Shown in pieces: positions 1 to 64,000 of a stretch of 64,000 nt of DNA (the stretch's first letter is position 1; each line of letters starts with the position of its first letter). The notes under the pieces are model-generated. The model was not told where the DNA came from and ran no database searches. It was given only the letters and a program-made list of their open reading frames with translations. The stretch lies in the IMG/VR virus record IMGVR_UViG_3300021185_003430; one strand, written 5' to 3'. Made by a program: the position numbers and the translations under genes. Origin of the DNA: an uncultured virus (IMG/VR IMGVR_UViG_3300021185_003430). Lineage: Duplodnaviria; Heunggongvirae; Uroviricota; Caudoviricetes.

Positions 1-2
1 CA

Positions 3-80
3 CTAATGATGATTGGTGTACCAGTTGCTATTGGTACAGCAATGGGTTGGTTCAACTTATTTGGTATCCTTGGTTTATGA
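3..80 (+). CDS. 3' end of a hydrophobic (membrane) protein, partial
   Basis: Open frame LMMIGVPVAIGTAMGWFNLFGILGL* whose TGA overlaps the next ATG (ATGA 77-80). Confidence 0.5.
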   Translation, partial: LMMIGVPVAIGTAMGWFNLFGILGL

Positions 81-415
81 AATATGTAATTGATATTGAC
101 GGTACTATTTGTAAGGAAGTTATTATTCCTAACAGTGGAGGCAAAAAAGATTATGCAAATCATATTCCTATGCCTGAGCGTATCGCAAAAGTAAATGCAC
201 TATATGATGCAGGACACACTATCAAATACATGACAGCACGAGGATGTGTAAGTGGTGTAGATTATTTTAACTTAACAAACAATCAATTAATTGAATGGGG
301 TGCTAAATTTCACGAACTCAGCGTAGGCAAAAAAGAGAACTACGATGTATGGATTGACGACAAGGCATTTTGGAGTGAAAACTTCTTCCGTGAAACAGGA
401 GAGTCATATGAGTGA
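77..415 (+). CDS. Small HAD-family phosphatase (capsule biosynthesis phosphatase-like)
   Basis: YVIDIDGT motif I, TARG, WIDDKA; start moved to ATG 77. Confidence 0.75.
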   Translation: MKYVIDIDGTICKEVIIPNSGGKKDYANHIPMPERIAKVNALYDAGHTIKYMTARGCVSGVDYFNLTNNQLIEWGAKFHELSVGKKENYDVWIDDKAFWSENFFRETGESYE

Positions 416-1217
416 TCGCAGATTTATTGCGGCAATGGATCACAGTGGTGGAAGCACAGGTGGCGTACTAGAACGCTACGGACGTGATTACATAGAAAAT
501 AACAAAATGGAACGTGTACACGAAATGCGTTTACGTATGGTTAACTCACCAGACTTTAATGACTCAAACATTTGGGCGGCAATACTATACCAAGACACAG
601 TAACACGAGGTATGGTTAATGTGCTTGACGAAAAAGGCATTGACACGTTTCTAAAGATTGACAGTGGATGCGATGAAGATGGAACACTCAAACAGTTTCC
701 AGTAAAACAGATGTTAGAGTTTGCTACAAACGGCATTGGTCCTAAGATTTATGGTACAAAGATGCGTAGCATTGTTAAAGGTGTAGGCATGGTACATCCT
801 GTACTCAAACAACAGTTTACACTTGCTCGTACTATTTGTGACTACGGTCTTGTACCAATCATTGAGCCTGAAATACCTATCGACAATCCTATTAAAGCTA
901 AAGTTGAATCAGCTCTTATGTATCACTTACAAGAGTTTCTGGATGAGTTTCCAGGTAAATGCATTCTTAAACTAACACCGCCAGAAGTACCCAACTTATA
1001 TCATAACCTTACAGCGTTTCCTAATGTAGAAAAAGTTGTATTCCTAAGTGGTGGATATCCTACTATGGAAGCATGCCGCAGACTGAGTGCGAATGCAGAT
1101 GTAACTGCTAGTTTTTCGAGAGCATTAAGCGAAGGATTGGATTATTCATTGACAGATAACGAGTTTAATGCTAAATTGGAACAAAATATTAAAATGATAA
1201 CAAAGGCAAGTGAATGA
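408..1217 (+). CDS. fda: Fructose-bisphosphate aldolase class I
   Basis: FIAAMDHSGGST, FLKIDSG, GTKMRS, VPIIEPE, LSGGY, ASFSRAL; AGGAGAG RBS before ATG 408. Confidence 0.9.
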   Translation: MSDRRFIAAMDHSGGSTGGVLERYGRDYIENNKMERVHEMRLRMVNSPDFNDSNIWAAILYQDTVTRGMVNVLDEKGIDTFLKIDSGCDEDGTLKQFPVKQMLEFATNGIGPKIYGTKMRSIVKGVGMVHPVLKQQFTLARTICDYGLVPIIEPEIPIDNPIKAKVESALMYHLQEFLDEFPGKCILKLTPPEVPNLYHNLTAFPNVEKVVFLSGGYPTMEACRRLSANADVTASFSRALSEGLDYSLTDNEFNAKLEQNIKMITKASE

Positions 1218-2278
1218 ATACAATTTATATTATACCAATCGAACCTATCGATCAGAGATACACCAAACAATGGTATGACAATATTCCTAAAATTATTGAA
1301 AAGCGGGTTAGGGTAGAAAGTTTAGCATATAATATTGTTACTATTGATGGAGAAGACTTTTCTCCTGAACAACGTACTGAAGGTGCGTTTTTAGACTTTG
1401 GTGCAACAAATGTATATAAATCTACACAAGCGGCAGAAGTAAGTCGTATGTTTAGTAATGGTATTATTAAAGATGGAGATAAGTTTTTAATTACAGATGC
1501 TTGGAATTTTATTATTACTCCAATCAAGTATATGAGCGAGCTATTAGGTATTAATGTAGAAATACATAGTATTTGGCATGCGGGTGCATATGATCCTAGT
1601 GACATACTTGGATATACAATGAGTAAACCATGGCCTTGGCTACAAGAGCAAGCGTGGTTTATGTCAAGTGATTATAACTATTTTGCAACTGATAGTCACA
1701 AGGATATGTTTGTTAAAAATTTAGACATTCCAGAAAAATATCAGGATCGTGCAATTAGGAGTGGACAGCCACATGAGCTTATTATCGAGCCTCTAATGCT
1801 AAGGCAAAGTACACCTAAAACTAATACAGTTATGTGGCCGCATCGTTATAATGATGATAAGCAACCGTTTATTGCTGAAGCATTGGGTGATAAATTTGAC
1901 ATGTGCATTACACAAAAAATGAATTTAGATAAAGATGCATATTATGATAAAATGGCAACAAGTAAAATTGTCTTTAGTTGCGCTTTGCATGAAAATTTAG
2001 GAATAAGTGTAATGGAAGCAGTGCTTACAGGTGCTATTCCAATTGTCCCTGATAGATGTAGTTATAAAGAAATGTATTTACCTGAATTTAAATACCCTAC
2101 ACAATGGACAGAAAATGAGGAATTATTTAATTTCCATAGAAAAGATTTAGAGTCGTTTATCCAAGATAAACTAAACAATTATGAAAGTTTGTTACCATTA
2201 GTTGCCAAACAGCAACAAATTTTAATGAACAATTATCTAAATAGTTCTGTCATGATAGACAGAATACTAGAACTATAA
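1214..2278 (+). CDS. GT-B glycosyltransferase, GTDC1/QTMAN (DUF3524)-like
   Basis: MWPHRYNDDK and SCALHENLGISVMEAVLTGAIPIVPD (GT4 E-x7-E type signature). Confidence 0.7.
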   Translation: MNTIYIIPIEPIDQRYTKQWYDNIPKIIEKRVRVESLAYNIVTIDGEDFSPEQRTEGAFLDFGATNVYKSTQAAEVSRMFSNGIIKDGDKFLITDAWNFIITPIKYMSELLGINVEIHSIWHAGAYDPSDILGYTMSKPWPWLQEQAWFMSSDYNYFATDSHKDMFVKNLDIPEKYQDRAIRSGQPHELIIEPLMLRQSTPKTNTVMWPHRYNDDKQPFIAEALGDKFDMCITQKMNLDKDAYYDKMATSKIVFSCALHENLGISVMEAVLTGAIPIVPDRCSYKEMYLPEFKYPTQWTENEELFNFHRKDLESFIQDKLNNYESLLPLVAKQQQILMNNYLNSSVMIDRILEL

Positions 2279-2299
2279 AAAAAGAGGAACATAGTATAA

Positions 2300-3001
2300 A
2301 TGAAAAAGACTTCCGAAAATATTCGAGCACGCCTAAAAGATACAGGCGCAAGATTCTGGGCAGGAGATAATATTTCTTCAGTATTGCAACCAGGCGATAA
2401 AGAAGCATTAATTGATGAAGCCACAGTAGCTTTTGAACAAGTGCTAGATACATTACTTATTGATAGAGAAAATGATCCAAATAGTATGGACACAGGCCGC
2501 CGCCTAGCTAAAATGTATTTTAATGAAATTATGAGCGGCCGCTACGATCCTGCGCCTGCTGCAACAGCATTTCCAAATGAGCCAGATAATATTACTAATG
2601 AAAAGTATGAAGGCATGTTAGTTGTGCGTAGTGAATTAACAAGCATGTGTTCACATCATCATCAACCAGTTAGTGGTGTAGCATACATTGGCATTATTGC
2701 CGCAGATAAACTTATTGGATTAAGCAAGTATACTCGTATTGCTCAATGGTGTGCAATGCGTGGTACCTTACAAGAAGAACTTGCTATGGAGATATCACGT
2801 CAAATAATGTCTGCAACAGGGTCACAAGATGTTGGTGTTTATATTCAAGCAACACATGGTTGCTGTGAAAACCGCGGTATAAGAGCGCATAGTAGTTTAA
2901 CACAGACTACTGTACTTAAAGGTAGCTTCCATAATGATCCGCATTGTAAAATAGAGTTTATGGATAATATTAAATTACAGCAACAGTTTGCACCCAAATA
3001 G
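2300..3001 (+). CDS. folE: GTP cyclohydrolase I
   Basis: SMCSHHHQP, IGLSKYTRI, LQEEL, ATHGCCENRG. Confidence 0.95.
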   Translation: MKKTSENIRARLKDTGARFWAGDNISSVLQPGDKEALIDEATVAFEQVLDTLLIDRENDPNSMDTGRRLAKMYFNEIMSGRYDPAPAATAFPNEPDNITNEKYEGMLVVRSELTSMCSHHHQPVSGVAYIGIIAADKLIGLSKYTRIAQWCAMRGTLQEELAMEISRQIMSATGSQDVGVYIQATHGCCENRGIRAHSSLTQTTVLKGSFHNDPHCKIEFMDNIKLQQQFAPK

Positions 3002-3010
3002 GAGAAAAAA

Positions 3011-3562
3011 ATGGTTAAAAAAATTCATTATACATGGAAAGACGTCGAGCATATGGTTATGAGTATTAATAATCTTATGTATACAGACAATTGGCGCCCA
3101 GATTACATTGTGGGTTTAACACGTGGGGGGCTTGTGCCAGCTGTTATCATGTCAAACATGACAGGTATCTTATGCCATACACTAGATGTAAGATTTAGAG
3201 ATACAGATGAAAATTACAGCGGTCCTGAAAGTAATTGTTGGATGGCAGAGGATGCACTTGGATATAAAGGTGACGGTCTAACACATGATAATCATAAGAA
3301 AAATATCTTAATCATTGATGATATAAATGACAGTGGCAAAACACTAAACTGGATTAGAAATGATTGGTCTGCTGGATGTTTACCCAATCATAAAGGTTGG
3401 GATAATGTTTGGCACAATAACGTTAGATTTGCATGTCTAATTGATAATGGTGCAAGCAATTTTGGAGAAGTAGATTATACTGCTCTAGAAATTAATAAAG
3501 AGGAAGATCCAGTTTGGATTGTGTATCCTTGGGAAGGCGAGCGTGATTATGGAAACTTCTAA
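3011..3562 (+). CDS. Purine phosphoribosyltransferase (Gpt/Hpt-like)
   Basis: VGLTRGGLVPA, PRPP-binding ILIIDDINDSGKT, C-terminal WIVYPWE. Confidence 0.85.
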   Translation: MVKKIHYTWKDVEHMVMSINNLMYTDNWRPDYIVGLTRGGLVPAVIMSNMTGILCHTLDVRFRDTDENYSGPESNCWMAEDALGYKGDGLTHDNHKKNILIIDDINDSGKTLNWIRNDWSAGCLPNHKGWDNVWHNNVRFACLIDNGASNFGEVDYTALEINKEEDPVWIVYPWEGERDYGNF

Positions 3563-3932
3563 TAATGAAAAATATACAATAGATGTAACTACACCTGGTA
3601 TGGATACAATGTACGTTGATACTGACGCTCCTAATGTTATTTCTGTTGTAGACTATATTGATACTGATGATAGTGGATATAATATAGATTGGAATAACAT
3701 AACCATTACTGGGGATGAACCTTCTGACTTAACAGTTTCAGGAGATATTATCCAGGAGACACCAGATGGAAGTATTAATATAACTGAAATCATTCATGAA
3801 CAAAAGTTACAAATACAAGTTTTAACTGATATGATTCAAGAGATGGTAGAACAAAGCGATTTTAATTTGCAATGGAATGTACAAGAGCGTATTGAAAAGC
3901 AAAGATTTCTAAATAGACTTGGAGAAAAATAA
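3549..3932 (+). CDS. Hypothetical acidic protein
   Basis: ORF coupled to neighbours; no motif recognised. Confidence 0.55.
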   Translation: METSNNEKYTIDVTTPGMDTMYVDTDAPNVISVVDYIDTDDSGYNIDWNNITITGDEPSDLTVSGDIIQETPDGSINITEIIHEQKLQIQVLTDMIQEMVEQSDFNLQWNVQERIEKQRFLNRLGEK

Positions 3933-4501
3933 TGGCAACATTTACGATTGAAATAAATGGATATGGTGGCGAGATGGTTCTCGGTTCTGTATCTAAGGAA
4001 GCATATGAGTATTGGGGAGTAAAAGGAGAAGATGACGAGGGATTGCATAGTCACTTGTTTTGGGATCCATATGAAGAATCAGATGGTAATGAAATTACTG
4101 ACGATGAAGATCCACGTTTCCTTGGAAACTGGCATGAGATTGATGACATTGATCACACTCATGGAGCATTTTACGACCAATGTTGGGTTGTAGTAACAAA
4201 CGAAGATGGTGAGACTGTTTATCAAAACGATGATCCAGAAGTAGAATCAACACAGATTTCAGACCCAGATGATCAACCAGAGGGTTATTATTTTAAAGGA
4301 TGGAGTACAGAAAAAGGAAACTTCTTCTGTTGTGATATTGATTTAGATGAGTTTGATCCTGCCAAATTAAAATTTGGTGCTACTAATATTGATTGTGATG
4401 TAGTTATTGATAGTGTTACATACGATGGAGAAGATTTAGATAACATCGGTGGCGATACTAACAGCAAAGCCACTGGTTGGGAATTTTACGAAAACTTGTA
4501 A
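3932..4501 (+). CDS. Hypothetical acidic protein, paralog of the next gene
   Basis: GGAG RBS; shares GYG..., YEYW, KG.F and EF.P.KLK with 4510..5094. Confidence 0.7.
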   Translation: MATFTIEINGYGGEMVLGSVSKEAYEYWGVKGEDDEGLHSHLFWDPYEESDGNEITDDEDPRFLGNWHEIDDIDHTHGAFYDQCWVVVTNEDGETVYQNDDPEVESTQISDPDDQPEGYYFKGWSTEKGNFFCCDIDLDEFDPAKLKFGATNIDCDVVIDSVTYDGEDLDNIGGDTNSKATGWEFYENL

Positions 4502-4509
4502 ATACACTT

Positions 4510-5094
4510 ATGAAATATAAACTTATTATTGCGGGATATGGTTGCCAAATTAATATAGGCACCATACCCGAACACTTCTATGAATATTGGACAACTGTGG
4601 GAGATCCTAATGAATTGGACTCCAGGTTGTTTCCTGCATTTGACAAGAACGGTATAAAAGACGAGAATTATGTAGAAAATTTAGATAGTGATGATCCTAA
4701 AGATATTGGAATGTGGAGACATCATAATGATACTTGTAGTGTGTGTAATGCATTTATAGATTACTTTCATTGCAAAGTTTTTGATGAACAAGATAATTTA
4801 GTTTGGTCTACGGATACTATAGAGCCAGTATACGCAAGAGAGATAAATGATGATGAACTTGGCTCTGGTTATTTTTTGAGAACACGCTTTGATAAAAAAG
4901 GTACATTTGTAGATATAACTCTAGATACAGAAGAATTTAATCCTAAAAAACTAAAATTACATACTAAGTTAGTTGAAGGTATTGAAGTTATAGACAGGGT
5001 GTTGTACGAAGGCAAAATGCGTAAAACACAAGATCATAGCCAGAGACACCCCAATGAGGATAATAGACAATATAAATTTATAAAAAACACTTGA
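4510..5094 (+). CDS. Hypothetical protein, paralog of the previous gene
   Basis: Same motifs as 3932..4501; start set at ATG 4510. Confidence 0.7.
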   Translation: MKYKLIIAGYGCQINIGTIPEHFYEYWTTVGDPNELDSRLFPAFDKNGIKDENYVENLDSDDPKDIGMWRHHNDTCSVCNAFIDYFHCKVFDEQDNLVWSTDTIEPVYAREINDDELGSGYFLRTRFDKKGTFVDITLDTEEFNPKKLKLHTKLVEGIEVIDRVLYEGKMRKTQDHSQRHPNEDNRQYKFIKNT

Positions 5095-5133
5095 CACCAA
5101 AGCATATTGGTGTTATAGTAATAGGGTAAGTTA
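5091..5133 (+). promoter_or_regulatory. Sigma70-type (early) promoter with downstream GTAAGTTA box
   Basis: TTGACA 5091-5096, 17 bp spacer, TG-n-TATAGT 5114-5119, then GGTAAGTTAA. Confidence 0.8.
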
Positions 5134-5149
5134 ATCATAGAGGAAAGAC

Positions 5150-7885
5150 ATGAAAAAACTTCTTATATCAATTGTAGTTGCTACCACGCTAATGGCTGGT
5201 ACTGCAAATGCAGCACCCAAAAGTTACTATGAATATGCACTAGGCCTTAATACTAGCCACCAGCTAAATTATAGCCAAGCCATGATTCGTAACTATACAA
5301 ATTCTAACAAATCATATAAAAATTTAATTGATCGTTTTGGTACACGCTTTGGACACTATTCGTGGTTCCAACGCTTTGTAGGTGTATATGAATTCCAATT
5401 GGCAGAGATTAAAAAGTATCAAGATCTTATTGATAATGCCAGCCAAGTAGTTACAATTGTTGATACTAAAGTAAGAGTAGATACTTTTGTGCGTGAATTT
5501 GACGGAAAAGTTACAACATCATCTACTACTGTAAATGAAACTGAAAATGACGGTAAATTTATACGTGAGTATGCAATTACAACAGTTACAACAACAACCC
5601 CAAAACATAAACATGTTGCTGAAACAACTGTAACAACTAAATTTTATAGTGATGGCACTCGTGCTACAGATAACCAAACAAAAGTAGTTAGTAAAACTGT
5701 TACTAATGATGTAAAAACTACTGTAGATAAACAACTAATTACAGAAACTGCAATTCTGATAGAAGAGCCAGTGGAAGAAGTTATTGTAGTTGTTGAAGAA
5801 GAAGTTATTGTAGAAGAGCCAGTAGAGGTTGTTACTACAGAAAATGGCATTGCTACTACAAATGTATTATCTGTGAATGAATATAATTCACGTGATGATG
5901 TATTACTTAGTGGATCTGATGCATATACTGATGCTGTACATAATGTAAACTCTAATACTAATGTAGATTATATTACACGTGAAAGTGGACTCAGTAAGTA
6001 TGCTAATAGCTTAGGTATAATTAATGCACCAGATGCATGGGCTCGTGGATGGACTGGTAAAGGTAGTACAATTGCTATCCTTGATACTGGTATTGATATG
6101 GATCATACTGAGTTTGAAGGCAAAATTAAAGGCACAAAATGCTTTACTAGAGCATGTTCAGTAGGTAATGAAACTGTACAAGATAAAAACCGTTACTCAC
6201 ATGGTACACATGTTGCAGGAATTGCGGCAGGTAATCTAGATGGTAATGGTAATACTGGTGTAGCATATGATGCAGATTTGCTTATTGCTAAAACAGCATA
6301 TGATGGTGGATTTTTTGACTTTAGTACTGTAGACGAAGCAATTGCATGGTCAGTACAAAATGGTGCTGACGTAGTTAACATGAGTGCCAACTATAATGTA
6401 GATCGTACATATAAACTATCACTTACAGAGGTTAACCCAGGTATTTGGGTATCAGATGATACACGTGGTAGAAACGGACGGACGTATGATAAACTAGGAT
6501 ATAGTAACGTTTATGGCGATGATGCGTTGTATGGAAATATAGTAGAGGCCATGAAGGGTCACGAAACTGTATTAGTAATGTCAGCAGGTAATCAGCGTCT
6601 TAATATTGCAGGACTACCAAGTTTAATTGCAATTGACCCTGATGTAGGAGATCGTGTAATTGTAGTAGGAAACTACGATGCAAGAAAAGATGGACTAGCA
6701 AGTTCAAGTAATACAGCAGGTACCCTTTGCTTAGATTATAATAGTACTACCAATTCATGTAATAACCAAAAACGTGTAAGCGATCGCTTTCTACTTGCTC
6801 CAGGACAGTTTGTAATGAGTGCCGATAATAATGGAGAATATCGTACAAACAGTGGTACGTCAATGGCGGCTCCAATGGTTAGTGGTGCTGTAGCAGTAGT
6901 ACATCAGATGTGGCCACATATGACAGGTGCAAATGTAAGTAAATTGCTACTTGATACTGGTAATAAGGATATAGCCAACTACAATGTAAATTTACACGGA
7001 CAGGGTTTACTTGACCTTGCAGAAGCTACAAGCCCACAGGGTGTTGTTGGAATTCCAACAACTGGTCGTGTAAATGGTAGTAAAGTTGCCGTAAATGGTA
7101 CAATTGCAGTTAGCGGTGGTAGCATTAGTGCATTAAACAATGTAATGGTTGTAGATGATTACGATCGTGACTTTTATATGAATGCTAATAATGACTTTGC
7201 AGTAGACACACGTACTACTAGTGCAACTCGTAATGCTCAGGCAGGATATTCGTCAGATTATTACTTGGGCTATGCAAGTGGACAAATTGTCCCAATTGGT
7301 AATGGCGCAATTACACTAAGTGATGATAGTAATGATTTTGCATTAGTTCAACAGTTTGATGGTATCAGCTTTGGAATTACTAATGAATCAGATACTTTTT
7401 TAGGTAATATTGCAGATAGTGATATTATGCGGGTAAATGGTGCAACAACTGCATATGCTGGTTATAACTTTGATAATGGAAACCTATTTGGTGGCGCACA
7501 GATTGGTGCAACTAGTTTAGATGTAGATTCTAACAGTTTCCTTAAACAAGCAGATACGCTAATGAGCTATAGTGCAACCGCAGGTATTAAACAAACTATA
7601 GGCAAGTCAACAGTTGGATTTGTTACAAGTATACCAGTTACAATTGCACAAGGTAATGCACAGTTTGCAATGCCAAGTAGTGTAAGTTCTACAGGAGATA
7701 TTGAAATGGCAACATACAATAGCTCACTAGCAACAACTAGTCAAGAAGTAGACTTTGGTGTGTTTTATAATACTTCCTTAAATGATAATATCAGCTTCGA
7801 TACTTTCTTGGAAGTACGCACTAATTATGCTGGTACAAATAATGATACAGCAGAAGCTGGATTTAACTTGAAAGTTACATTTTAA
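5150..7885 (+). CDS. Secreted subtilisin-family (S8) serine protease with probable C-terminal outer-membrane beta-barrel
   Basis: Signal peptide (..TANA/A); triad ILDTG, HGTHVAG, SGTSMAAP; amphipathic C-terminal strands ending GFNLKVTF. Confidence 0.85.
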   Translation: MKKLLISIVVATTLMAGTANAAPKSYYEYALGLNTSHQLNYSQAMIRNYTNSNKSYKNLIDRFGTRFGHYSWFQRFVGVYEFQLAEIKKYQDLIDNASQVVTIVDTKVRVDTFVREFDGKVTTSSTTVNETENDGKFIREYAITTVTTTTPKHKHVAETTVTTKFYSDGTRATDNQTKVVSKTVTNDVKTTVDKQLITETAILIEEPVEEVIVVVEEEVIVEEPVEVVTTENGIATTNVLSVNEYNSRDDVLLSGSDAYTDAVHNVNSNTNVDYITRESGLSKYANSLGIINAPDAWARGWTGKGSTIAILDTGIDMDHTEFEGKIKGTKCFTRACSVGNETVQDKNRYSHGTHVAGIAAGNLDGNGNTGVAYDADLLIAKTAYDGGFFDFSTVDEAIAWSVQNGADVVNMSANYNVDRTYKLSLTEVNPGIWVSDDTRGRNGRTYDKLGYSNVYGDDALYGNIVEAMKGHETVLVMSAGNQRLNIAGLPSLIAIDPDVGDRVIVVGNYDARKDGLASSSNTAGTLCLDYNSTTNSCNNQKRVSDRFLLAPGQFVMSADNNGEYRTNSGTSMAAPMVSGAVAVVHQMWPHMTGANVSKLLLDTGNKDIANYNVNLHGQGLLDLAEATSPQGVVGIPTTGRVNGSKVAVNGTIAVSGGSISALNNVMVVDDYDRDFYMNANNDFAVDTRTTSATRNAQAGYSSDYYLGYASGQIVPIGNGAITLSDDSNDFALVQQFDGISFGITNESDTFLGNIADSDIMRVNGATTAYAGYNFDNGNLFGGAQIGATSLDVDSNSFLKQADTLMSYSATAGIKQTIGKSTVGFVTSIPVTIAQGNAQFAMPSSVSSTGDIEMATYNSSLATTSQEVDFGVFYNTSLNDNISFDTFLEVRTNYAGTNNDTAEAGFNLKVTF

Positions 7886-8457
7886 TGTCAACCAACTATC
7901 AATATACAAGGGGGCGGCTAGAAGTTATAGCCGGCCCCATGTTTGCAGGTAAAAGCAGCGAACTTTTAAAAAGATTACTTTTTATAGAACACAGTGGTAA
8001 GAAAGTATTAGTTTTAAAACCAGTCATAGATGACAGGTATGATGATAATATGATCGTAACACACAATCAATTAAAGCATAGTGCAGTGCCTGTTATTGAT
8101 TTGGAATTAGTTAAAGATAATTATACAATTAAACCATATAATTTTCATACAATTTTTATTGATGAAGTGCAATTTTTTGATCCTAAAGAAACATTATGGT
8201 TTGTAGAAGAGGGATTGAGAACAGGTGTTAATTTTGTATGTGCTGGCCTAGACCAGGATAGTAGAGGAGTACCCTTTGATACAACGGCACGTATGCTCGC
8301 ATTAGCAGATGATATTCATAAAATTACTGCATTTTGTGCCATATGTGGCCAAACTGCATCTAAAACGCAAAGACTTAAAAAAGCAGGTGGACGCATTGCA
8401 GTAGGAGGCACAGAAACCTATGAACCGCGATGCGCTAAACATTGGGAAAGTAAATAA
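7885..8457 (+). CDS. tdk: Thymidine kinase
   Basis: GPMFAGKS, FIDEVQF, AGLDQD, CAIC, GGTETYEPRC. Confidence 0.95.
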   Translation: MSTNYQYTRGRLEVIAGPMFAGKSSELLKRLLFIEHSGKKVLVLKPVIDDRYDDNMIVTHNQLKHSAVPVIDLELVKDNYTIKPYNFHTIFIDEVQFFDPKETLWFVEEGLRTGVNFVCAGLDQDSRGVPFDTTARMLALADDIHKITAFCAICGQTASKTQRLKKAGGRIAVGGTETYEPRCAKHWESK

Positions 8458-8633
8458 TGAAATTAGGTGACGAAGATTGGGCTGTTGTAGTAAGTCCTGA
8501 CGGTAGTTTAAAAGGTGTACTTATGCCCGAAGGAGAACTTGACTTAGGAAAAGTACCAGTAGAAATACGCATGATGATCAAACTAGTTTATGACGATGAT
8601 ATCCTAGGTAGCGAAAACAAAACGATACATTAA
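8457..8633 (+). CDS. Small hypothetical protein (58 aa, not in the ORF track)
   Basis: TAATG overlap with tdk; MKLGDEDWAVVVSPDG...KTIH fills the gap exactly. Confidence 0.6.
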   Translation: MKLGDEDWAVVVSPDGSLKGVLMPEGELDLGKVPVEIRMMIKLVYDDDILGSENKTIH

Positions 8634-8634
8634 A

Positions 8635-9132
8635 ATGAGAAAACCGGATCTAAAAATAAATAAGCCAGTGATTGTTAGCAGTCATTTAAATGATACCTAT
8701 CCACTATCATTAAATTATACATTTCCTAATATAGGAGAACAAAACTGCGAAGATGTTATTTGGCAAAATTTAATAGATGATACCAGTGAAATACCACAAT
8801 ATGAAATAGGTTTAAGTTTAACACAAAGCTATCAATATACTAAGTTAGATCCTGATCCTACTGTATTAGTCAGGTGGCAAGCCATAAGAACAAAACAAGG
8901 TCCTGAATTTAGAATAGGATTAGGTATGGATATACCTGGGAGTAAAGAGACACCTCATATTATGCGAGGAAATTTTGAAGAAGGAATCGTCACATCTACC
9001 AATATTACAATTTCAGAACATATAACATTGGGTTGTGTAGATGGAGAATTAGCTATGAAAAAAGTACATGAAGATAAATGGTATAAAATACAACTAGGAG
9101 AAGCAATTGATGTCAAGAGAAGGATACTATGA
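8635..9132 (+). CDS. Hypothetical protein
   Basis: ORF within the operon. Confidence 0.55.
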   Translation: MRKPDLKINKPVIVSSHLNDTYPLSLNYTFPNIGEQNCEDVIWQNLIDDTSEIPQYEIGLSLTQSYQYTKLDPDPTVLVRWQAIRTKQGPEFRIGLGMDIPGSKETPHIMRGNFEEGIVTSTNITISEHITLGCVDGELAMKKVHEDKWYKIQLGEAIDVKRRIL

Positions 9133-9475
9133 TTACATGGCCCGTAGACTAAAAGAAGAATATCCAGTAGACTTGGTTAACTCTGAAGCACATAAACAGG
9201 ATCCGCTTAATACATTACAACAATTAATGATTATTACAGCAGAAGAATGTGGAGAGCTTACACAGCGTTGTTCAAAGATTGTCCGTAAATTTAATACAGT
9301 GGATGAAATTACAGAACAACAACGTGAGAAACTATTAGAAGAAGTTGGTGATGTTTACTGTATGATTAATCTAATGACAGAACACGGTGTCCTAGATTGG
9401 AAGCACATCTATGCACGTAGTAGTGCTAAAGAAGAAAAATTAAAAAAGTGGAGCAAATTGATTGATAATACATAA
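9110..9475 (+). CDS. MazG-like nucleotide pyrophosphohydrolase
   Basis: EECGEL...EEVGDV all-alpha NTP-PPase motif; AGGAG RBS. Confidence 0.75.
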   Translation: MSREGYYDYMARRLKEEYPVDLVNSEAHKQDPLNTLQQLMIITAEECGELTQRCSKIVRKFNTVDEITEQQREKLLEEVGDVYCMINLMTEHGVLDWKHIYARSSAKEEKLKKWSKLIDNT

Positions 9476-9488
9476 ACAAGTTATTTGT

Positions 9489-9517
9489 TTGACTTTTAAC
9501 TATTTTTATAATATAAT
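9489..9517 (+). promoter_or_regulatory. Sigma70-type promoter upstream of queE
   Basis: TTGACT-17bp-TATAAT. Confidence 0.75.
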
Positions 9518-9546
9518 GGTTAAAATTAACAGGAGTTTAGTTACTA

Positions 9547-10440
9547 ATGAAACTAAGATATAGTGAAGCATTTTATTCAGTGCAAGGCGAAGGCAAGTTT
9601 GTAGGAGTACCTAGTGTGTTTTTACGTACATTTGGTTGTAACTTTCGTTGTATGAATTTTGGTACAAATGAAACAAAAGATCGTTGGCAACAGCATAAAG
9701 AAGGCCAACGTTATAATGCAGAAGTAAAAGAGCTTATTGATGCAGGAGTACATGAAGATACAAAAACATTTGAAGAATTACCAATTGTCCATACGGGCTG
9801 TGATACCTATGCAAGTATCTATCCTGAATTTAAACATTTTAATCGCGAAGCAACTATTGATGAAGTTGTTGAGCATCTATTGTCGCTTACACCAGAAGGT
9901 AAATGGACAATGAATAACGGCCAGGACGTACACTTAATACTTACTGGCGGCGAACCTTTGTTGGCGTGGCAACGATTGTACGTAGAATTATTTGAGCACC
10001 CACGTATGAAAGATCTAAAAAATGTTACATTTGAAACAAACACTACACAACCTTTACACAACGATTTCTACACATATCTTACAGATCAAGATAGATTTGA
10101 AGTCACTTGGAGTTGTTCCCCAAAGCTATCTGTCAGCGGAGAACCTTGGGAAACTGCTATTAAACCTGACGTTGCTCGTGAGTATAGCCTTGTTGACGGT
10201 AGCGACATTTATTTTAAGTTTGTTGTGGCTACTGAAGACGATTTTGAAGAAGTCGGCAGAGCTGTCAGTGCGTATGAGCGAGCGGGAATTAGATGCCCTG
10301 TATACCTCATGCCATTGGGAGGACGATCAGAAGAATACAACCTTAACGTCAAAGAAGTCGCAGAAGCATGCATGGAAAGAGGATGGAGATTTACCCCCAG
10401 ACTCCACATCAGCTTATTCGGAAATGCCTGGGGGACTTGA
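9547..10440 (+). CDS. queE: 7-carboxy-7-deazaguanine synthase (radical SAM)
   Basis: EAFYSVQGEG, FLRTFGCNFRC...GCDT (long insert before the third Cys), TGGEP, SPKL, PRLH. Confidence 0.9.
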   Translation: MKLRYSEAFYSVQGEGKFVGVPSVFLRTFGCNFRCMNFGTNETKDRWQQHKEGQRYNAEVKELIDAGVHEDTKTFEELPIVHTGCDTYASIYPEFKHFNREATIDEVVEHLLSLTPEGKWTMNNGQDVHLILTGGEPLLAWQRLYVELFEHPRMKDLKNVTFETNTTQPLHNDFYTYLTDQDRFEVTWSCSPKLSVSGEPWETAIKPDVAREYSLVDGSDIYFKFVVATEDDFEEVGRAVSAYERAGIRCPVYLMPLGGRSEEYNLNVKEVAEACMERGWRFTPRLHISLFGNAWGT

Positions 10441-10527
10441 TAAACTTAATACCAAACAAAAAACTCAACTTGAAAAGGCAATGAAAGCACCTATTGACCA
10501 AGACAAAATACGTAAAGCAGGTTTATA

Positions 10528-11193
10528 ATGAAAACTGATGTTGTTATAGGTATGCCACATCTTCTTGCTAATGGCGAACTAAACTTAAACCATTTTGTTA
10601 AATTAACTGGTGATGCACACTGGAGAGTACAAGTTGACAATCCTAGCCAACTATATACAAATGGCAAGCGAGTATATAATAGTTTCTTGTATACTGATAT
10701 CAATATCACAGAACAATTTTGTGAAGATGATAAGTTTACGATGGAAACAACTGGCAAACAATTAGATGATTATATCTATTGTAGCACACATAAATTTAAT
10801 AATAATACAATTAAGATGTATACAGTTGGTATACATGTACAAGATCATAAAGTATTACGTGTAGATAAAACTGGTGTGCGCCGTGACAACTTTTGGGATA
10901 AACACAGAACAGAAAAGTTAGGTATTACAACAGCAGATTCTTTACAACAATATGAGACAAGTTACTTGGTAGACTTTAATAGCGCAGGCATTTTATATTG
11001 TGCTAATTATATTACGTTTGCATATCGATATATGGATAAACACAATTTCTTTAAAAGATTAAGTGATATCTATTATTTTGGAAATATTAATCCAGGTGAG
11101 AAGATATTTATTGGACAAGATAAATCTTATAATCTAATTATGTATAGTGAAGACATGACACCTATTTGTAAGTTTAGCGGAAGCAATATATGA
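10528..11193 (+). CDS. Double hot-dog protein, Pnap_2097/LnmK-like
   Basis: GMPHL...GDAHW at the N-terminus and DFNSAGILYCANY motif. Confidence 0.6.
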   Translation: MKTDVVIGMPHLLANGELNLNHFVKLTGDAHWRVQVDNPSQLYTNGKRVYNSFLYTDINITEQFCEDDKFTMETTGKQLDDYIYCSTHKFNNNTIKMYTVGIHVQDHKVLRVDKTGVRRDNFWDKHRTEKLGITTADSLQQYETSYLVDFNSAGILYCANYITFAYRYMDKHNFFKRLSDIYYFGNINPGEKIFIGQDKSYNLIMYSEDMTPICKFSGSNI

Positions 11194-12302
11194 TAGATAG
11201 TATATACGATTTTTGGGGAATAAAAGATGAACATATTTTCAGTGATGAATTTACAGGGTATGAAGACCTTTATCCCCAATTTGACACATTTACTAAAGAG
11301 GTGTATGATGCTAATCCTAGTGACACTATTGACAGGGTTTTTGAGTTATATCGTAATCGAAATCTTGTTCCTATTACATATTTCACTGAGCAAGGAATAA
11401 GTCAAAAAATTAAATCCTTTAGAACTAAGTCCTATAATGGTGTGCAGAATGGAAGGCTCGGATTGGGTAATAACGCAGGACAAACCCTTAATAGATTTAT
11501 TTTTACTAATATGCAGACTGCCGAGCCCAAAGGAAGAGGATCCAACTCATTAAGAGACAGATTCAATGATGAGAAAAAACTTAAACGTGCTATTCGTATT
11601 TGTTTTGAGTTCAGAGAAGGTAACAAGTTAGTATATCCTACAGCGATGCGTAGAGCATTAGAACTAGTTACTGGTGAGAATGTAACAAACTTTAAAGCAC
11701 AGAACGCTCGTGCTATTGTAGAGCATTTGTGTCCTGTTATGTGGGGAAGAGTTTATGACTACAGTTGTGGATATGGTGGTAGATTATTAGGTATAAGTAG
11801 TAGTAACATGGGATACACCTATGTGGGCACCGACCCCAATACCGAAACATTTAATTATCTAAATTATTTGAACACTTTTTTAAACAGTGATAGTGAAATT
11901 ATAAAAGACGTAAGTGAAAATTATCAAAGCGAAGATATTGATCTTGCATTTAGTAGTCCTCCTTATTTTAACTTAGAAAAGTATAGTGATGAACCTACAC
12001 AATGCATGGTTAACTATACCACATTAGACGAATGGTTTGAAGGGTATGTTGCTCCAACAATGAAGAACATACACAAAGGACTAAATGATGAAGGAATATT
12101 TGCTACGAACATTGCTGACTATAAAAGCTATGGAAACAAGGAATTCAATGTTGTGGAAGACTGGATTTCGACGGCTGGCAAGGTGGGCTTCGAGCATACA
12201 AAAACGATTAAGATGATGCTAAACACACGACCAGGTGTTGGCAACGACAAACTAGAAGGTCGAGAAAAATGGGAAGGCGTATACGTCTTTAAAAAGAAAT
12301 GA
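11190..12302 (+). CDS. Amino (N6A/N4C) DNA methyltransferase-like protein
   Basis: YDYSCGYGGRLLG SAM motif followed by FSSPPYF catalytic motif. Confidence 0.75.
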   Translation: MIDSIYDFWGIKDEHIFSDEFTGYEDLYPQFDTFTKEVYDANPSDTIDRVFELYRNRNLVPITYFTEQGISQKIKSFRTKSYNGVQNGRLGLGNNAGQTLNRFIFTNMQTAEPKGRGSNSLRDRFNDEKKLKRAIRICFEFREGNKLVYPTAMRRALELVTGENVTNFKAQNARAIVEHLCPVMWGRVYDYSCGYGGRLLGISSSNMGYTYVGTDPNTETFNYLNYLNTFLNSDSEIIKDVSENYQSEDIDLAFSSPPYFNLEKYSDEPTQCMVNYTTLDEWFEGYVAPTMKNIHKGLNDEGIFATNIADYKSYGNKEFNVVEDWISTAGKVGFEHTKTIKMMLNTRPGVGNDKLEGREKWEGVYVFKKK

Positions 12303-12697
12303 ATACAAAAATAAATGAATGGACTGAGGAATTTAGTTTCTTGGATGATGATGATAGATTAGTTCATCTGATAGACTTGGCAAAAAAACCAACCAATCTA
12401 CCAGTTGAATTGCGTACAGATGATAGACTAGTACACGGATGTATGAGCCAAATTTGGATCGATGTCGGAGTACAAGAGGATTTAGTACAAGTTTACTATG
12501 ATAGCGATGCTATGATTACAAAAGGTATCACTAGTGTAGTTGCTGATTGTTTTAGCGATATCCCATTGGATGAAGCAAAGCAATTAACTAAACAAGATTT
12601 TGAGAAGTTGGGAATCAAAGAACTTCTTTCAGTACAACGTAGAAATGGGCTAGGAAGTCTCATACAAACAATTTCTACAAAAATAAAAACATTATAG
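12299..12697 (+). CDS. sufE: SufE Fe-S assembly sulfur acceptor
   Basis: VHGCMSQIW, DSDAMITKG, LSVQRRNGL. Confidence 0.9.
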   Translation: MNTKINEWTEEFSFLDDDDRLVHLIDLAKKPTNLPVELRTDDRLVHGCMSQIWIDVGVQEDLVQVYYDSDAMITKGITSVVADCFSDIPLDEAKQLTKQDFEKLGIKELLSVQRRNGLGSLIQTISTKIKTL

Positions 12698-12711
12698 GAA
12701 AATAATATAAT

Positions 12712-13815
12712 ATGAACGACTATATTTTTACAAGCGAAAGTGTCAGTGATGGACACCCAGATAAAGTAGCAGACCAAATTAGTGATGCACTAGTTGACGC
12801 AGGACTTAAAGCAGGCGACGAAACTACTCGTGTCGCGGTTGAAACACTTGTAACCACCAATTATGTAACATTGGCGGGCGAAGTAAAAAACTTTAACGTT
12901 ACTAACGATGAAGTTGAACAAATTGTTAGAGACAAAGTTAAAGAGATTGGATACGAACAAGATGGTTTCCATTGGGAAAAATTAACAATTGATAATAAAA
13001 CCATCAACAATAAATTACATAGTCAGAGTGCAGACATTGGTTTGGGTACTGATGACTTTGGTGCAGGTGACCAAGGACTAATGTTTGGTTACGCAAGTAA
13101 CGAAAATGACGCATTTTTGCCATCGCCAATTCATTATTCGCATGAAATACTAAAAAAGCTAAAAGAGTATCGTAATGATGGATATGATTTTTTATTACCT
13201 GATGCAAAGTCACAAGTGAGTGTCCAATACGAGGGCGGTAAACCAAAGCGTATTGATCAAATTGTTGTGTCACATCAACATAAAGAAGGTTTTGTTCACA
13301 GTACTGTGGCACCTGCACGTGATGCGGCAGAAGAAATATTAGGAGATCTAATTGATAAAAATACAATATGGCATATTAATCCTACTGGTAACTTTGTTAT
13401 TGGCGGTCCTGACGGCGATACCGGACTTACCGGACGCAAAATTATTGTTGATACCTATGGCGGCTTTGCTCCTCATGGCGGTGGTGCTTTTAGTGGTAAA
13501 GATCCTACCAAAGTAGACCGTAGTGCGGCATATATGGCACGATGGTTAGCAAAGAATGTAGTAGCAGACAACATGGCTGATTGGTGTCAAATTCAATTGT
13601 CATATGCTATTGGTGTTAAGGAACCAACAAGTATCTATGTAGATTCAAATGGACACAATAGAACAATTCAAAAGTTCATTGAAGATAATATTGATTTAAC
13701 ACCAAAAGGAATCATTGACAGATTTGACATGTACAACTATTATGGATATAGTGAAAACTGTGTTTATGGTCACTTTGGTAATAAAAACGTTCCTTGGGAA
13801 CAGATCGGATGGTAA
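12712..13815 (+). CDS. metK: S-adenosylmethionine synthetase
   Basis: FTSESVSDGHPDK, GAGDQG, DTGLTGRKIIVDTYGG, GGGAFSGKDPTKVDRS. Confidence 0.97.
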   Translation: MNDYIFTSESVSDGHPDKVADQISDALVDAGLKAGDETTRVAVETLVTTNYVTLAGEVKNFNVTNDEVEQIVRDKVKEIGYEQDGFHWEKLTIDNKTINNKLHSQSADIGLGTDDFGAGDQGLMFGYASNENDAFLPSPIHYSHEILKKLKEYRNDGYDFLLPDAKSQVSVQYEGGKPKRIDQIVVSHQHKEGFVHSTVAPARDAAEEILGDLIDKNTIWHINPTGNFVIGGPDGDTGLTGRKIIVDTYGGFAPHGGGAFSGKDPTKVDRSAAYMARWLAKNVVADNMADWCQIQLSYAIGVKEPTSIYVDSNGHNRTIQKFIEDNIDLTPKGIIDRFDMYNYYGYSENCVYGHFGNKNVPWEQIGW

Positions 13816-13818
13816 ATT

Positions 13819-14109
13819 ATGGGATGGTGGAATAAGCTAACTCAAAAATTAAAAACAACTAAAAAAGAACAAAGTATTCTTACTGAAAAAGAAAAAGCAA
13901 CAGCACGTGGGGAACCATTTGTAAAAGTCGTAGAAGTCAATATTGATCCTGAAAACCCAGGACAAGGATATTTTGAATTAGACTGGAATCAACTATTTGT
14001 TGCACAACTTTTAGAAGCTGGATATAGTGGAAAAGACGAAGAAGAAATAATTGATTCTTGGTTTACCAATTTATGTAGGGGTATTGCAGAGGACGTCAAT
14101 AATGCTTGA
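13819..14109 (+). CDS. Hypothetical phage protein
   Basis: ORF with GYFELDWN motif; function unknown. Confidence 0.65.
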   Translation: MGWWNKLTQKLKTTKKEQSILTEKEKATARGEPFVKVVEVNIDPENPGQGYFELDWNQLFVAQLLEAGYSGKDEEEIIDSWFTNLCRGIAEDVNNA

Positions 14110-14134
14110 CGTCCTTTACTCTTTATTGTATAAT
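14106..14134 (+). promoter_or_regulatory. Sigma70-type promoter
   Basis: TTGACG-17bp-TATAAT. Confidence 0.75.
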
Positions 14135-14156
14135 AATACTATAACAGGAGACTATT

Positions 14157-14348
14157 ATGGGAACAGGAACAGTGAATAGTAAATTTCGATATATCGAAAG
14201 TCTTAAGAAAAAACACCGTAGTTTAGATAATGAAATTTTATCATTACCAATAAGTGTAAGTGAATTTAAAGTAAAAGAACTTAAAACCAAAAAACTACAT
14301 ATCAAACAAGAAATCGCAAAATTAACAAACGAACTAAATGAGGTTTAA
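14157..14348 (+). CDS. DUF465/YdcH-like coiled-coil protein
   Basis: LKKKHRSLDNEI...LKTKKLHIKQEI; AGGAG RBS. Confidence 0.65.
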   Translation: MGTGTVNSKFRYIESLKKKHRSLDNEILSLPISVSEFKVKELKTKKLHIKQEIAKLTNELNEV

Positions 14349-15341
14349 ATGAGTAATACCTATATACTGGTAGATGCGGCTAATATGTTTATGCGAGCTC
14401 GACATGTTGTACGTGGCGATGACATGAGTACTAAAATTGGTATGGCATATCATATTATGTTTAATAGTATTAATAAAGTATGGCGTGATCAAGATGGCTC
14501 ACATGTTGTAATGTGTCTTGAGGGACGAAGCTGGCGCAAGGACTTTTATGAGCCTTACAAGCGAAATCGTAAGGAAGCTATTGCCGCCAAAACAGATCGT
14601 GAGCAACAGGAAGATCAGCAGTTTTGGGATGCTTTTGATGAGTTCCAAACATTTATGCGTGACAAAACAAATGTAACAGTATTACAGGATAGTATTTGTG
14701 AAGCAGATGACTTTATTGCACGTTGGATACAAAATCATCCTAACGACAAACATTGCATCGTAAGTAGTGACAGTGACTTTTATCAATTGCTTAATGAGAA
14801 CGTAACACAATACAATGGTATTACTGGACAACTTATTACAACCAAAGGTATCTTTGATGACCGTGGTAAGCCAGTTATTGATAAGAAAACTAAAGAGCCT
14901 AAACTGATAGGCGATCCTGAATGGTTATTGTTTGAAAAGTGCATACGTGGTGATACTGCTGATAATGTGTTTAGTGCATGTCCAGGTGCTCGTAAGAAAG
15001 GCACTAAAAATAAAGTAGGTATGATGGAAGCATTTGAGGATCGCAACACAAAAGGCTACAATTGGAATAATTTTATGTTACAGCGTTGGGTAGATCATAA
15101 CAATGATGAGCATCGTGTGTTGGAAGACTATCAACGCAATGTGCATATTATTGATCTTACTGCACAGCCCGATAATGTAAAGGAACAGTTAGATAAAGCT
15201 ATCGTAGAGCAAGTACAGAAAGAACGTAAGTCGCAAGTAGGTATACACCTTATGCGTTTATGCGGCAAACATGACTTGGCTAGATTGGCTGAAAGAGTGA
15301 ATGATCATGCAGTATACTTGAATAAGGCATACAATGACTGA
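14349..15341 (+). CDS. rnh: T4-type RNase H / 5'-3' exonuclease
   Basis: LVD, SWRKDFYEPYKRNR, EADD, SSDSDF, GDTADNV. Confidence 0.9.
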   Translation: MSNTYILVDAANMFMRARHVVRGDDMSTKIGMAYHIMFNSINKVWRDQDGSHVVMCLEGRSWRKDFYEPYKRNRKEAIAAKTDREQQEDQQFWDAFDEFQTFMRDKTNVTVLQDSICEADDFIARWIQNHPNDKHCIVSSDSDFYQLLNENVTQYNGITGQLITTKGIFDDRGKPVIDKKTKEPKLIGDPEWLLFEKCIRGDTADNVFSACPGARKKGTKNKVGMMEAFEDRNTKGYNWNNFMLQRWVDHNNDEHRVLEDYQRNVHIIDLTAQPDNVKEQLDKAIVEQVQKERKSQVGIHLMRLCGKHDLARLAERVNDHAVYLNKAYND

Positions 15342-15519
15342 TCTGCATCTTTTTAAATGGTATGATTGGATTGCAATATTAGTATTTTCCAATTTATTTC
15401 ATACATTTTTGTTTGCGACACTATTTGGTGGAGGAATCATTACAGCAATTATTTTAGCTTTATTGTGGGAAGGATGGAAAATTTATGAAAAATGGAGAAT
15501 TGGATATTATGACACATAA
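15334..15519 (+). CDS. Small membrane protein
   Basis: Two hydrophobic segments; overlaps both neighbours. Confidence 0.6.
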   Translation: MTDLHLFKWYDWIAILVFSNLFHTFLFATLFGGGIITAIILALLWEGWKIYEKWRIGYYDT

Positions 15520-15832
15520 CGAATATATTGATAAACTTAAACGTGGAGTTTTTGAAGTCACATTTAATAAAATTAGTGGAGAGCAAAGGATAATGAATTG
15601 TACTTTGCATCCACGTGTTTTGCCTAAAGCTATAAAAGAAGACACAATGACACAAAAAAAGATTCGTGAACTAAACGAGGAAGTAGTAAGTGTATGGGAT
15701 GTCAAGGCAGAAGGTTGGCGTGCATTTAGAGTACAAAATGTTACAGATTTTAAACGTTTGGGTGCGGCATGTACTTGTGGCAAAACACAAAGTGCAGTTA
15801 AAACTTGTGATGGATCACATAGTAACGTATAA
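15509..15832 (+). CDS. WYL-like/SH3-fold phage protein fused to a CDGSH-type Fe-S motif
   Basis: VTFNKISGEQRIMNCTL...VWDVKAEGWRAFR plus C-terminal CTCGKTQSAVKTCDGSH. Confidence 0.7.
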   Translation: MTHNEYIDKLKRGVFEVTFNKISGEQRIMNCTLHPRVLPKAIKEDTMTQKKIRELNEEVVSVWDVKAEGWRAFRVQNVTDFKRLGAACTCGKTQSAVKTCDGSHSNV

Positions 15833-16266
15833 TGTATAATACTATTGAGCTTATAGAAGATAAATTTTGGATTGTAGAATCCAGAATTGGTAAAGTGGGT
15901 ACTATTAGAAAAGTATCTACTGGCTATGAGTTCTTTAATCAATTAGATAAAACAACTACAAATATAGATAATCTTAATGACTTTGGTAGCATAGAAAAGC
16001 AAGAAACAGATCTCAAAACATGTCAAGGTTATCCTACTAATAGTAGTATAGTATATAATGGCGAGCATGAAAAATTGCCTATATTTTATAAAAAGCCAAG
16101 TATGAAGCAACCACATGCTGCAGGCTATTATATAATAAAGTTTAAGAAATGGTTACCTAGTTTCTGTCCTAGACTATCTACGTTACAGAACTATGAGTAC
16201 AATGGTCCTTTTTTAACAGAATGGGACATGAACTTACAACTTAAAAGGACTAAAAAATATGATTAG
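15832..16266 (+). CDS. Hypothetical phage protein
   Basis: Coupled ORF; AAGYYII...FCPRL...GPF. Confidence 0.65.
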   Translation: MYNTIELIEDKFWIVESRIGKVGTIRKVSTGYEFFNQLDKTTTNIDNLNDFGSIEKQETDLKTCQGYPTNSSIVYNGEHEKLPIFYKKPSMKQPHAAGYYIIKFKKWLPSFCPRLSTLQNYEYNGPFLTEWDMNLQLKRTKKYD

Positions 16267-16663
16267 ATATATAGCTATATTGCTTTTATTAGCAACACAA
16301 GTAAACGCTCAAGGATTAGGCGTAGATATTCTTCCTGATGTACCTGATATAGAAACGTTACCAGAACCTGATCTGTCAGAACCTGATCTGACACCACAAG
16401 AGGCGCCATTACAAAATTATGAAACAGGTATGTTATGTGGTAATAGCCAAGTTATAAGAGACATGATGATATCCACAGGTAAACAAGTTTTTGTAACTGG
16501 AGAAAAGTATCCACAAGATCCAGGTATTTTTCAATACACCGCATTACTAATTAATGCAATTACTGGAGAATATAGTTTTATATTCATTGCTCCACAGTTT
16601 AATACGACTTGTATTGTTCATCAAGGTACTGGACTTAGATTAATAAGCCCAGACAATCAATAA
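16259..16663 (+). CDS. Hypothetical secreted protein
   Basis: Signal peptide (..VNA/Q), two Cys, short EPDL tandem repeat. Confidence 0.6.
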   Translation: MIRYIAILLLLATQVNAQGLGVDILPDVPDIETLPEPDLSEPDLTPQEAPLQNYETGMLCGNSQVIRDMMISTGKQVFVTGEKYPQDPGIFQYTALLINAITGEYSFIFIAPQFNTTCIVHQGTGLRLISPDNQ

Positions 16664-16685
16664 AACATGTTTTAATTAAAATTCT

Positions 16686-16693
16686 TATAAATA
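16686..16693 (+). promoter_or_regulatory. T4-type late promoter
   Basis: Exact TATAAATA in an intergenic region. Confidence 0.65.
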
Positions 16694-16736
16694 AGTATGT
16701 CGGGGGACAATACGTAGTAAGGATAAGAATTAAAAC

Positions 16737-17036
16737 ATGGCTAGACCAAAACCAACTATATTACTGGAACACGTAGATAAGAACTATAACTCAGAGCAAA
16801 TCTTAGAGGCAAGTGCAATTTACGCTGTTTTTTACAAAGGACAACCAATTAATTTAAGAACATTAAGTACTTTAGTAAACTATCCAGGACCCAAATACAA
16901 AAAGATAAGTTTCAGTAACAGTGGACATGCTTTTAATTTGGCTGCAAGATTAAATAAACAGTTTAACACTGACGATTTTACAGTAGTAAGACTACTTGAA
17001 GGAGAAGTAGTTACACGTGATGGAGATAAAAAATAA
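16737..17036 (+). CDS. Hypothetical phage protein
   Basis: MARPKPTILLE...YPGPKYKKISFSNSGHA; follows a late-type promoter. Confidence 0.7.
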   Translation: MARPKPTILLEHVDKNYNSEQILEASAIYAVFYKGQPINLRTLSTLVNYPGPKYKKISFSNSGHAFNLAARLNKQFNTDDFTVVRLLEGEVVTRDGDKK

Positions 17037-17313
17037 ACTGATTAGCTCTCTTGGTAACACAGGAGAAGAGAAGTTATTTCAGAGTAAAGACTCACTAAGA
17101 CTTACTAAACTCGGATGCAAGGTTTTCTGTGAAAACTTTGACCATTGGACATTTCTTTTAGATAATAGAATAACTACAGGACAAATAATTCATTTACAAC
17201 GCAAAATGAAGATGCCCTATTATTTTGACACAAAAAAAGTAATGTTATTCAGTGAACGTGATGCATTTATGGCCAAGCTAGGAGGAGTAGATGCATGGAT
17301 AGTAAGCAAATGA
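17017..17313 (+). CDS. Hypothetical protein
   Basis: Coupled ORF. Confidence 0.6.
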   Translation: MMEIKNKLISSLGNTGEEKLFQSKDSLRLTKLGCKVFCENFDHWTFLLDNRITTGQIIHLQRKMKMPYYFDTKKVMLFSERDAFMAKLGGVDAWIVSK

Positions 17314-17618
17314 CATCCTTGGATTTGCATGGATATACAGTACATAACGCTTGGAATATATTTAATACACATCTTTCTAATTGCTTTTATAATGGTATCA
17401 AAAGTACTATAATAGTTACTGGACATGGACAAATATCAAACGAAATTATAGCATGGACGCATAATAGCGAATATGCAACAGGATGCAGTAGGCTAGATCC
17501 AAATACTGGTGCTTATACTGTACAAATTAAAAAATCCAAACATACGAAAAAGAAAGACAGAAGACCTGATACGTCTCTCAGTATAAAAGAACTATACGTG
17601 AGATATAACAGAAATTAA
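17310..17618 (+). CDS. Stand-alone Smr/MutS2-domain protein
   Basis: LDLHG, IVTGHG, NTGA motifs; ATGA overlap. Confidence 0.75.
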   Translation: MTSLDLHGYTVHNAWNIFNTHLSNCFYNGIKSTIIVTGHGQISNEIIAWTHNSEYATGCSRLDPNTGAYTVQIKKSKHTKKKDRRPDTSLSIKELYVRYNRN

Positions 17619-17635
17619 TTTAATTTTATTGTCTT

Positions 17636-17700
17636 TTTTTTCTTGACAACCAATGCGTCTTACTGTAATGTGTAAGAGTAAGTTAGTTAACAAAAAGGAA
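17636..17700 (+). repeat. Promoter cassette copy 1 (inverted copy at 58351-58411)
   Basis: TTTTTTCTTGACAACCAATGCGTCTTACT (29 bp identical), TTGACA-17-TAATGT, TAAGAGTAAGTTA, AAAAGGAA. Confidence 0.85.
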
Positions 17701-17706
17701 TGTCGA

Positions 17707-18822
17707 ATGTCTACTATTACAGAAACACGTACTGTAAAGATTTCAGAAGCAAAAATACTTATTACACGAGCGTTTAAGAAAAAACGCCCTGTATTCCTTT
17801 GGGGACCTCCAGGTATTGGCAAATCAGAGCTTGTTGAAGGAATCGGTGCAAGTGGTGTCATGGGTAACACTCATGTAATTGATTTGCGTCTTGCATTATT
17901 TGAGCCTACAGATTTGCGTGGTTATCCAGCACCAGACATGGAAACTAAACAAATGATTTGGCTTCCAGCCGCAGATCTACCAACTGCTGAAATGGCAGCT
18001 ATGTATGATACTGTTATTTTGTTCCTAGATGAACTTAATAGTGCTGCACCTAGTGTACAGGCTGCCGCATACCAGCTTATTCTAAATCGTCGAATTGGTC
18101 AATATGTATTGCCAGACAATGTGGTAATTATTGCCGCTGGTAACCGCGAAACTGACAAAGGCGTTACATATCGTATGCCTAAGCCACTTGAGAATCGTTT
18201 TGTTCACTTTGAACTACGTGTTGATTTCCAAGATTGGTTGAACTGGGCTGTTGCTCCAGAAAACAATATCGATGCAGATGTTGTTGGTTATATTAGTTTT
18301 GCAAAAGGCGACTTATATAACTTCGATCCGCAATCTAGCTCACGTGGTTTTTCCACACCGCGATCATGGACATTTGTTTCAGAATTGCTAGAAGATAGTG
18401 AAGACTTGAGTGCAGGATTGCAAACAGATTTAGTTGCAGGATGTATTGGAGAAGGCATTGCCGTAAAGTTTATGTCACATCGTCAAATTGCTAGTGACTT
18501 GCCAATGCCAGAAGATGTATTGGATGGTAAAGTTAAGAAACTTGAGACATCAGAAATTAGTGCGGCGTATGCACTTGCTACTAGCCTATGTTATGAGTTG
18601 CGTGATCGTAATATTAACGGCGAAAAATCAGGCAAGATGGATAACTTCCACAAAAGTTTTTCAAACTTTATCGGATTTATGATGGATAATTTTGAGACTG
18701 AAATGGTTATTATGGCAAGCCGTATCGCAATGCAACAATATAAGTTGATGCCAAAACAAGATAAAATTGAACGATTTGAGGAGTATTTTAACCGTTATGG
18801 TCGACTCGTACTTGACGCCTAA
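17707..18822 (+). CDS. MoxR-type AAA+ ATPase
   Basis: GPPGIGKS, LFLDELN, AAGN, PLENRF, TPRSW; start ATG 17707 after AAGGA. Confidence 0.9.
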   Translation: MSTITETRTVKISEAKILITRAFKKKRPVFLWGPPGIGKSELVEGIGASGVMGNTHVIDLRLALFEPTDLRGYPAPDMETKQMIWLPAADLPTAEMAAMYDTVILFLDELNSAAPSVQAAAYQLILNRRIGQYVLPDNVVIIAAGNRETDKGVTYRMPKPLENRFVHFELRVDFQDWLNWAVAPENNIDADVVGYISFAKGDLYNFDPQSSSRGFSTPRSWTFVSELLEDSEDLSAGLQTDLVAGCIGEGIAVKFMSHRQIASDLPMPEDVLDGKVKKLETSEISAAYALATSLCYELRDRNINGEKSGKMDNFHKSFSNFIGFMMDNFETEMVIMASRIAMQQYKLMPKQDKIERFEEYFNRYGRLVLDA

Positions 18823-19126
18823 ACTAAAGGAGGGAGAGCAGGTAGACCTCTCCCTCTACTCCCCTCGACAAAGAACTAATATCCGTTTATATGGATTAGA
18901 TTTTAAAGACGTACTTCCAGTAGATATATTTGAATATAAGACTAAATGGAAGTCCACTGCAACAAAAGTAGACATCAGAGGTAAGTATACAGAAGCTCAA
19001 AAATGGTGTAAAACACATTGCTTTCATCAAGATTTTGAAATACAAAAATATGCAAACCCAGATGATTCACATGCGGTCTACTTTAAAAACCCAGAAGAAG
19101 CTATGCTTTTTAAACTTTCAATTTAA
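18797..19126 (+). CDS. Hypothetical protein (start uncertain)
   Basis: C-terminal VYFKNPEEAMLFKL. Confidence 0.55.
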   Translation: MVDSYLTPKLKEGEQVDLSLYSPRQRTNIRLYGLDFKDVLPVDIFEYKTKWKSTATKVDIRGKYTEAQKWCKTHCFHQDFEIQKYANPDDSHAVYFKNPEEAMLFKLSI

Positions 19127-19129
19127 TGC

Positions 19130-19173
19130 TTGACAACGTCTCAAATACCATGTATAGTCTACGAGTAAGTTAA
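19130..19173 (+). promoter_or_regulatory. Sigma70-type promoter with GTAAGTTA box
   Basis: TTGACA-17bp-TATAGT followed by GAGTAAGTTAA. Confidence 0.8.
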
Positions 19174-19187
19174 TGAAGGATCATCAC

Positions 19188-20363
19188 ATGCAGAAAACAG
19201 CTGAAGAACGCATTACACAGAGTAGAGTAAGACTGCTACTCACTCGCCCTTGGTTTGGCCAACTTGCCATCCGTCTTAAATTAAAAGATGCGAGTGAATG
19301 GTGCCCTACAGCGGCAACAGATGGTCGTCAGTTTTTGTTTAATCGACAGTTTATTGATAGACTAGACGATGACGAACTTGACTTTTTAGTAGGACATGAA
19401 GTTCTACACTGTGTATTTGATCACATGGAAGCACGTGGAGATCGACTACATAGACTATATAATGCCGCGGCAGATTATAATATTAACATGACTCTTATTG
19501 AACAAAATGTAGGTAAAATAATTGGAGAAGATAAACTAGATGGCGGCAAGCCTTGCTTAGATTGGAAGTATACAGGTTGGAACTCGTATGAAATATATGA
19601 TGACCTACTTCAAACTATGCCAGAAGCAATGGGCATGGACTTTCACTTAGATCTAGATGGATCAGGAGATGGTGAAGGTGAGGGCGAAGGCAAAGGTGGG
19701 TTTAAGCCTATGTCTGCAGAAGAGCGTAAAGCATTGCAAGACGAAATTAAACAAGCTGTAATTCAAGCAACACAAGCTGCAGGTGGAGAAGCACCTGAGG
19801 CTGTTAAACGTATGATTAATGAATTAATTGCGCCTAGAATGGATTGGCGTGATGTGCTTAGAACACAATTAGAAAGCTCAATAAAATCAGACTTTACATT
19901 TATGCGTCCTAGTAAACGTAGCGGACAAGTTATATTTCCAGGCATGAATAGAGACGAAGAGCTAAATATATGTGTGGCGCTAGACACATCTGGCAGTATT
20001 AGTGCAGACATGTTGCGTGTCTTCCTTAGTGAAGTACAAGGCATTATGGACCAATACCAGAGCTACAAGATCCATATCTTCCAATTCGATACAGGAGTAT
20101 ATGGCGATGATTGCTTTACAAGCGACGATGGCCGTAACCTAAGTGAATATGAAGTTATTGGTGGAGGTGGCACTGATTTTGACGTTGTGTTCAACTATTT
20201 GAGTGAACAGAACATAGAACCTGACCAATTAGTCATGTTCACTGACGGCTTACCTTGGGGATCCTGGGGAAACCCAGATTACTGTGATACACTATTTGTT
20301 GTACATGGTGATCCAAAGCATAGCATTCAGTCTCCGTTTGGGGTTACAATTCATTATGATTAG
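19188..20363 (+). CDS. Metallopeptidase-like (HExxH) plus VWA domain protein (DUF2201-like), MoxR partner
   Basis: TAATDG, HEVLH, MIDAS DTSGS, GGGGTDF, FTDG. Confidence 0.85.
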   Translation: MQKTAEERITQSRVRLLLTRPWFGQLAIRLKLKDASEWCPTAATDGRQFLFNRQFIDRLDDDELDFLVGHEVLHCVFDHMEARGDRLHRLYNAAADYNINMTLIEQNVGKIIGEDKLDGGKPCLDWKYTGWNSYEIYDDLLQTMPEAMGMDFHLDLDGSGDGEGEGEGKGGFKPMSAEERKALQDEIKQAVIQATQAAGGEAPEAVKRMINELIAPRMDWRDVLRTQLESSIKSDFTFMRPSKRSGQVIFPGMNRDEELNICVALDTSGSISADMLRVFLSEVQGIMDQYQSYKIHIFQFDTGVYGDDCFTSDDGRNLSEYEVIGGGGTDFDVVFNYLSEQNIEPDQLVMFTDGLPWGSWGNPDYCDTLFVVHGDPKHSIQSPFGVTIHYD

Positions 20364-20637
20364 GTTAATTAAAAATGGTGGCAGTTTGAGCGAATCGGAC
20401 TTGGCATTAATAAGTGGTACTGAGTTACTTTTAGAGATGATGCGTAACCGTGTCCTTATAGTTGTCCAAACCAAAGAAAAGGTTGAATGGGAAGAACTAA
20501 TAAGAAACACAACAGGTTTGTATCATATTAGAAGTTTAGACAAAAGTGATAGTGTATATCAAATTTGGTTTGAATTAAGTGAAGATTTACTACAATTTGA
20601 AAAAGATTTAATGGTAAGTAAATTAGCAAGAAACTAA
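20356..20637 (+). CDS. Hypothetical protein
   Basis: Coupled ORF. Confidence 0.55.
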   Translation: MIRLIKNGGSLSESDLALISGTELLLEMMRNRVLIVVQTKEKVEWEELIRNTTGLYHIRSLDKSDSVYQIWFELSEDLLQFEKDLMVSKLARN

Positions 20638-20640
20638 TAC

Positions 20641-20648
20641 CATAAATA
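20641..20648 (+). promoter_or_regulatory. Late-type promoter motif
   Basis: CATAAATA intergenic, upstream of AAGGAG RBS. Confidence 0.45.
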
Positions 20649-20682
20649 AACATAGTATTTAATTATTCAAAAGGAGAATAAA

Positions 20683-20901
20683 ATGAGCGAAGAGCAAACA
20701 CAGATTGCCATTTCTGATCTAGTCTTAGCGGCAAATATAATCGATTTGGCGACACAGCGTGGCGCATTTAAGGCGGCAGAAGCAACTCAAGTAGGAGATT
20801 GCTTTACCAAACTGGTAACTTTTGTAAAAGCAAATACACCAGCAACTGAACCAACGGAAGGCTCTACAGAACCTGTAGAGGAGAGTGAAAATAATGAGTA
20901 G
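20683..20901 (+). CDS. Hypothetical protein
   Basis: Strong RBS; IIDLATQRGAFKA. Confidence 0.7.
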   Translation: MSEEQTQIAISDLVLAANIIDLATQRGAFKAAEATQVGDCFTKLVTFVKANTPATEPTEGSTEPVEESENNE

Positions 20902-21568
20902 AAATATAAAACATGTAGGACAATTAGTCAATACACAAAAAAAAGTAGTCGTGGTATTCCGCGAACTACCAGATGATGCCGATCATTGCTTAGTAGTAGA
21001 TACAGATGCACTTCCAGACTGGATGCATGATAACATTATTACAGCAGTTGAATCACCAGGTGCTCAAGCATGTGCAAATTTCTATGAGTATGCAGAAAGA
21101 ACTGTTTTTACAGACGGTACTAATATGCTACAAACTCTACACCAAACTAATCGTTTGCAACACCAAAAAACAAGTAATGTTGTAATGACTCCTAATAATA
21201 CAGTTCAAATATCTTTAGATGAACTTAACAGTATTATTAGAGAGCAAACAGATGGTGAGCCAGTGGTATCTCCTCCAGAAGATCAATTGGGAATGGCAGG
21301 CCAAGAGTCTGAAACTCTAACTGAATCAACTGCACCAGAAATGCCTAGTGTAGCTAATCCAGATCCAGGCCCAGTTGAAATCGATGATGTTGATATGGCA
21401 CAAACTTTGATTGCACAAGCAGATCAATTTGCAGCCGAAGCAGAAAGATTACGCCAACAAGCATATGAATTGAATCCTGATTTAAAGCCCAAGAGGGGCA
21501 GAAAATCAAAAGCTCAGCTTGAAGCTGAAGCGGCAGCAGCCGCGGCGGTTGCAAAGGTAACCGCATAA
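20894..21568 (+). CDS. Hypothetical protein with basic KPKRGRKSK tail
   Basis: Coupled ORF; AT-hook-like C-terminal motif. Confidence 0.7.
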   Translation: MSRNIKHVGQLVNTQKKVVVVFRELPDDADHCLVVDTDALPDWMHDNIITAVESPGAQACANFYEYAERTVFTDGTNMLQTLHQTNRLQHQKTSNVVMTPNNTVQISLDELNSIIREQTDGEPVVSPPEDQLGMAGQESETLTESTAPEMPSVANPDPGPVEIDDVDMAQTLIAQADQFAAEAERLRQQAYELNPDLKPKRGRKSKAQLEAEAAAAAAVAKVTA

Positions 21569-21586
21569 TATTGGAAGCAATTTAAA

Positions 21587-22429
21587 ATGACAGAAGAAAA
21601 TAATAAAGGAGAAGAATGGTCGGAATCAGGTAATACAGAATTTAAAGTAGTATTGGGTGATTACGGAACTGTTCCAGAAGATATTAACTATTACATGAAG
21701 AATAGTGAGATGGCGAGATACCCAGAAGTAACGCTATTTGACTTTCTTCGTGATAGACCTGACAAAGAATGGATTAAATTTTGTGAAGAAACGGGTGCTG
21801 ATTTAACTACAGAACGTGACCCTGCACAAGATTACATTGGAAACTTCAACCAGGTATCGGACAATAAAGATAAATGGATTCAGTATATGTTGGATAATGA
21901 AGCAACATGTCAGAAAAAATTTACTGAAAAAAGACCATATCATGCAGGCGTTAACGAGCTTACATTAAACTTGCCAATGAAATGTGGATATAATTGGGCT
22001 AACAATTGTGAATATAATTGGGGTCTGTATGGAGACACAAGTAACCAGATTAAGCAAATGATTGGTCAAGAAATGTTTGATGAATTGGGTATGGATATGG
22101 AAACATGCTTACCACGCTTATTGGCATATTTGCCTGGACAGACATTACCTTTTCACTTTGACTTTATGGGAAACTGGTACAGACTAAATGAACATTTGAA
22201 TCCAAATGCAGAAACACGTAGATGTGATGGCGGTAAGATCGTTAGATACTTAGTGTTTATTACAGATTGGCATTGGGGACATATGTTACAAATGGCAAAC
22301 ACATTTTATCCTAGGTGGAAAAGTGGTGATGTTTATGAGTTACCTGAGCATGTATATCATTGTAGTACAAATGCTGGCATGAGTGTAAAAGTTTCTCTCA
22401 GTTTAACTGGGTACTTACCGGGTACCTAA
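21587..22429 (+). CDS. Cupin/Fe(II)-2OG oxygenase-like protein
   Basis: PGQTLPFHFD (HxD) and distal YHCSTNAG. Confidence 0.55.
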   Translation: MTEENNKGEEWSESGNTEFKVVLGDYGTVPEDINYYMKNSEMARYPEVTLFDFLRDRPDKEWIKFCEETGADLTTERDPAQDYIGNFNQVSDNKDKWIQYMLDNEATCQKKFTEKRPYHAGVNELTLNLPMKCGYNWANNCEYNWGLYGDTSNQIKQMIGQEMFDELGMDMETCLPRLLAYLPGQTLPFHFDFMGNWYRLNEHLNPNAETRRCDGGKIVRYLVFITDWHWGHMLQMANTFYPRWKSGDVYELPEHVYHCSTNAGMSVKVSLSLTGYLPGT

Positions 22430-22434
22430 AAATA

Positions 22435-22443
22435 GTAAATAGT
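22435..22443 (+). promoter_or_regulatory. Late-type promoter motif
   Basis: GTAAATAGT intergenic, heads the 22468-28219 gene run. Confidence 0.4.
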
Positions 22444-22467
22444 AACACAGTACAAGGAAATTTTATA

Positions 22468-22755
22468 ATGCCTATTGAGCGCAAGGACCGTTCTTTTGAT
22501 CTTATCTTTGATCAGGTAAGTATGGATACCATACCTGCTGATTATATCATAGAGGTCACTATCACGTTAGCCGACAACACACAAATGACACTCTATAGAG
22601 ATGATCTAATGATGATAGACGGAGGACAACATGATGCGCTTGGTGGATTGCATCGAGAAGATATGATTGACGTTTCAGTCAAACTTGACTTTGAATCAAT
22701 TAAAGAAGACGTAATATCAGGTGTAGGCGACTACCTTGGAAAATATTTTAAGTAG
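22468..22755 (+). CDS. Hypothetical protein
   Basis: AAGGA RBS, intact ORF. Confidence 0.65.
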   Translation: MPIERKDRSFDLIFDQVSMDTIPADYIIEVTITLADNTQMTLYRDDLMMIDGGQHDALGGLHREDMIDVSVKLDFESIKEDVISGVGDYLGKYFK

Positions 22756-22761
22756 GAAAAT

Positions 22762-23451
22762 ATGAACAACATATGGTTTTGCGGAATTCCTGGAAGTAAA
22801 TGGAGCGGCATAGATATTGTAATGCGACATCTACTTCCAGCAGACCGCTCAGACGAAACTCCAAACAGAACACAATATCATAGACCAAGAACTAAAGAGG
22901 ATGACAACAACGGTCATCGAGGAAGTTATTGGGGACCTGGTATGGGCTGTGGTGAGGATTGGACAGATTTTAACTTTGTTGAACCTCATAAATTAACTGA
23001 TGACATCAACAATGTATTCTCAGGTGATGGATATCGTATTATTAAAAGTCATTTCTTTGCCCGTAATTTTAATCTAGACTATATCTATAATCACTTTCCT
23101 GGTGATTATATATTCCTAGTATATAGGGAACCACAAAAAAGTTTTGCTTGGTGGAGCGAAGTTATGTGTTTTGATGAACTACACTATCCTGATTACAGAC
23201 CAGGCTATAAAAACTACGATAGAATGTGGGAACTACTATGGCAGGAAAGTTCTAAAATAACAGACTTTGCAATGCGTAAAAATATGGATTGGCAAAAGTA
23301 TGATCCTAAAACTTCTTTTAGTACTTTACCAGGCTTTGATAAAAAAGCGGCTAAATACGTTGACAATAGACAACCAGATGTATATACATCCGTAGTAAAA
23401 ATTCCTGGAGAATCTAATACTACATATGAGTTTGTCAAACATCAAACATAG
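22762..23451 (+). CDS. Sulfotransferase/P-loop-fold-like protein
   Basis: N-terminal GIPGSKWS, IIKSH, LVYREP in sulfotransferase-like order. Confidence 0.4.
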   Translation: MNNIWFCGIPGSKWSGIDIVMRHLLPADRSDETPNRTQYHRPRTKEDDNNGHRGSYWGPGMGCGEDWTDFNFVEPHKLTDDINNVFSGDGYRIIKSHFFARNFNLDYIYNHFPGDYIFLVYREPQKSFAWWSEVMCFDELHYPDYRPGYKNYDRMWELLWQESSKITDFAMRKNMDWQKYDPKTSFSTLPGFDKKAAKYVDNRQPDVYTSVVKIPGESNTTYEFVKHQT

Positions 23452-23459
23452 GAAAATTA

Positions 23460-24887
23460 ATGTCAGAAGATCAAAAATTACCCAGTGACACCTTTTGTAT
23501 TTTGCCTTGGATACATTTAAGCACAAGACCAGACGGAAGTATGCGAGTATGCTGTACAGCAAATGCTAGTAGTGTAGGAGCAACCAACGATAAGAAACAT
23601 GGCGGCAGAATTGGAATCGTTAAAACAGAAGACGGAAAGCCAGCCAATTTAAATACTACAGATTTAAGCACCGCATGGAATAATACATATATGCGAGGTG
23701 TAAGGAAAATGATGCTTGCAGGACAAAAGCCAGCAAGTTGTCTAAAGTGTTATAAAGAAGAAGATGCAGGACACATGAGTAAACGCCAATGGGAAACTGC
23801 CTATTGGATGCGTGATGGTATTGATATTGATGAACTTGTAAAAGAAACATATGAGGATGGTAGCACAAATAGTAAACTAAGATATATTGATATCCGTATG
23901 GGTACAAAATGTCAGTTAGGATGCGTAATGTGTTCTCCTCACGATTCAAGTGGTTGGGTAAAAGATTGGCAAGGATTATATCCTAAAATCTCTAACGAGA
24001 GCCTTAAAGAAACTATGGTTTGGGCAAATAAAGGCAAAACATTTGGCGCAAGTTACAACTGGCATAAAGATAACCCAGTGTTTTGGGAACAGTTTTATGC
24101 ACAAATTCCATTCATTAAACAACTATATTTTGCTGGTGGCGAATCAACTGTTATTGACGAGCATTATGAAATCCTAGATAAAGTTATTGAAATGGGATAT
24201 GCAGATCAAATCGAAGTACGATATAATAGTAATGGTATCGAGTTACCTGATAGATTGTTAGAGCAATGGAAACATTTTAAAAAGGTACGCTTCCACTACA
24301 GTATTGACAGTATTGGTGCAATGAATGATTATATTAGATACCCTAGTCAATGGGATCACCAATTGGAAATGTTTAAACGCCTAGATACACAAACAAGTAA
24401 TAATGTAGAAGTTACAATTGCATGTGCAGTGAACGCTCTTAACATTTACTATATTCCAGATTTCCTTAAATGGAAACTAACAGAGAGTGGATTACACAAA
24501 ACAAATATGTGGCCATTTGGTGCAGGTGGTATCAACTATCACTTTGTATATTGGCCAGGACACTTAAATGTTAAAGTACTACCAGATGAATTTATGGACA
24601 AATGTGAAGCCAAATACGAAGAATTTATTGAGTGGTGGAAAGAAAATTGGGAACTAGGTGTTCCTAGTTGGCACAAGGGCAAAGTAACATATGACGAATG
24701 GGAAAATGCAAGCTATGGTATTAAAAGATTGCGTGGAATGATTAGCTTTGCACGTAGCGAAGACTGGACACGCAGACTACCTGAATTTAGAGAATATTTG
24801 ACGAAATTAGATGCCCAGAGAGGCACTGACTTTAGAGCCACTTTTCCAGAGATGGCCTATTTATTAGATGAACCAGAGGATGAATAA
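23460..24887 (+). CDS. N-terminal twitch-domain radical SAM protein
   Basis: FCILPW..RVCC..CLKC; CQLGCVMC; AGGES. Confidence 0.9.
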   Translation: MSEDQKLPSDTFCILPWIHLSTRPDGSMRVCCTANASSVGATNDKKHGGRIGIVKTEDGKPANLNTTDLSTAWNNTYMRGVRKMMLAGQKPASCLKCYKEEDAGHMSKRQWETAYWMRDGIDIDELVKETYEDGSTNSKLRYIDIRMGTKCQLGCVMCSPHDSSGWVKDWQGLYPKISNESLKETMVWANKGKTFGASYNWHKDNPVFWEQFYAQIPFIKQLYFAGGESTVIDEHYEILDKVIEMGYADQIEVRYNSNGIELPDRLLEQWKHFKKVRFHYSIDSIGAMNDYIRYPSQWDHQLEMFKRLDTQTSNNVEVTIACAVNALNIYYIPDFLKWKLTESGLHKTNMWPFGAGGINYHFVYWPGHLNVKVLPDEFMDKCEAKYEEFIEWWKENWELGVPSWHKGKVTYDEWENASYGIKRLRGMISFARSEDWTRRLPEFREYLTKLDAQRGTDFRATFPEMAYLLDEPEDE

Positions 24888-25304
24888 ATGAAAAATATTA
24901 TTACCGCAAGTTTACTTGCTTTATTTGCAACAAGTGCAAATGCAGAAGATCTAACTATTGACATGCTAAACAAGCGTGATGATGGTGCTAAGATGGTATA
25001 TAGTGAAGATATTGCACGTATTGATGTAGGCGATACAATCACATGGTTGCCAACATCAAAAGGTCACAATGTAGAATTTATTGCAGGACCAGATGGATGG
25101 GATGCACCACGTAAATCAAAACTGGGTAAAGAAGTTGAAATGACATTTGATACACCAGGCGTATATTTGTATCAGTGTTCACCACATAAAACAATGGGCA
25201 TGATTGCTATTGTGGTTGTGGGCGATGGAGATAACGATATTTCAAAAGCCAAAGTAAAAGGCAAGTCAAAGAAAAAACTAAAAGCATTGTTAAAGGATCT
25301 ATAA
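24888..25304 (+). CDS. Pseudoazurin (type I blue copper protein)
   Basis: Signal peptide; GHNVEF and CSPHKTMGM copper ligands. Confidence 0.9.
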   Translation: MKNIITASLLALFATSANAEDLTIDMLNKRDDGAKMVYSEDIARIDVGDTITWLPTSKGHNVEFIAGPDGWDAPRKSKLGKEVEMTFDTPGVYLYQCSPHKTMGMIAIVVVGDGDNDISKAKVKGKSKKKLKALLKDL

Positions 25305-25852
25305 TGATATATATCTTAGTTGCATTGGAAGGCGAACTACCTGATCACAGTAGTTTAAATCCTGAAAAATTTAAAGTATGGTATACTGGTGTTGGCAAAG
25401 TCAATGCAGCTATGATGGCAACTCTAGCGGCAGCACAGGACGATTGTTCATTAATTGTTAATTATGGTACAGCAGGTACACTTGTACCTGAGCTTGCGGG
25501 TAAAATATATGATGTAGGCATTGTACGACAGAGAGATATGGATGCTCGTCCACAAGCAGAACTTGGCACAACTCCTTTTGAGAATACTGGATTTGAAGCT
25601 TCATTACGAATTGCTGAAAATAATATGGTGTTATCTACAGGAGATAATTTTGTAATGTCACCACCAGAATTAAATAGTCATATAGTTGACATGGAAGGTT
25701 ATGCTATTGCAAAAGTTGCTGCTGTTTTTAATAAAAAAGTTCGTATTGTAAAATATGCAAGTGATTTTGCAGATGAAAATGCTGCAGAAGAATGGGAAGC
25801 AAATCAGGCCAAGGGTGCTGATCTGTTTTTAGAATTATTTAAAGACATGTAA
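25304..25852 (+). CDS. mtnN: MTA/SAH nucleosidase-family protein
   Basis: GVGKVNAA, NYGTAG, STGDNF, DMEGYAIA, SDFAD. Confidence 0.85.
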   Translation: MIYILVALEGELPDHSSLNPEKFKVWYTGVGKVNAAMMATLAAAQDDCSLIVNYGTAGTLVPELAGKIYDVGIVRQRDMDARPQAELGTTPFENTGFEASLRIAENNMVLSTGDNFVMSPPELNSHIVDMEGYAIAKVAAVFNKKVRIVKYASDFADENAAEEWEANQAKGADLFLELFKDM

Positions 25853-25853
25853 T

Positions 25854-26969
25854 ATGGATGCACCTAAGAATTTATGTATATTTCCTTGGGTGCATACCGC
25901 TGTTGATATAGCAGGAGAGCTAAAACCCTGTTGTAGATTTAGTAATAAACCAAACGAATTACCCACTGTTGCACAAGGCTTAAAACAAGGCTGGTCGCAT
26001 GGCGATTATTATAGTAAACTTAGACAGCAGTTTTTAAATAATGAACAACCATCTGGTTGTTCTAGATGCTTTAAGGATGAACAAACATCAGGAAAGAGTA
26101 TGCGTACTGATGCTAATAACACCTATCTAAAAGATAACACATTTACAAAACCCCCTAAACTAAAATTTTTAGAGATGGCATTTAGCCATCATTGTAATCT
26201 TGCTTGTAGAATGTGTAATGAAGGCTATAGTAGCAAATGGCTTGCTATAAAAAGACACACCAACACCCCCCTTACAGAAGATGTTACAGAGGATCTAGAC
26301 TTTAGTATAGACTGGTTTGATACAGATTTATCTAGTATTGAACGTGTAAAATTAGTAGGAGGGGAACCTTTACTTGCAAAACAACACGACGAGTTTATTA
26401 AAAAATTAGCAAGCCAGAGTAGTAATATTAATAAAGTACAAATTGACTATCATACAAATGCAACTATATTGCCTAGCAAAAAGGTACTAGAAACGTGGAA
26501 AAAACTTAAAGCACTTACAATAGTATTAAGTATAGATGGGTATGGTAAATTAAACGAAACACTAAGACCTGGACCGTATAAATGGAAAGACATAGATAAC
26601 ACTTTTAATTTTTATTTAAACTTAAAAGATACAGGTTTCCCCATAACAATGCGTGTACATTTTGTTGTAAGTAGATTTAACATTTTTAATTTACAGCCTT
26701 TATTAGACTATATTGAAAGCAAAGGTACTGGGTATAGTATGGATATTGCCAGACGTCCTTTTCATATGTGTATTGCAAATATGGATCCAAAAGATAAAGA
26801 ACTGGCTAAAGAATATATTAAGAACTTAGATATATATGAAACGTTTAGAAAAAGATTGTTAAATACATTAGAACAGGAATCAGAGAAAACATATACTGAT
26901 GAACAAATTATAAACAAAGAAAAAGTAATAGACAATTACTTTAATCAAGATATAAGAGAACTATTATGA
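25854..26969 (+). CDS. N-terminal twitch-domain radical SAM protein
   Basis: CIFPW..KPCC..CSRC; CNLACRMC; GGEP. Confidence 0.9.
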   Translation: MDAPKNLCIFPWVHTAVDIAGELKPCCRFSNKPNELPTVAQGLKQGWSHGDYYSKLRQQFLNNEQPSGCSRCFKDEQTSGKSMRTDANNTYLKDNTFTKPPKLKFLEMAFSHHCNLACRMCNEGYSSKWLAIKRHTNTPLTEDVTEDLDFSIDWFDTDLSSIERVKLVGGEPLLAKQHDEFIKKLASQSSNINKVQIDYHTNATILPSKKVLETWKKLKALTIVLSIDGYGKLNETLRPGPYKWKDIDNTFNFYLNLKDTGFPITMRVHFVVSRFNIFNLQPLLDYIESKGTGYSMDIARRPFHMCIANMDPKDKELAKEYIKNLDIYETFRKRLLNTLEQESEKTYTDEQIINKEKVIDNYFNQDIRELL

Positions 26970-28219
26970 GCGGATTTTGTGCTTTACCATTTGTACAATA
27001 TAGTACATATAATGGAGGTCGATATAGGCTTTGCTGTATGGCAAAGGAGCCAGAAGAACTTGTGGATCAAGAAAAACTTGGGATCCAGGGTACATGGAAT
27101 CACGACTACATAAAAGATGTACGTAGACGCATGGCAGAAGGGGAGTGGCTTCCTGAATGTGTAGAATGTGAACATCTAGAAAGAAATAATATAGTTAGCT
27201 CACGCCAATGGGAAAATGAGGTGTGGGAAGACGTAATTGACGAAGTGGTTGCTGACGCTTCCGTCAACGATTGGGAGGTTGAACAACCTTTACAATTTGA
27301 TTTCAGGCTTGGTAATTTATGCAATTTACAATGTCAGATGTGCAATAAAGAGGCTTCACACTTAGTAAGTGTCGAGCGAGCGCAAATGGTTGAAAGCGGA
27401 CTCGGGGCAGACCATCCCGATTGGCATGGCATGATTGCAAACAAGAAGCAGGCTCTTCTTCAACCTGGAATAGACTGGGCGAGCTTTGAGGAAATGATTG
27501 GGAAAGCTCGTAAAATCAAACTAATAGGCGGGGAACCTACGGTTGCCAAGGACATGTTTACCTTGCTAGACCTCGCAGTAGAATCCGGACACGCCAGTCA
27601 TATCGAACTTAGTTTCTATACCAATATTACCAATATGCAAGACAGATGGTTAGAACAATTAGGGAAGTTCGAAAAAGTGATTGTAAACTGCTCCTTGGAA
27701 GGTATGGGCGATATGAACGACTATTTGCGTCCACCTTCCAAGTGGCCTTCTGTCTGGAAAAACTTTGATAAACTAGTCAAATATAGCAATACTAAAGAAG
27801 GTAAACGTATTAAAGTACGAGTTACCACAGTCAATCAAATGACAAATGCATTGCATATTGCAGACTTTTGGCGCTTTATGCATGACTACCAAATGACTAG
27901 CGATAGAGGTATTGGTATGAGTAGTAACCAACTTATTGAGCCACACTATTATAGTATGGCACATGCACCACAATGGCTTAAAGATGAACAGGAAAAACAA
28001 ATACTAGAATTTTTATCCAGTATAGGCAATAGTCCACATTTTGAAGACTATGAGGAACCTTTAATGGAAATTATTAATTTTGGTAAAGATCCAGAACACC
28101 AATATAATCCAGCAATAATGAAACAATATGTAGATATAACTGAAAACTATGATAAGTTTCGTATGCATGATGTAATGACAGTGGCACCAGAATTTAAACG
28201 CATAAAAGATGAACTTTAA
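26966..28219 (+). CDS. N-terminal twitch-domain radical SAM protein
   Basis: FCALPF..RLCC..CVEC; CNLQCQMC; GGEP. Confidence 0.9.
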   Translation: MSGFCALPFVQYSTYNGGRYRLCCMAKEPEELVDQEKLGIQGTWNHDYIKDVRRRMAEGEWLPECVECEHLERNNIVSSRQWENEVWEDVIDEVVADASVNDWEVEQPLQFDFRLGNLCNLQCQMCNKEASHLVSVERAQMVESGLGADHPDWHGMIANKKQALLQPGIDWASFEEMIGKARKIKLIGGEPTVAKDMFTLLDLAVESGHASHIELSFYTNITNMQDRWLEQLGKFEKVIVNCSLEGMGDMNDYLRPPSKWPSVWKNFDKLVKYSNTKEGKRIKVRVTTVNQMTNALHIADFWRFMHDYQMTSDRGIGMSSNQLIEPHYYSMAHAPQWLKDEQEKQILEFLSSIGNSPHFEDYEEPLMEIINFGKDPEHQYNPAIMKQYVDITENYDKFRMHDVMTVAPEFKRIKDEL

Positions 28220-29262
28220 TCTTCAGGGTTCCAACGTAATCTAATATTTTTGTAATTTAAGTAGTTTTTGTTTTGTGTATAATCCCACAAAACAGATTCT
28301 GCTTCTGTAATAGCAGAATATGTATCTTTGCAAAACACTGCATCAGCTACATCTTTTATATTATCATCTGTAATTAAATGATAATGCTCTACATTTTTAT
28401 TTGGTTCTAATGTATATTGTCCAGTATAATCTTGGCACACATCATTTCTGTCATCTAAATCTGCAGGAAAATATCCACTTAACATTACAACCACACGACT
28501 ATGATTTTGTACGGCAAAGTTGAGAACTGGTCTTATGGTACTAGGATCTCTCCACCTAATATGATATATATTTTTTGCTCCCATATTTGCAATCCAACTT
28601 TCAGTCAAATTACCCATACGCAATCCTAGCTTTGCATAATGACTATCCCTGTGATGTCCATTGAAAATAACATACGCTGTATCGCTCTTAGAACTAGGCT
28701 GAGCTACTGTCTTATGTTTGCGCTTACCTACTCTAAATAAAATACTACGCTTTTCACTATGCAGATCTGGCACATCATGCCAGCTATAAGGTGTAGCTTC
28801 GAGGCTGTAAAATAAATTAGGATTGCATGGTACCCTTTTGTTTGGACTTGCATCTCTGTTAAGCAATCTTACACCTTGATCACTTTCGTCCATATAGATT
28901 TGATTTGTTATTAACCAACGAAAGTCTTTTAAATCGTTATGTATGCCCAAACTACTACCTGGCATATCGTAATGGCAGTTTACATAAAAGTGATCGTATT
29001 TTTTATCTTCGCCAAATGCTGCATTTATAATTTCAGGAATAATATTTTGCTCAACATATTCTGTAAGAATTGGATCTTTTCCTTGATCCAAAGGCGCACT
29101 AAACGTACCATCTAATGCCGCTTCATATTCACTACATTCAGGATTACTACAATATTCTTTAATATATTCTCCAGGATAGTCATTAATATATTGATCGGAA
29201 AAATTATCTGGAAGTTTATTTTCCTGTAATCGATACTCAAAAGGCTCTGTAGTTAACTTCAT
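28216..29262 (-). CDS. Fe(II)/2OG oxygenase-like protein with C-terminal extension
   Basis: LGIHND (HxD), SWHDV, KRSILF; start 29262 by ATGA overlap. Confidence 0.6.
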   Translation of the reverse strand: MKLTTEPFEYRLQENKLPDNFSDQYINDYPGEYIKEYCSNPECSEYEAALDGTFSAPLDQGKDPILTEYVEQNIIPEIINAAFGEDKKYDHFYVNCHYDMPGSSLGIHNDLKDFRWLITNQIYMDESDQGVRLLNRDASPNKRVPCNPNLFYSLEATPYSWHDVPDLHSEKRSILFRVGKRKHKTVAQPSSKSDTAYVIFNGHHRDSHYAKLGLRMGNLTESWIANMGAKNIYHIRWRDPSTIRPVLNFAVQNHSRVVVMLSGYFPADLDDRNDVCQDYTGQYTLEPNKNVEHYHLITDDNIKDVADAVFCKDTYSAITEAESVLWDYTQNKNYLNYKNIRLRWNPED

Positions 29263-30095
29263 TTTAAATTTGCAATTCTTTCTTTCATACATAGGTCTGG
29301 ATATATTAAACTACTATCCATTATGTCTGCTTCAAAGCATTGTAATTTTGTACCAAAAACAATCTGATGTGTTATCCACTGTGCATTGAAAAACCAAATG
29401 TCACCTGGATCAAAAGTAATATAGTGTAATGGATGGTGAAACTGATCCCACATTTTATCATTCCATACACAACGATTTCTCATTTCAGTAATAAATGTAT
29501 GTATGTTATTTTTATCAAGTTCTTGTAGATTAAACTCGTCCTTATACTTGTACCACATTTGTTCTAAGTCTGGACCAAATGTTAATACACGTGGGCGTTT
29601 TTTATCCAAATTAACAAACATACGTATTTGTTGTTCTGCGCCAGTGTGTTGTTCGTCTAGTTCATCCAAATGTAGTTTGTTTTCTACCAATGTATTGTAT
29701 CTATGACTAAGCATACGTTCACTTGTATTATATTTGGGGAATATCATATCGAATATTTCGTTCCAGCCATTATTAGACTGTTTATGTTTTTTATGAAATT
29801 TGTCTATTTTATCTTCACTCCAGCCACGTTCCTCACGTAGCCTATCACGTTTTTTAATATGGCTATTGTACCAAGGCATAATCCATTTATTATCCTTAAT
29901 AGTCCAGTCTGGTAAATTGTCGTAATAATCATAGTCTAAATTAGGTATAGTTAAATTTTTAATAACTACTGGCCATCCGCTCTCAAAACACTTGTATATT
30001 TCATCAGATTGTGTTATACTATTGATATCATTTGCATCAAAAACATGTACAGTAAATTCTTGAGCGGCATTGGTGTCTAGTGCAATTCTAGTCAT
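29259..30095 (-). CDS. KdoO (Kdo hydroxylase)-like dioxygenase
   Basis: LHLD, IRMFVNL..PRV, FDPGDIWF, ITHQIVFG resemble KdoO motifs. Confidence 0.6.
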   Translation of the reverse strand: MTRIALDTNAAQEFTVHVFDANDINSITQSDEIYKCFESGWPVVIKNLTIPNLDYDYYDNLPDWTIKDNKWIMPWYNSHIKKRDRLREERGWSEDKIDKFHKKHKQSNNGWNEIFDMIFPKYNTSERMLSHRYNTLVENKLHLDELDEQHTGAEQQIRMFVNLDKKRPRVLTFGPDLEQMWYKYKDEFNLQELDKNNIHTFITEMRNRCVWNDKMWDQFHHPLHYITFDPGDIWFFNAQWITHQIVFGTKLQCFEADIMDSSLIYPDLCMKERIANLK

Positions 30096-30114
30096 TTCTG
30101 CTCCATTAAATATG

Positions 30115-30130
30115 TATAAATATATTTATC
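30115..30130. promoter_or_regulatory. Divergent late-type promoter pair
   Basis: TATAAATATATTTATC: TATAAATA on + and GATAAATA on -, between divergent genes. Confidence 0.65.
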
Positions 30131-30152
30131 GACAATAAAATTGAGGTATTTC

Positions 30153-31217
30153 ATGAAATCAGTAAACGCATGGAGCGAGTTTCAACCGTTAAAACGGGTT
30201 GTGCTTGGTGCTCCATTTCCGCCAGAAACTTTTGACTGGCATAAAGATCAAGAGACAAGAGACGTAATGCGTCAAATCTTCGAAGAGACAGCAGAAGATA
30301 TTGACATCTTAGCAAAGCTATTGGAAGATAGAGGCATTGAAGTAGTACGTCCAAAAAATATTTTTACAATTACAGGACAAGAACAGATCCAATTACCTTG
30401 GATGAGTTGTGGTTTTCCTAACCATCCATTAATGCCACGTGATACACTTATGCCTTATGGACATACAATCTTTGAATGTTTTACAGGAGGCGATAATAGA
30501 TACTTTGAAAATCTTGCCTATTATGATCATTGTGTAGAGTGGTTTAAACAAGGTGCAGATTGGGTAAGTATGCCAGGTGCAATGGTAGACAATAGTACAT
30601 ATGAACAGTACAGTGCTAATCAGCGTGTGTTGTATCATGCGGCTAATATGATTAAATGCGGAGATACTGTATTGTTTAGCCAGACATGGGAAGAAGATAA
30701 TAAAAAAGGTAAAGGCACATTACTAGGTAAAGAGTGGATGAAAAGACAAATCAGCCAAAGATATCCTGGTACTAAATTTCTTAATGTTCCAGTAGGTGGA
30801 CATGTAGATGGAAAAATTGCATTACTACGTCCTGGCGTATTAATGACTTGGAACAAAAAATGGGTTCCAGAAGAAATGAAGCATTGGGATATTATTGAAG
30901 TAGATGATGACCACGAGATGCCAGAAGATTTTCTTAATACTCGCAAGCGCCGTTTTTATAAAGAATATGTTGAAAAATGGCTAGGGCATTGGGTAGGCTA
31001 CGCAGATGAAAGTGTATTTGATGTTAACGTGTTATCACTAGACGAGAATACAGTTATCTGTACTGGACGTAATGATGAAGCTTTCCGCAGAATGGAAGCA
31101 CATGGTATTGAGCCTATTGTGTGGAGATTCCGTCATCAGTATTTTTGGGATGGTGGTATTCACTGTTTAACAAGTGACATTCAACGAGAAGGTGATTGTG
31201 AAAGGTACATTGATTAA
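30153..31217 (+). CDS. Amidinotransferase (glycine/inosamine-phosphate amidinotransferase family)
   Basis: VNAWSEFQPLKRVVLG, PRD, HVDG, C-terminal GGIHCLTSDIQREG with catalytic Cys. Confidence 0.85.
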   Translation: MKSVNAWSEFQPLKRVVLGAPFPPETFDWHKDQETRDVMRQIFEETAEDIDILAKLLEDRGIEVVRPKNIFTITGQEQIQLPWMSCGFPNHPLMPRDTLMPYGHTIFECFTGGDNRYFENLAYYDHCVEWFKQGADWVSMPGAMVDNSTYEQYSANQRVLYHAANMIKCGDTVLFSQTWEEDNKKGKGTLLGKEWMKRQISQRYPGTKFLNVPVGGHVDGKIALLRPGVLMTWNKKWVPEEMKHWDIIEVDDDHEMPEDFLNTRKRRFYKEYVEKWLGHWVGYADESVFDVNVLSLDENTVICTGRNDEAFRRMEAHGIEPIVWRFRHQYFWDGGIHCLTSDIQREGDCERYID

Positions 31218-31219
31218 CC

Positions 31220-32263
31220 ATGCAATGGGATGAAGTAATCTTAGAAATACAGATAGACATGACCACATATTGTAATGCGGCATGTTTAGCGTGTGCGAGA
31301 CATGATAGTGTTACTGGAGAATTACACAAAGGTCTACAGCTACAACATTTTGATAGACAACTTTGGAACAGATTATGTGAAAAAGACTTCAAAGAAATAG
31401 GAGTAAAAACATTATTTTTTAATGGTAATTGGGGCGATGCATGTATGCACCCAGATCTAGTACCTATGATAGAATATTGTTTAGAACACAATCCTGAAAT
31501 GTGTATCAAAATTAGTACTAATGGAAGCCTGAGAACTAAAAAATGGTGGACTGCTTTGGCAGAAGTTTTAAACTGGAGATGCAATGTTGTTTTTTGTATT
31601 GACGGTTTAGAGGATACACATAAACTATATAGATTAAAAACAAATTATAATAAAGTAGTTGAAAACATGCGAGCATTTAACGATGCAGGTGGATATGGCA
31701 TCTGGATGTTTACTGTGTTTGACCATAATATACACCAAATAGATGAAGCTGCAAAACTTGCAGAAGAATACGGATGTGCCGTGTTTAGAGCAAGAAAAAG
31801 TAATAGTAACGATATGGAAAACAGCAAGGGTGAAATTATTACTGCTGATTTGCCTATACCTGAACAACACAAAAAACGTAAAAAGTTTAAAGAAATTTGG
31901 TATGCAGTTGATAACGATATTATTAGAGGCTTTGACGAAGAGAGAAAGACAACACCATGTGTATTCTATAGAGAAGCTTCTGTGCAAATTGATCCTTTTG
32001 GAACATTGTGGCCTTGTTGTTGGGTAAGTTTAAATTCATTTGGTCATGACAAATTGGGCAAACCTAACGAAACAATACAATTAAGAGATACAACGCTGAG
32101 AGACAGACTCAATCTACAGCACAGATCAATGAAAGAAATCCTACAGGATCCTTGGTATAACAAAGAACTTGCAGGAGGAATAAAAAATAAGACTTGGAGT
32201 TTATGTAATGAACAATGCATAGGCCCACACGAAAGAAAGGAAAATGCTGATGTCGACTTTTGA
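31220..32263 (+). CDS. Radical SAM protein with C-terminal SPASM/twitch domain
   Basis: CNAACLAC; GNWGD; IDG; QIDPFGTLWPCC..CNEQC. Confidence 0.9.
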   Translation: MQWDEVILEIQIDMTTYCNAACLACARHDSVTGELHKGLQLQHFDRQLWNRLCEKDFKEIGVKTLFFNGNWGDACMHPDLVPMIEYCLEHNPEMCIKISTNGSLRTKKWWTALAEVLNWRCNVVFCIDGLEDTHKLYRLKTNYNKVVENMRAFNDAGGYGIWMFTVFDHNIHQIDEAAKLAEEYGCAVFRARKSNSNDMENSKGEIITADLPIPEQHKKRKKFKEIWYAVDNDIIRGFDEERKTTPCVFYREASVQIDPFGTLWPCCWVSLNSFGHDKLGKPNETIQLRDTTLRDRLNLQHRSMKEILQDPWYNKELAGGIKNKTWSLCNEQCIGPHERKENADVDF

Positions 32264-33311
32264 ATGGATGGATTGGGCTAGGGTAGTTAACAATTTACAA
32301 GTTGATATTACTAGCTTCTGTAATGCAAGATGTGGAGCATGTGTACGTAATGTTGATGGTGATATGGTTAAGCCAGAAATACCAATGGAACATTTTGACA
32401 TGGATGTATGGAATAGACTTGTAATAGATGATACTCGAGGATGGTTTATTATTGAACTTACATTAAATGGTAATTGGGGAGATCCAATGATGCATCCTAA
32501 TTTAGTTGAAATGTTACAAACATATTGCCGCTATCATCCAGAAACTGCACTTTATATACACACAAATGGCAGTATGCGTACCAAGAAGTTTTGGAATAAA
32601 CTAGGACAAGTTTGTAGAATGTTTAGTAACCACGCAGTAGTATTTGCTGTTGACGGATTAGAAGACACACATAGTATATATAGACGCAAAACAGATTTTA
32701 ATAAAATAATAGAAAACATAAATGCATTTGTAAGTGGTGGTGGTAGAGCTAAAGTTGTAATGACTTGTTTTGAACACAACAAACACCAAGTAAAAGATGT
32801 AGAGAAAATAGCATTTGACTCAGGGTGTATAGGATTTAATTTAAGACATACACATGGTGACAATTTAGAAATTAAGACTGTAGACGGAGATTATAAAATA
32901 CATGGACATTATGACATAGATGAATATGATGTTTTATGGGAAGATAGAAATGACAAACCTTTAAGTGATTTGCGAGATTATCATGATTATACGGATGTGA
33001 TTGATGACAAATTAGAAAACAAAGTAGATCATAAATGTCCTTGGTATACTGATAGAAAAATCCAAATTGATCCTTGGGCTACTGTTTGGCCTTGTTGCCA
33101 TACAAGTTTGTATGGAATAGATGTTGTTAACCATGATTTAGATCTAATGGTTAATGAAGATAGTTTTATGAGAGCAAGAAATGATAATAGTCTTAAAAAT
33201 CAAAGTTTGCCAGATTTACTAGCTGGCGGATGGTGGCGATCAGATTTAAATGATGCTATTGAACATGCAGAGTGGAAACAATGCAGAGATATATGTGGAA
33301 TATGTAAATGA
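32250..33311 (+). CDS. Radical SAM protein with C-terminal SPASM/twitch domain
   Basis: CNARCGAC; GNWGDP; QIDPWATVWPCC..CRDICGIC. Confidence 0.9.
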   Translation: MSTFEWMDWARVVNNLQVDITSFCNARCGACVRNVDGDMVKPEIPMEHFDMDVWNRLVIDDTRGWFIIELTLNGNWGDPMMHPNLVEMLQTYCRYHPETALYIHTNGSMRTKKFWNKLGQVCRMFSNHAVVFAVDGLEDTHSIYRRKTDFNKIIENINAFVSGGGRAKVVMTCFEHNKHQVKDVEKIAFDSGCIGFNLRHTHGDNLEIKTVDGDYKIHGHYDIDEYDVLWEDRNDKPLSDLRDYHDYTDVIDDKLENKVDHKCPWYTDRKIQIDPWATVWPCCHTSLYGIDVVNHDLDLMVNEDSFMRARNDNSLKNQSLPDLLAGGWWRSDLNDAIEHAEWKQCRDICGICK

Positions 33312-34603
33312 GTAAAGCAAAAAAAGAATACAGAAATAAGTTCTTAGATGATACAAAGTATCCAACATGTTTAGCACCATGGCATGCGATTACAATTAAA
33401 TGGGGAGGTGCAGTTGTGCCTGATATCATTTATAAACAAAAGCTAGGTAATATAAACGACCAAACTTTAAAAGAAATTTGGTACGGAAAAAAAGCAAAAG
33501 AACTTCGTAAGATGCATAGGTCCAGAGACGTTCCAGAGTATTGCATTGGATGTCAAAAGAAAGAACAAAGTGGACGCAGTAGACGTATGTTCTTCTGGGA
33601 TAAAATGGATTATGATTTACGTATAGAAAGCGAATGGCATGATTGGGATATGGAACCAGATATTAGATATCTAGACTTTACGCTCAGTAACAAATGCAAT
33701 CTAGCATGTATCCACTGTGGGCCATTTGTGTCAACAGGTTGGAGTAAACTAGGCAAAAAACTTAATAAAGAAATGCCTGAATATTGGACTGAGCAACAAA
33801 TTGGATACAATGGTGTTGATGATTTTACTTTTATGGATAACTTATTTGCTAATCCAGAATATTTCCGTAACTTAGAAACTGTAGCATTGAGAGGCGGGGA
33901 GCCTCTTTATGATGAACATTGTTATAATGTTCTTAAATGGTTTGTAGATAATGACATTGCAAGCAAGGTAAGTTTGGATATTAGTACTAATGCTACAGTA
34001 GTAGAGCAAAAGTTTTTAGATATTTTTGCAGAGTTTAAGCATGTAGAATTATTAATAAGCATCGAAGCAACTGATGAATTATACAGTGTAATAAGAGGCG
34101 GCAAGAATTTTACTTGGGAAGATTTAAATAAAAACGTAGACCAGTTTTATGCACTAGACAATGTAGAAGTTGTTTTTGCTGTTACAGTAATGACTACAAA
34201 TGTGTTTAACTTAGATAAGATTTGGGAATGGTTTGCGAAATATCATAGGAAAAAGGCAAGTATAGCGATGACAAACGTAGTTGTATCGCCTGCTTATCTT
34301 AATATTGCACATTTACCTGACGAGCTAAAACAAATAGCAATAGAAAAAATTAAAGATATACCTACAAGTACAATTTGGCCGCTTAATAGTGTGCATTCAG
34401 ATGTATTTGAATATCAAACAGGTATAGCGGATATAAGAAAAGGTCTACAACGAGAAGTAGAAGAAAAAGAACAAAAACGTTGGTGGCAGCGTTACTTACA
34501 GTATACAGCTGACCTTGATAGACTAAATGGCACAGATACATTTAGCCTAGTAGAGGAATTATCACCATATAGGGAGTTAATAGATGGCAAAGAAACCGCC
34601 TAA
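33308..34603 (+). CDS. N-terminal twitch-domain radical SAM protein
   Basis: CLAPW (twitch CC replaced by PD), CIGC; CNLACIHC; GGEP. Confidence 0.9.
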   Translation: MSKAKKEYRNKFLDDTKYPTCLAPWHAITIKWGGAVVPDIIYKQKLGNINDQTLKEIWYGKKAKELRKMHRSRDVPEYCIGCQKKEQSGRSRRMFFWDKMDYDLRIESEWHDWDMEPDIRYLDFTLSNKCNLACIHCGPFVSTGWSKLGKKLNKEMPEYWTEQQIGYNGVDDFTFMDNLFANPEYFRNLETVALRGGEPLYDEHCYNVLKWFVDNDIASKVSLDISTNATVVEQKFLDIFAEFKHVELLISIEATDELYSVIRGGKNFTWEDLNKNVDQFYALDNVEVVFAVTVMTTNVFNLDKIWEWFAKYHRKKASIAMTNVVVSPAYLNIAHLPDELKQIAIEKIKDIPTSTIWPLNSVHSDVFEYQTGIADIRKGLQREVEEKEQKRWWQRYLQYTADLDRLNGTDTFSLVEELSPYRELIDGKETA

Positions 34604-35519
34604 AAATCAAACAATTAAAAACAGTGATTTTGCAAATCACGGCAACAGTATTTGGAACCAACCTTTCTTTGATAAATTAGAAGAAGGATTTTTTCGTAAT
34701 ATAGATATTTCTGAGATCAGCGATGCAAGTCAGAAATTTTTAAATGTCTATCCAGAGTGGATTAGTAGCAGTAAGATGAATAAATTTACAGGAATGGAAA
34801 AGTTTCCTTACAAATTTGTTAGCTTAGGTACAACACAAGGCCTGGATTGGTGGCATTATTACTGTATGGCAAATGGTCTCAATTTGCGTATGTATAGAGG
34901 AGAATATCCTTATAATAGAGATGTACTACTGGAAGAAGAATGGCGTAATAAAAGATATGTAGATGATAATCCATTACAAAAGGGAGATGCTCTTATTATT
35001 AGTTTGCCATTTAGTGGTACAGGCGGCAAGCATGATGAGTGGGATAACATGATGGAAACCTGCAATAGTTTAAATATTCCTGTATTTGTAGACTGTGCAT
35101 GGTTTGGAACATGTCATGGACTTGAAGTAGATTTGGATCAACCATGTATTACAATGGCTGCATTTAGTACAACCAAGGGACTTAGCTGTGGCAATTGGCG
35201 CAGTGGTATTGTTTTTAGTAGGATAGACGAAGGTGCATTAAGTGTACAAACAGAATGGAATCACGGCATACATTTACATACAAGTATAGCTAATTTCTTG
35301 TTTGAGCATTTTACCCCAGACGCAGTACCTAAAAAATATAAAGATGCACACAATGCAGTTTGTGAACATTATGGGCTGACTCCAAGTAATACAGTACATA
35401 TTGCAACAGCACCTATGACAAAAGAGTGGGAAATGTTCCAACGAGATAGACAATACCATAGAGTTAATATCAGAGATGCAGTTAAACGTTATAAAAAATC
35501 AGGTACATTTAATGACTAA
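34584..35519 (+). CDS. PLP-dependent fold-type-I enzyme (aminotransferase-like)
   Basis: GTTQGLD, VFVDCAW, FSTTKG..WRSG (Schiff-base Lys and Arg). Confidence 0.65.
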   Translation: MAKKPPKNQTIKNSDFANHGNSIWNQPFFDKLEEGFFRNIDISEISDASQKFLNVYPEWISSSKMNKFTGMEKFPYKFVSLGTTQGLDWWHYYCMANGLNLRMYRGEYPYNRDVLLEEEWRNKRYVDDNPLQKGDALIISLPFSGTGGKHDEWDNMMETCNSLNIPVFVDCAWFGTCHGLEVDLDQPCITMAAFSTTKGLSCGNWRSGIVFSRIDEGALSVQTEWNHGIHLHTSIANFLFEHFTPDAVPKKYKDAHNAVCEHYGLTPSNTVHIATAPMTKEWEMFQRDRQYHRVNIRDAVKRYKKSGTFND

Positions 35520-36726
35520 TTTACCTAAAAACGCATGTGTTTACCCATTTAAAGGTGCTATGCTTATGCATGGCTTACCTGCAACACCTTGTTGTCGTTT
35601 TCATCATAGATTTTTAGATGACAGCGACACAGAGTCTGTGGAAGCCTTTGGTGCAACATTTGCTGATATTAGAGAAACTATGTTAAAAAATGAATGGCAT
35701 CCTGGTTGCTACAAATGTAAAGCAGACGAGGAAACCAAAGGTAGTAGTATGCGAACTGAAGCAGATGAGTTCTTTGATGACTTTACTGATAGTACTGAAT
35801 TACAGTATCTAGAAATTACTGTGGGTAGATTATGTAACCTCAAATGTATGAGTTGTGGTCCTGAATTTAGTCATACTTGGGACGAGGACATTTTAAAACT
35901 TAAAATGGAAACACCTGACTATATTAAAAAATTAAAAGAGGTTCAAGAATTGGACCTTGATAATATTAATGTTGATATGCTCCAGGGTCTAAGACATATA
36001 AAAGTTACAGGCGGTGAGCCTTTTTTACATCGACAATTTTTAAGTTTCGTAGTACGTTTAGCTGAAGCTGGCATTGCACCACAAATACATTTGGAAATAT
36101 TTACTAATTGTACTTGGTGGCCAAAGAAAGCAGATTATGATGCACTACTGCAATTTAAAGAATTACGTATACGACCAAGTATTGACAGCATTGGACAATG
36201 TAATGATGTATTAAGATTTCCAAGTAAATGGGATAAAGTAGAAGGTGTTTTGGACCAATGGATAGATATGAGAACAAAATATCCAGAAAAAGTAAGTATT
36301 GCAACTGCAACAACAGTAGGAGCAATCAATGCTCCTTATATGTATGAGTTTATGTATTGGGCTAAAGTTGTGAAAGATATTGATGTAATACTACAAACTG
36401 TGTACGAGCCCAATTATATGAGTATACTACATTATCCTGATTGGTTTAAAGATAACTTAAGATATACTATTAATATGCAATTTAATGAAACTATAAAGCC
36501 AGGAAAAATACGACCTGCTCAAAAACTATTACAGCAACTAACAAAGCATAATGGTATGGAAGATAAAGCAATGGAGCATATTGATAAAATTAAAAGAGTA
36601 TTAAGGTTAAGAGGATTAACAATTAACGACTTGCCAAAATTTAAACAACTGTTGGAATTTAAAAGTCCTGGAGTAAATTGGGAACAAGGTAAAGAAATTA
36701 TTTGGAAAGAAGATAATCAGCTGTGA
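35512..36726 (+). CDS. N-terminal twitch-domain radical SAM protein
   Basis: CVYPF..TPCC..CYKC; CNLKCMSC; GGEP. Confidence 0.9.
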   Translation: MTNLPKNACVYPFKGAMLMHGLPATPCCRFHHRFLDDSDTESVEAFGATFADIRETMLKNEWHPGCYKCKADEETKGSSMRTEADEFFDDFTDSTELQYLEITVGRLCNLKCMSCGPEFSHTWDEDILKLKMETPDYIKKLKEVQELDLDNINVDMLQGLRHIKVTGGEPFLHRQFLSFVVRLAEAGIAPQIHLEIFTNCTWWPKKADYDALLQFKELRIRPSIDSIGQCNDVLRFPSKWDKVEGVLDQWIDMRTKYPEKVSIATATTVGAINAPYMYEFMYWAKVVKDIDVILQTVYEPNYMSILHYPDWFKDNLRYTINMQFNETIKPGKIRPAQKLLQQLTKHNGMEDKAMEHIDKIKRVLRLRGLTINDLPKFKQLLEFKSPGVNWEQGKEIIWKEDNQL

Positions 36727-37946
36727 TAGATAAAAGTAAATTAAAAAGTAGTAGTACATTTTGTATGCTTCCTTTTATGCACATTTATGGTAGTGCAGGA
36801 GGAAATATGGTTCCTTGCTGTGAAGCGCAAGAGACAGCTTTGAACAATCCTGGAGAGACTGCATTAGAGTCATGGAATAATGAGAACTATAAAGAATTAC
36901 GCAGAGCATTAGCTAATAGTGAAAGACCTGAAAGATGCAATGTATGTTGGCACAATGAAGACAGTGGTATTGTGAGTAATAGACTGCAATGGGAGAATGA
37001 CAATTGGGAAGAATTTAGTGATCTTATTAGTGTTAATGATGACTTTAGTGTAAACAACGATCCTATTTGGGTAGAACTTAAAGTAAGTAACTTCTGTAAC
37101 CTAAAGTGTATTATGTGTAGTACACACAGCTCTTATAAGCGTGTAGCAGACTTAGACATTATAAGCAAGTACACCAAGGATGGATATGAAACACGTCTAT
37201 TGCGTCCAACAGATTTGTTTGCAAGTTTAAATGAATGGCCTGATCTTTGGGATCATGTACATACTCTACAATTTACAGGTGGTGAACCTATTATTAACAA
37301 AGAGCATTACGACCTGTTGGAAGGTATTCCTGCAGAAGTTAAGTCAAAAATTAGACTACGATATGCAAGTAATCTAAGTTATATAAAATTTAAAAAATAT
37401 GACTTAGTAAAAATATGGTCACAGTTTAAACATGTTAACATAAAAGTAAGTATGGATGGAATCGGAGATGTATACAACTACATTAGACAGGATGGCGATT
37501 GGGATACAGTATATGAAAATATGTGTATATTGAATGATATTGACGGGATCGATCTTGCAGCAGGAATTACAGTACAGGCACACAATGTATATCAAATGCC
37601 TGAATTTTATGACTTCTGGAAAGAAAGTCCAGTAGACTTAAAATTTATTACTGCAAACATATTACAAACACCCAACTATCTAAGCCCAGCAGTATGGCAC
37701 GGAGAGTACAGAGAAAGTATAATAAGTACATTAAGAGAAGCAGAATCGAGACATCCTGAAATGGATAGGTTTGCAACGTATATGGAAAATAATACACAGC
37801 GGTATATGATATATGCCCGCATGAGAAAATATACAAGAGACATAGAAAACAGATATCCAAATGAAGCCACGCTAAAAAGTATGGTTAAAAATTATCTTGG
37901 AATTAAATTAGAAGGTATGGATATAGTAGCGGAGAATAATAAATGA
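36723..37946 (+). CDS. N-terminal twitch-domain radical SAM protein
   Basis: FCMLPF..VPCC..CNVC; CNLKCIMC; GGEP. Confidence 0.9.
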   Translation: MIDKSKLKSSSTFCMLPFMHIYGSAGGNMVPCCEAQETALNNPGETALESWNNENYKELRRALANSERPERCNVCWHNEDSGIVSNRLQWENDNWEEFSDLISVNDDFSVNNDPIWVELKVSNFCNLKCIMCSTHSSYKRVADLDIISKYTKDGYETRLLRPTDLFASLNEWPDLWDHVHTLQFTGGEPIINKEHYDLLEGIPAEVKSKIRLRYASNLSYIKFKKYDLVKIWSQFKHVNIKVSMDGIGDVYNYIRQDGDWDTVYENMCILNDIDGIDLAAGITVQAHNVYQMPEFYDFWKESPVDLKFITANILQTPNYLSPAVWHGEYRESIISTLREAESRHPEMDRFATYMENNTQRYMIYARMRKYTRDIENRYPNEATLKSMVKNYLGIKLEGMDIVAENNK

Positions 37947-39397
37947 TACAAGGCCAACAAAACTGGAGTTACTCCCATACAGAACATGCATGGCCTATTG
38001 TGCATGCTTTTATAGACAGAGATCCACATTTAAACACACATGCAGTTCTTAAACAAAAATTACAAACAATTCAAAATGTAGAATGTAATAATCATCTACG
38101 AGGAGGTATTGTAAACTTATATAATATGTTTGACACAAGTTGGATGATATCAATGCACAGTGCTGATTATAGATATGCAGTGGTTTGGTTTGATGGTGCA
38201 TGGCCAGCTACTGAAGATTTTAATTTATTATTAGCAGATGAAATAGATAGCTATAATGAACAAGACCCTGAATGGATGGTAGCAGGACAAATACAAGTAG
38301 ATAGAAAAGGAATATATCCTTACTTTAATCGTAGTTTTGTTATTGTAAACTTAGCCAAATGGGTAGAACATCAGGTAGGTCCATTATGGGAACCAGCAAG
38401 ACATCCAAACTTTATGCCTGACGAAAGTGGCAGAACATGGGAGGATAGTGCATACTATCTTGCACCTGCGGATGGTAAATGGAAAAAAGAAGAAGAATAC
38501 CAATATATCAATCAAGACGTATGGGCAACTAGTTGGATACAATATAGCCTGTTGCGTAATCTAAAAGTATGGGGTATTAGTGATGCATTAATGGACACTG
38601 TTACTTTAATTAAGCCTTGGCTAGGTGCAGATGAACTTGAGAGAGGACTTAGTGGAGAGTTTCATGACCCTAACGAGGTAAGTTTTCAAGGTAAAAAGCT
38701 CTTGGATAGTATGAATATACCAAGTAGCCCAATATATTTTTGTAACACAGAGCCAAGTGCGCCCACAACTAGTAGGTTATTGGAAAATACTGTGTTTGAT
38801 CAGTACGTAGGACCAACCGCAGGCTTCAAACTATTGTATTATGCTTACAAGTATGGAGTCAATCCAGGATTTACTCGCTTTGTCTGGTTCGATTTTGATA
38901 AAGACAGTGTGCAATTTAAAAGAGATACACTAAAAATGTGGGATGGTGAGGATTATCCTGCATGGGTAGAGCAATGGTGTGAAAATAATCCTGATGTTAA
39001 CAAAGATTTACTTGATTTAACTAAAGAGCGTTGGCCAAGTATAGTTGATCAATTTGGAGGGCAACAAAGTTGGCAGAATTTCTGGACACAAGTTAGTTTT
39101 TGTGATCATACTGTTGTACAGGCTGATTTAATACAGGATCAAGAACAACTTTTTGCTAAATTGCAAAATTTAAGGACATTTTTTTGGGGAAGTAACATTT
39201 ATAGTTACATAATTCCAAAAATATTATCAAAACCCTTTGTATTGGAACGTAGCTTTATGAATTTAATAGAACGAATACAAAAAACAAATAATGACAGCTG
39301 GTACAGTGGTACAGATGTAAATGATGCAGATTTAATGTGTCCAGCTCGTGTAATAGGAAGTGCCACCAATAATTTAATAGCAGGATTAGAAGAATGA
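37943..39397 (+). CDS. Hypothetical two-domain enzyme-like protein, paralog of the next gene
   Basis: Shares WFDG.W, W..AG.I, I.NL, Y..NTE, VWFDF, WDG, SNI.SY with 39394..40824. Confidence 0.75.
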   Translation: MIQGQQNWSYSHTEHAWPIVHAFIDRDPHLNTHAVLKQKLQTIQNVECNNHLRGGIVNLYNMFDTSWMISMHSADYRYAVVWFDGAWPATEDFNLLLADEIDSYNEQDPEWMVAGQIQVDRKGIYPYFNRSFVIVNLAKWVEHQVGPLWEPARHPNFMPDESGRTWEDSAYYLAPADGKWKKEEEYQYINQDVWATSWIQYSLLRNLKVWGISDALMDTVTLIKPWLGADELERGLSGEFHDPNEVSFQGKKLLDSMNIPSSPIYFCNTEPSAPTTSRLLENTVFDQYVGPTAGFKLLYYAYKYGVNPGFTRFVWFDFDKDSVQFKRDTLKMWDGEDYPAWVEQWCENNPDVNKDLLDLTKERWPSIVDQFGGQQSWQNFWTQVSFCDHTVVQADLIQDQEQLFAKLQNLRTFFWGSNIYSYIIPKILSKPFVLERSFMNLIERIQKTNNDSWYSGTDVNDADLMCPARVIGSATNNLIAGLEE

Positions 39398-40824
39398 ACT
39401 TATATATGAAGATTGGTGAGTATACAAATATAGCTCATTGTACTTTTGAAGATATTTTAATTGAAGAATTGAAAAATGAGCATGAGCTTGTAAGCAAACT
39501 TAAAAAGATTGCACAAATTAATTTTATTAATAATAGTAGAGAGTGTTTTGTCAAATCGAACGGATGGGATATTGACAAAGGCAAGTTATTTAAGCATCTA
39601 CATGCAATGAATTTTAAAGCTGCTGTAATATGGTTTGATGGTTCATGGGCCAGCCAAAATGAATTTGATACAGAGCTTTTAAAATGTATGGAAGAATGGG
39701 GAGACAATTGGCTTTGTGCAGGACATATTATAGACAGACTTGAAAGTGCAAAAGCACCTAAATGGCATAAGCAATGTATTGTGATCAATCTTAAAAGATT
39801 AATTGAACTTGAATTAACTGAACTTTCTTGGAACCAAGATCACTTTCCAGGTTTTATTCCTAGTGAAGAATGTATACATGATAATTATACTCCTTTATAT
39901 TTACAGCCAGTAGAAAAAACTTATGATACTTTGGATTTTTATGGAGACGAATTTGATGCACTTATTCCTATCGCACTAAACAATAACTTATATGTACACA
40001 ATCTTCCATATGCAGTACGTAACAACAAATATTGCTGTTATCCAGAAGATGATATCGAACATACTAAAAAATGGTTACTTGATCCTGATTGGGGGAAAAG
40101 ACCTGACGCAAGAGAATTTTATTTTTCAGAAATACATGAAGATAAAAGAGAGCTATATGGATTTAAAATGATGGGTAGCGATATAATGTATATTACTAAT
40201 ACTGAAAACGTACCTGACGAAAGAGAAATGAATATACCCATAGAAGTTATGGCTGTGCCTTGCAGTGGATTAAGTCAATTTAAACATATGACAAATGCAA
40301 TAGATACACTTGAAAAAGTTGTATGGTTTGATTTTAATGAGTACTCTAACAAGTGGATGCGATATGTCTTAAATCATTGGGATGGTAAAAACTTTAGAGA
40401 CTTTGTAAGTAAAAATAGACATAAAATTGTAGAGTGGGGTTTTCATAATGATGAATGTATTATATATGAAGAAGAAAGTGTACAAGAATTTGAGGATAGT
40501 TGGGATAATGAAGAACAATGGTTAGAATATTGGGATAAAATTAAAAAATTAGAACATGTAATACTTAATATTGATATCGTTAGAGATAATAAAGGGCTAA
40601 TAAATAGTATAGGTACAGATAAAAATGTATTTTTACAAACAAGTAACATTTGGAGTTATGAGATTAATTATATGAACACAAAAGGGTTCACTGCTCAGAC
40701 ATCATTTTTAAACTTGATTAACGATTTAATGGTAACTAATAAAAATCTTTACTTTACTGGAGATACTCCAACAGGTTTTTATCACAGTTATGTAAATATA
40801 AAACAAATGTCAGGAATATTATAA
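39394..40824 (+). CDS. Hypothetical two-domain enzyme-like protein, paralog of the previous gene
   Basis: Same motif series in the same order. Confidence 0.75.
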   Translation: MNLYMKIGEYTNIAHCTFEDILIEELKNEHELVSKLKKIAQINFINNSRECFVKSNGWDIDKGKLFKHLHAMNFKAAVIWFDGSWASQNEFDTELLKCMEEWGDNWLCAGHIIDRLESAKAPKWHKQCIVINLKRLIELELTELSWNQDHFPGFIPSEECIHDNYTPLYLQPVEKTYDTLDFYGDEFDALIPIALNNNLYVHNLPYAVRNNKYCCYPEDDIEHTKKWLLDPDWGKRPDAREFYFSEIHEDKRELYGFKMMGSDIMYITNTENVPDEREMNIPIEVMAVPCSGLSQFKHMTNAIDTLEKVVWFDFNEYSNKWMRYVLNHWDGKNFRDFVSKNRHKIVEWGFHNDECIIYEEESVQEFEDSWDNEEQWLEYWDKIKKLEHVILNIDIVRDNKGLINSIGTDKNVFLQTSNIWSYEINYMNTKGFTAQTSFLNLINDLMVTNKNLYFTGDTPTGFYHSYVNIKQMSGIL

Positions 40825-41579
40825 TGTGGTATGAAGGTCATGTACAAGAATTTCAAGAGATAAGTGAAGAAACTAGAAACTTTTTTCTAGCAAATAGAGA
40901 TATCAAGCCAGTGTATACAGGTGTTGATGATGATAGCATATGGGAAGAAGCACAAGACGACTTAGACCATATTTTAGATAATACCAAAATGCCTTGGATA
41001 AGTTTAGGCTTAGATGATATGCCACATAAAGAAATTTATGAGGAAGCAAATCATCTTTTGTACAGTGCATGTTATACTTTACATAGACCAAACAGCAGTG
41101 GTTGGTTAAGCCTGTGTGTGCATGGTATGAGTAGTGTGCATACTAATTGTCCAGAAGACTATGGGCTACCTGACGAAGCTGAAATGAATATGAGTGATTG
41201 GACTGACATATCAAAGTTTACACCACGTACTAAAGAATGGATGATGGATAGTGGACTTTATAGAAGATATACTCGTGCAAGATTTATGGCAGTACTACCA
41301 GGCGGTTGGCTAGGAGTACATACTGATAGAGACAGAATTACAGGCGTAGGTGCTACTAATGTTGCTGTCAATAATCCTGACGGTTGCCAACTTGTAATGG
41401 GCGGTTGGGGAGAATGTCCTTTTGAACCAGGCAGTGCTTTTAAAATGAATACAGGATATGAACATGCTGTTTGGAACAACAGTGATGAGCCTCGCATACA
41501 TATGATTTTTGATGGAGATCAAAGCGATTTACTGAAAGAAAAAGTAAGAGATAATTATGCAATTATGACAGGAAAGTAA
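40824..41579 (+). CDS. Aspartyl/asparaginyl beta-hydroxylase-like Fe(II)/2OG oxygenase
   Basis: PGGWLGVHTD and EHAVWNNSDEPRIHMI. Confidence 0.75.
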   Translation: MWYEGHVQEFQEISEETRNFFLANRDIKPVYTGVDDDSIWEEAQDDLDHILDNTKMPWISLGLDDMPHKEIYEEANHLLYSACYTLHRPNSSGWLSLCVHGMSSVHTNCPEDYGLPDEAEMNMSDWTDISKFTPRTKEWMMDSGLYRRYTRARFMAVLPGGWLGVHTDRDRITGVGATNVAVNNPDGCQLVMGGWGECPFEPGSAFKMNTGYEHAVWNNSDEPRIHMIFDGDQSDLLKEKVRDNYAIMTGK

Positions 41580-41580
41580 T

Positions 41581-42567
41581 GTGCCGTATTGTGTCATGTT
41601 TGATCATAGCTGTGTAATTAATCCTGGTGGAGCAGTTCGCCCTTGTTGTCATTACGAGCAAGAAGAAACATGGAAGTATTACGAAGATGGATGGTATGAA
41701 AAACATCAAGAACTTGGTAAACTTATGGCAAGCACAGATACATATATTGACGAGTGTAGAGAATGTCAATCACGAATAGATAGAGGACAACAACCATTTA
41801 ATGAGTTGTACAATAGTAAATTTAGTAATAGCCAAGGCATAGTACATTGGGATCTTAAATTAAATAATACATGTAACTTAACTTGTAAAATGTGTGACAG
41901 TTGGAATAGTAGTTCTTGGGAAGGACTATTAAATAAAAATCCTCAAATTAGTAGTAGCCTTAGAGAAATCTATCAGCAAAATATATCACAAAGATGGCAC
42001 AAAGATATTAGTAGTATTTTTCCTTATCTAATTTTTGCAAAACAATTAAAGTTCACAGGTGGTGAACCATTTATGATACCACAAGTATGGAAAATTATTG
42101 ACTATGTAATTCAAGAAGATATAAGTCCTGCACTAACACTAAGTTTTACAACAAACGGTACATTTGATATGCTAGATAAATGGGACTTGTATAAACATTT
42201 TAAACATGTTACATTTAATATAAGTGTTGATGCAGTGGGAGAAAGATACGAATATATTAGACAAGGATCTAGCTGGAGTAATGTTGAAAAAAATATTAAA
42301 GCAATAGCCAAAAAGTCCAAAGGCACAAACGTAACTTTAAACTTGGATACAGTACGTATGTGTTTAAACAAAGATAATTTAAAAGAAATAACTGATTTTG
42401 CAAATAGTATAGGTATAGAACACAAAGTAGATGTTGACTGTGTGGATCCAGATATTTACAGTCCTGATGCACTGGAAAACCAAACTTTAAAAACTAAATT
42501 AATTAGTACACTCAAAGAGCTAGACAAAATTCATGGTACAGATTATAGGAAATTTATAAATGCCTAA
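41581..42567 (+). CDS. N-terminal twitch-domain radical SAM protein
   Basis: RPCC..CREC; CNLTCKMC; GGEP. Confidence 0.9.
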   Translation: MPYCVMFDHSCVINPGGAVRPCCHYEQEETWKYYEDGWYEKHQELGKLMASTDTYIDECRECQSRIDRGQQPFNELYNSKFSNSQGIVHWDLKLNNTCNLTCKMCDSWNSSSWEGLLNKNPQISSSLREIYQQNISQRWHKDISSIFPYLIFAKQLKFTGGEPFMIPQVWKIIDYVIQEDISPALTLSFTTNGTFDMLDKWDLYKHFKHVTFNISVDAVGERYEYIRQGSSWSNVEKNIKAIAKKSKGTNVTLNLDTVRMCLNKDNLKEITDFANSIGIEHKVDVDCVDPDIYSPDALENQTLKTKLISTLKELDKIHGTDYRKFINA

Positions 42568-43615
42568 GTGTGCCTACATAGATAATGGGATTACAATTGG
42601 CCCAGGCGGAGGAGTAAGACCTTGCTGTCATATTGATCGTACTGATATTAGTAATAAAGACTATGCTGACTTTGATTGGAATAATAGTTTTCCTGAATTA
42701 AAAACAATAATGGAAGATGGATGGGCTGATGAGTGTAGATATTGTAAAATAGAGGAAACTAAAAAAGGGGAAAGTCCTAGGACAAGGTTTGATCACTTTG
42801 GTATAGATGGTAATCAAAAGACAATATTTGATCTTAAAATTACAAACACATGCAATTTAAGTTGTAGAATGTGTACTCCAACTCAAAGTAGTACATGGGA
42901 CAAAGTAGTAAAGGCTAACAAGAGTGCAAATCTTAAAAAACATTATAGTGCTATCAGACCAATAGAAGGGTCAGGAGGCTGGCATAATAAATTTTTAAGT
43001 GAAGTTAAAAATAATCTTGACAAAGTTAAGTATTTAAAGTTTACTGGAGGAGAGCCTTTTTTAGTAAAGCATACAAAAGATGTATGTAGGTACACAGTAG
43101 AATCAGGAGCAAGTTCTTCAACTGAATTAAAATTTATAACAAACGGGCAAGTTACTTTAGATGACGAATGGTTTGAAATTTTTAGCAAATACAAAGATGT
43201 CCAAATTGATGTAAGTGTTGATGGTATTGGAAGCAGATATGAATATATACGACCAGGCAGTAAATGGAGCAGTATTGAGGACTTTATAAATAATATTAAG
43301 AAGAGAGATTTAGACATAGACCTGTGTATAACATATTTGCCACAAACTCTAAATGCGGCTGTATTTTATGAAACAGAAAAATGGGCAGCCAATCATGGAC
43401 TTGAAATACATAACTATGCATATTGGCAACTAAAAGAACCTGAGTTCATGAACTACAGTAGTTTAAATCCTAGTGTAAGAAAAAAGTTAAATATAACAAC
43501 TGACGTTGTATATAAAGAAAAGAACTTTAAAAAATTAGTTGACTATATGTCAGCATTAGATAAAATATATGGAACAGATATGAAGCAAGAATGCCCGGAG
43601 TTATTTGATGAGTAA
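42560..43615 (+). CDS. N-terminal twitch-domain radical SAM protein
   Basis: RPCC..CRYC; CNLSCRMC; GGEP. Confidence 0.9.
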   Translation: MPKCAYIDNGITIGPGGGVRPCCHIDRTDISNKDYADFDWNNSFPELKTIMEDGWADECRYCKIEETKKGESPRTRFDHFGIDGNQKTIFDLKITNTCNLSCRMCTPTQSSTWDKVVKANKSANLKKHYSAIRPIEGSGGWHNKFLSEVKNNLDKVKYLKFTGGEPFLVKHTKDVCRYTVESGASSSTELKFITNGQVTLDDEWFEIFSKYKDVQIDVSVDGIGSRYEYIRPGSKWSSIEDFINNIKKRDLDIDLCITYLPQTLNAAVFYETEKWAANHGLEIHNYAYWQLKEPEFMNYSSLNPSVRKKLNITTDVVYKEKNFKKLVDYMSALDKIYGTDMKQECPELFDE

Positions 43616-44831
43616 AGATTTACCAAGTGATACCTTTTGTGTATTACCTTTTATGCATGTAGCAGTCAATCCAGGCGGGGGCTATAGAGTATGTTGTAAT
43701 AGCAATCCCAAGAATAATAAAATTATGAAGGATGATGATCCTAGTAAAAGTTATCGTATATATAAAGATAACATTGAAGATGTTTGGAACAGTAAACACT
43801 ACCAGGAGATTCGTAAACAATTTATTAATGGAGAGCGACCAGAAACATGCCAACGTTGCTTCCGTGAAGAAGATGCGGGCATAAGAAGTCCAAGAGCAGG
43901 TTATAATGAAAAATGGTTTAAAGAAGATGTAGTAATTAAAGAAGAAATACCTGTTGATGTAAGATATATTGATTTACGTTTAGGTAATTTATGTAACCTA
44001 AAATGTAGAATGTGTAACCCATGGAGTAGCAGTATGTGGGTTAAGGACTGGAATAGTGTAGTAGAGACTGCTGAACTAATGCCAAGTAGTCCGTTAACAA
44101 AGGAAGAATTTGACCACTTAGAAGTAATGCAGCAATGGCCTGATAGGAAACAAACTGCAACTACTTTTGTCGAGTTAGCGCATACTATAGAAGAAATTTA
44201 TTTAACTGGAGGTGAACCCACATTAGCAACTTCTCAGTATGCGCTATTCGACTATTGCATTGAAAATGACCTTGCAAACAATATACGACTAAAATATAAT
44301 ACTAACCTTACAAATGTTCCAGCAAAAATGCTAGAGTATTGGAAACATTTTAAGCGTGTGCAATTAAATTGCAGTATTGATGCAACTGGTTCTAGAGATA
44401 GGTATATTAGGTATCCTAGTAACTGGAGTAAAATCGAAGAAAATTTTGATAAACTAAATGGGTTACCAAATGTTAACATACAAATACATTGTACAGTACA
44501 GGCATTAAATATGGTAGCAATGACAGAACTATTTGAATGGTTAAAAGGAAAAGGTATAAAAAAAGAGCAAGTATATTTAAATATTTTAAACCATCCTGAG
44601 TGTATGAATATTAGAGTTCTACCAAAACAACTAAAAGAGTTAGCAGAAGAAAAATTACAACCTTGGTTGCATGTGCCAAAGGTAGAGGACACTATAAAAT
44701 ACATGTGGGCAGAAGATTGGCATGCACAAAGATGGCAAGAGTTTGTAGACTTTAACGTCAAAACTGATGATTTACAAAAAGGTCAGCTATTAGATGCATG
44801 TCCTGAATTTAAAGGGCATTTAACTGCCTGA
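43608..44831 (+). CDS. N-terminal twitch-domain radical SAM protein
   Basis: FCVLPF..RVCC..CQRC; CNLKCRMC; GGEP. Confidence 0.9.
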   Translation: MSKDLPSDTFCVLPFMHVAVNPGGGYRVCCNSNPKNNKIMKDDDPSKSYRIYKDNIEDVWNSKHYQEIRKQFINGERPETCQRCFREEDAGIRSPRAGYNEKWFKEDVVIKEEIPVDVRYIDLRLGNLCNLKCRMCNPWSSSMWVKDWNSVVETAELMPSSPLTKEEFDHLEVMQQWPDRKQTATTFVELAHTIEEIYLTGGEPTLATSQYALFDYCIENDLANNIRLKYNTNLTNVPAKMLEYWKHFKRVQLNCSIDATGSRDRYIRYPSNWSKIEENFDKLNGLPNVNIQIHCTVQALNMVAMTELFEWLKGKGIKKEQVYLNILNHPECMNIRVLPKQLKELAEEKLQPWLHVPKVEDTIKYMWAEDWHAQRWQEFVDFNVKTDDLQKGQLLDACPEFKGHLTA

Positions 44832-44930
44832 ATACACTATTTTGTGTAATAGGATAGCATAATAAAAAATAGCTACTAGATGTAGTCTTAGATTTTAGAT
44901 AGAAGGCTGTAACTAAAGCAGATCTTGTGC

Positions 44931-44958
44931 TTGACTTAGCAAAAATTTATGTTACTAT
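44931..44958 (+). promoter_or_regulatory. Sigma70-type promoter
   Basis: TTGACT-16bp-TACTAT with extended TG. Confidence 0.5.
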
Positions 44959-44981
44959 GGTAATAATTACAAGGATCTATA

Positions 44982-46148
44982 ATGAATAAAGACTTAAAAT
45001 GGAGTGAATACGATTTTACTAAAACACCTTATGAAGACATTGTACGTGTGGGTCAGCGTACCATGCTGTATCGTGATATGTTTTCAGTTAGTTGGTTACT
45101 TGGGAGATTCTGCAACTACAGATGCTCCTACTGTTGGCCTTATGCACGTTCCGACCGTAAGGACCACCGTCCTACCGAGCTCTGCTTGCGTACAGTGGAT
45201 GAAATCAAACGTCAAGCCAGAGAGCGAAATTTCAATTCTTTTCACTTCTCCTTGTCAGGAGGAGAACCTACTTTCCATCCTGGATACTTGGATATCATGG
45301 GACATCTTGCCGGAGATGTAGATAATACAAATTATACTAGTGTGCATATGACTACTAATATGAGCCGTCCTATGAAGTGGCAAGAAACATATGTAAAACA
45401 TGCAGCAAAGTTTCACAGAGCAAGCATTACAGCAAGTCTACACACAGAGCATGTAAATTCTCCTGAAAAAATGCAAGAGTTTGCAGACAAATTAATCTTT
45501 TGTCAACAGCATGATGTACAGGTTACAATTAATCAAGTTATGGTTCCAGAATGGTTTGAGAGAGATTGGGAGAACGCCTTGTTTTTCCATGAACAAGGAA
45601 TCAATGTTACGCTAAAACCACAAAGTGATCCTACTGCTAGTAGAGTTGTTGATGGGTATACAGATGATATGAAGCAAAGGTTATGGAACGGAATGCCACA
45701 ACGTGCTTATACAGAAGAAAAAGCAAAAGAAGCACAAATGGTAGAACGTCCAAAGCCTACATTCTTAATTGATAAAGATGACAATTATAGAAAACAGCAA
45801 GCTGATGTACCTTGGCATATGCAAATAGAATTTAGAGATAGTAAAGGTGATCCATTTTACATGGACCAAGCAGAGAGATTTAATGCGTTTAACTTCAATA
45901 AATTTAATGGATGGGAATGTAGCTCAGGATATCGTTCAATTATTATTCGAGAGCCTGACGGAAGTATCAAACGTAGTTATTCCTGTCATGACCAACCTTT
46001 AGGTAATATTGAAACAGGATTTAAGTTATTTGATGCTCCTATGCCATGCAGTACAAATAGTTGTGTAAGTAGTGCTGATAGTAAAATACCCAAAAGAGCA
46101 CCTGGAACCAAAATGCCTTTATTTCCTGGAGATAAAACTTACAAATGA
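44982..46148 (+). CDS. Radical SAM protein with C-terminal Cys cluster (distinct subfamily)
   Basis: CNYRCSYC; SGGEPT; WECSSG..RSYSC..PCSTNSC. Confidence 0.9.
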   Translation: MNKDLKWSEYDFTKTPYEDIVRVGQRTMLYRDMFSVSWLLGRFCNYRCSYCWPYARSDRKDHRPTELCLRTVDEIKRQARERNFNSFHFSLSGGEPTFHPGYLDIMGHLAGDVDNTNYTSVHMTTNMSRPMKWQETYVKHAAKFHRASITASLHTEHVNSPEKMQEFADKLIFCQQHDVQVTINQVMVPEWFERDWENALFFHEQGINVTLKPQSDPTASRVVDGYTDDMKQRLWNGMPQRAYTEEKAKEAQMVERPKPTFLIDKDDNYRKQQADVPWHMQIEFRDSKGDPFYMDQAERFNAFNFNKFNGWECSSGYRSIIIREPDGSIKRSYSCHDQPLGNIETGFKLFDAPMPCSTNSCVSSADSKIPKRAPGTKMPLFPGDKTYK

Positions 46149-46369
46149 ATAGACGGAATTGGGGTTTAACGGATATGCGACATAGTGAGCAACCAGAAAT
46201 TAATAAACATTTTGCATGGTTGCCATTTAAAAGCACCAGTGGAAAATTACTTTGGTTTACCTATTACTATCATGAAATAATATATACAAATGTAGAGCCA
46301 AAGCATCGTTGGCGTAATGAAAAGATTTATACAGAATGGGAATACTTTGTTAAAAAGTTAACAGACTAG
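46145..46369 (+). CDS. Hypothetical protein
   Basis: ATGA overlap; FAWLP...LW motif. Confidence 0.6.
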   Translation: MNRRNWGLTDMRHSEQPEINKHFAWLPFKSTSGKLLWFTYYYHEIIYTNVEPKHRWRNEKIYTEWEYFVKKLTD

Positions 46370-47577
46370 TACCAGTATGGTTTAAATTCTGGATATACAT
46401 CTAGTACATTTGTATTATGATATTTGTCTTGCGCCTTTGTATAGGCAACAAATTTATCCCAATACTGATCGTATCTATCCTCACTGTTCATATAGGTAAT
46501 TACATTATACCCATAACGATGTATACGTTCTAGTTTTTGTGGACTTATATTCTGGCTAGTTTTTAACTTAACATAATCATCAAAGTCTTGTGTAATTTTA
46601 GCTTTCATTTCTTTGGGTAATACTTTTACATTGAGTTCGTCTGGATATTGCACCAAACTAGTATGTACTGTGGTTCCCAATTGTAAAAAATATTCAAATA
46701 TTTTATCTAGTCTAGTAATATTGTAATTGTTCACTGTGCATGTCATAGTAATAAAAAGGTTGTCCAAATTTTCCATAACAGTTTTAAGGTTTTTTTCTAC
46801 AACATTAATATCACCTTTTGCTCTAACATAACTGTAGCAATGTCTATCTCCATCAACACTTACTCTTATATCCACTTTTTTAAAATTCTTCCATAAATCA
46901 ATAATACTTTTGCCTTTGTATTCTATTAAGGTCATATTAGTATTATAATCTAGTGTAAGGTTATGTGCATTAGGTAGTAAATTTTCCAAAAACTTGTAAT
47001 GTTTATTATGGTATAACGGTTCGCCGCCAGCTATCATTAAGTGTGTTATGCCTTTAAAAAGAGGTATTTCCCTTATAACATTGTCTGTAAGTCTCAAAGT
47101 ATCAAAACTACGGCTACCTATATTGTGCTTTGTTTCTTCTAATAACTCAGCATTTTTCTTAACCGCATTTTCCCATTGGCTGCTATACTCAGGACTACAA
47201 TGTCTACACATTAAATTACATGCATTGTCAAATCTTGTCTCAATACATTTTACGTGGATTGGATCAATTGTATAATCTTTTCTTGTTATAGCTCTTGCTT
47301 CGTCTTCTGTTATAGCCCACGCCATTTTTTTTGCAACTTCACGTGTACTTGTACTTCCACTATCCTCAAGATCCCAACAACTTTTACATCCCTTTGGGCG
47401 TTCGTTATTAAGAAATGCTTTACGTAATTCTCTTATTTTTTCATCGTTCCATATGCCATGTAATGACTGCTCGCCATATTCTCCTATAGCGCCAGGATAA
47501 CGCCAGCAAGCACTTACTTTACCTTTTTGTTTTAGGTTTAGGTGCGTAAATGGAAATGTGCAATAGGTATTACTCAT
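46366..47577 (-). CDS. N-terminal twitch-domain radical SAM protein
   Basis: YCTFPF..SACW..CKSC; CNLMCRHC; GGEP. Confidence 0.9.
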   Translation of the reverse strand: MSNTYCTFPFTHLNLKQKGKVSACWRYPGAIGEYGEQSLHGIWNDEKIRELRKAFLNNERPKGCKSCWDLEDSGSTSTREVAKKMAWAITEDEARAITRKDYTIDPIHVKCIETRFDNACNLMCRHCSPEYSSQWENAVKKNAELLEETKHNIGSRSFDTLRLTDNVIREIPLFKGITHLMIAGGEPLYHNKHYKFLENLLPNAHNLTLDYNTNMTLIEYKGKSIIDLWKNFKKVDIRVSVDGDRHCYSYVRAKGDINVVEKNLKTVMENLDNLFITMTCTVNNYNITRLDKIFEYFLQLGTTVHTSLVQYPDELNVKVLPKEMKAKITQDFDDYVKLKTSQNISPQKLERIHRYGYNVITYMNSEDRYDQYWDKFVAYTKAQDKYHNTNVLDVYPEFKPYWY

Positions 47578-47833
47578 CTTTTATACTACATTCTTTCTTA
47601 CATATTGTATCGCATTTATCATTATTCCAATGTTCATCATTAAAATGTGTAGTAAAGGCATTGTGTTTGAAAATTACCTCTATATCATGTTTTTCTAAAT
47701 TATTCCAGTCTGGATCAATTTTATTCAACTGTGACAAGTATTCCGAATCTTCCCATTGTTGTAAAACCCAACAACAAGGCCATAATCTATTGTTGAAATC
47801 TACTTGTACTGTTCTTGTTTTACAAAAAATCAT
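47570..47833 (-). CDS. Stand-alone SPASM/twitch domain
   Basis: C..QVDFNNRLWPCC..CKKEC. Confidence 0.75.
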   Translation of the reverse strand: MIFCKTRTVQVDFNNRLWPCCWVLQQWEDSEYLSQLNKIDPDWNNLEKHDIEVIFKHNAFTTHFNDEHWNNDKCDTICKKECSIKDE

Positions 47834-48507
47834 CTTTGTTGGACCTTTAACGTTTCTAATGATTGTAAAAAGTTACCATGCTTGTGTTGTTTTAGGACTA
47901 GTTTAAGTTCTTCTATTAAATTTCTATCTTTTATTTTATGTTCCCATTCCCTATTATTAATAATAGGTTGAAACTTTATATCATAGTTTTTTGCTATTTG
48001 TGAAGCCTCATAAAAGTCATCTATGTTATAATCAAAAATTATAAAATCCCACGATGCATTTCCTCCATTTGTTTTAAATGCAAGCATGTTATTCATTGCT
48101 TTATTATAATCAACATTTACTCTATATTTTTCGTTAGTTTGTTGGCTTGTACCATCTATACTAAAACAAATTTCTAGATTTTCATTTTTTGCATTATGCT
48201 CAAAAAACTTTGCAGTTCTTAATCCTCCATTAGTGTGTATTATAAGTTGTATATTATATCTTTCTGTACAATCAATATAATCTTGTATACGAGGATGCAT
48301 AAGTGGGTCTCCAAAGTCTCCACATAATGCTACTAGTTGTGTTTTATTGGTATATTTTTTTACAACATTTTCAAATGAATTAAAATCTGCATGTTGTAAA
48401 TTTAGGGTGCCATCATTATACATGTGTGTATGTATACAAAGTGGACATTTTGCGTTACAGTGGTTTGTTATAGCAAACTCTATTTTGCTATTTCTCCACT
48501 GTTTCAT
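47830..48507 (-). CDS. Radical SAM core lacking a SPASM domain
   Basis: CNAKCPLC; GDFGDP; TNGGLR; IDG; FDYN. Confidence 0.85.
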   Translation of the reverse strand: MKQWRNSKIEFAITNHCNAKCPLCIHTHMYNDGTLNLQHADFNSFENVVKKYTNKTQLVALCGDFGDPLMHPRIQDYIDCTERYNIQLIIHTNGGLRTAKFFEHNAKNENLEICFSIDGTSQQTNEKYRVNVDYNKAMNNMLAFKTNGGNASWDFIIFDYNIDDFYEASQIAKNYDIKFQPIINNREWEHKIKDRNLIEELKLVLKQHKHGNFLQSLETLKVQQR

Positions 48508-48901
48508 TTTTCATTTCCACATTAATTTTTGCTGCAGACTGTTCAACGCCAGTTACTTCATCTATAACTGCACTACATTCTAAAACACAAAGTTCTGGTG
48601 GATTGTCGCTTTCCCATCCTCTAGGCGCAATAAACTCATCATATATGGGATGCTCAATAATCTCTTCCAGTGAGTATTTTTTGAGATCGTTAAAGTCTGG
48701 TTCTGCAGCCCACATTTCCCAAAATCTTGGATCTTCTTTTTTTGAAAATTCTTTCATATCTGGAGTACCCAATACACTATTTGCATAGTAACAGCAAGGC
48801 CAAACTCTTCCTTGATTATCAACTTCCCATTCCCTTGTATCTTTATTAGGGCCTAGTTCATCTTTTCTCATCGCCATACAAATGATTTTACATTTCGACA
48901 T
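48488..48901 (-). CDS. Stand-alone SPASM/twitch domain
   Basis: C..EVDNQGRVWPCC..CVLEC; GAGG RBS. Confidence 0.75.
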   Translation of the reverse strand: MSKCKIICMAMRKDELGPNKDTREWEVDNQGRVWPCCYYANSVLGTPDMKEFSKKEDPRFWEMWAAEPDFNDLKKYSLEEIIEHPIYDEFIAPRGWESDNPPELCVLECSAVIDEVTGVEQSAAKINVEMKNETVEK

Positions 48902-49535
48902 ATTGATTAGCCTCTTCTAATGCTTCCTGGACTTCTTTTATTTGGTCATCTCTAATTTTACCAAACTCTCTGTGATTAATTTTAAAACAAATGGGAATGC
49001 CGTTCTCTTTTGCCATCTTAGCTGCATATGCTATATGACCAACATTCCATTCAAATATTAAAAAATGCCAATTTCCGTGACCGCCATTTTCAAACCAGGT
49101 TTGCATATTTGTAAATGCACGTTCAAAGTCAACCCCTTCACGATACATCCAGTTTGTATTATGGTCTGTACCGTCTATTGCCCACTCTATATTTAGATCA
49201 TCATATACACGTGCATGTATCTTATACCATTTGGGTTGTCTCAAACCTCCATTAGTATTAATATTAATTTTTGTTGCTTGCTTGAACCCTCTGTCTACAA
49301 ACCTCGAAATATCAGGATGCATCATAGGATCTCCCAATTCTCCACAAAACTCTAATTTATGGAGGGTTACGTCTCTACTATTATTCAACATGAGATCGAA
49401 ATCTTCGTAAGTCATATGTGCAGGCTTAAGCCAACTTGCAGTTGCACCAGTACGCTCGTTTGTTCGCATACAGGATCTACATTTGGCCTGGCAATAGGTT
49501 GTGATTGCAAAATCTAAACTATGTTTGTATATCAT
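48888..49535 (-). CDS. Radical SAM core lacking a SPASM domain
   Basis: CQAKCRSC; GELGDP; TNGGLR; IDG; FEWN. Confidence 0.85.
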   Translation of the reverse strand: MIYKHSLDFAITTYCQAKCRSCMRTNERTGATASWLKPAHMTYEDFDLMLNNSRDVTLHKLEFCGELGDPMMHPDISRFVDRGFKQATKININTNGGLRQPKWYKIHARVYDDLNIEWAIDGTDHNTNWMYREGVDFERAFTNMQTWFENGGHGNWHFLIFEWNVGHIAYAAKMAKENGIPICFKINHREFGKIRDDQIKEVQEALEEANQYVEM

Positions 49536-49540
49536 AATTA

Positions 49541-49547
49541 TATTTAG
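49541..49547 (-). promoter_or_regulatory. Late-type promoter motif
   Basis: CTAAATA on the minus strand, 5 nt before ATG 49535. Confidence 0.45.
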
Positions 49548-49549
49548 TG

Positions 49550-50788
49550 TTATCGTCCACCTTGTGATCTATTCACATAGCTCATTAAGGTATTATAATC
49601 TATTTCGCCAAGTATTACATCTACAATTACTTCATGCTTTTCAAACTCTGCTGGATTATTACGCAACACTTTTACTTTCATAACATCTCCAGGTCTGCTA
49701 TAAATTACTGCCTTTAGTAAAGAGAACGAACTGTAAACACGTTCCTCATTAATTTCCATGATAATATCGCCTTGCATTATGCCCGCTTCAATACCTGCAT
49801 AATCTATTAATTCCTGGCCAATTGTATAGTCTGCGTAAACATAGTAGCGATCTTCTCTCGGTATATCTTTAATATCTTCAAACGTAAAACTGTTAACAGG
49901 AAATGGGTACTCACTGTAAGGCACATATCCCTCTTCTTGATAAGCATCAGTATAAAAATATTTCATTACTAATTCTGCATGTCTAGCGTGTACTGCTAAT
50001 CCTACACCGTCCCAACCTGGAACACTTCTACCAGGGCTGTAAATACTTTGTGCAACACCAATTACTTTTCCATCCATCGAAAATACTGGGCCGCCACTAT
50101 TGCCTTGGTTAATTACTGCATCTACTTGTATCATAAGATTATAAGGGCGTCCACTGCGACCATCATATACAACTTGTCCAGCAGTACTACTCCATGCTAA
50201 TCCCATTCCGTGTCCAATAACAACCACAGGATCGCCTTCTCGTATATCTTTTGGATCAGCAAATTCTAAAGGCGTAAATTTTTCATCTTCTAGTTTTACA
50301 ATACGTAATAATGCAATATCTGCTACAGGATCGTATCCTATAATTTCAACATCATACGGCCACCTTTCCAAGGGGGCTTGTACTTGTAAATTGTATCCTG
50401 TTGGATTGTTAACATAAGATTCTATTACATGATAATTTGTAATAATTGTTGCATCAGTTTCTGTTTCAGACACGAAAAAACCTGTGCCTCGCCCGCCCAT
50501 TGTTTGCTGGCCTGTCTTTGGTGCTACATTTACCAATACAACACTTTTAAAGTTTTCATTTATTACATGTTTAATACGTGCTTCTTTATCAAAACCAGCT
50601 ACGTTAAAAATTGTCTTGTTCCATGCGTATATTTTATCTGCAAGATCAGGATTACTTCCATATAGTGTGACAAGGTGTCCACTAACATATTCTTGTATAT
50701 TTCTCATATAACTTGCTGCAACAATACTGCTCATAACAGTTATAATAAAAAATAAAAAAGCAAGTATTACCTTGGTAATTTTACGCAT
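49550..50788 (-). CDS. htrA: HtrA/DegP-family serine protease with PDZ domain and N-terminal membrane anchor
   Basis: GTGF, TNYHV, DIALL, DAVINQGNSGGP, C-terminal PDZ. Confidence 0.9.
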   Translation of the reverse strand: MRKITKVILAFLFFIITVMSSIVAASYMRNIQEYVSGHLVTLYGSNPDLADKIYAWNKTIFNVAGFDKEARIKHVINENFKSVVLVNVAPKTGQQTMGGRGTGFFVSETETDATIITNYHVIESYVNNPTGYNLQVQAPLERWPYDVEIIGYDPVADIALLRIVKLEDEKFTPLEFADPKDIREGDPVVVIGHGMGLAWSSTAGQVVYDGRSGRPYNLMIQVDAVINQGNSGGPVFSMDGKVIGVAQSIYSPGRSVPGWDGVGLAVHARHAELVMKYFYTDAYQEEGYVPYSEYPFPVNSFTFEDIKDIPREDRYYVYADYTIGQELIDYAGIEAGIMQGDIIMEINEERVYSSFSLLKAVIYSRPGDVMKVKVLRNNPAEFEKHEVIVDVILGEIDYNTLMSYVNRSQGGR

Positions 50789-50810
50789 AGTTCTTCTCCA
50801 AATTCACTAG

Positions 50811-50817
50811 TATTTAG
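50811..50817 (-). promoter_or_regulatory. Late-type promoter motif
   Basis: CTAAATA(CT) on the minus strand, upstream of the GGAG RBS of htrA. Confidence 0.45.
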
Positions 50818-50833
50818 TTGGAGAAATGGCATA

Positions 50834-51832
50834 TTAACCAAGCCCACAACGCTCCTGACATACAGCAAGACATTCTCTGTCTATATTATCAGGCAGTATT
50901 TCTTTATAAAATATATCTTCCATGATCTCCTTAAAGCTTCTATCTTTTAAGTTTATTTTGTCTTTAGGATGATCTAGTTTGCCTTCCCCAAATGGGCTGA
51001 TTCTTTCTGGTACAGTTTTAACTTCAGTTGAGTAGATATAACTACATGGCCAAAGGTTACCTTCCCAATCAATTTGAATCTGTCTTTCTCTATATGCAGT
51101 ACATTTATGGTCGATCCAACCAAAGTCGTTTACAATAGGATATTTCTCTTCAACAATTTTAACAAGCTCTTCTCTAATCTCATCAATATTGTCTGTTCCT
51201 ATTTCATACGCTTCTTTGTCTGTTAAAACTTCCATATCTTCACCTGGAATACAACTGCCACGTAATTCCCAATATGAGAAGCCTAGCTCTATTGCTTTTT
51301 TTCTAGCTATTTCTATTTGGTGTAGGTTATGGTCAAATGCTGTAAAAGTCCAACTAGCTCTGCCGCCAGCTTTTATAAAGGCTTTTATATTTCGTATAAC
51401 TAATTCAAATTTTGTATTTCTTCTATGTAGATGATGTGTATCTTCTAAACCATCAATTGCAAAGTTAATTCTATGATTTCTTTTGCTTAACATAGATCCA
51501 AGTTCTGACCAGAACTTTTCATTTCTTGCTCCACCGTTGGAGTTAATTAATATCTCTGTTTTTGGATGTGCTAACATTGCTTCTTTAACAAAGTCTAATG
51601 CCTTGGGATGCATTATCATGTCGCCCACCGCACCATCAAATAATATTTCTTGTAAGTCTAAAATTTTCGTATCAACAAGTATTTTTTTCCATAGATCTAG
51701 ATCCATATGTTTTAAATCTAGCTCATCTATAGTTTTACCACCCATATGATTGCGTTGGCACCCAGGGCATGCCGCATTACAATAACTTGTAATTTCAACT
51801 TTAATATTATGTGTATTGCCCAACCAATCCAT
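50834..51832 (-). CDS. Radical SAM protein with C-terminal SPASM/twitch domain
   Basis: CNAACPGC; GAVGDM; QIDWEGNLWPC..CQERC; start 51832 by TAATG overlap (51868 also possible). Confidence 0.9.
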   Translation of the reverse strand: MDWLGNTHNIKVEITSYCNAACPGCQRNHMGGKTIDELDLKHMDLDLWKKILVDTKILDLQEILFDGAVGDMIMHPKALDFVKEAMLAHPKTEILINSNGGARNEKFWSELGSMLSKRNHRINFAIDGLEDTHHLHRRNTKFELVIRNIKAFIKAGGRASWTFTAFDHNLHQIEIARKKAIELGFSYWELRGSCIPGEDMEVLTDKEAYEIGTDNIDEIREELVKIVEEKYPIVNDFGWIDHKCTAYRERQIQIDWEGNLWPCSYIYSTEVKTVPERISPFGEGKLDHPKDKINLKDRSFKEIMEDIFYKEILPDNIDRECLAVCQERCGLG

Positions 51833-52548
51833 TAGTCTATTGATCTCAATTCTACTCTTTTTTGCCAAATATTATAAATTCTATTTCCGTTAGGCAAGTC
51901 CATATCTTCATCATGATCCCATCCTTGTTCTAGAATGTCACAATGTAGTTTCTCTGCCCATACATCCAGTAAGTCTTGAGTCCAAGGAAAAAAGTCTACC
52001 CATCTGGCATGTTCATTATTATGCATAAGTCCAGGATTACATCTCCAATAAATTTTACCTCCTGGTTTTACCATTTTTACAACTTTTTGTATTTGTCCTG
52101 TTATTGTATTTTCATCTCCAAAGTTAATACTGCCCAAACACAAAACTACGTCCCATTGTCCAATATCTTTCTTTAAATTTTCTACACTTACTGCTGCATC
52201 TGCATTTGGATTAAAAGGATCAATACCAAATACATTATCTCCAACTAGTTTTTTTACATCGTTATTACCACAACCTATATCTAGGATTTTTGCTTCGTCC
52301 ATTTCTTTTAGTTCATCTATTAAACGTTTTCCTGTGCGTCGAGTTTCAAAGGTTTCTTCATTAGACCAAAAACCCTCGCCACCACTAAAGTATTCTGACA
52401 AAACACACTCATCTATCCAGTAACTCATACGTAATAGAGCGTCCATCATAATTGGATATTCTTGTTTTTTTTCTAATACATTTATTCCATAACGCATTTC
52501 AATAAATTTTGCTAAATCAGGTAAGATTTTAGCATTTATTCTAATCAT
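51832..52548 (-). CDS. Class I SAM-dependent methyltransferase
   Basis: ILDIGCG, GIDP, DVVLCLGSINF, VKPGG. Confidence 0.8.
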   Translation of the reverse strand: MIRINAKILPDLAKFIEMRYGINVLEKKQEYPIMMDALLRMSYWIDECVLSEYFSGGEGFWSNEETFETRRTGKRLIDELKEMDEAKILDIGCGNNDVKKLVGDNVFGIDPFNPNADAAVSVENLKKDIGQWDVVLCLGSINFGDENTITGQIQKVVKMVKPGGKIYWRCNPGLMHNNEHARWVDFFPWTQDLLDVWAEKLHCDILEQGWDHDEDMDLPNGNRIYNIWQKRVELRSID

Positions 52549-52557
52549 TATTATCTC

Positions 52558-53454
52558 CTATACTGCCATTTCCGCTTTAATGCTTGGCATAGGGTTATAC
52601 CCTAACAGCTCATAATTGCTTGTACTTGTATTTAACACTTCTTCCAAACTGTCAAATCTGGGCATTACGAGGAAGGGTATTTTTTCGTGTGGTTGACGTT
52701 GTAATTGCTGAGTAACTTGTGACATATGATTTTGATATATATGACAATCTCCTCCAGTCCATATAAAATTTCCTACTTTTAGATTGCATATTTGTGCAAG
52801 CATGTGTGTTAACAGGCTATAGCTTGCAATGTTAAAAGGCACGCCTAGAAACATGTCTGCGCTTCTCTGATAGAGCTGACAGCTCAGTGTGCCGTTCATT
52901 ACCCTAAACTGTGCTAGTGTATGACAAGGAGGCAATGCCATTTTATCAAGTTGATTAGGGTTCCAAGCACTTAGTATAATACGTCGACTATCTGGATTAG
53001 TTTTAATCTCATTAATAATCCAGCTAATCTGGTCTGTACCTTGGAGATGCGGTGTACCAACCCAATACTCTCCGTCAAAGTTGCGCCATTGATGTCCGTA
53101 TACTGGTCCAAGACGTTTGTAATCATCATCGTCATTTTTTACATAACCCAAGTCTTTTGCTTGTTTGTTGGCATTGGCAGTCCAGATGGTATTCTTATCC
53201 GACAGTTCTTCTCGATCTTTCTCAAACGTGATCTCTGCTAATCGTCTCTCATCAGTGCTGCCCTCTAAAAACCATAGTAGTTCTCCCACTACGCTACGCC
53301 AGGCTAGTTTTTTAGTTGTTACCGCTGGAAAACCTTGTTGTAGATTAAAACGCATTTGATAACCAAATACACTTTTAGTACCTACTCCTGTTCTATCTGA
53401 GACATCTTCTCCACTATCTAAAATATATTGTAATGCATCTAAATATTGTTTCAT
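52558..53454 (-). CDS. thyA: Thymidylate synthase
   Basis: DRTGVGT, LPPCH, YQRSADMFLGVPFNIASY. Confidence 0.97.
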   Translation of the reverse strand: MKQYLDALQYILDSGEDVSDRTGVGTKSVFGYQMRFNLQQGFPAVTTKKLAWRSVVGELLWFLEGSTDERRLAEITFEKDREELSDKNTIWTANANKQAKDLGYVKNDDDDYKRLGPVYGHQWRNFDGEYWVGTPHLQGTDQISWIINEIKTNPDSRRIILSAWNPNQLDKMALPPCHTLAQFRVMNGTLSCQLYQRSADMFLGVPFNIASYSLLTHMLAQICNLKVGNFIWTGGDCHIYQNHMSQVTQQLQRQPHEKIPFLVMPRFDSLEEVLNTSTSNYELLGYNPMPSIKAEMAV

Positions 53455-53957
53455 TTTAATCCTGTACTAAATTTTTCTAGTATTTTTACTGTCATGCCCT
53501 CTGCTGACTCACTTGCTAGTTCTGTATGCGTCCGTAATATATCCTTCAAAGGTATAAACGTATCACATTTGTATTCTTTGTCCATAATAGTTAAGTAAAT
53601 TCTATCTATGTGAGGAATCACTTGCTTTACAATATCAGCACCTCCTATAACCCAAATAGGTCTATTTTCGTCAGCCCTTTCTTGTTCAATACGTAATAAT
53701 TCTTTCAGTATGTCACCAGAAATATATTCATCTGCACCCTCGTTGTCTTCTGGACGTGTTGTCACTACTACATTATATCTAGAAGGCAAAGGACTAGGCA
53801 TAAATGGATCTTGCCATGTCTTGCTTCCCATTATTACTGTACACTGACTAGTATGTCTTTTAAACCAGGCCAAATCCTTAGAATTTTTAGGCCATGGCAA
53901 TGTTCCGTTGCTTGCAATGCCGCCTTTTGCATCACACGCTATAATTAAATTTATCAC
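53451..53957 (-). CDS. folA: Dihydrofolate reductase
   Basis: LPW...DLAWFK, MGSKTW, PLPSR, VIGGA. Confidence 0.93.
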   Translation of the reverse strand: MINLIIACDAKGGIASNGTLPWPKNSKDLAWFKRHTSQCTVIMGSKTWQDPFMPSPLPSRYNVVVTTRPEDNEGADEYISGDILKELLRIEQERADENRPIWVIGGADIVKQVIPHIDRIYLTIMDKEYKCDTFIPLKDILRTHTELASESAEGMTVKILEKFSTGLK

Positions 53958-54663
53958 TTTGTTCTTCCTTAAGGTGTTCCCATGTTTCTTGCCATGTATT
54001 TACCTCAATACATTTCACTTTACTAAAATTACCATTCTCTAATGCTACTTTTAGTGCATAATCATTGCCACCCTCAAACATCGCATCACCAAAGAAGGTT
54101 ATTTCACTTGTCTTTGCAAAGTCTTTAATAATTTGACCTTTATCTGCTCCTTTTGGTGCGATATCTAATCCAGTTTCGCCTCCAATAGTTGCCTGTAAAT
54201 CTGGAAAGAGAGTATTAAATGCGTCTGCAGTTTTTTTCCTACTATTTGTCTTTTTATCGTATTCTATAAATTTTGCTCGTTGCTCTGGAGTACCATTGCG
54301 TCCTAGTACACTATAGTTCACCATTCCAGGACGAGTTTCAATGTGCAATCCAGTCCTTATATGAAAATTTTCTTCATATAAACACTGTAATAAAAATTGT
54401 CTAGCAATATCTGGCAACACCCAATTGCTTGACCGCATTAATGCTTCTTTAATCCAGTATTGACTACCACTACATTGATAAACACCTCTACATCTGTTGT
54501 ATATTACATGTCCAATTTGTTCTATTGTCTTGGGCCTGTCACTGCCAGTAACAATATACACTTTTTCACGTTCACAGAACTTGCTAAACCAAACAGCAAA
54601 TTTTTTATCAATGCCTTTTCTGCTTGGTGTTAGGGTTCCATCAACGTCAAATAAGTATATCAT
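53932..54663 (-). CDS. HAD-IIB phosphomannomutase-like protein
   Basis: FDVDGTLTPSR, VTGSD, ETRPGMVN, GGETGLDI, FFGD..GGNDY; start 54663. Confidence 0.8.
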   Translation of the reverse strand: MIYLFDVDGTLTPSRKGIDKKFAVWFSKFCEREKVYIVTGSDRPKTIEQIGHVIYNRCRGVYQCSGSQYWIKEALMRSSNWVLPDIARQFLLQCLYEENFHIRTGLHIETRPGMVNYSVLGRNGTPEQRAKFIEYDKKTNSRKKTADAFNTLFPDLQATIGGETGLDIAPKGADKGQIIKDFAKTSEITFFGDAMFEGGNDYALKVALENGNFSKVKCIEVNTWQETWEHLKEEQSDKFNYSV

Positions 54664-54941
54664 AAGGCATTCCAAATCAATGTTACTAGGGCAAATGAAT
54701 TCATGGCTGTAAACCAACAACATAGCAGGAATGCTGTGCTTTTTCTTCTCCATGTGCTAAACATTGCACAGATACTGCCTACAAAATACAATGGTATAAA
54801 GATATGTGTGGCAGGATCTAATACAGTAAAACTAAGTGTAGCACTTGCCGCTACTAGAATTACAGTTTCAAATGCTTCTACAACTGTCGCAGTTGGATCA
54901 TTCCTATAACTTGTTTTAAAAAAATTAATAATTTTATTCAT
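54660..54941 (-). CDS. Small membrane protein
   Basis: Three hydrophobic segments; coupled. Confidence 0.65.
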   Translation of the reverse strand: MNKIINFFKTSYRNDPTATVVEAFETVILVAASATLSFTVLDPATHIFIPLYFVGSICAMFSTWRRKSTAFLLCCWFTAMNSFALVTLIWNAL

Positions 54942-55164
54942 TCATATCGTCCCATCTCATTAAGATATTATTTAAGCCAACCTGCATAACACTGTACTCG
55001 TTTAATTCTTCTGTAAATGTTTTAATTTCATTTACTTGTTCTTCAGTAAGTTCGTGTAATTCTATTATATCATAATAGTCCATAATATAGTCTTCTACAG
55101 AGTCAATAATCTCACGCTCAAAAGATTCTTCAAACTTGTGTATTTTATTCCATTCAAATGCCAT
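54934..55164 (-). CDS. Hypothetical acidic protein
   Basis: AAGGA RBS. Confidence 0.6.
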   Translation of the reverse strand: MAFEWNKIHKFEESFEREIIDSVEDYIMDYYDIIELHELTEEQVNEIKTFTEELNEYSVMQVGLNNILMRWDDMNE

Positions 55165-55176
55165 TTTATTTCCTTA

Positions 55177-55485
55177 CTAATGTTTAACTACCATTGCTAC
55201 TGCATATTCTTTTTCGTCTGATACACTTAGGTTCCATATACCTTCTATATCTGTAATAACAATAGGTTGTTTACCTTTTTTTCCGTATGCAAACTTTTTA
55301 GCATTTGTAATGCCGCTTGCTTTGATTGAAGCTTCTTTAACTGCCCAGCATTTGGATATATACTCTGGTGTTAACTCTTTTTGCTTCTCTGATTCTGTTA
55401 AAAACTTATTGGTAAACTTAGTACCATATTTTTCAAATAAATTTTTAATTCTGTTAATAGACACAATATCAACGCCTATGTTCAT
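55177..55485 (-). CDS. acpS: Holo-ACP synthase (4'-phosphopantetheinyl transferase)
   Basis: IGVDIV..RI, WAVKEASIKA, SVSDEKEYAVAMV. Confidence 0.88.
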   Translation of the reverse strand: MNIGVDIVSINRIKNLFEKYGTKFTNKFLTESEKQKELTPEYISKCWAVKEASIKASGITNAKKFAYGKKGKQPIVITDIEGIWNLSVSDEKEYAVAMVVKH

Positions 55486-56033
55486 TTTATATCCTCAATA
55501 TTAATAGGGGTGTAATTGATTTGTTCCACGCTAACATTACGATATGGACCATCTGGACTAGGATTACTGTGTATATGACCATGTACATTTATTGCATCTT
55601 GCCAAATTAAATTTTCAGCACTTGTTTTTCCATCTGCATTTATTGGTCTTGACAATCCTCCTTTGTGTAAAGGTACGTGTGTGGCTAAAATATTAAAGTC
55701 TTTGAAATGATGCCATATCTCTACTGATTGAAACCACTGGTAAGCACATATCATTGGAATATTATCATGGTTACCTGCAATTAAATACTTAAATCCATTT
55801 AACCTTTTCCAATTATTTTCCATCCAACTAACTTTGTTTAATCCAAACACCACATCTCCTAAATGATATACCTTATCTCCAGGCTTAACTACACTATTCC
55901 AGTTATCTATCATATATTCGTTCATTTCATCAACATTTTCAAATCCAGGCCTAGTTAAATTGCCCGCCCAGTCACGAAAATACATCATCTGTTCATGATT
56001 GAAATGAGTGTCACTGATTAACCATATATTCAT
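55482..56033 (-). CDS. Calcineurin-like metallophosphoesterase
   Basis: SDTHFNH, HLGD, GNHD, HGHIH. Confidence 0.9.
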   Translation of the reverse strand: MNIWLISDTHFNHEQMMYFRDWAGNLTRPGFENVDEMNEYMIDNWNSVVKPGDKVYHLGDVVFGLNKVSWMENNWKRLNGFKYLIAGNHDNIPMICAYQWFQSVEIWHHFKDFNILATHVPLHKGGLSRPINADGKTSAENLIWQDAINVHGHIHSNPSPDGPYRNVSVEQINYTPINIEDIK

Positions 56034-56037
56034 ACGA

Positions 56038-56238
56038 TTATTTATTTTCTTTTTTGGTTATAGCCCAGCTACCATCCTTGTTTTCTATCCATTCAAGATC
56101 ATCTCCTTCAGACCAACCAACTTGATCAAGTACATCTTGGGGGAACTCAATATAGAGTTCTTTTGTTTTTCCATTTTCTTGTACAGTTAAAATCCATTTT
56201 TTATCATTTACTCTTTTTGTGTCGTGTATCACCACCAT
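56038..56238 (-). CDS. AbrB/MazE-like small DNA-binding protein
   Basis: IEFPQDVLDQVGWSEGDDLEW. Confidence 0.6.
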   Translation of the reverse strand: MVVIHDTKRVNDKKWILTVQENGKTKELYIEFPQDVLDQVGWSEGDDLEWIENKDGSWAITKKENK

Positions 56239-56600
56239 AAATCTCCGTAATATTTTCCAAAGAGCTCGAACCCTTCTTTCATTTTTTCTTCTGTTTCATC
56301 CATACACTTCTTACATGGTTCTGAGTACAAATCATCACACTGTGATTGGCATGCATCAAAACTATCAAAATGTTTAGATTTTATTTCAAATGCACAAATC
56401 ATTTTATCTAATATTTCGTTCCATTTTTCTTCTGTAAGACTTTCAGGGTATCCTGTGTTTACTTCTTTTAATTGAACAAGACATGGATATATGATATGAG
56501 ATAAAGTTTCATCTAAACTATAACTATCCCAATTGTCAATATGCACATCTATTTGTCTGTCATCTGCATCATCTTTATATGGACCTATAGTAACTTTCAT
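56229..56600 (-). CDS. Hypothetical phage protein
   Basis: W..ILDKMI.AF..GFELFGKYYGDLWW. Confidence 0.65.
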   Translation of the reverse strand: MKVTIGPYKDDADDRQIDVHIDNWDSYSLDETLSHIIYPCLVQLKEVNTGYPESLTEEKWNEILDKMICAFEIKSKHFDSFDACQSQCDDLYSEPCKKCMDETEEKMKEGFELFGKYYGDLWW

Positions 56601-56950
56601 AAACTCATCTCCCTTAAATATCTCGAAACTAATCTTAGGCCATTTTGTATTCTGTCTTCGTATTTCATAAGATCCAACACATTGTCTTTAATTATAAGAT
56701 TATTCTCATTGGCTTGATAGCAAATGTGATTACATGTCCATTCGATTTCAGCCAAGATATAAAACCAACGTTTTTTATCATCTGTAATATCACTAGGTGC
56801 ATCATTTAGATCCATTATTGGAGGAGTAGACCTGTTTTTAGTTTTATACACCAGCACTAAGACCAGATAGCAGACGATAACATCTATATTTTTTAGATCG
56901 TCCTCATCTATTTCAATAGTTCGGTTTTCATTTGAAAATTTATACAGCAT
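56597..56950 (-). CDS. Hypothetical protein, possibly a distant paralog of 56229..56600
   Basis: WFYILAEIEW..RIQNGLRLVSRYL resembles the neighbour's pattern. Confidence 0.55.
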   Translation of the reverse strand: MLYKFSNENRTIEIDEDDLKNIDVIVCYLVLVLVYKTKNRSTPPIMDLNDAPSDITDDKKRWFYILAEIEWTCNHICYQANENNLIIKDNVLDLMKYEDRIQNGLRLVSRYLREMSL

Positions 56951-56955
56951 AACTT

Positions 56956-56984
56956 ATAATACAGCAATTCTTGGATTTAGTCAA
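56956..56984 (-). promoter_or_regulatory. Sigma70-type promoter, possibly giving a leaderless mRNA
   Basis: TTGACT-17bp-TATTAT, 5 nt before ATG 56950. Confidence 0.55.
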
Positions 56985-56986
56985 TA

Positions 56987-57235
56987 TCAATATTTAAAAA
57001 AACCTGCATCTTCATTATCTTTAAATCCAGCAGTATATGAATCTATCTCATATTGTGTCATATCATGTAGTTCAACTCTATCCCCAATATATGTTCCCAA
57101 AGGATACCAGTGAGGATCAAAGTCCCTACGATAGTAACTGTCTGCACCGCCTCTATCATAGGGACTTCCATTCTCTTCTCTATCCAAAAGTTTGTCAGCA
57201 ATATCCAAACCTACTTGTTTGCTAATACTTTTCAT
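56987..57235 (-). CDS. Hypothetical phage protein
   Basis: GSPYDRGGADSYYRR motif; GAGG RBS. Confidence 0.65.
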   Translation of the reverse strand: MKSISKQVGLDIADKLLDREENGSPYDRGGADSYYRRDFDPHWYPLGTYIGDRVELHDMTQYEIDSYTAGFKDNEDAGFFKY

Positions 57236-57738
57236 GCCGCCTCTGCAATAGGAATACTTGCTATTCTAAATAATGGATGATCCTTGACTTTATCCATTAC
57301 CTCGAGCATTTGCGACTTTTCCTGCAAATATAGCTGGGCAAAATTTGGATCATTACGTACTATACTACCAGTGTTGTCTATAAAGTCAGCTAGTTTTATT
57401 AGCTGTACGTCAGCACTAGCATTTGCTATCCTGTCTCTATCCAAGGCTTTACGAGTTTTACGATTTCCTTTGGATAAATCCACATCAGTTAATCCAAATA
57501 CTAGATCACCCACAACAGTACCAAACTTTATACGTATCTCATCATGAGTTACAGGAGTATCCTCTACCACATCATGTAGTAGAGCAGCCGCAACCATGTC
57601 ATCAGTTCCACCATTATGAGCAACTATTTCACTAACACGAATAGGATGTGTTATGTATGGGTCATTAGAGTATTTGCGAGTCTGACCTGCATGGGCCACT
57701 TCTGCAAAAAACTTTGCTCTATCTATTAGTATACTCAT
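57232..57738 (-). CDS. HD-domain protein, small alarmone hydrolase (SpoT/Mesh1)-like
   Basis: AHAGQTRK, PYITHP, AALLHDVVEDT, IKLADFIDN. Confidence 0.85.
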   Translation of the reverse strand: MSILIDRAKFFAEVAHAGQTRKYSNDPYITHPIRVSEIVAHNGGTDDMVAAALLHDVVEDTPVTHDEIRIKFGTVVGDLVFGLTDVDLSKGNRKTRKALDRDRIANASADVQLIKLADFIDNTGSIVRNDPNFAQLYLQEKSQMLEVMDKVKDHPLFRIASIPIAEAA

Positions 57739-57893
57739 TACACAGATCTCGCTTCTAGTTCAGTGACCTTTACACCATATTGACTTGCAACGCCACCTTT
57801 TGCAAGTGATCTGAGGATAGCACCATTGCTATCATCAGAATATTCATAACCAAGAAAAACATCACCACAATAAATTCTCCAACATTTAATCAA
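57738..57893 (-). CDS. Small hypothetical protein (TTG start)
   Basis: TTGA overlap with the upstream stop; C-terminal part of track ORF 57738..58004. Confidence 0.45.
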   Translation of the reverse strand: MIKCWRIYCGDVFLGYEYSDDSNGAILRSLAKGGVASQYGVKVTELEARSV

Positions 57894-58024
57894 AACAACA
57901 TGCCCAAATGTCCTAGTGCAAGTACATACTTGCCTATAAACCAAATCTGTGATGTTATAAAGGCACCTGCAATTGCAGTTCCAATAATTGCACCTGTGTT
58001 CCATTCGATTGTTTGACTAAACAT
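57890..58024 (-). CDS. Small membrane peptide (44 aa, not in the ORF track)
   Basis: MFSQTIEWNTGAIIGTAIAGAFITSQIWFIGKYVLALGHLGMLF; GAGG RBS and TAATG overlap. Confidence 0.55.
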   Translation of the reverse strand: MFSQTIEWNTGAIIGTAIAGAFITSQIWFIGKYVLALGHLGMLF

Positions 58025-58344
58025 TATACAACCTCCTCAAAACCCATCATTGCAACTTCGTACAGTGTAGTACCAACAAGCATCTGGTCACCCATTGAGG
58101 TTGATCGCAATCCCATACCACCTTCATGTAGTGGTGCCATCACTTTTACGTTAGGATTGTAGTCTCCATTTGCTTCACCATTATCAAATGTTTGTTCTTT
58201 ACGGCTCCAAGAACCCATTACGTTGTTAGTCCAACGATAAGCATACTCAAGTGCTTCTTCTACTTTCATATCATCAGCAACATCAACAAATGCTACTGTA
58301 CGTGGTGTATCTTCGAACGCTTTATGAATAACTGCTACTTGCAT
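58024..58344 (-). CDS. Hypothetical phage protein
   Basis: AYRWTNN..SW..LRSTSMGD motif; directly after a promoter. Confidence 0.75.
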   Translation of the reverse strand: MQVAVIHKAFEDTPRTVAFVDVADDMKVEEALEYAYRWTNNVMGSWSRKEQTFDNGEANGDYNPNVKVMAPLHEGGMGLRSTSMGDQMLVGTTLYEVAMMGFEEVV

Positions 58345-58350
58345 AATTAC

Positions 58351-58411
58351 TTCCTTTTGCTTAACTTACTCTTATACTCTAAAGTAAGACGCATTGGTTG
58401 TCAAGAAAAAA
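58351..58411 (-). repeat. Promoter cassette copy 2 (inverted copy of 17636-17700)
   Basis: Reverse complement reads TTTTTTCTTGACAACCAATGCGTCTTACT..TAGAGT..TAAGAGTAAGTTA..AAAAGGAA. Confidence 0.85.
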
Positions 58412-58434
58412 GCGAACCTAAATTCGCTTTGTTT

Positions 58435-58620
58435 TCAATAGGTTGTAATTTTTTTCAACTTTTTTTTAATTTTTTTAAATAAAATACGTGTTCTTCTTAC
58501 ACATACCATAAACGGAGCACCTTTAGGCAAGCCATCTCGCTCCCAATCTATTCCATTAGCTTCATCTTTTTCACGAGCCTCTTTAGCTGCGGCTTCTACA
58601 TATGCTAACCATGCACTCAT
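58435..58620 (-). CDS. Hypothetical protein
   Basis: TAATG coupling; 3' end runs into the promoter's AT tract. Confidence 0.45.
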   Translation of the reverse strand: MSAWLAYVEAAAKEAREKDEANGIDWERDGLPKGAPFMVCVRRTRILFKKIKKKLKKITTY

Positions 58621-58868
58621 TACGTTTTCCTATAACTATTCTTACCACTTATTTTGTTAATAAACATATCTTGTTCCCTTGCCTCATACCATTCATCTTC
58701 GCCTTCATATATATCACATTGATCTATTATATCTTGCAAATGCCAATATAAATCCAGCAACTGAATTTTGTATTGGCTCCGTTGAAAGCCGTCCAAAACT
58801 TTATCTGCTTCATTACTTTTGATATAATCTATCTCTCTTTTTATTTGTATTATAGGTTCTAAAAGCAT
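58620..58868 (-). CDS. Hypothetical protein
   Basis: Intact ORF. Confidence 0.6.
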   Translation of the reverse strand: MLLEPIIQIKREIDYIKSNEADKVLDGFQRSQYKIQLLDLYWHLQDIIDQCDIYEGEDEWYEAREQDMFINKISGKNSYRKT

Positions 58869-58875
58869 TTATATT

Positions 58876-59028
58876 CTACTCTTTATCTTTTCTACGTACC
58901 TTGTATAACAAAGGTATTCCTCCTCTACCAGAACCAATAGTAGACAAATAAAATTCTATTTTATACCCATCTTTATAAACTGTGGGTATATGTGGTTTGC
59001 TAAAAAAATTTATAATTTTCCTAATCAT
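58876..59028 (-). CDS. Small hypothetical protein (50 aa, not in the ORF track)
   Basis: ATGA overlap; MIRKIINFFSKPH...RRKDKE fills the gap. Confidence 0.45.
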   Translation of the reverse strand: MIRKIINFFSKPHIPTVYKDGYKIEFYLSTIGSGRGGIPLLYKVRRKDKE

Positions 59029-59606
59029 TCTGGATGTACACCTGTGTTTCCTGATAGCAATCTTCTTCTTTGTAGTTCCCTAAATGTCATGGGGGTGGCA
59101 TGAATGTTAGGCTTTTTTTTTACTGTGACTGTCTTCATTGGTCCATCTAGCCCAGTAGGATGGAATTCATATAGATCTTTCTGCTTACTCTCACTCGAAC
59201 CACCTTTATTTTTAATTTTAAATTCGCCCTGAGTCTGCCTGCCATTTTCTAATCTTTTCTTAAGTTCCTGCATAGTATCTCGATTTTGTTTAGTATAAGG
59301 TACTACATAATATTTTGGTCTTGTATCTGATAATGAAGTATCTAACGCAACAAAATAAATTACAGGGTCTGCAACTTCTACCCATTTAATTTCTACAGTT
59401 TCATTTACAGGAAATCCTTTAATAGGCGAACCTAGTAGTGCTAAGATAATATTAGAACTATATATTGTGCTAACAAGCAATAATGGTGTTAGTATAAACA
59501 CCATTAAATAATTTCTTCTAGATATTATTAGTGCATATATGGTTGTTGAACCTAATGCAAATAGTAATAATATTATAAAGTAAAGTTCTGAGTATACATT
59601 CATCAT
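59025..59606 (-). CDS. Membrane protein, third gene of the MotA/ExbB cassette
   Basis: Two N-terminal TM segments followed by LGSP and a soluble domain. Confidence 0.65.
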   Translation of the reverse strand: MMNVYSELYFIILLLFALGSTTIYALIISRRNYLMVFILTPLLLVSTIYSSNIILALLGSPIKGFPVNETVEIKWVEVADPVIYFVALDTSLSDTRPKYYVVPYTKQNRDTMQELKKRLENGRQTQGEFKIKNKGGSSESKQKDLYEFHPTGLDGPMKTVTVKKKPNIHATPMTFRELQRRRLLSGNTGVHPE

Positions 59607-59607
59607 T

Positions 59608-60237
59608 TTATTGAGTACCTTCTAATTGTGGATCACTAACAGCGTTTTTAACCGGAACCACTCTTCTATTATGTTCAAATATTCTAGTAACGTTTCCTTC
59701 TTTGTCTACCTCAAAGGCAGGAAATCTAAGTATTTGTCTTGCTGATGTAAATGTCTTAGTTATGCTGTAAGATTCTATATAAGGATTTACATCAATTAAA
59801 CTTACTGTAATATCCAGTTCTGACTCACGCATACTATAAGCATGTACTGCTACATAATATTTGCCTGGTTGTATTCCTCTCATAGTAATGGTTTCACCAT
59901 TTACTCTGACTGCACTAACTACTCCATCAATAACAATAGTATCGTTGGCTATACCCAAGTCATCTTTATCCAAATACCAATTATTCCATTGCCTTTGAGT
60001 AAATCCAACGAATGCACCAGTTTCTGTTTCTATCCAAAGATCCATATCTGAGGGAGACATATCGTCCCACTCTAGCATTAGTAAAATTTCTGCCTTTGTA
60101 GGAACATCAGCTTTTTTTGTTATAGGATTTATAAGTAAAAATGCTAAAATGAATAGCATAACAAATCCAATTAGTATGTTAAATAACATATCATTAAATG
60201 ATAGGTTAGTTGTACCTGTTGTTCTAATTCTTTTCAT
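59608..60237 (-). CDS. ExbD/MotB-like single-TM protein with YfaP/DUF2135-like soluble domain
   Basis: SFNDMLFNILIGF (Asp at the TM start); W..DMDLW, LDKDD, ETI, PGKYYVAVH. Confidence 0.65.
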   Translation of the reverse strand: MKRIRTTGTTNLSFNDMLFNILIGFVMLFILAFLLINPITKKADVPTKAEILLMLEWDDMSPSDMDLWIETETGAFVGFTQRQWNNWYLDKDDLGIANDTIVIDGVVSAVRVNGETITMRGIQPGKYYVAVHAYSMRESELDITVSLIDVNPYIESYSITKTFTSARQILRFPAFEVDKEGNVTRIFEHNRRVVPVKNAVSDPQLEGTQ

Positions 60238-60242
60238 TAATA

Positions 60243-60692
60243 TTATTTTTCCAATAAGTTATATTCTTGAGATACAACCTGTATCTTAATTAGGATATTT
60301 GAAACTAGTCCTGCTAATGTTGTTATAAGAGCAGTACTCATTCCTTTTGCCATATCTCCAATTACAATTTTCATTGCTTGTATATTACTTGGATCTATTT
60401 CTCCTAAGCTATTACTAAGCATCAATATAAATCCAATCAGTGTTCCAACCATACCAATACTCATACAAGTTTCGGCTGAGAACCACGCTAATCCATATTC
60501 GTGCTTGTTATAAAAGCTATTCCATCCTATGTTAAAGGTAGTTATACCCCATATTGCAATGATTACAAAACTAAGTTTAGTAGCATCTGCGCTCATTAGA
60601 TAGTTATAGGCATCGAAGTAAATCACTGCGATACCAAGAGTAATAAGTTGAATTACTGTAAGTAGCCACCATATCATAAAAGATTTAGTCAT
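60243..60692 (-). CDS. MotA/TolQ/ExbB proton-channel family protein
   Basis: IGMVGTLIGFILML and GMSTALITTLAGL TM signatures. Confidence 0.85.
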   Translation of the reverse strand: MTKSFMIWWLLTVIQLITLGIAVIYFDAYNYLMSADATKLSFVIIAIWGITTFNIGWNSFYNKHEYGLAWFSAETCMSIGMVGTLIGFILMLSNSLGEIDPSNIQAMKIVIGDMAKGMSTALITTLAGLVSNILIKIQVVSQEYNLLEK

Positions 60693-60720
60693 TTTAATTT
60701 TTTCCAATTCTGTTGTCTAT

Positions 60721-60728
60721 TATTTATG
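60721..60728 (-). promoter_or_regulatory. Late-type promoter motif
   Basis: CATAAATA on the minus strand, upstream of the MotA-like gene. Confidence 0.4.
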
Positions 60729-60984
60729 TACAGTAACTGAGCTTGAATAGCGTAGCATTACTACTATCTTCACTAAAAATTACATAAACAAAGCAATTAT
60801 CGTATAGGTGTTGCGTTAAATGTGCTCTTGCGTTATTTTCCTTAATATTATCCCTAGCAATACATATACTGCTAGGAAACTTATCTAATACTTCTAATAT
60901 TTCAAAACCTGTTCCGTTTAATTGAAATACTTCTGCATTAGAATATTGATTAACACTGGTATAGTGTGTATGTTTGCAATCCAT
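60724..60984 (-). CDS. Hypothetical protein
   Basis: C-terminal NATLFKLSY motif. Confidence 0.55.
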   Translation of the reverse strand: MDCKHTHYTSVNQYSNAEVFQLNGTGFEILEVLDKFPSSICIARDNIKENNARAHLTQHLYDNCFVYVIFSEDSSNATLFKLSYCT

Positions 60985-62026
60985 TATCTATATTTTGTTT
61001 CTCCTTGAGGGCTACATCTAGTATAACAGACATTCCCATGTTCCAACTGTTTTTATCAAAACCTTTTCCTGTCATTGTTTTACTTATGATATTTGCCAGT
61101 GCTTCTACGCTTTCTTCTTCAACAAACTTATTACCTTCAAACATCCAATCATGCCATTGAAAGAATCTTTCATGGTTGACGTCTATTTCACATCCACTAC
61201 ATAACTTTTCATATGCGATCTGGCTTAAATCACGTATTGGTAACATGAGAGTTTTCATTCGTATGCTTGTTGTATTCTGTTTATGCTGAATATCGTTAGT
61301 ATAACCGTCTAAAACCATTTCCTTAAATTCTTCATAACCATTTTCCATTGCATAATGTATTCCATCTGTTGCAGCAAGTCTTAATAATGCAACCGGCTTG
61401 CCAATAAAATAATTCATTGCTGTTTCAAGATCTACTTTCTTGTGAGATCTTGCTATAAAATATTCTATAACAGACTGGCAGTAATTAGCACTCTCTCTTA
61501 AATCTATAAATCCATCTTCTATATCTTCATTTATAGCTTTGTCAACGGTTTCCAAGCTCATAGTGTGATCAAAGGGTTCTAGTACCCATGATTTATAATT
61601 ATTAACATGTTCCATAAGTGCCATATAATTGGCACTTGTATAATTTGCATTAATTAAAGTATAATCTGACTCTCTAAAGGGCTTATACGGCACACTTCTA
61701 GGTAGGAATAATTTATATTTACTCTGTCTCCACGGAACGCCATCCATGTCTACAAATCTATCTAATTTTTTAGGTATAAATTCTCGTGGATCTTCACTTT
61801 CATGAGCTCCTATAAGAATATTATACAAGTCTCTAAAGTGAAGTGATTTATTTGTATGTTTATTATAAAATTGTACGTTTGTATAAGTGTTCTCATGCAT
61901 GGATTGGTCAGACATCATTGGTATGCCAACATTATTACTAAATGTTGACAAATGATTTAAAATTCCACTGTATTGACTACTGTTTTGTTCAAATGAAACA
62001 TTTAAAACAAGTACATTATTATCCAT
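60950..62026 (-). CDS. Hypothetical protein
   Basis: Long intact ORF; start set at ATG 62026. Confidence 0.7.
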   Translation of the reverse strand: MDNNVLVLNVSFEQNSSQYSGILNHLSTFSNNVGIPMMSDQSMHENTYTNVQFYNKHTNKSLHFRDLYNILIGAHESEDPREFIPKKLDRFVDMDGVPWRQSKYKLFLPRSVPYKPFRESDYTLINANYTSANYMALMEHVNNYKSWVLEPFDHTMSLETVDKAINEDIEDGFIDLRESANYCQSVIEYFIARSHKKVDLETAMNYFIGKPVALLRLAATDGIHYAMENGYEEFKEMVLDGYTNDIQHKQNTTSIRMKTLMLPIRDLSQIAYEKLCSGCEIDVNHERFFQWHDWMFEGNKFVEEESVEALANIISKTMTGKGFDKNSWNMGMSVILDVALKEKQNIDNGLQTYTLYQC

Positions 62027-62942
62027 TAAATACTCTTGCAAGTTCAATCATAGTAGCACTCATATTAATTTCTGGATCTGCCACTTGGGTATGCTTAATC
62101 ATACCTTCTCTTATTACAAGCACACAGCTATCATACTCTAGATCATTATTAGTATACAGATCTAAGTTTTGATATAACCAAGTAAATATATCGTTGTACT
62201 CATCTGCTCTTGCAGTGCTAACAATTAGCTTTCTTGCTTCACTAATTTTACCAGCCTTAAACAACTTAACCATATTTAGTCGCCATTCACTAGAGCTACC
62301 ACCATCTTCAGGCATTGCAAGTTTACCATCAACAATAGTCATTTGTACTGTGTTAATAGTTTTACGTAAGTCAGGATAGTTAGCACGTACCATAGCATCT
62401 AGTGTATCAATATCAAACTCAATAGTATTATCTGCAAGGATTTCAGCAACACGTACTGTAAAGTCTGTTTGATCTAGTTGTTCAATATGGAAGCCTTGGC
62501 ATCTGCTGTGTAATGCTGGAATAATCATGTTAGGATAGTTACATGTTAAAATAAACCTTACGCTGGCATGATATTGTTCCATAACACCACGCAATGCCGC
62601 TTGTCCTTCAGGACTAATATGATCCGCCTCATCAAGTAAGATAACTTTAAAATCTCCCCAAGGCATAGTTTCACTAAACGCACTAATACGTTTGCGAATC
62701 ATTTCAACACCATTATCTCTACTAGCATTGATGTATAGCACATCAGCTTTTTCTACATTTAGCTCTTGTATAAGCACTTTTGCTAATGTAGTTTTACCTG
62801 TACCTGGGCTGCCACTGAAAAGCAAATGCGGAATACCCCCATCATCAATCCAGTTTTGTACTTGCTTGCGCTGATCCCCGTCGCGAAATACATATGTATC
62901 TACACTACTAGGACGATACTTTTCAACCCATAATTCTTTCAT
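62019..62942 (-). CDS. Sliding-clamp loader subunit (T4 gp44/RFC small subunit-like)
   Basis: LWVEKYRP, GSPGTGKTT, INAS, LDEAD, RFILTCN, SRC, PDLR. Confidence 0.93.
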   Translation of the reverse strand: MKELWVEKYRPSSVDTYVFRDGDQRKQVQNWIDDGGIPHLLFSGSPGTGKTTLAKVLIQELNVEKADVLYINASRDNGVEMIRKRISAFSETMPWGDFKVILLDEADHISPEGQAALRGVMEQYHASVRFILTCNYPNMIIPALHSRCQGFHIEQLDQTDFTVRVAEILADNTIEFDIDTLDAMVRANYPDLRKTINTVQMTIVDGKLAMPEDGGSSSEWRLNMVKLFKAGKISEARKLIVSTARADEYNDIFTWLYQNLDLYTNNDLEYDSCVLVIREGMIKHTQVADPEINMSATMIELARVFNG

Positions 62943-63088
62943 ACTCTATCCTTTTTAATATATTCTACAGGCACTTCAGGGTTATTGTCAAGTATTTCCT
63001 GATCTGTAAGTTCTTCAGGTACACGAATACCATACTTATTGAACTGTACATATGCCCATTCTTCAAATTGCTCACGTGTTTTAAACAT
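62939..63088 (-). CDS. Small hypothetical protein
   Basis: Likely start MFKTRE at 63088; coupled on both sides. Confidence 0.5.
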   Translation of the reverse strand: MFKTREQFEEWAYVQFNKYGIRVPEELTDQEILDNNPEVPVEYIKKDRV

Positions 63089-63305
63089 CTTTATATTCCA
63101 TCTCAGTTTTAATATCGTCGCCTTGTTTATCCATTGCAATACTTAATGCAAGAGCCTGTATATCTGCAATTAAAATGTTACAAGCCTCTTTGTCATATGT
63201 TTTGCCACTTAGTTCACTGTACTGATTGCGTAATCTATGTAACTCAATTGATTTTTCATACATTACATTGATACGTCTTGTTAAACTTTCAATGGTGTGA
63301 AGCAT
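63081..63305 (-). CDS. Hypothetical protein
   Basis: Coupled to the prs stop. Confidence 0.6.
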   Translation of the reverse strand: MLHTIESLTRRINVMYEKSIELHRLRNQYSELSGKTYDKEACNILIADIQALALSIAMDKQGDDIKTEMEYKDV

Positions 63306-64000
63306 CAGACTGATCTCACTTGAAACAGACTGCTCACACTTTCTTCATTAGTAACTCTACGGATAGCTTCTCCAAACATATTAGAAACACTAACTACTCT
63401 CGTTTTTTTACAGTCATTAGGACAATTAAACTTAATACTGTCTGTAATTACAAGTTCTTCCAGTAAACTATCTTCAACTTTTCTGCATGCTTTTCCTGTT
63501 AGTACACCATGTGTAATATACGCACGAACACTAAGAGCACCTGCATCCATAATAGCCTGTGCAGCATTACATAGTGTGCCGCCACTATCAACAATATCAT
63601 CCACTAGAATAGCATGTTGTCCTTTAACTTCTCCAATTAGTCCCATGACTTCACTTTCACCTGCACGTGGTCTACGCTTGTCTACAATAGCAATATCGCC
63701 ATTAAACATGTCTGCAAACTTACGAGCTCTTACAGTACCGCCAGCATCAGGTGAAACAAATACTGTTCCTTCACTAACGTTTACATTATACTTGATATCT
63801 TTAGCAAATGCAATTCTGCTTGTTAAGTCGTCTACAGGAATATCAAAGAAGCCCTGTATTTGCCCTGCATGTAAATCCATTGTAAGGATCCTATCTGCAC
63901 CAGCCTCTGTTAGTAAATTAGCTACCAATTTAGCTGTAATTGGAGTACGTGATGCACTTTTACGATCTTGGCGTGCATAACCAAAGTATGGAATTACAGC
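63305..64000 (-). CDS. prs: Ribose-phosphate pyrophosphokinase, 5' end outside the window
   Basis: [46 protein letters not shown]. Confidence 0.96.

Follow-up and report, generated by a model that had tools for sequence, protein, structure and literature searches.

Several described systems can be compared with parts of the locus analysed here. Stepwise conversion of a hydroxyl to a ketone, an amine and then a guanidine is the route of the streptidine and 2-deoxystreptamine pathways; proteusin-type RiPPs offer a likeness for the decoration of a peptide or protein; and some thymidine hypermodification pathways involve PLP and radical SAM enzymes. Published mentions of radical SAM arrays in phages date from 2010, 2017 and 2020, and NCBIfam catalogues the main, N-terminal-twitch family as NF033640 (N_Twi_rSAM). 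The term "undescribed" used in the earlier note on this DNA thus needs qualifying, although no paper in the literature searched assigns the island a function. The island lies in a window of 64,000 nucleotides (the whole stretch of DNA analysed) from an uncultured giant marine phage, and the contig is phage rather than cellular.

Radical SAM genes of the island

A motif count bore out an island of about 31 kb with 16 CxxxCxxC ORFs: CX3CX2C is present in 16 of the 34 ORFs examined within 20885-53454. PF04055 scored above its Pfam cut-off of 29.5 bits in 14 of these 16; the other two, 35476 (27.3 bits) and 48888 (22.2 bits), were sub-threshold, both with E values of at most 2e-4. Among 30 proteins scanned, exactly the ten ORFs previously called N-terminal-twitch enzymes exceeded the curated 170-bit cut-off of NF033640, at 182-417 bits. 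The motif-bearing ORFs, named by their starts (47830 and 48888 for the two-gene entries), are as follows.

23460..24887, plus strand: N-terminal-twitch radical SAM (NF033640 417 bits)
25854..26969, plus strand: N-terminal-twitch radical SAM (253 bits)
26966..28219, plus strand: N-terminal-twitch radical SAM (294 bits; orthologues and tree)
31220..32263, plus strand: radical SAM, C-terminal Cys-rich (SPASM-like) part (Pfam, motif, NCBIfam)
32244..33311, plus strand: radical SAM, C-terminal Cys-rich (SPASM-like) part (Pfam, motif, NCBIfam)
33308..34603, plus strand: N-terminal-twitch radical SAM (251 bits; tree)
35476..36726, plus strand: N-terminal-twitch radical SAM (221 bits; tree)
36723..37946, plus strand: N-terminal-twitch radical SAM (306 bits; tree)
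41581..42567, plus strand: N-terminal-twitch radical SAM (182 bits; tree)
42560..43615, plus strand: N-terminal-twitch radical SAM (206 bits; tree)
43605..44831, plus strand: N-terminal-twitch radical SAM (387 bits; tree)
44982..46148, plus strand: distinct radical SAM (CNYRCSYC; Pfam, NCBIfam)
46366..47577, minus strand: N-terminal-twitch radical SAM (330 bits)
47570..48507, minus strand: two-gene radical SAM (core 47830-48507, small 6-Cys ORF 47570-47833)
48488..49535, minus strand: two-gene radical SAM (core 48888-49535, SPASM ORF 48488-48901)
50834..51868, minus strand: radical SAM with C-terminal SPASM (Pfam)

The starts at 32244, 35476 and 43605 are slight corrections of those given before.

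Each of the four N-terminal auxiliary cysteines is invariant or found in nine of the ten N-terminal-twitch paralogs, the second being absent from 33308. The N-terminal domain of their profile matched the auxiliary-cluster region of BtrN (E 7e-9), and in the PDB the radical SAM core profile matched the peptide maturase SkfB best (2.8e-12). As proposed, 44982 is distinct, with CNYRCSYC and no place among the ten NF033640 ORFs. Of the five C-terminal SPASM/twitch calls, those for 31220, 32244 (formerly 32250) and 50834 were borne out, but not those for 47830 (225 aa) and 48888 (215 aa), which are core-only. The SPASM-like Cys-rich partners of these two are separate downstream ORFs, of which 48488-48901 matched PF13186 (4.8e-5). 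Because this two-ORF layout is repeated in seven distinct related loci, it is a natural split rather than decay. Consistent with intact paralogs, no frameshifts or stops were seen, and no indel variants were reported in four metatranscriptome runs over 27001-47000.

Tailoring enzymes and other interleaved genes

The following candidate tailoring genes are interleaved with the radical SAM genes.

21587..22429, plus strand: putative cupin/2OG-type oxygenase (HFD motif)
22762..23451, plus strand: putative sulfotransferase-like protein (GIPGSKWSG and YREPQKS motifs)
25304..25852, plus strand: MTA/SAH-nucleosidase-like protein (PF01048 2.7e-14; NF004168 7e-31, below its cut-off)
28216..29292, minus strand: putative 2OG/Fe oxygenase (HxD...H...RxS in a 12-sequence alignment)
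29259..30095, minus strand: conserved cupin-like protein (H142xD144...H243 invariant in alignment)
30141..31217, plus strand: amidinotransferase, AGAT/StrB1/HsvA superfamily (profile against PDB)
34584..35519, plus strand: PLP enzyme, predicted class I/II (amino-acid-type) aminotransferase fold (model pLDDT 88)
37943..39397, plus strand: U1, new-family protein, C-terminal half with a modelled class I SAM-methyltransferase fold
39394..40824, plus strand: U2, U1 paralog (hhalign)
40824..41579, plus strand: Asp/Arg-hydroxylase-family 2OG oxygenase (PF05118 1.3e-9)
51832..52548, minus strand: class I methyltransferase-like protein (ILDIGCG motif, weak Pfam)

The amidinotransferase was confirmed by profile matches to HsvA (4.7e-40), StrB1 (2e-35), SxtG and AGAT and by its aligned Cys/His/Asp set and MPRD, GGHVDG and GGIHCLTSD motifs. 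The PLP assignment of 34584 was likewise confirmed by its modelled fold, with a sub-threshold Pfam score (17.6 against a cut-off of 19.7) and with K198 and D170 invariant in the alignment. HisC, CobD and Tyr aminotransferase were the top Foldseek matches of the model (E 2e-10). The best 50 VIA rows (Z 18-20.7) were all class I/II aminotransferase-type entries, the named ones amino-acid enzymes and none a DegT-type sugar aminotransferase, with top matches tied to within about 2 Z units. Judged by this model, the enzyme is amino-acid-type rather than sugar-type, a result new to this analysis.

The two large paralogs are indeed related (hhalign 100%, E 1.9e-38). U1 had no Pfam match and no PDB match by sequence. 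The C-terminal half of its model, which is of middling quality overall (pLDDT 66) and has no assigned fold in the N-terminal half, matched 6ulo_B (Z 12.3) and INMT (9.1) in VIA; nearly all of the best 50 rows were methyltransferases, and Foldseek agreed weakly. Also new here, these formerly unknown proteins carry a putative class I SAM-methyltransferase fold in their C-terminal halves. Among 19 long relatives, the U domain is fused to Asp_Arg_Hydrox in five and to Radical_SAM, RibD_C, Methyltransf_24 and GNAT in one each, which ties it to tailoring chemistry.

Other assignments held in part. Among the four proposed HxD-H oxygenases, 40824 was upheld by PF05118, whereas 21587, 28216 and 29259 show motif conservation; 21587 has one close orthologue (85%, in locus L017), and the 29259 family, with no match in a sequence search of the PDB, has members at 25 loci in phages and 4 in Bdellovibrionota. 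The Pfam search returned no match for 21587, 28216 or 22762. The sulfotransferase-like 22762 has conserved motifs, which we take to resemble PAPS-binding motifs, and the methyltransferase 51832 has its ILDIGCG motif but weak, sub-threshold Pfam matches. The 25304 nucleosidase-like family is found in 19 phage loci.

The remaining features discussed below are listed here.

20683..20901, plus strand: conserved small ORF of 72 aa with an acidic tail, heading the left block (tblastn)
20885..21568, plus strand: conserved protein, phrog_15894 (dN/dS 0.22)
22468..22755, plus strand: small acidic protein of 95 aa, conserved and Cys-free (alignment)
24888..25304, plus strand: cupredoxin (pseudoazurin/plastocyanin-like), Sec signal (PF00127 2.5e-16; signal-like N-terminus)
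30116..30129, unstranded: 14-bp perfect palindrome ATAAATATATTTAT within a 45-bp divergent gap
46145..46369, plus strand: small 74-aa ORF rich in W, Y and K that overlaps the 44982 stop (tblastn)
49550..50788, minus strand: HtrA-like trypsin-PDZ protease, N-terminal membrane/signal segment (Pfam, signal prediction)

In the palindrome, which occurs once in the window, a T4-late-promoter-like ATAAATA can be read on both strands; among 16 distinct upstream regions from close relatives, 7 contain this palindrome. TATAAATA is found 3 times where 13.2 would be expected, with two of the three intergenic. From its sequence, the palindrome may act as a promoter. A sigma-70-like promoter match precedes 44982.

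Conservation in phages and Bdellovibrionota

Orthologues of the island were found at 57 IMG/VR loci and 7 loci in Bdellovibrionota MAGs. The island is therefore not a one-off; predatory Bdellovibrio-type bacteria carry the same gene set. Families co-occur as follows (phage/Bdellovibrionota loci): N_Twi 54/9, SPASM 53/6, PLP 45/7, amidinotransferase 41/8, U family 33/4 and hydroxylase 29/6. Core order and content are kept across phages and partly across the bacterial phylum, where the amidinotransferase still adjoins a 33308-type gene and the PLP gene a 36723-type gene.

Orthologue searches and an 83-sequence tree support the view that the paralogs are highly diverged yet individually conserved. 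Window paralogs are never sisters, with the sole exception of 41581 and 42560, and six fall in supported clades mixing phage and bacterial members. The tree shows that most paralogs predate the phage/bacterium split. Orthologues of 23460 are 84-89% identical, and their clade takes in a Bdellovibrionota member; those of 44982 reach 75-87% in phages and 63% in one Bdellovibrionota locus; 25854 has distant orthologues only (23-36%) in related loci.

Neutral evolution was not found: dN/dS was 0.04-0.37 across 19 genes, indicating purifying selection, although the values are rough because dS is near saturation. Of the natural variants listed, 38 of 40 were synonymous. Four metatranscriptome libraries yielded near-identical contigs covering 29-30 of 30 bins, although DNA carry-over may explain contigs in RNA libraries.

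A candidate pathway and its alternatives

We tentatively favour, at somewhat less than even confidence, the reading that the island encodes a single tailoring pathway that is inherited, works in the cytoplasm and consumes SAM; on this view it neither generates diversity nor gathers unrelated genes. Every protein of the pathway is predicted to be soluble. The assembly line proposed earlier survives as a coherent multi-step pathway, which is likely because paralogs and tailoring enzymes form one conserved block. A diversifying role is questionable: for every paralog there is a separate orthologue in other phages and in bacteria, which argues for a fixed series of steps.

It is possible, though unlikely, that the substrate is a nucleotide-sugar or cyclitol edited by the hydroxyl-to-guanidine route, with a product that would decorate the virion or else the envelope of host or prey. 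In favour, BtrN, a radical SAM enzyme of the carbohydrate type, has a homologous twitch domain, and by sequence 30141 has the inosamine-phosphate amidinotransferase StrB1 as its second-best structural relative. A UDPGP-family gene adjoins the Bdellovibrionota cluster, and elsewhere the phage fragment has phosphomannomutase-like and mannose-6-P isomerase/cytidylyltransferase-like genes. Two cultured phages, CP220 and S-SCSM2R, have distant homologues of the amidinotransferase (about 25% identity) amid annotated glycosyltransferases and a DegT/AHBA-type enzyme, which favours a sugar target at least in them. However, a scan new to this analysis found no known glycosyltransferase family, and no nucleotidyltransferase, dehydratase or flippase family, in the island or in the 24 frequent neighbour families that it covered; the PLP enzyme is amino-acid-type by its model; and U1/U2, of predicted methyltransferase fold, gave no hhalign match to the CP220 and S-SCSM2R transferases. 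The glycan substrate suggested earlier thus has no direct support in this lineage.

Decoration of a ribosomal peptide or structural protein by radical SAM/SPASM enzymes, Asp/Asn-hydroxylase-type oxygenases and methyltransferases is distinctly unlikely. It would fit the SkfB match, PF05118, named after protein Asp/Asn hydroxylases, and the two B12-radical SAM genes and proteases on the same phage fragment. The earlier statement that no precursor peptide is visible is almost correct, although the locus does contain three small, conserved ORFs that do not encode enzymes. That at 20683 has tblastn matches in 14 loci (69-80% identity among 8 listed), and 22468 has 9 orthologues (51-63% identity, 34 invariant columns); that at 46145 occurs in just 6 of 23 loci with a 44982 orthologue, adjacent in 5. 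Among the tblastn matches listed, the 72-aa and 74-aa ORFs are in phage loci only, and neither the 95-aa family nor any small-ORF family of at least 100 aa was found in Bdellovibrionota loci. No leader-type precursor was found, the core operon leaves almost no free space, and all solved relatives of the amidinotransferase and the amino-acid-type aminotransferase are small-molecule enzymes.

Improbable, too, is a hotspot accumulating unrelated auxiliary genes, many of them radical SAM, with no single pathway. PMC7029224 describes gain and loss of radical SAM cassettes among related pelagimyophages, and the right-hand minus-strand block has distant orthologues only. Two genes, window-specific or periplasmic, are clearly separate: the cupredoxin, with no match in the 57 loci, is a window-specific insert that probably lies outside the pathway, and the HtrA-like protein, with orthologues confined to 2 of the first 16 loci, probably lies outside the cytoplasmic pathway. 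Against a hotspot stand the conserved core and the tight or overlapping junctions within 30141-44831. Least probable is a side chain built on a phage genome base: thymidylate synthase and DHFR adjoin the island, and the window codes for thymidine kinase, GTP cyclohydrolase I, PRPP-type enzymes and a QueE-like protein, but such genes are ordinary in large phages, searches of the island recognised neither a DNA glycosylase or transglycosylase nor a base kinase, and Bdellovibrionota chromosomes carry the gene set amid housekeeping genes, with up to 19 family copies per genome.

The PLP enzyme is apparently amino-acid-type, and the scan detected no known glycosyltransferase family; for the inherited cytoplasmic pathway we therefore prefer a small polar scaffold, amino-acid-like or other, to a nucleotide-sugar, a preference based on the fold-level likeness of a single enzyme, 34584. 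That a single small scaffold should undergo ten different radical steps has no precedent known to us. Each N-terminal-twitch enzyme would perform one fixed hydrogen abstraction at an unactivated C-H or C-OH, and the outcome could be a carbonyl (the oxidation done by BtrN), an epimer, or a new C-C or C-X bond. The HisC-like enzyme may convert carbonyl to amine, and the amidinotransferase amine to guanidine with arginine as donor. The 2OG oxygenases would hydroxylate, U1/U2, whose relatives include fusions to such hydroxylases, would probably methylate the new groups, and the sulfotransferase-like protein and further methyltransferase may finish the product; step order, substrate and destination are all conjectural. 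The phage would supply its own cofactor economy, with SAM synthetase (MetK) and SufE encoded upstream of the island and the MTA/SAH-nucleosidase-like enzyme within it removing SAH and 5'-deoxyadenosine.

Radical SAM enzymes of the phage island

The window is phage DNA and not a cellular contig, because its clamp-loader gene (62019-62942, minus strand) has 54% identity to that of the Pseudomonas jumbo phage PA5oct and its kin, and because the PHROG and Pfam matches along its length are of kinds usual in large phages (among them thymidine kinase, thymidylate synthase, DHFR, an exonuclease, a virion protein and a QueE-like protein). The closest virus record, G001, which has 93% of the window's sampled words in common with it, is a linear fragment of 91,045 bases with a CheckV completeness of 25%, which would put the whole genome at roughly 360 kb. 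When 21587-46148 was compared with cultured phages by megablast, the island (20885-53454) had no DNA-level match. The island is flanked by nucleotide-metabolism and replication genes, with no recognisable tail fibres beside it. Near-identical DNA over 30141-40100 was present in 19 public runs that held at least half of the words, all of them seawater, marine or aquatic metagenomes and including at least 13 seawater DNA runs and 6 RNA libraries. Several genes outside the island were also recognised, and the first and third of these suggest that the phage may have a 7-deazaguanine pathway.

Genes elsewhere in the phage (L066 is G001 59001-75000)
Window 2300-3001: GTP cyclohydrolase I (PF01227, 5e-37)
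Window 5150-7885: S8 subtilase-family protease, 911 aa
Window 9547-10440: QueE-like radical SAM protein (phrog_2076, 4e-52)
Window 55177-55485: 4'-phosphopantetheinyl transferase (PF01648, 1.2e-10), with no carrier protein recognised nearby
Window 60243-60707: MotA/ExbB-family proton-channel-like protein
L066 12867-14737: OpuAC-type substrate-binding protein and ABC permease (glycine-betaine-type transporter parts)

An earlier note on this DNA had counted 16 radical SAM ORFs in the island, ten of them with an N-terminal twitch domain, and both counts held. Of 34 ORFs located within 20885-53454, 16 contain CX3CX2C, and PF04055 scored above its gathering score of 29.5 bits in 14 of the 16; ORFs 35476 (27.3 bits; ORFs are named by start coordinate) and 48888 (22.2 bits) fell below it, with the motif present in both. 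Ten ORFs exceeded the curated cut-off (170 bits, whole-protein score) of NF033640 (N_Twi_rSAM, "twitch domain-containing radical SAM protein"), with scores of 182-417 bits (in order, 417, 253, 294, 251, 221, 306, 182, 206, 387 and 330), as against 33-44 bits for those of the remaining six radical SAM ORFs that were scanned. All ten carry CX3CX2C about 100-130 residues in, after a four-Cys domain; C130/C134/C137 and C12, C82 and C85 are invariant in their alignment, and C30 is missing from only one of the ten. Positions 5-72 of the N-terminal-twitch profile matched the homologous auxiliary-cluster twitch domain of BtrN (2-deoxy-scyllo-inosamine dehydrogenase, PDB 4m7s/4m7t; chain residues 166-237) with an E value of 7e-9, and the Cys spacing of BtrN presumably resembles the C-x17-C...C-x2-C of the island twitch. 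The domain is C-terminal in BtrN, however, and N-terminal in the island enzymes, among which no BtrN-type layout was encountered. The likeness of the BtrN core to the island radical SAM core is only generic, and the best match of the profile's core was SkfB (2.8e-12). Thus, the four-Cys alignment, the NF033640 scores and the BtrN match indicate that the 'inverted' layout is genuine and has been catalogued before. Membership of NF033640 gives no function, because the family has only been catalogued. Literature searches (supplements outside their scope) found no paper by family name (NF033640, N_Twi_rSAM or "N-terminal twitch"), and none on the island's system under radical SAM with Bdellovibrio and twitch or radical SAM with jumbo phage and SPASM.

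Of five enzymes previously assigned to the C-terminal SPASM type, 31220, 32244 and 50834 do have C-terminal Cys-rich parts, but 47830 and 48888 encode the core alone, with a separate small Cys-rich ORF after each. As seven distinct related loci have this two-ORF layout too, and the phage fragment itself has a further copy of it, we read 47830 and 48888 as natural split enzymes, and the pairs suggest a two-subunit radical SAM/SPASM enzyme.

Two-ORF radical SAM/SPASM pairs
Window 47570-48507: core and small Cys-rich ORF
Window 48488-49535: core and small Cys-rich ORF
L067 (a locus outside the window) 6717-7650: core and small Cys-rich ORF

The sixteenth enzyme, 44982, had been set apart as distinct, and the NCBIfam scan likewise placed it in a different type. 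A 74-aa ORF (46145) was rejected as its obligate partner, being present in 6 of 23 loci. The statement that no precursor peptide was visible stands for leader-type peptides, none of which was found beside the radical SAM/SPASM enzymes, although small conserved ORFs are present at 20683, 22468 and 46145. Five more radical SAM ORFs, two of them B12-type, lie in G001 outside the window, giving at least 21 in the phage fragment. The SufE and SAM synthetase genes listed below plausibly support the many Fe-S/SAM enzymes of the island.

Genes near radical SAM genes or related to their cofactors
Window 12299-13815: SufE (Fe-S assembly, 12299) beside a full SAM synthetase (12712), about 8 kb upstream of the island
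L066 7979-9705 (outside the window): FNR-like FAD/NAD oxidoreductase adjoining a radical SAM/SPASM gene
L067 613-6484 (outside the window): two B12-binding radical SAM genes on either side of a peroxiredoxin

Conservation and possible expression of the gene set

Two IMG/VR scans yielded 16 and 41 phage loci with orthologues of island genes. Orthologues of individual radical SAM paralogs are 50-89% identical to them, whereas paralogs within the window are only 25-33% alike, in line with the high divergence originally noted. The gene order around 30141-44982 recurs as 29259< >30141-(SPASM)-33308-PLP enzyme-35476-36723-U1-U2-hydroxylase...43605-44982, in which the PLP enzyme is 34584, U1 and U2 are 37943..39397 and 39394..40824, and the hydroxylase is 40824. 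Neutral evolution is opposed by dN/dS values of 0.04-0.37 for 19 genes (Nei-Gojobori, against orthologues of at least 60% identity), which are rough because dS was high; 14 genes without such an orthologue and one saturated gene were left out.

The same families are found in bacteria. A prokaryote scan with one genome per species returned eight loci, seven of them in Bdellovibrionota metagenome-assembled genomes, with amidinotransferases of 38-49% identity. One Bdellovibrionota genome has 19 NF033640 matches over the cut-off, 13 of them packed into one 30-kb segment of a 917-kb contig; with rpoD and dnaG no more than about 10 kb downstream of this cluster, the gene set is chromosomal there. 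NF033640 exceeded its cut-off in 31 of 151 sampled Bdellovibrionota genomes and in none of the 14 controls. In an 83-sequence tree, built by a quick search with SH-aLRT support rather than a full bootstrap analysis, the window's ten paralogs were never sisters to each other, save 41581/42560, and six of them (23460, 26966, 33308, 35476, 36723 and 43605) fell in mixed phage and bacterial clades. Support for these clades was 95-100 for five paralogs; for 35476, the smallest mixed clade had 83 and the enclosing clade 96. The mixed clades and the near absence of sister pairs argue that the paralogs are older than the split between phage and bacterium, each keeping its own role. Some Bdellovibrionota proteins of 716-1495 aa join an N-terminal-twitch radical SAM domain to long stretches without a Pfam match.

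Long N-terminal-twitch proteins in Bdellovibrionota loci
L071 2231-6715, minus strand
L072 3452-6058, minus strand
L073 3380-5527, minus strand

Contigs from four metatranscriptome libraries (four studies) cover 30, 30, 30 and 29 of the 30 bins of 27001-47000 with no indels, and 38 of the 40 variant places listed (from a total of 191) are synonymous changes, with 39 falling at third positions. These contigs indicate presence only and RNA libraries may contain DNA, so they are compatible with expression of the island but fall short of proof. The contigs of one run end at both edges of the gap at 30096-30140; another run bridges it, and we therefore claim no transcript start there. The 14-bp perfect palindrome ATAAATATATTTAT, which on either strand resembles the core of a T4-type late promoter, occurs only once in the window, within the 45-bp divergent gap that precedes 30141, and close relatives have it in 7 of 16 distinct upstream regions. 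In the window, TATAAATA is under-represented (3 copies against 13.2 expected) and two of its three copies are intergenic; it was rejected as a conserved element upstream of the amidinotransferase, as the exact sequence occurs in 0 of 29 distinct relative regions and the palindrome is conserved instead. Late expression of the island, drawn from the T4-late-like palindrome and from the depletion and intergenic copies of TATAAATA, is a reasonable guess and no more. Sigma-70 promoter-like matches were no commoner than in shuffles and were set aside, except for one before 44982, as were terminator-like matches, which were only modestly above shuffles and in one half. A CTTGAC(A/T) element with a downstream TATA-like box recurs in intergenic gaps, one copy preceding 44982, and could represent a class of early or middle promoter.

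CTTGAC(A/T) elements in the window
17619-17652
19127-19172
44931-44958
About 58400, minus strand

Tailoring enzymes of the island

The amidinotransferase named in the earlier note, 30141, is well matched to that family. A 17-sequence profile found HsvA in the PDB at 4.7e-40, then StrB1, SxtG and AGAT (PDB 5wpi, 1bwd, 6u1r and 1jdw), with all of which 30141 aligns over its full length and has MPRD, His-x-Asp and GG-x-HC-x-T-x-D motifs in common. Its GGIHCLTSD, GGHVDG and MPRD motifs align with the catalytic Cys-His-Asp set and arginine-binding Asp of HsvA and StrB1, and H221, D223 and C342 are invariant in the 17 sequences. The Pfam ADI model gave only 14.5 bits. We take 30141 to be an amidinotransferase as predicted from sequence; its likeness to the four enzymes is remote, and the sequence does not reveal the acceptor.

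The PLP enzyme that had been noted in the island, 34584, is predicted to have the class I/II aminotransferase fold and to be of amino-acid type. HisC, CobD and tyrosine aminotransferases ranked first in a Foldseek search with its model (pLDDT 88). In a structure search independent of Foldseek, the best 50 rows were all class I/II aminotransferase-type entries (Z 18-20.7 over about 285 residues); the named entries among these 50 are amino-acid enzymes, including the arginine-modifying RohP, GntC, MppP and MppQ with tied scores, and the 50 contain no sugar aminotransferase. K198 and D170, invariant in 21 sequences, are probably the Schiff-base lysine and the pyridine-binding aspartate. By sequence, 34584 scored 17.6 bits with PF00155, below its 19.7-bit gathering score, and its profile found nothing in the PDB under E 0.09.

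The two large proteins U1 and U2 are indeed paralogs, as had been reported, and their family comprises 440 representative clusters. Nothing credible came from comparing 68 members with Pfam, where 0 of the 68 had a methyltransferase match, or three profiles, one of them built from 68 sequences, with PDB sequences, and a search for it among longer proteins (910-2595 aa) gave no match. The U1 model is middling overall (pLDDT 66) and good over residues 280-460, with about 80-92 in the methyltransferase-like part. Residues 259-470 matched 6ulo_B (Z 12.3, 208 residues aligned, rmsd 3.7), INMT (9.1) and PNMT (8.7); nearly all of the best 50 rows were methyltransferases, and Foldseek agreed weakly. 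The C-terminal part of U1 is thus modelled as a class I SAM-methyltransferase fold, with a Gly-rich loop after strand 287-291. D317, the sole invariant residue in the 68 sequences, ends the second strand (312-317). Class I methyltransferases bind the SAM ribose at the end of the second strand, and D317 would be this position in U1. Among 19 long relatives of the U family, Pfam found Asp_Arg_Hydrox in 5, Radical_SAM, RibD_C, Methyltransf_24 and GNAT in 1 each and no domain in 10. The ESM Atlas gave unnamed viral clusters only, plus one lead (0.83) to a cluster bearing PF05118, the family to which 40824, adjoining U1 and U2, itself belongs. The U profile showed no likeness to three annotated glycosyltransferases of the cultured phages CP220 and S-SCSM2R, hhalign giving probabilities below 1%.

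The further tailoring enzymes claimed for the island stood in part. Of four HxD-H oxygenases, 40824 is confirmed by PF05118, and 21587, 28216 (minus strand) and 29259 (minus strand) are recognised from conserved HxD...H motifs only, the 29259 profile having no match among PDB sequences. Likewise, the sulfotransferase-like motifs of 22762 and the methyltransferase motif of 51832 are conservation patterns only. ORF 25304 is MTA/SAH-nucleosidase-like. Export signals are present in the cupredoxin 24888 and the HtrA-like protease 49550, which are absent from or rare in related loci and were therefore treated as auxiliary genes distinct from the rest; the remaining island proteins are predicted to be soluble. 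The cupredoxin gene (24888-25304), encoding a Sec-type signal peptide, has a radical SAM gene on one side and the nucleosidase-like gene on the other, with a counterpart in 0 of 57 related loci.

Scaffold and product of the proposed pathway

The core common to phages and bacteria consists of twitch radical SAM enzymes, the aminotransferase-fold PLP enzyme and the amidinotransferase. From this composition we propose that it would convert C-H or C-OH to carbonyl, then amine, then guanidine, with 30141 transferring an amidino group from arginine to an amine. Hydroxylases coupled to methyltransferase-fold proteins, the sulfotransferase-like protein and clearance of SAM by-products would follow.

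We lean towards an amino-acid-like small molecule as the scaffold, because the PLP enzyme is amino-acid-type, the U paralogs are methyltransferase-like and not transferase-like, and neither the island nor 24 frequent neighbour families yielded a known glycosyltransferase or NDP-sugar enzyme. These same features speak against a sugar or cyclitol, which nevertheless stays a close rival, since the neighbours of the distant amidinotransferase homologues in CP220 and S-SCSM2R include annotated glycosyltransferases, and the bacterial cluster has a UDPGP-family gene beside it. A peptide or protein is a less likely target, as no leader-type precursor was found. DNA is also a less likely target, no base kinase, transglycosylase or DNA glycosylase having been recognised in the island, several ORFs of which have no family.

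Other phages carry comparable gene sets. The Campylobacter phages CP220 and CPt10 have 11-12 radical SAM genes and a module of unassigned function with a putative glycine amidinotransferase (Timms et al. 2010, PMC2853527), and there, as in the island, several radical SAM genes flank one phage amidinotransferase. The CP220 enzyme matches 30141 over 95% of its length at 24.9% identity. Its module follows baseplate genes and includes two GT-A-like proteins and a PAP2 phosphatase; such genes were not seen in the island, where Pfam, PHROGs and NCBIfam recognised no nucleotide-diphospho-sugar-transferase-like gene. Unlike the CP220 module, the island has ten N-terminal-twitch paralogs, a HisC-like PLP enzyme and the U family. 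Large marine phages resemble it in having many radical SAM genes, which the two papers only count or mention, giving no function: 12 in a T4-like marine viral genome (Nishimura et al. 2017, PMC5332604) and cassettes in pelagimyophages (Zaragoza-Solas et al. 2020, PMC7029224). The latter lie in the host recognition cluster, whereas the island lies between nucleotide-metabolism and replication genes. The S-SCSM2R virion proteome contains an amidinotransferase and a hydroxylase, and related genes are called "antibiotic synthesis genes" (2025, PMC12801897). No product is assigned in these four papers.

A wider proposal, which we hold to be rather improbable, is that giant marine phages and predatory Bdellovibrionota have in common an ancient pathway of about 20 enzymes, in which at least 10 distinct N-terminal-twitch radical SAM enzymes would act serially on one amino-acid-like scaffold, followed by amination, amidination, hydroxylation, methylation and sulfation. 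Its product would be a densely functionalised guanidino compound of an undescribed class, used by both attackers of Gram-negative cells in invasion or takeover.

The conserved quartet of amidinotransferase, PLP enzyme and 33308-type and 36723-type radical SAM enzymes narrows the search, and amino-acid-type substrates are now worth considering alongside sugars. Because NF033640 has no studied member, one reconstituted reaction would annotate hundreds of genes. The occurrence of near-identical DNA in public runs and libraries marks the carrier of the island as an abundant ocean virus. Should the island prove to be a single pathway, it would rank with the longest series of distinct radical SAM steps known, and phages and bacterial predators would be linked by a common chemical toolkit.
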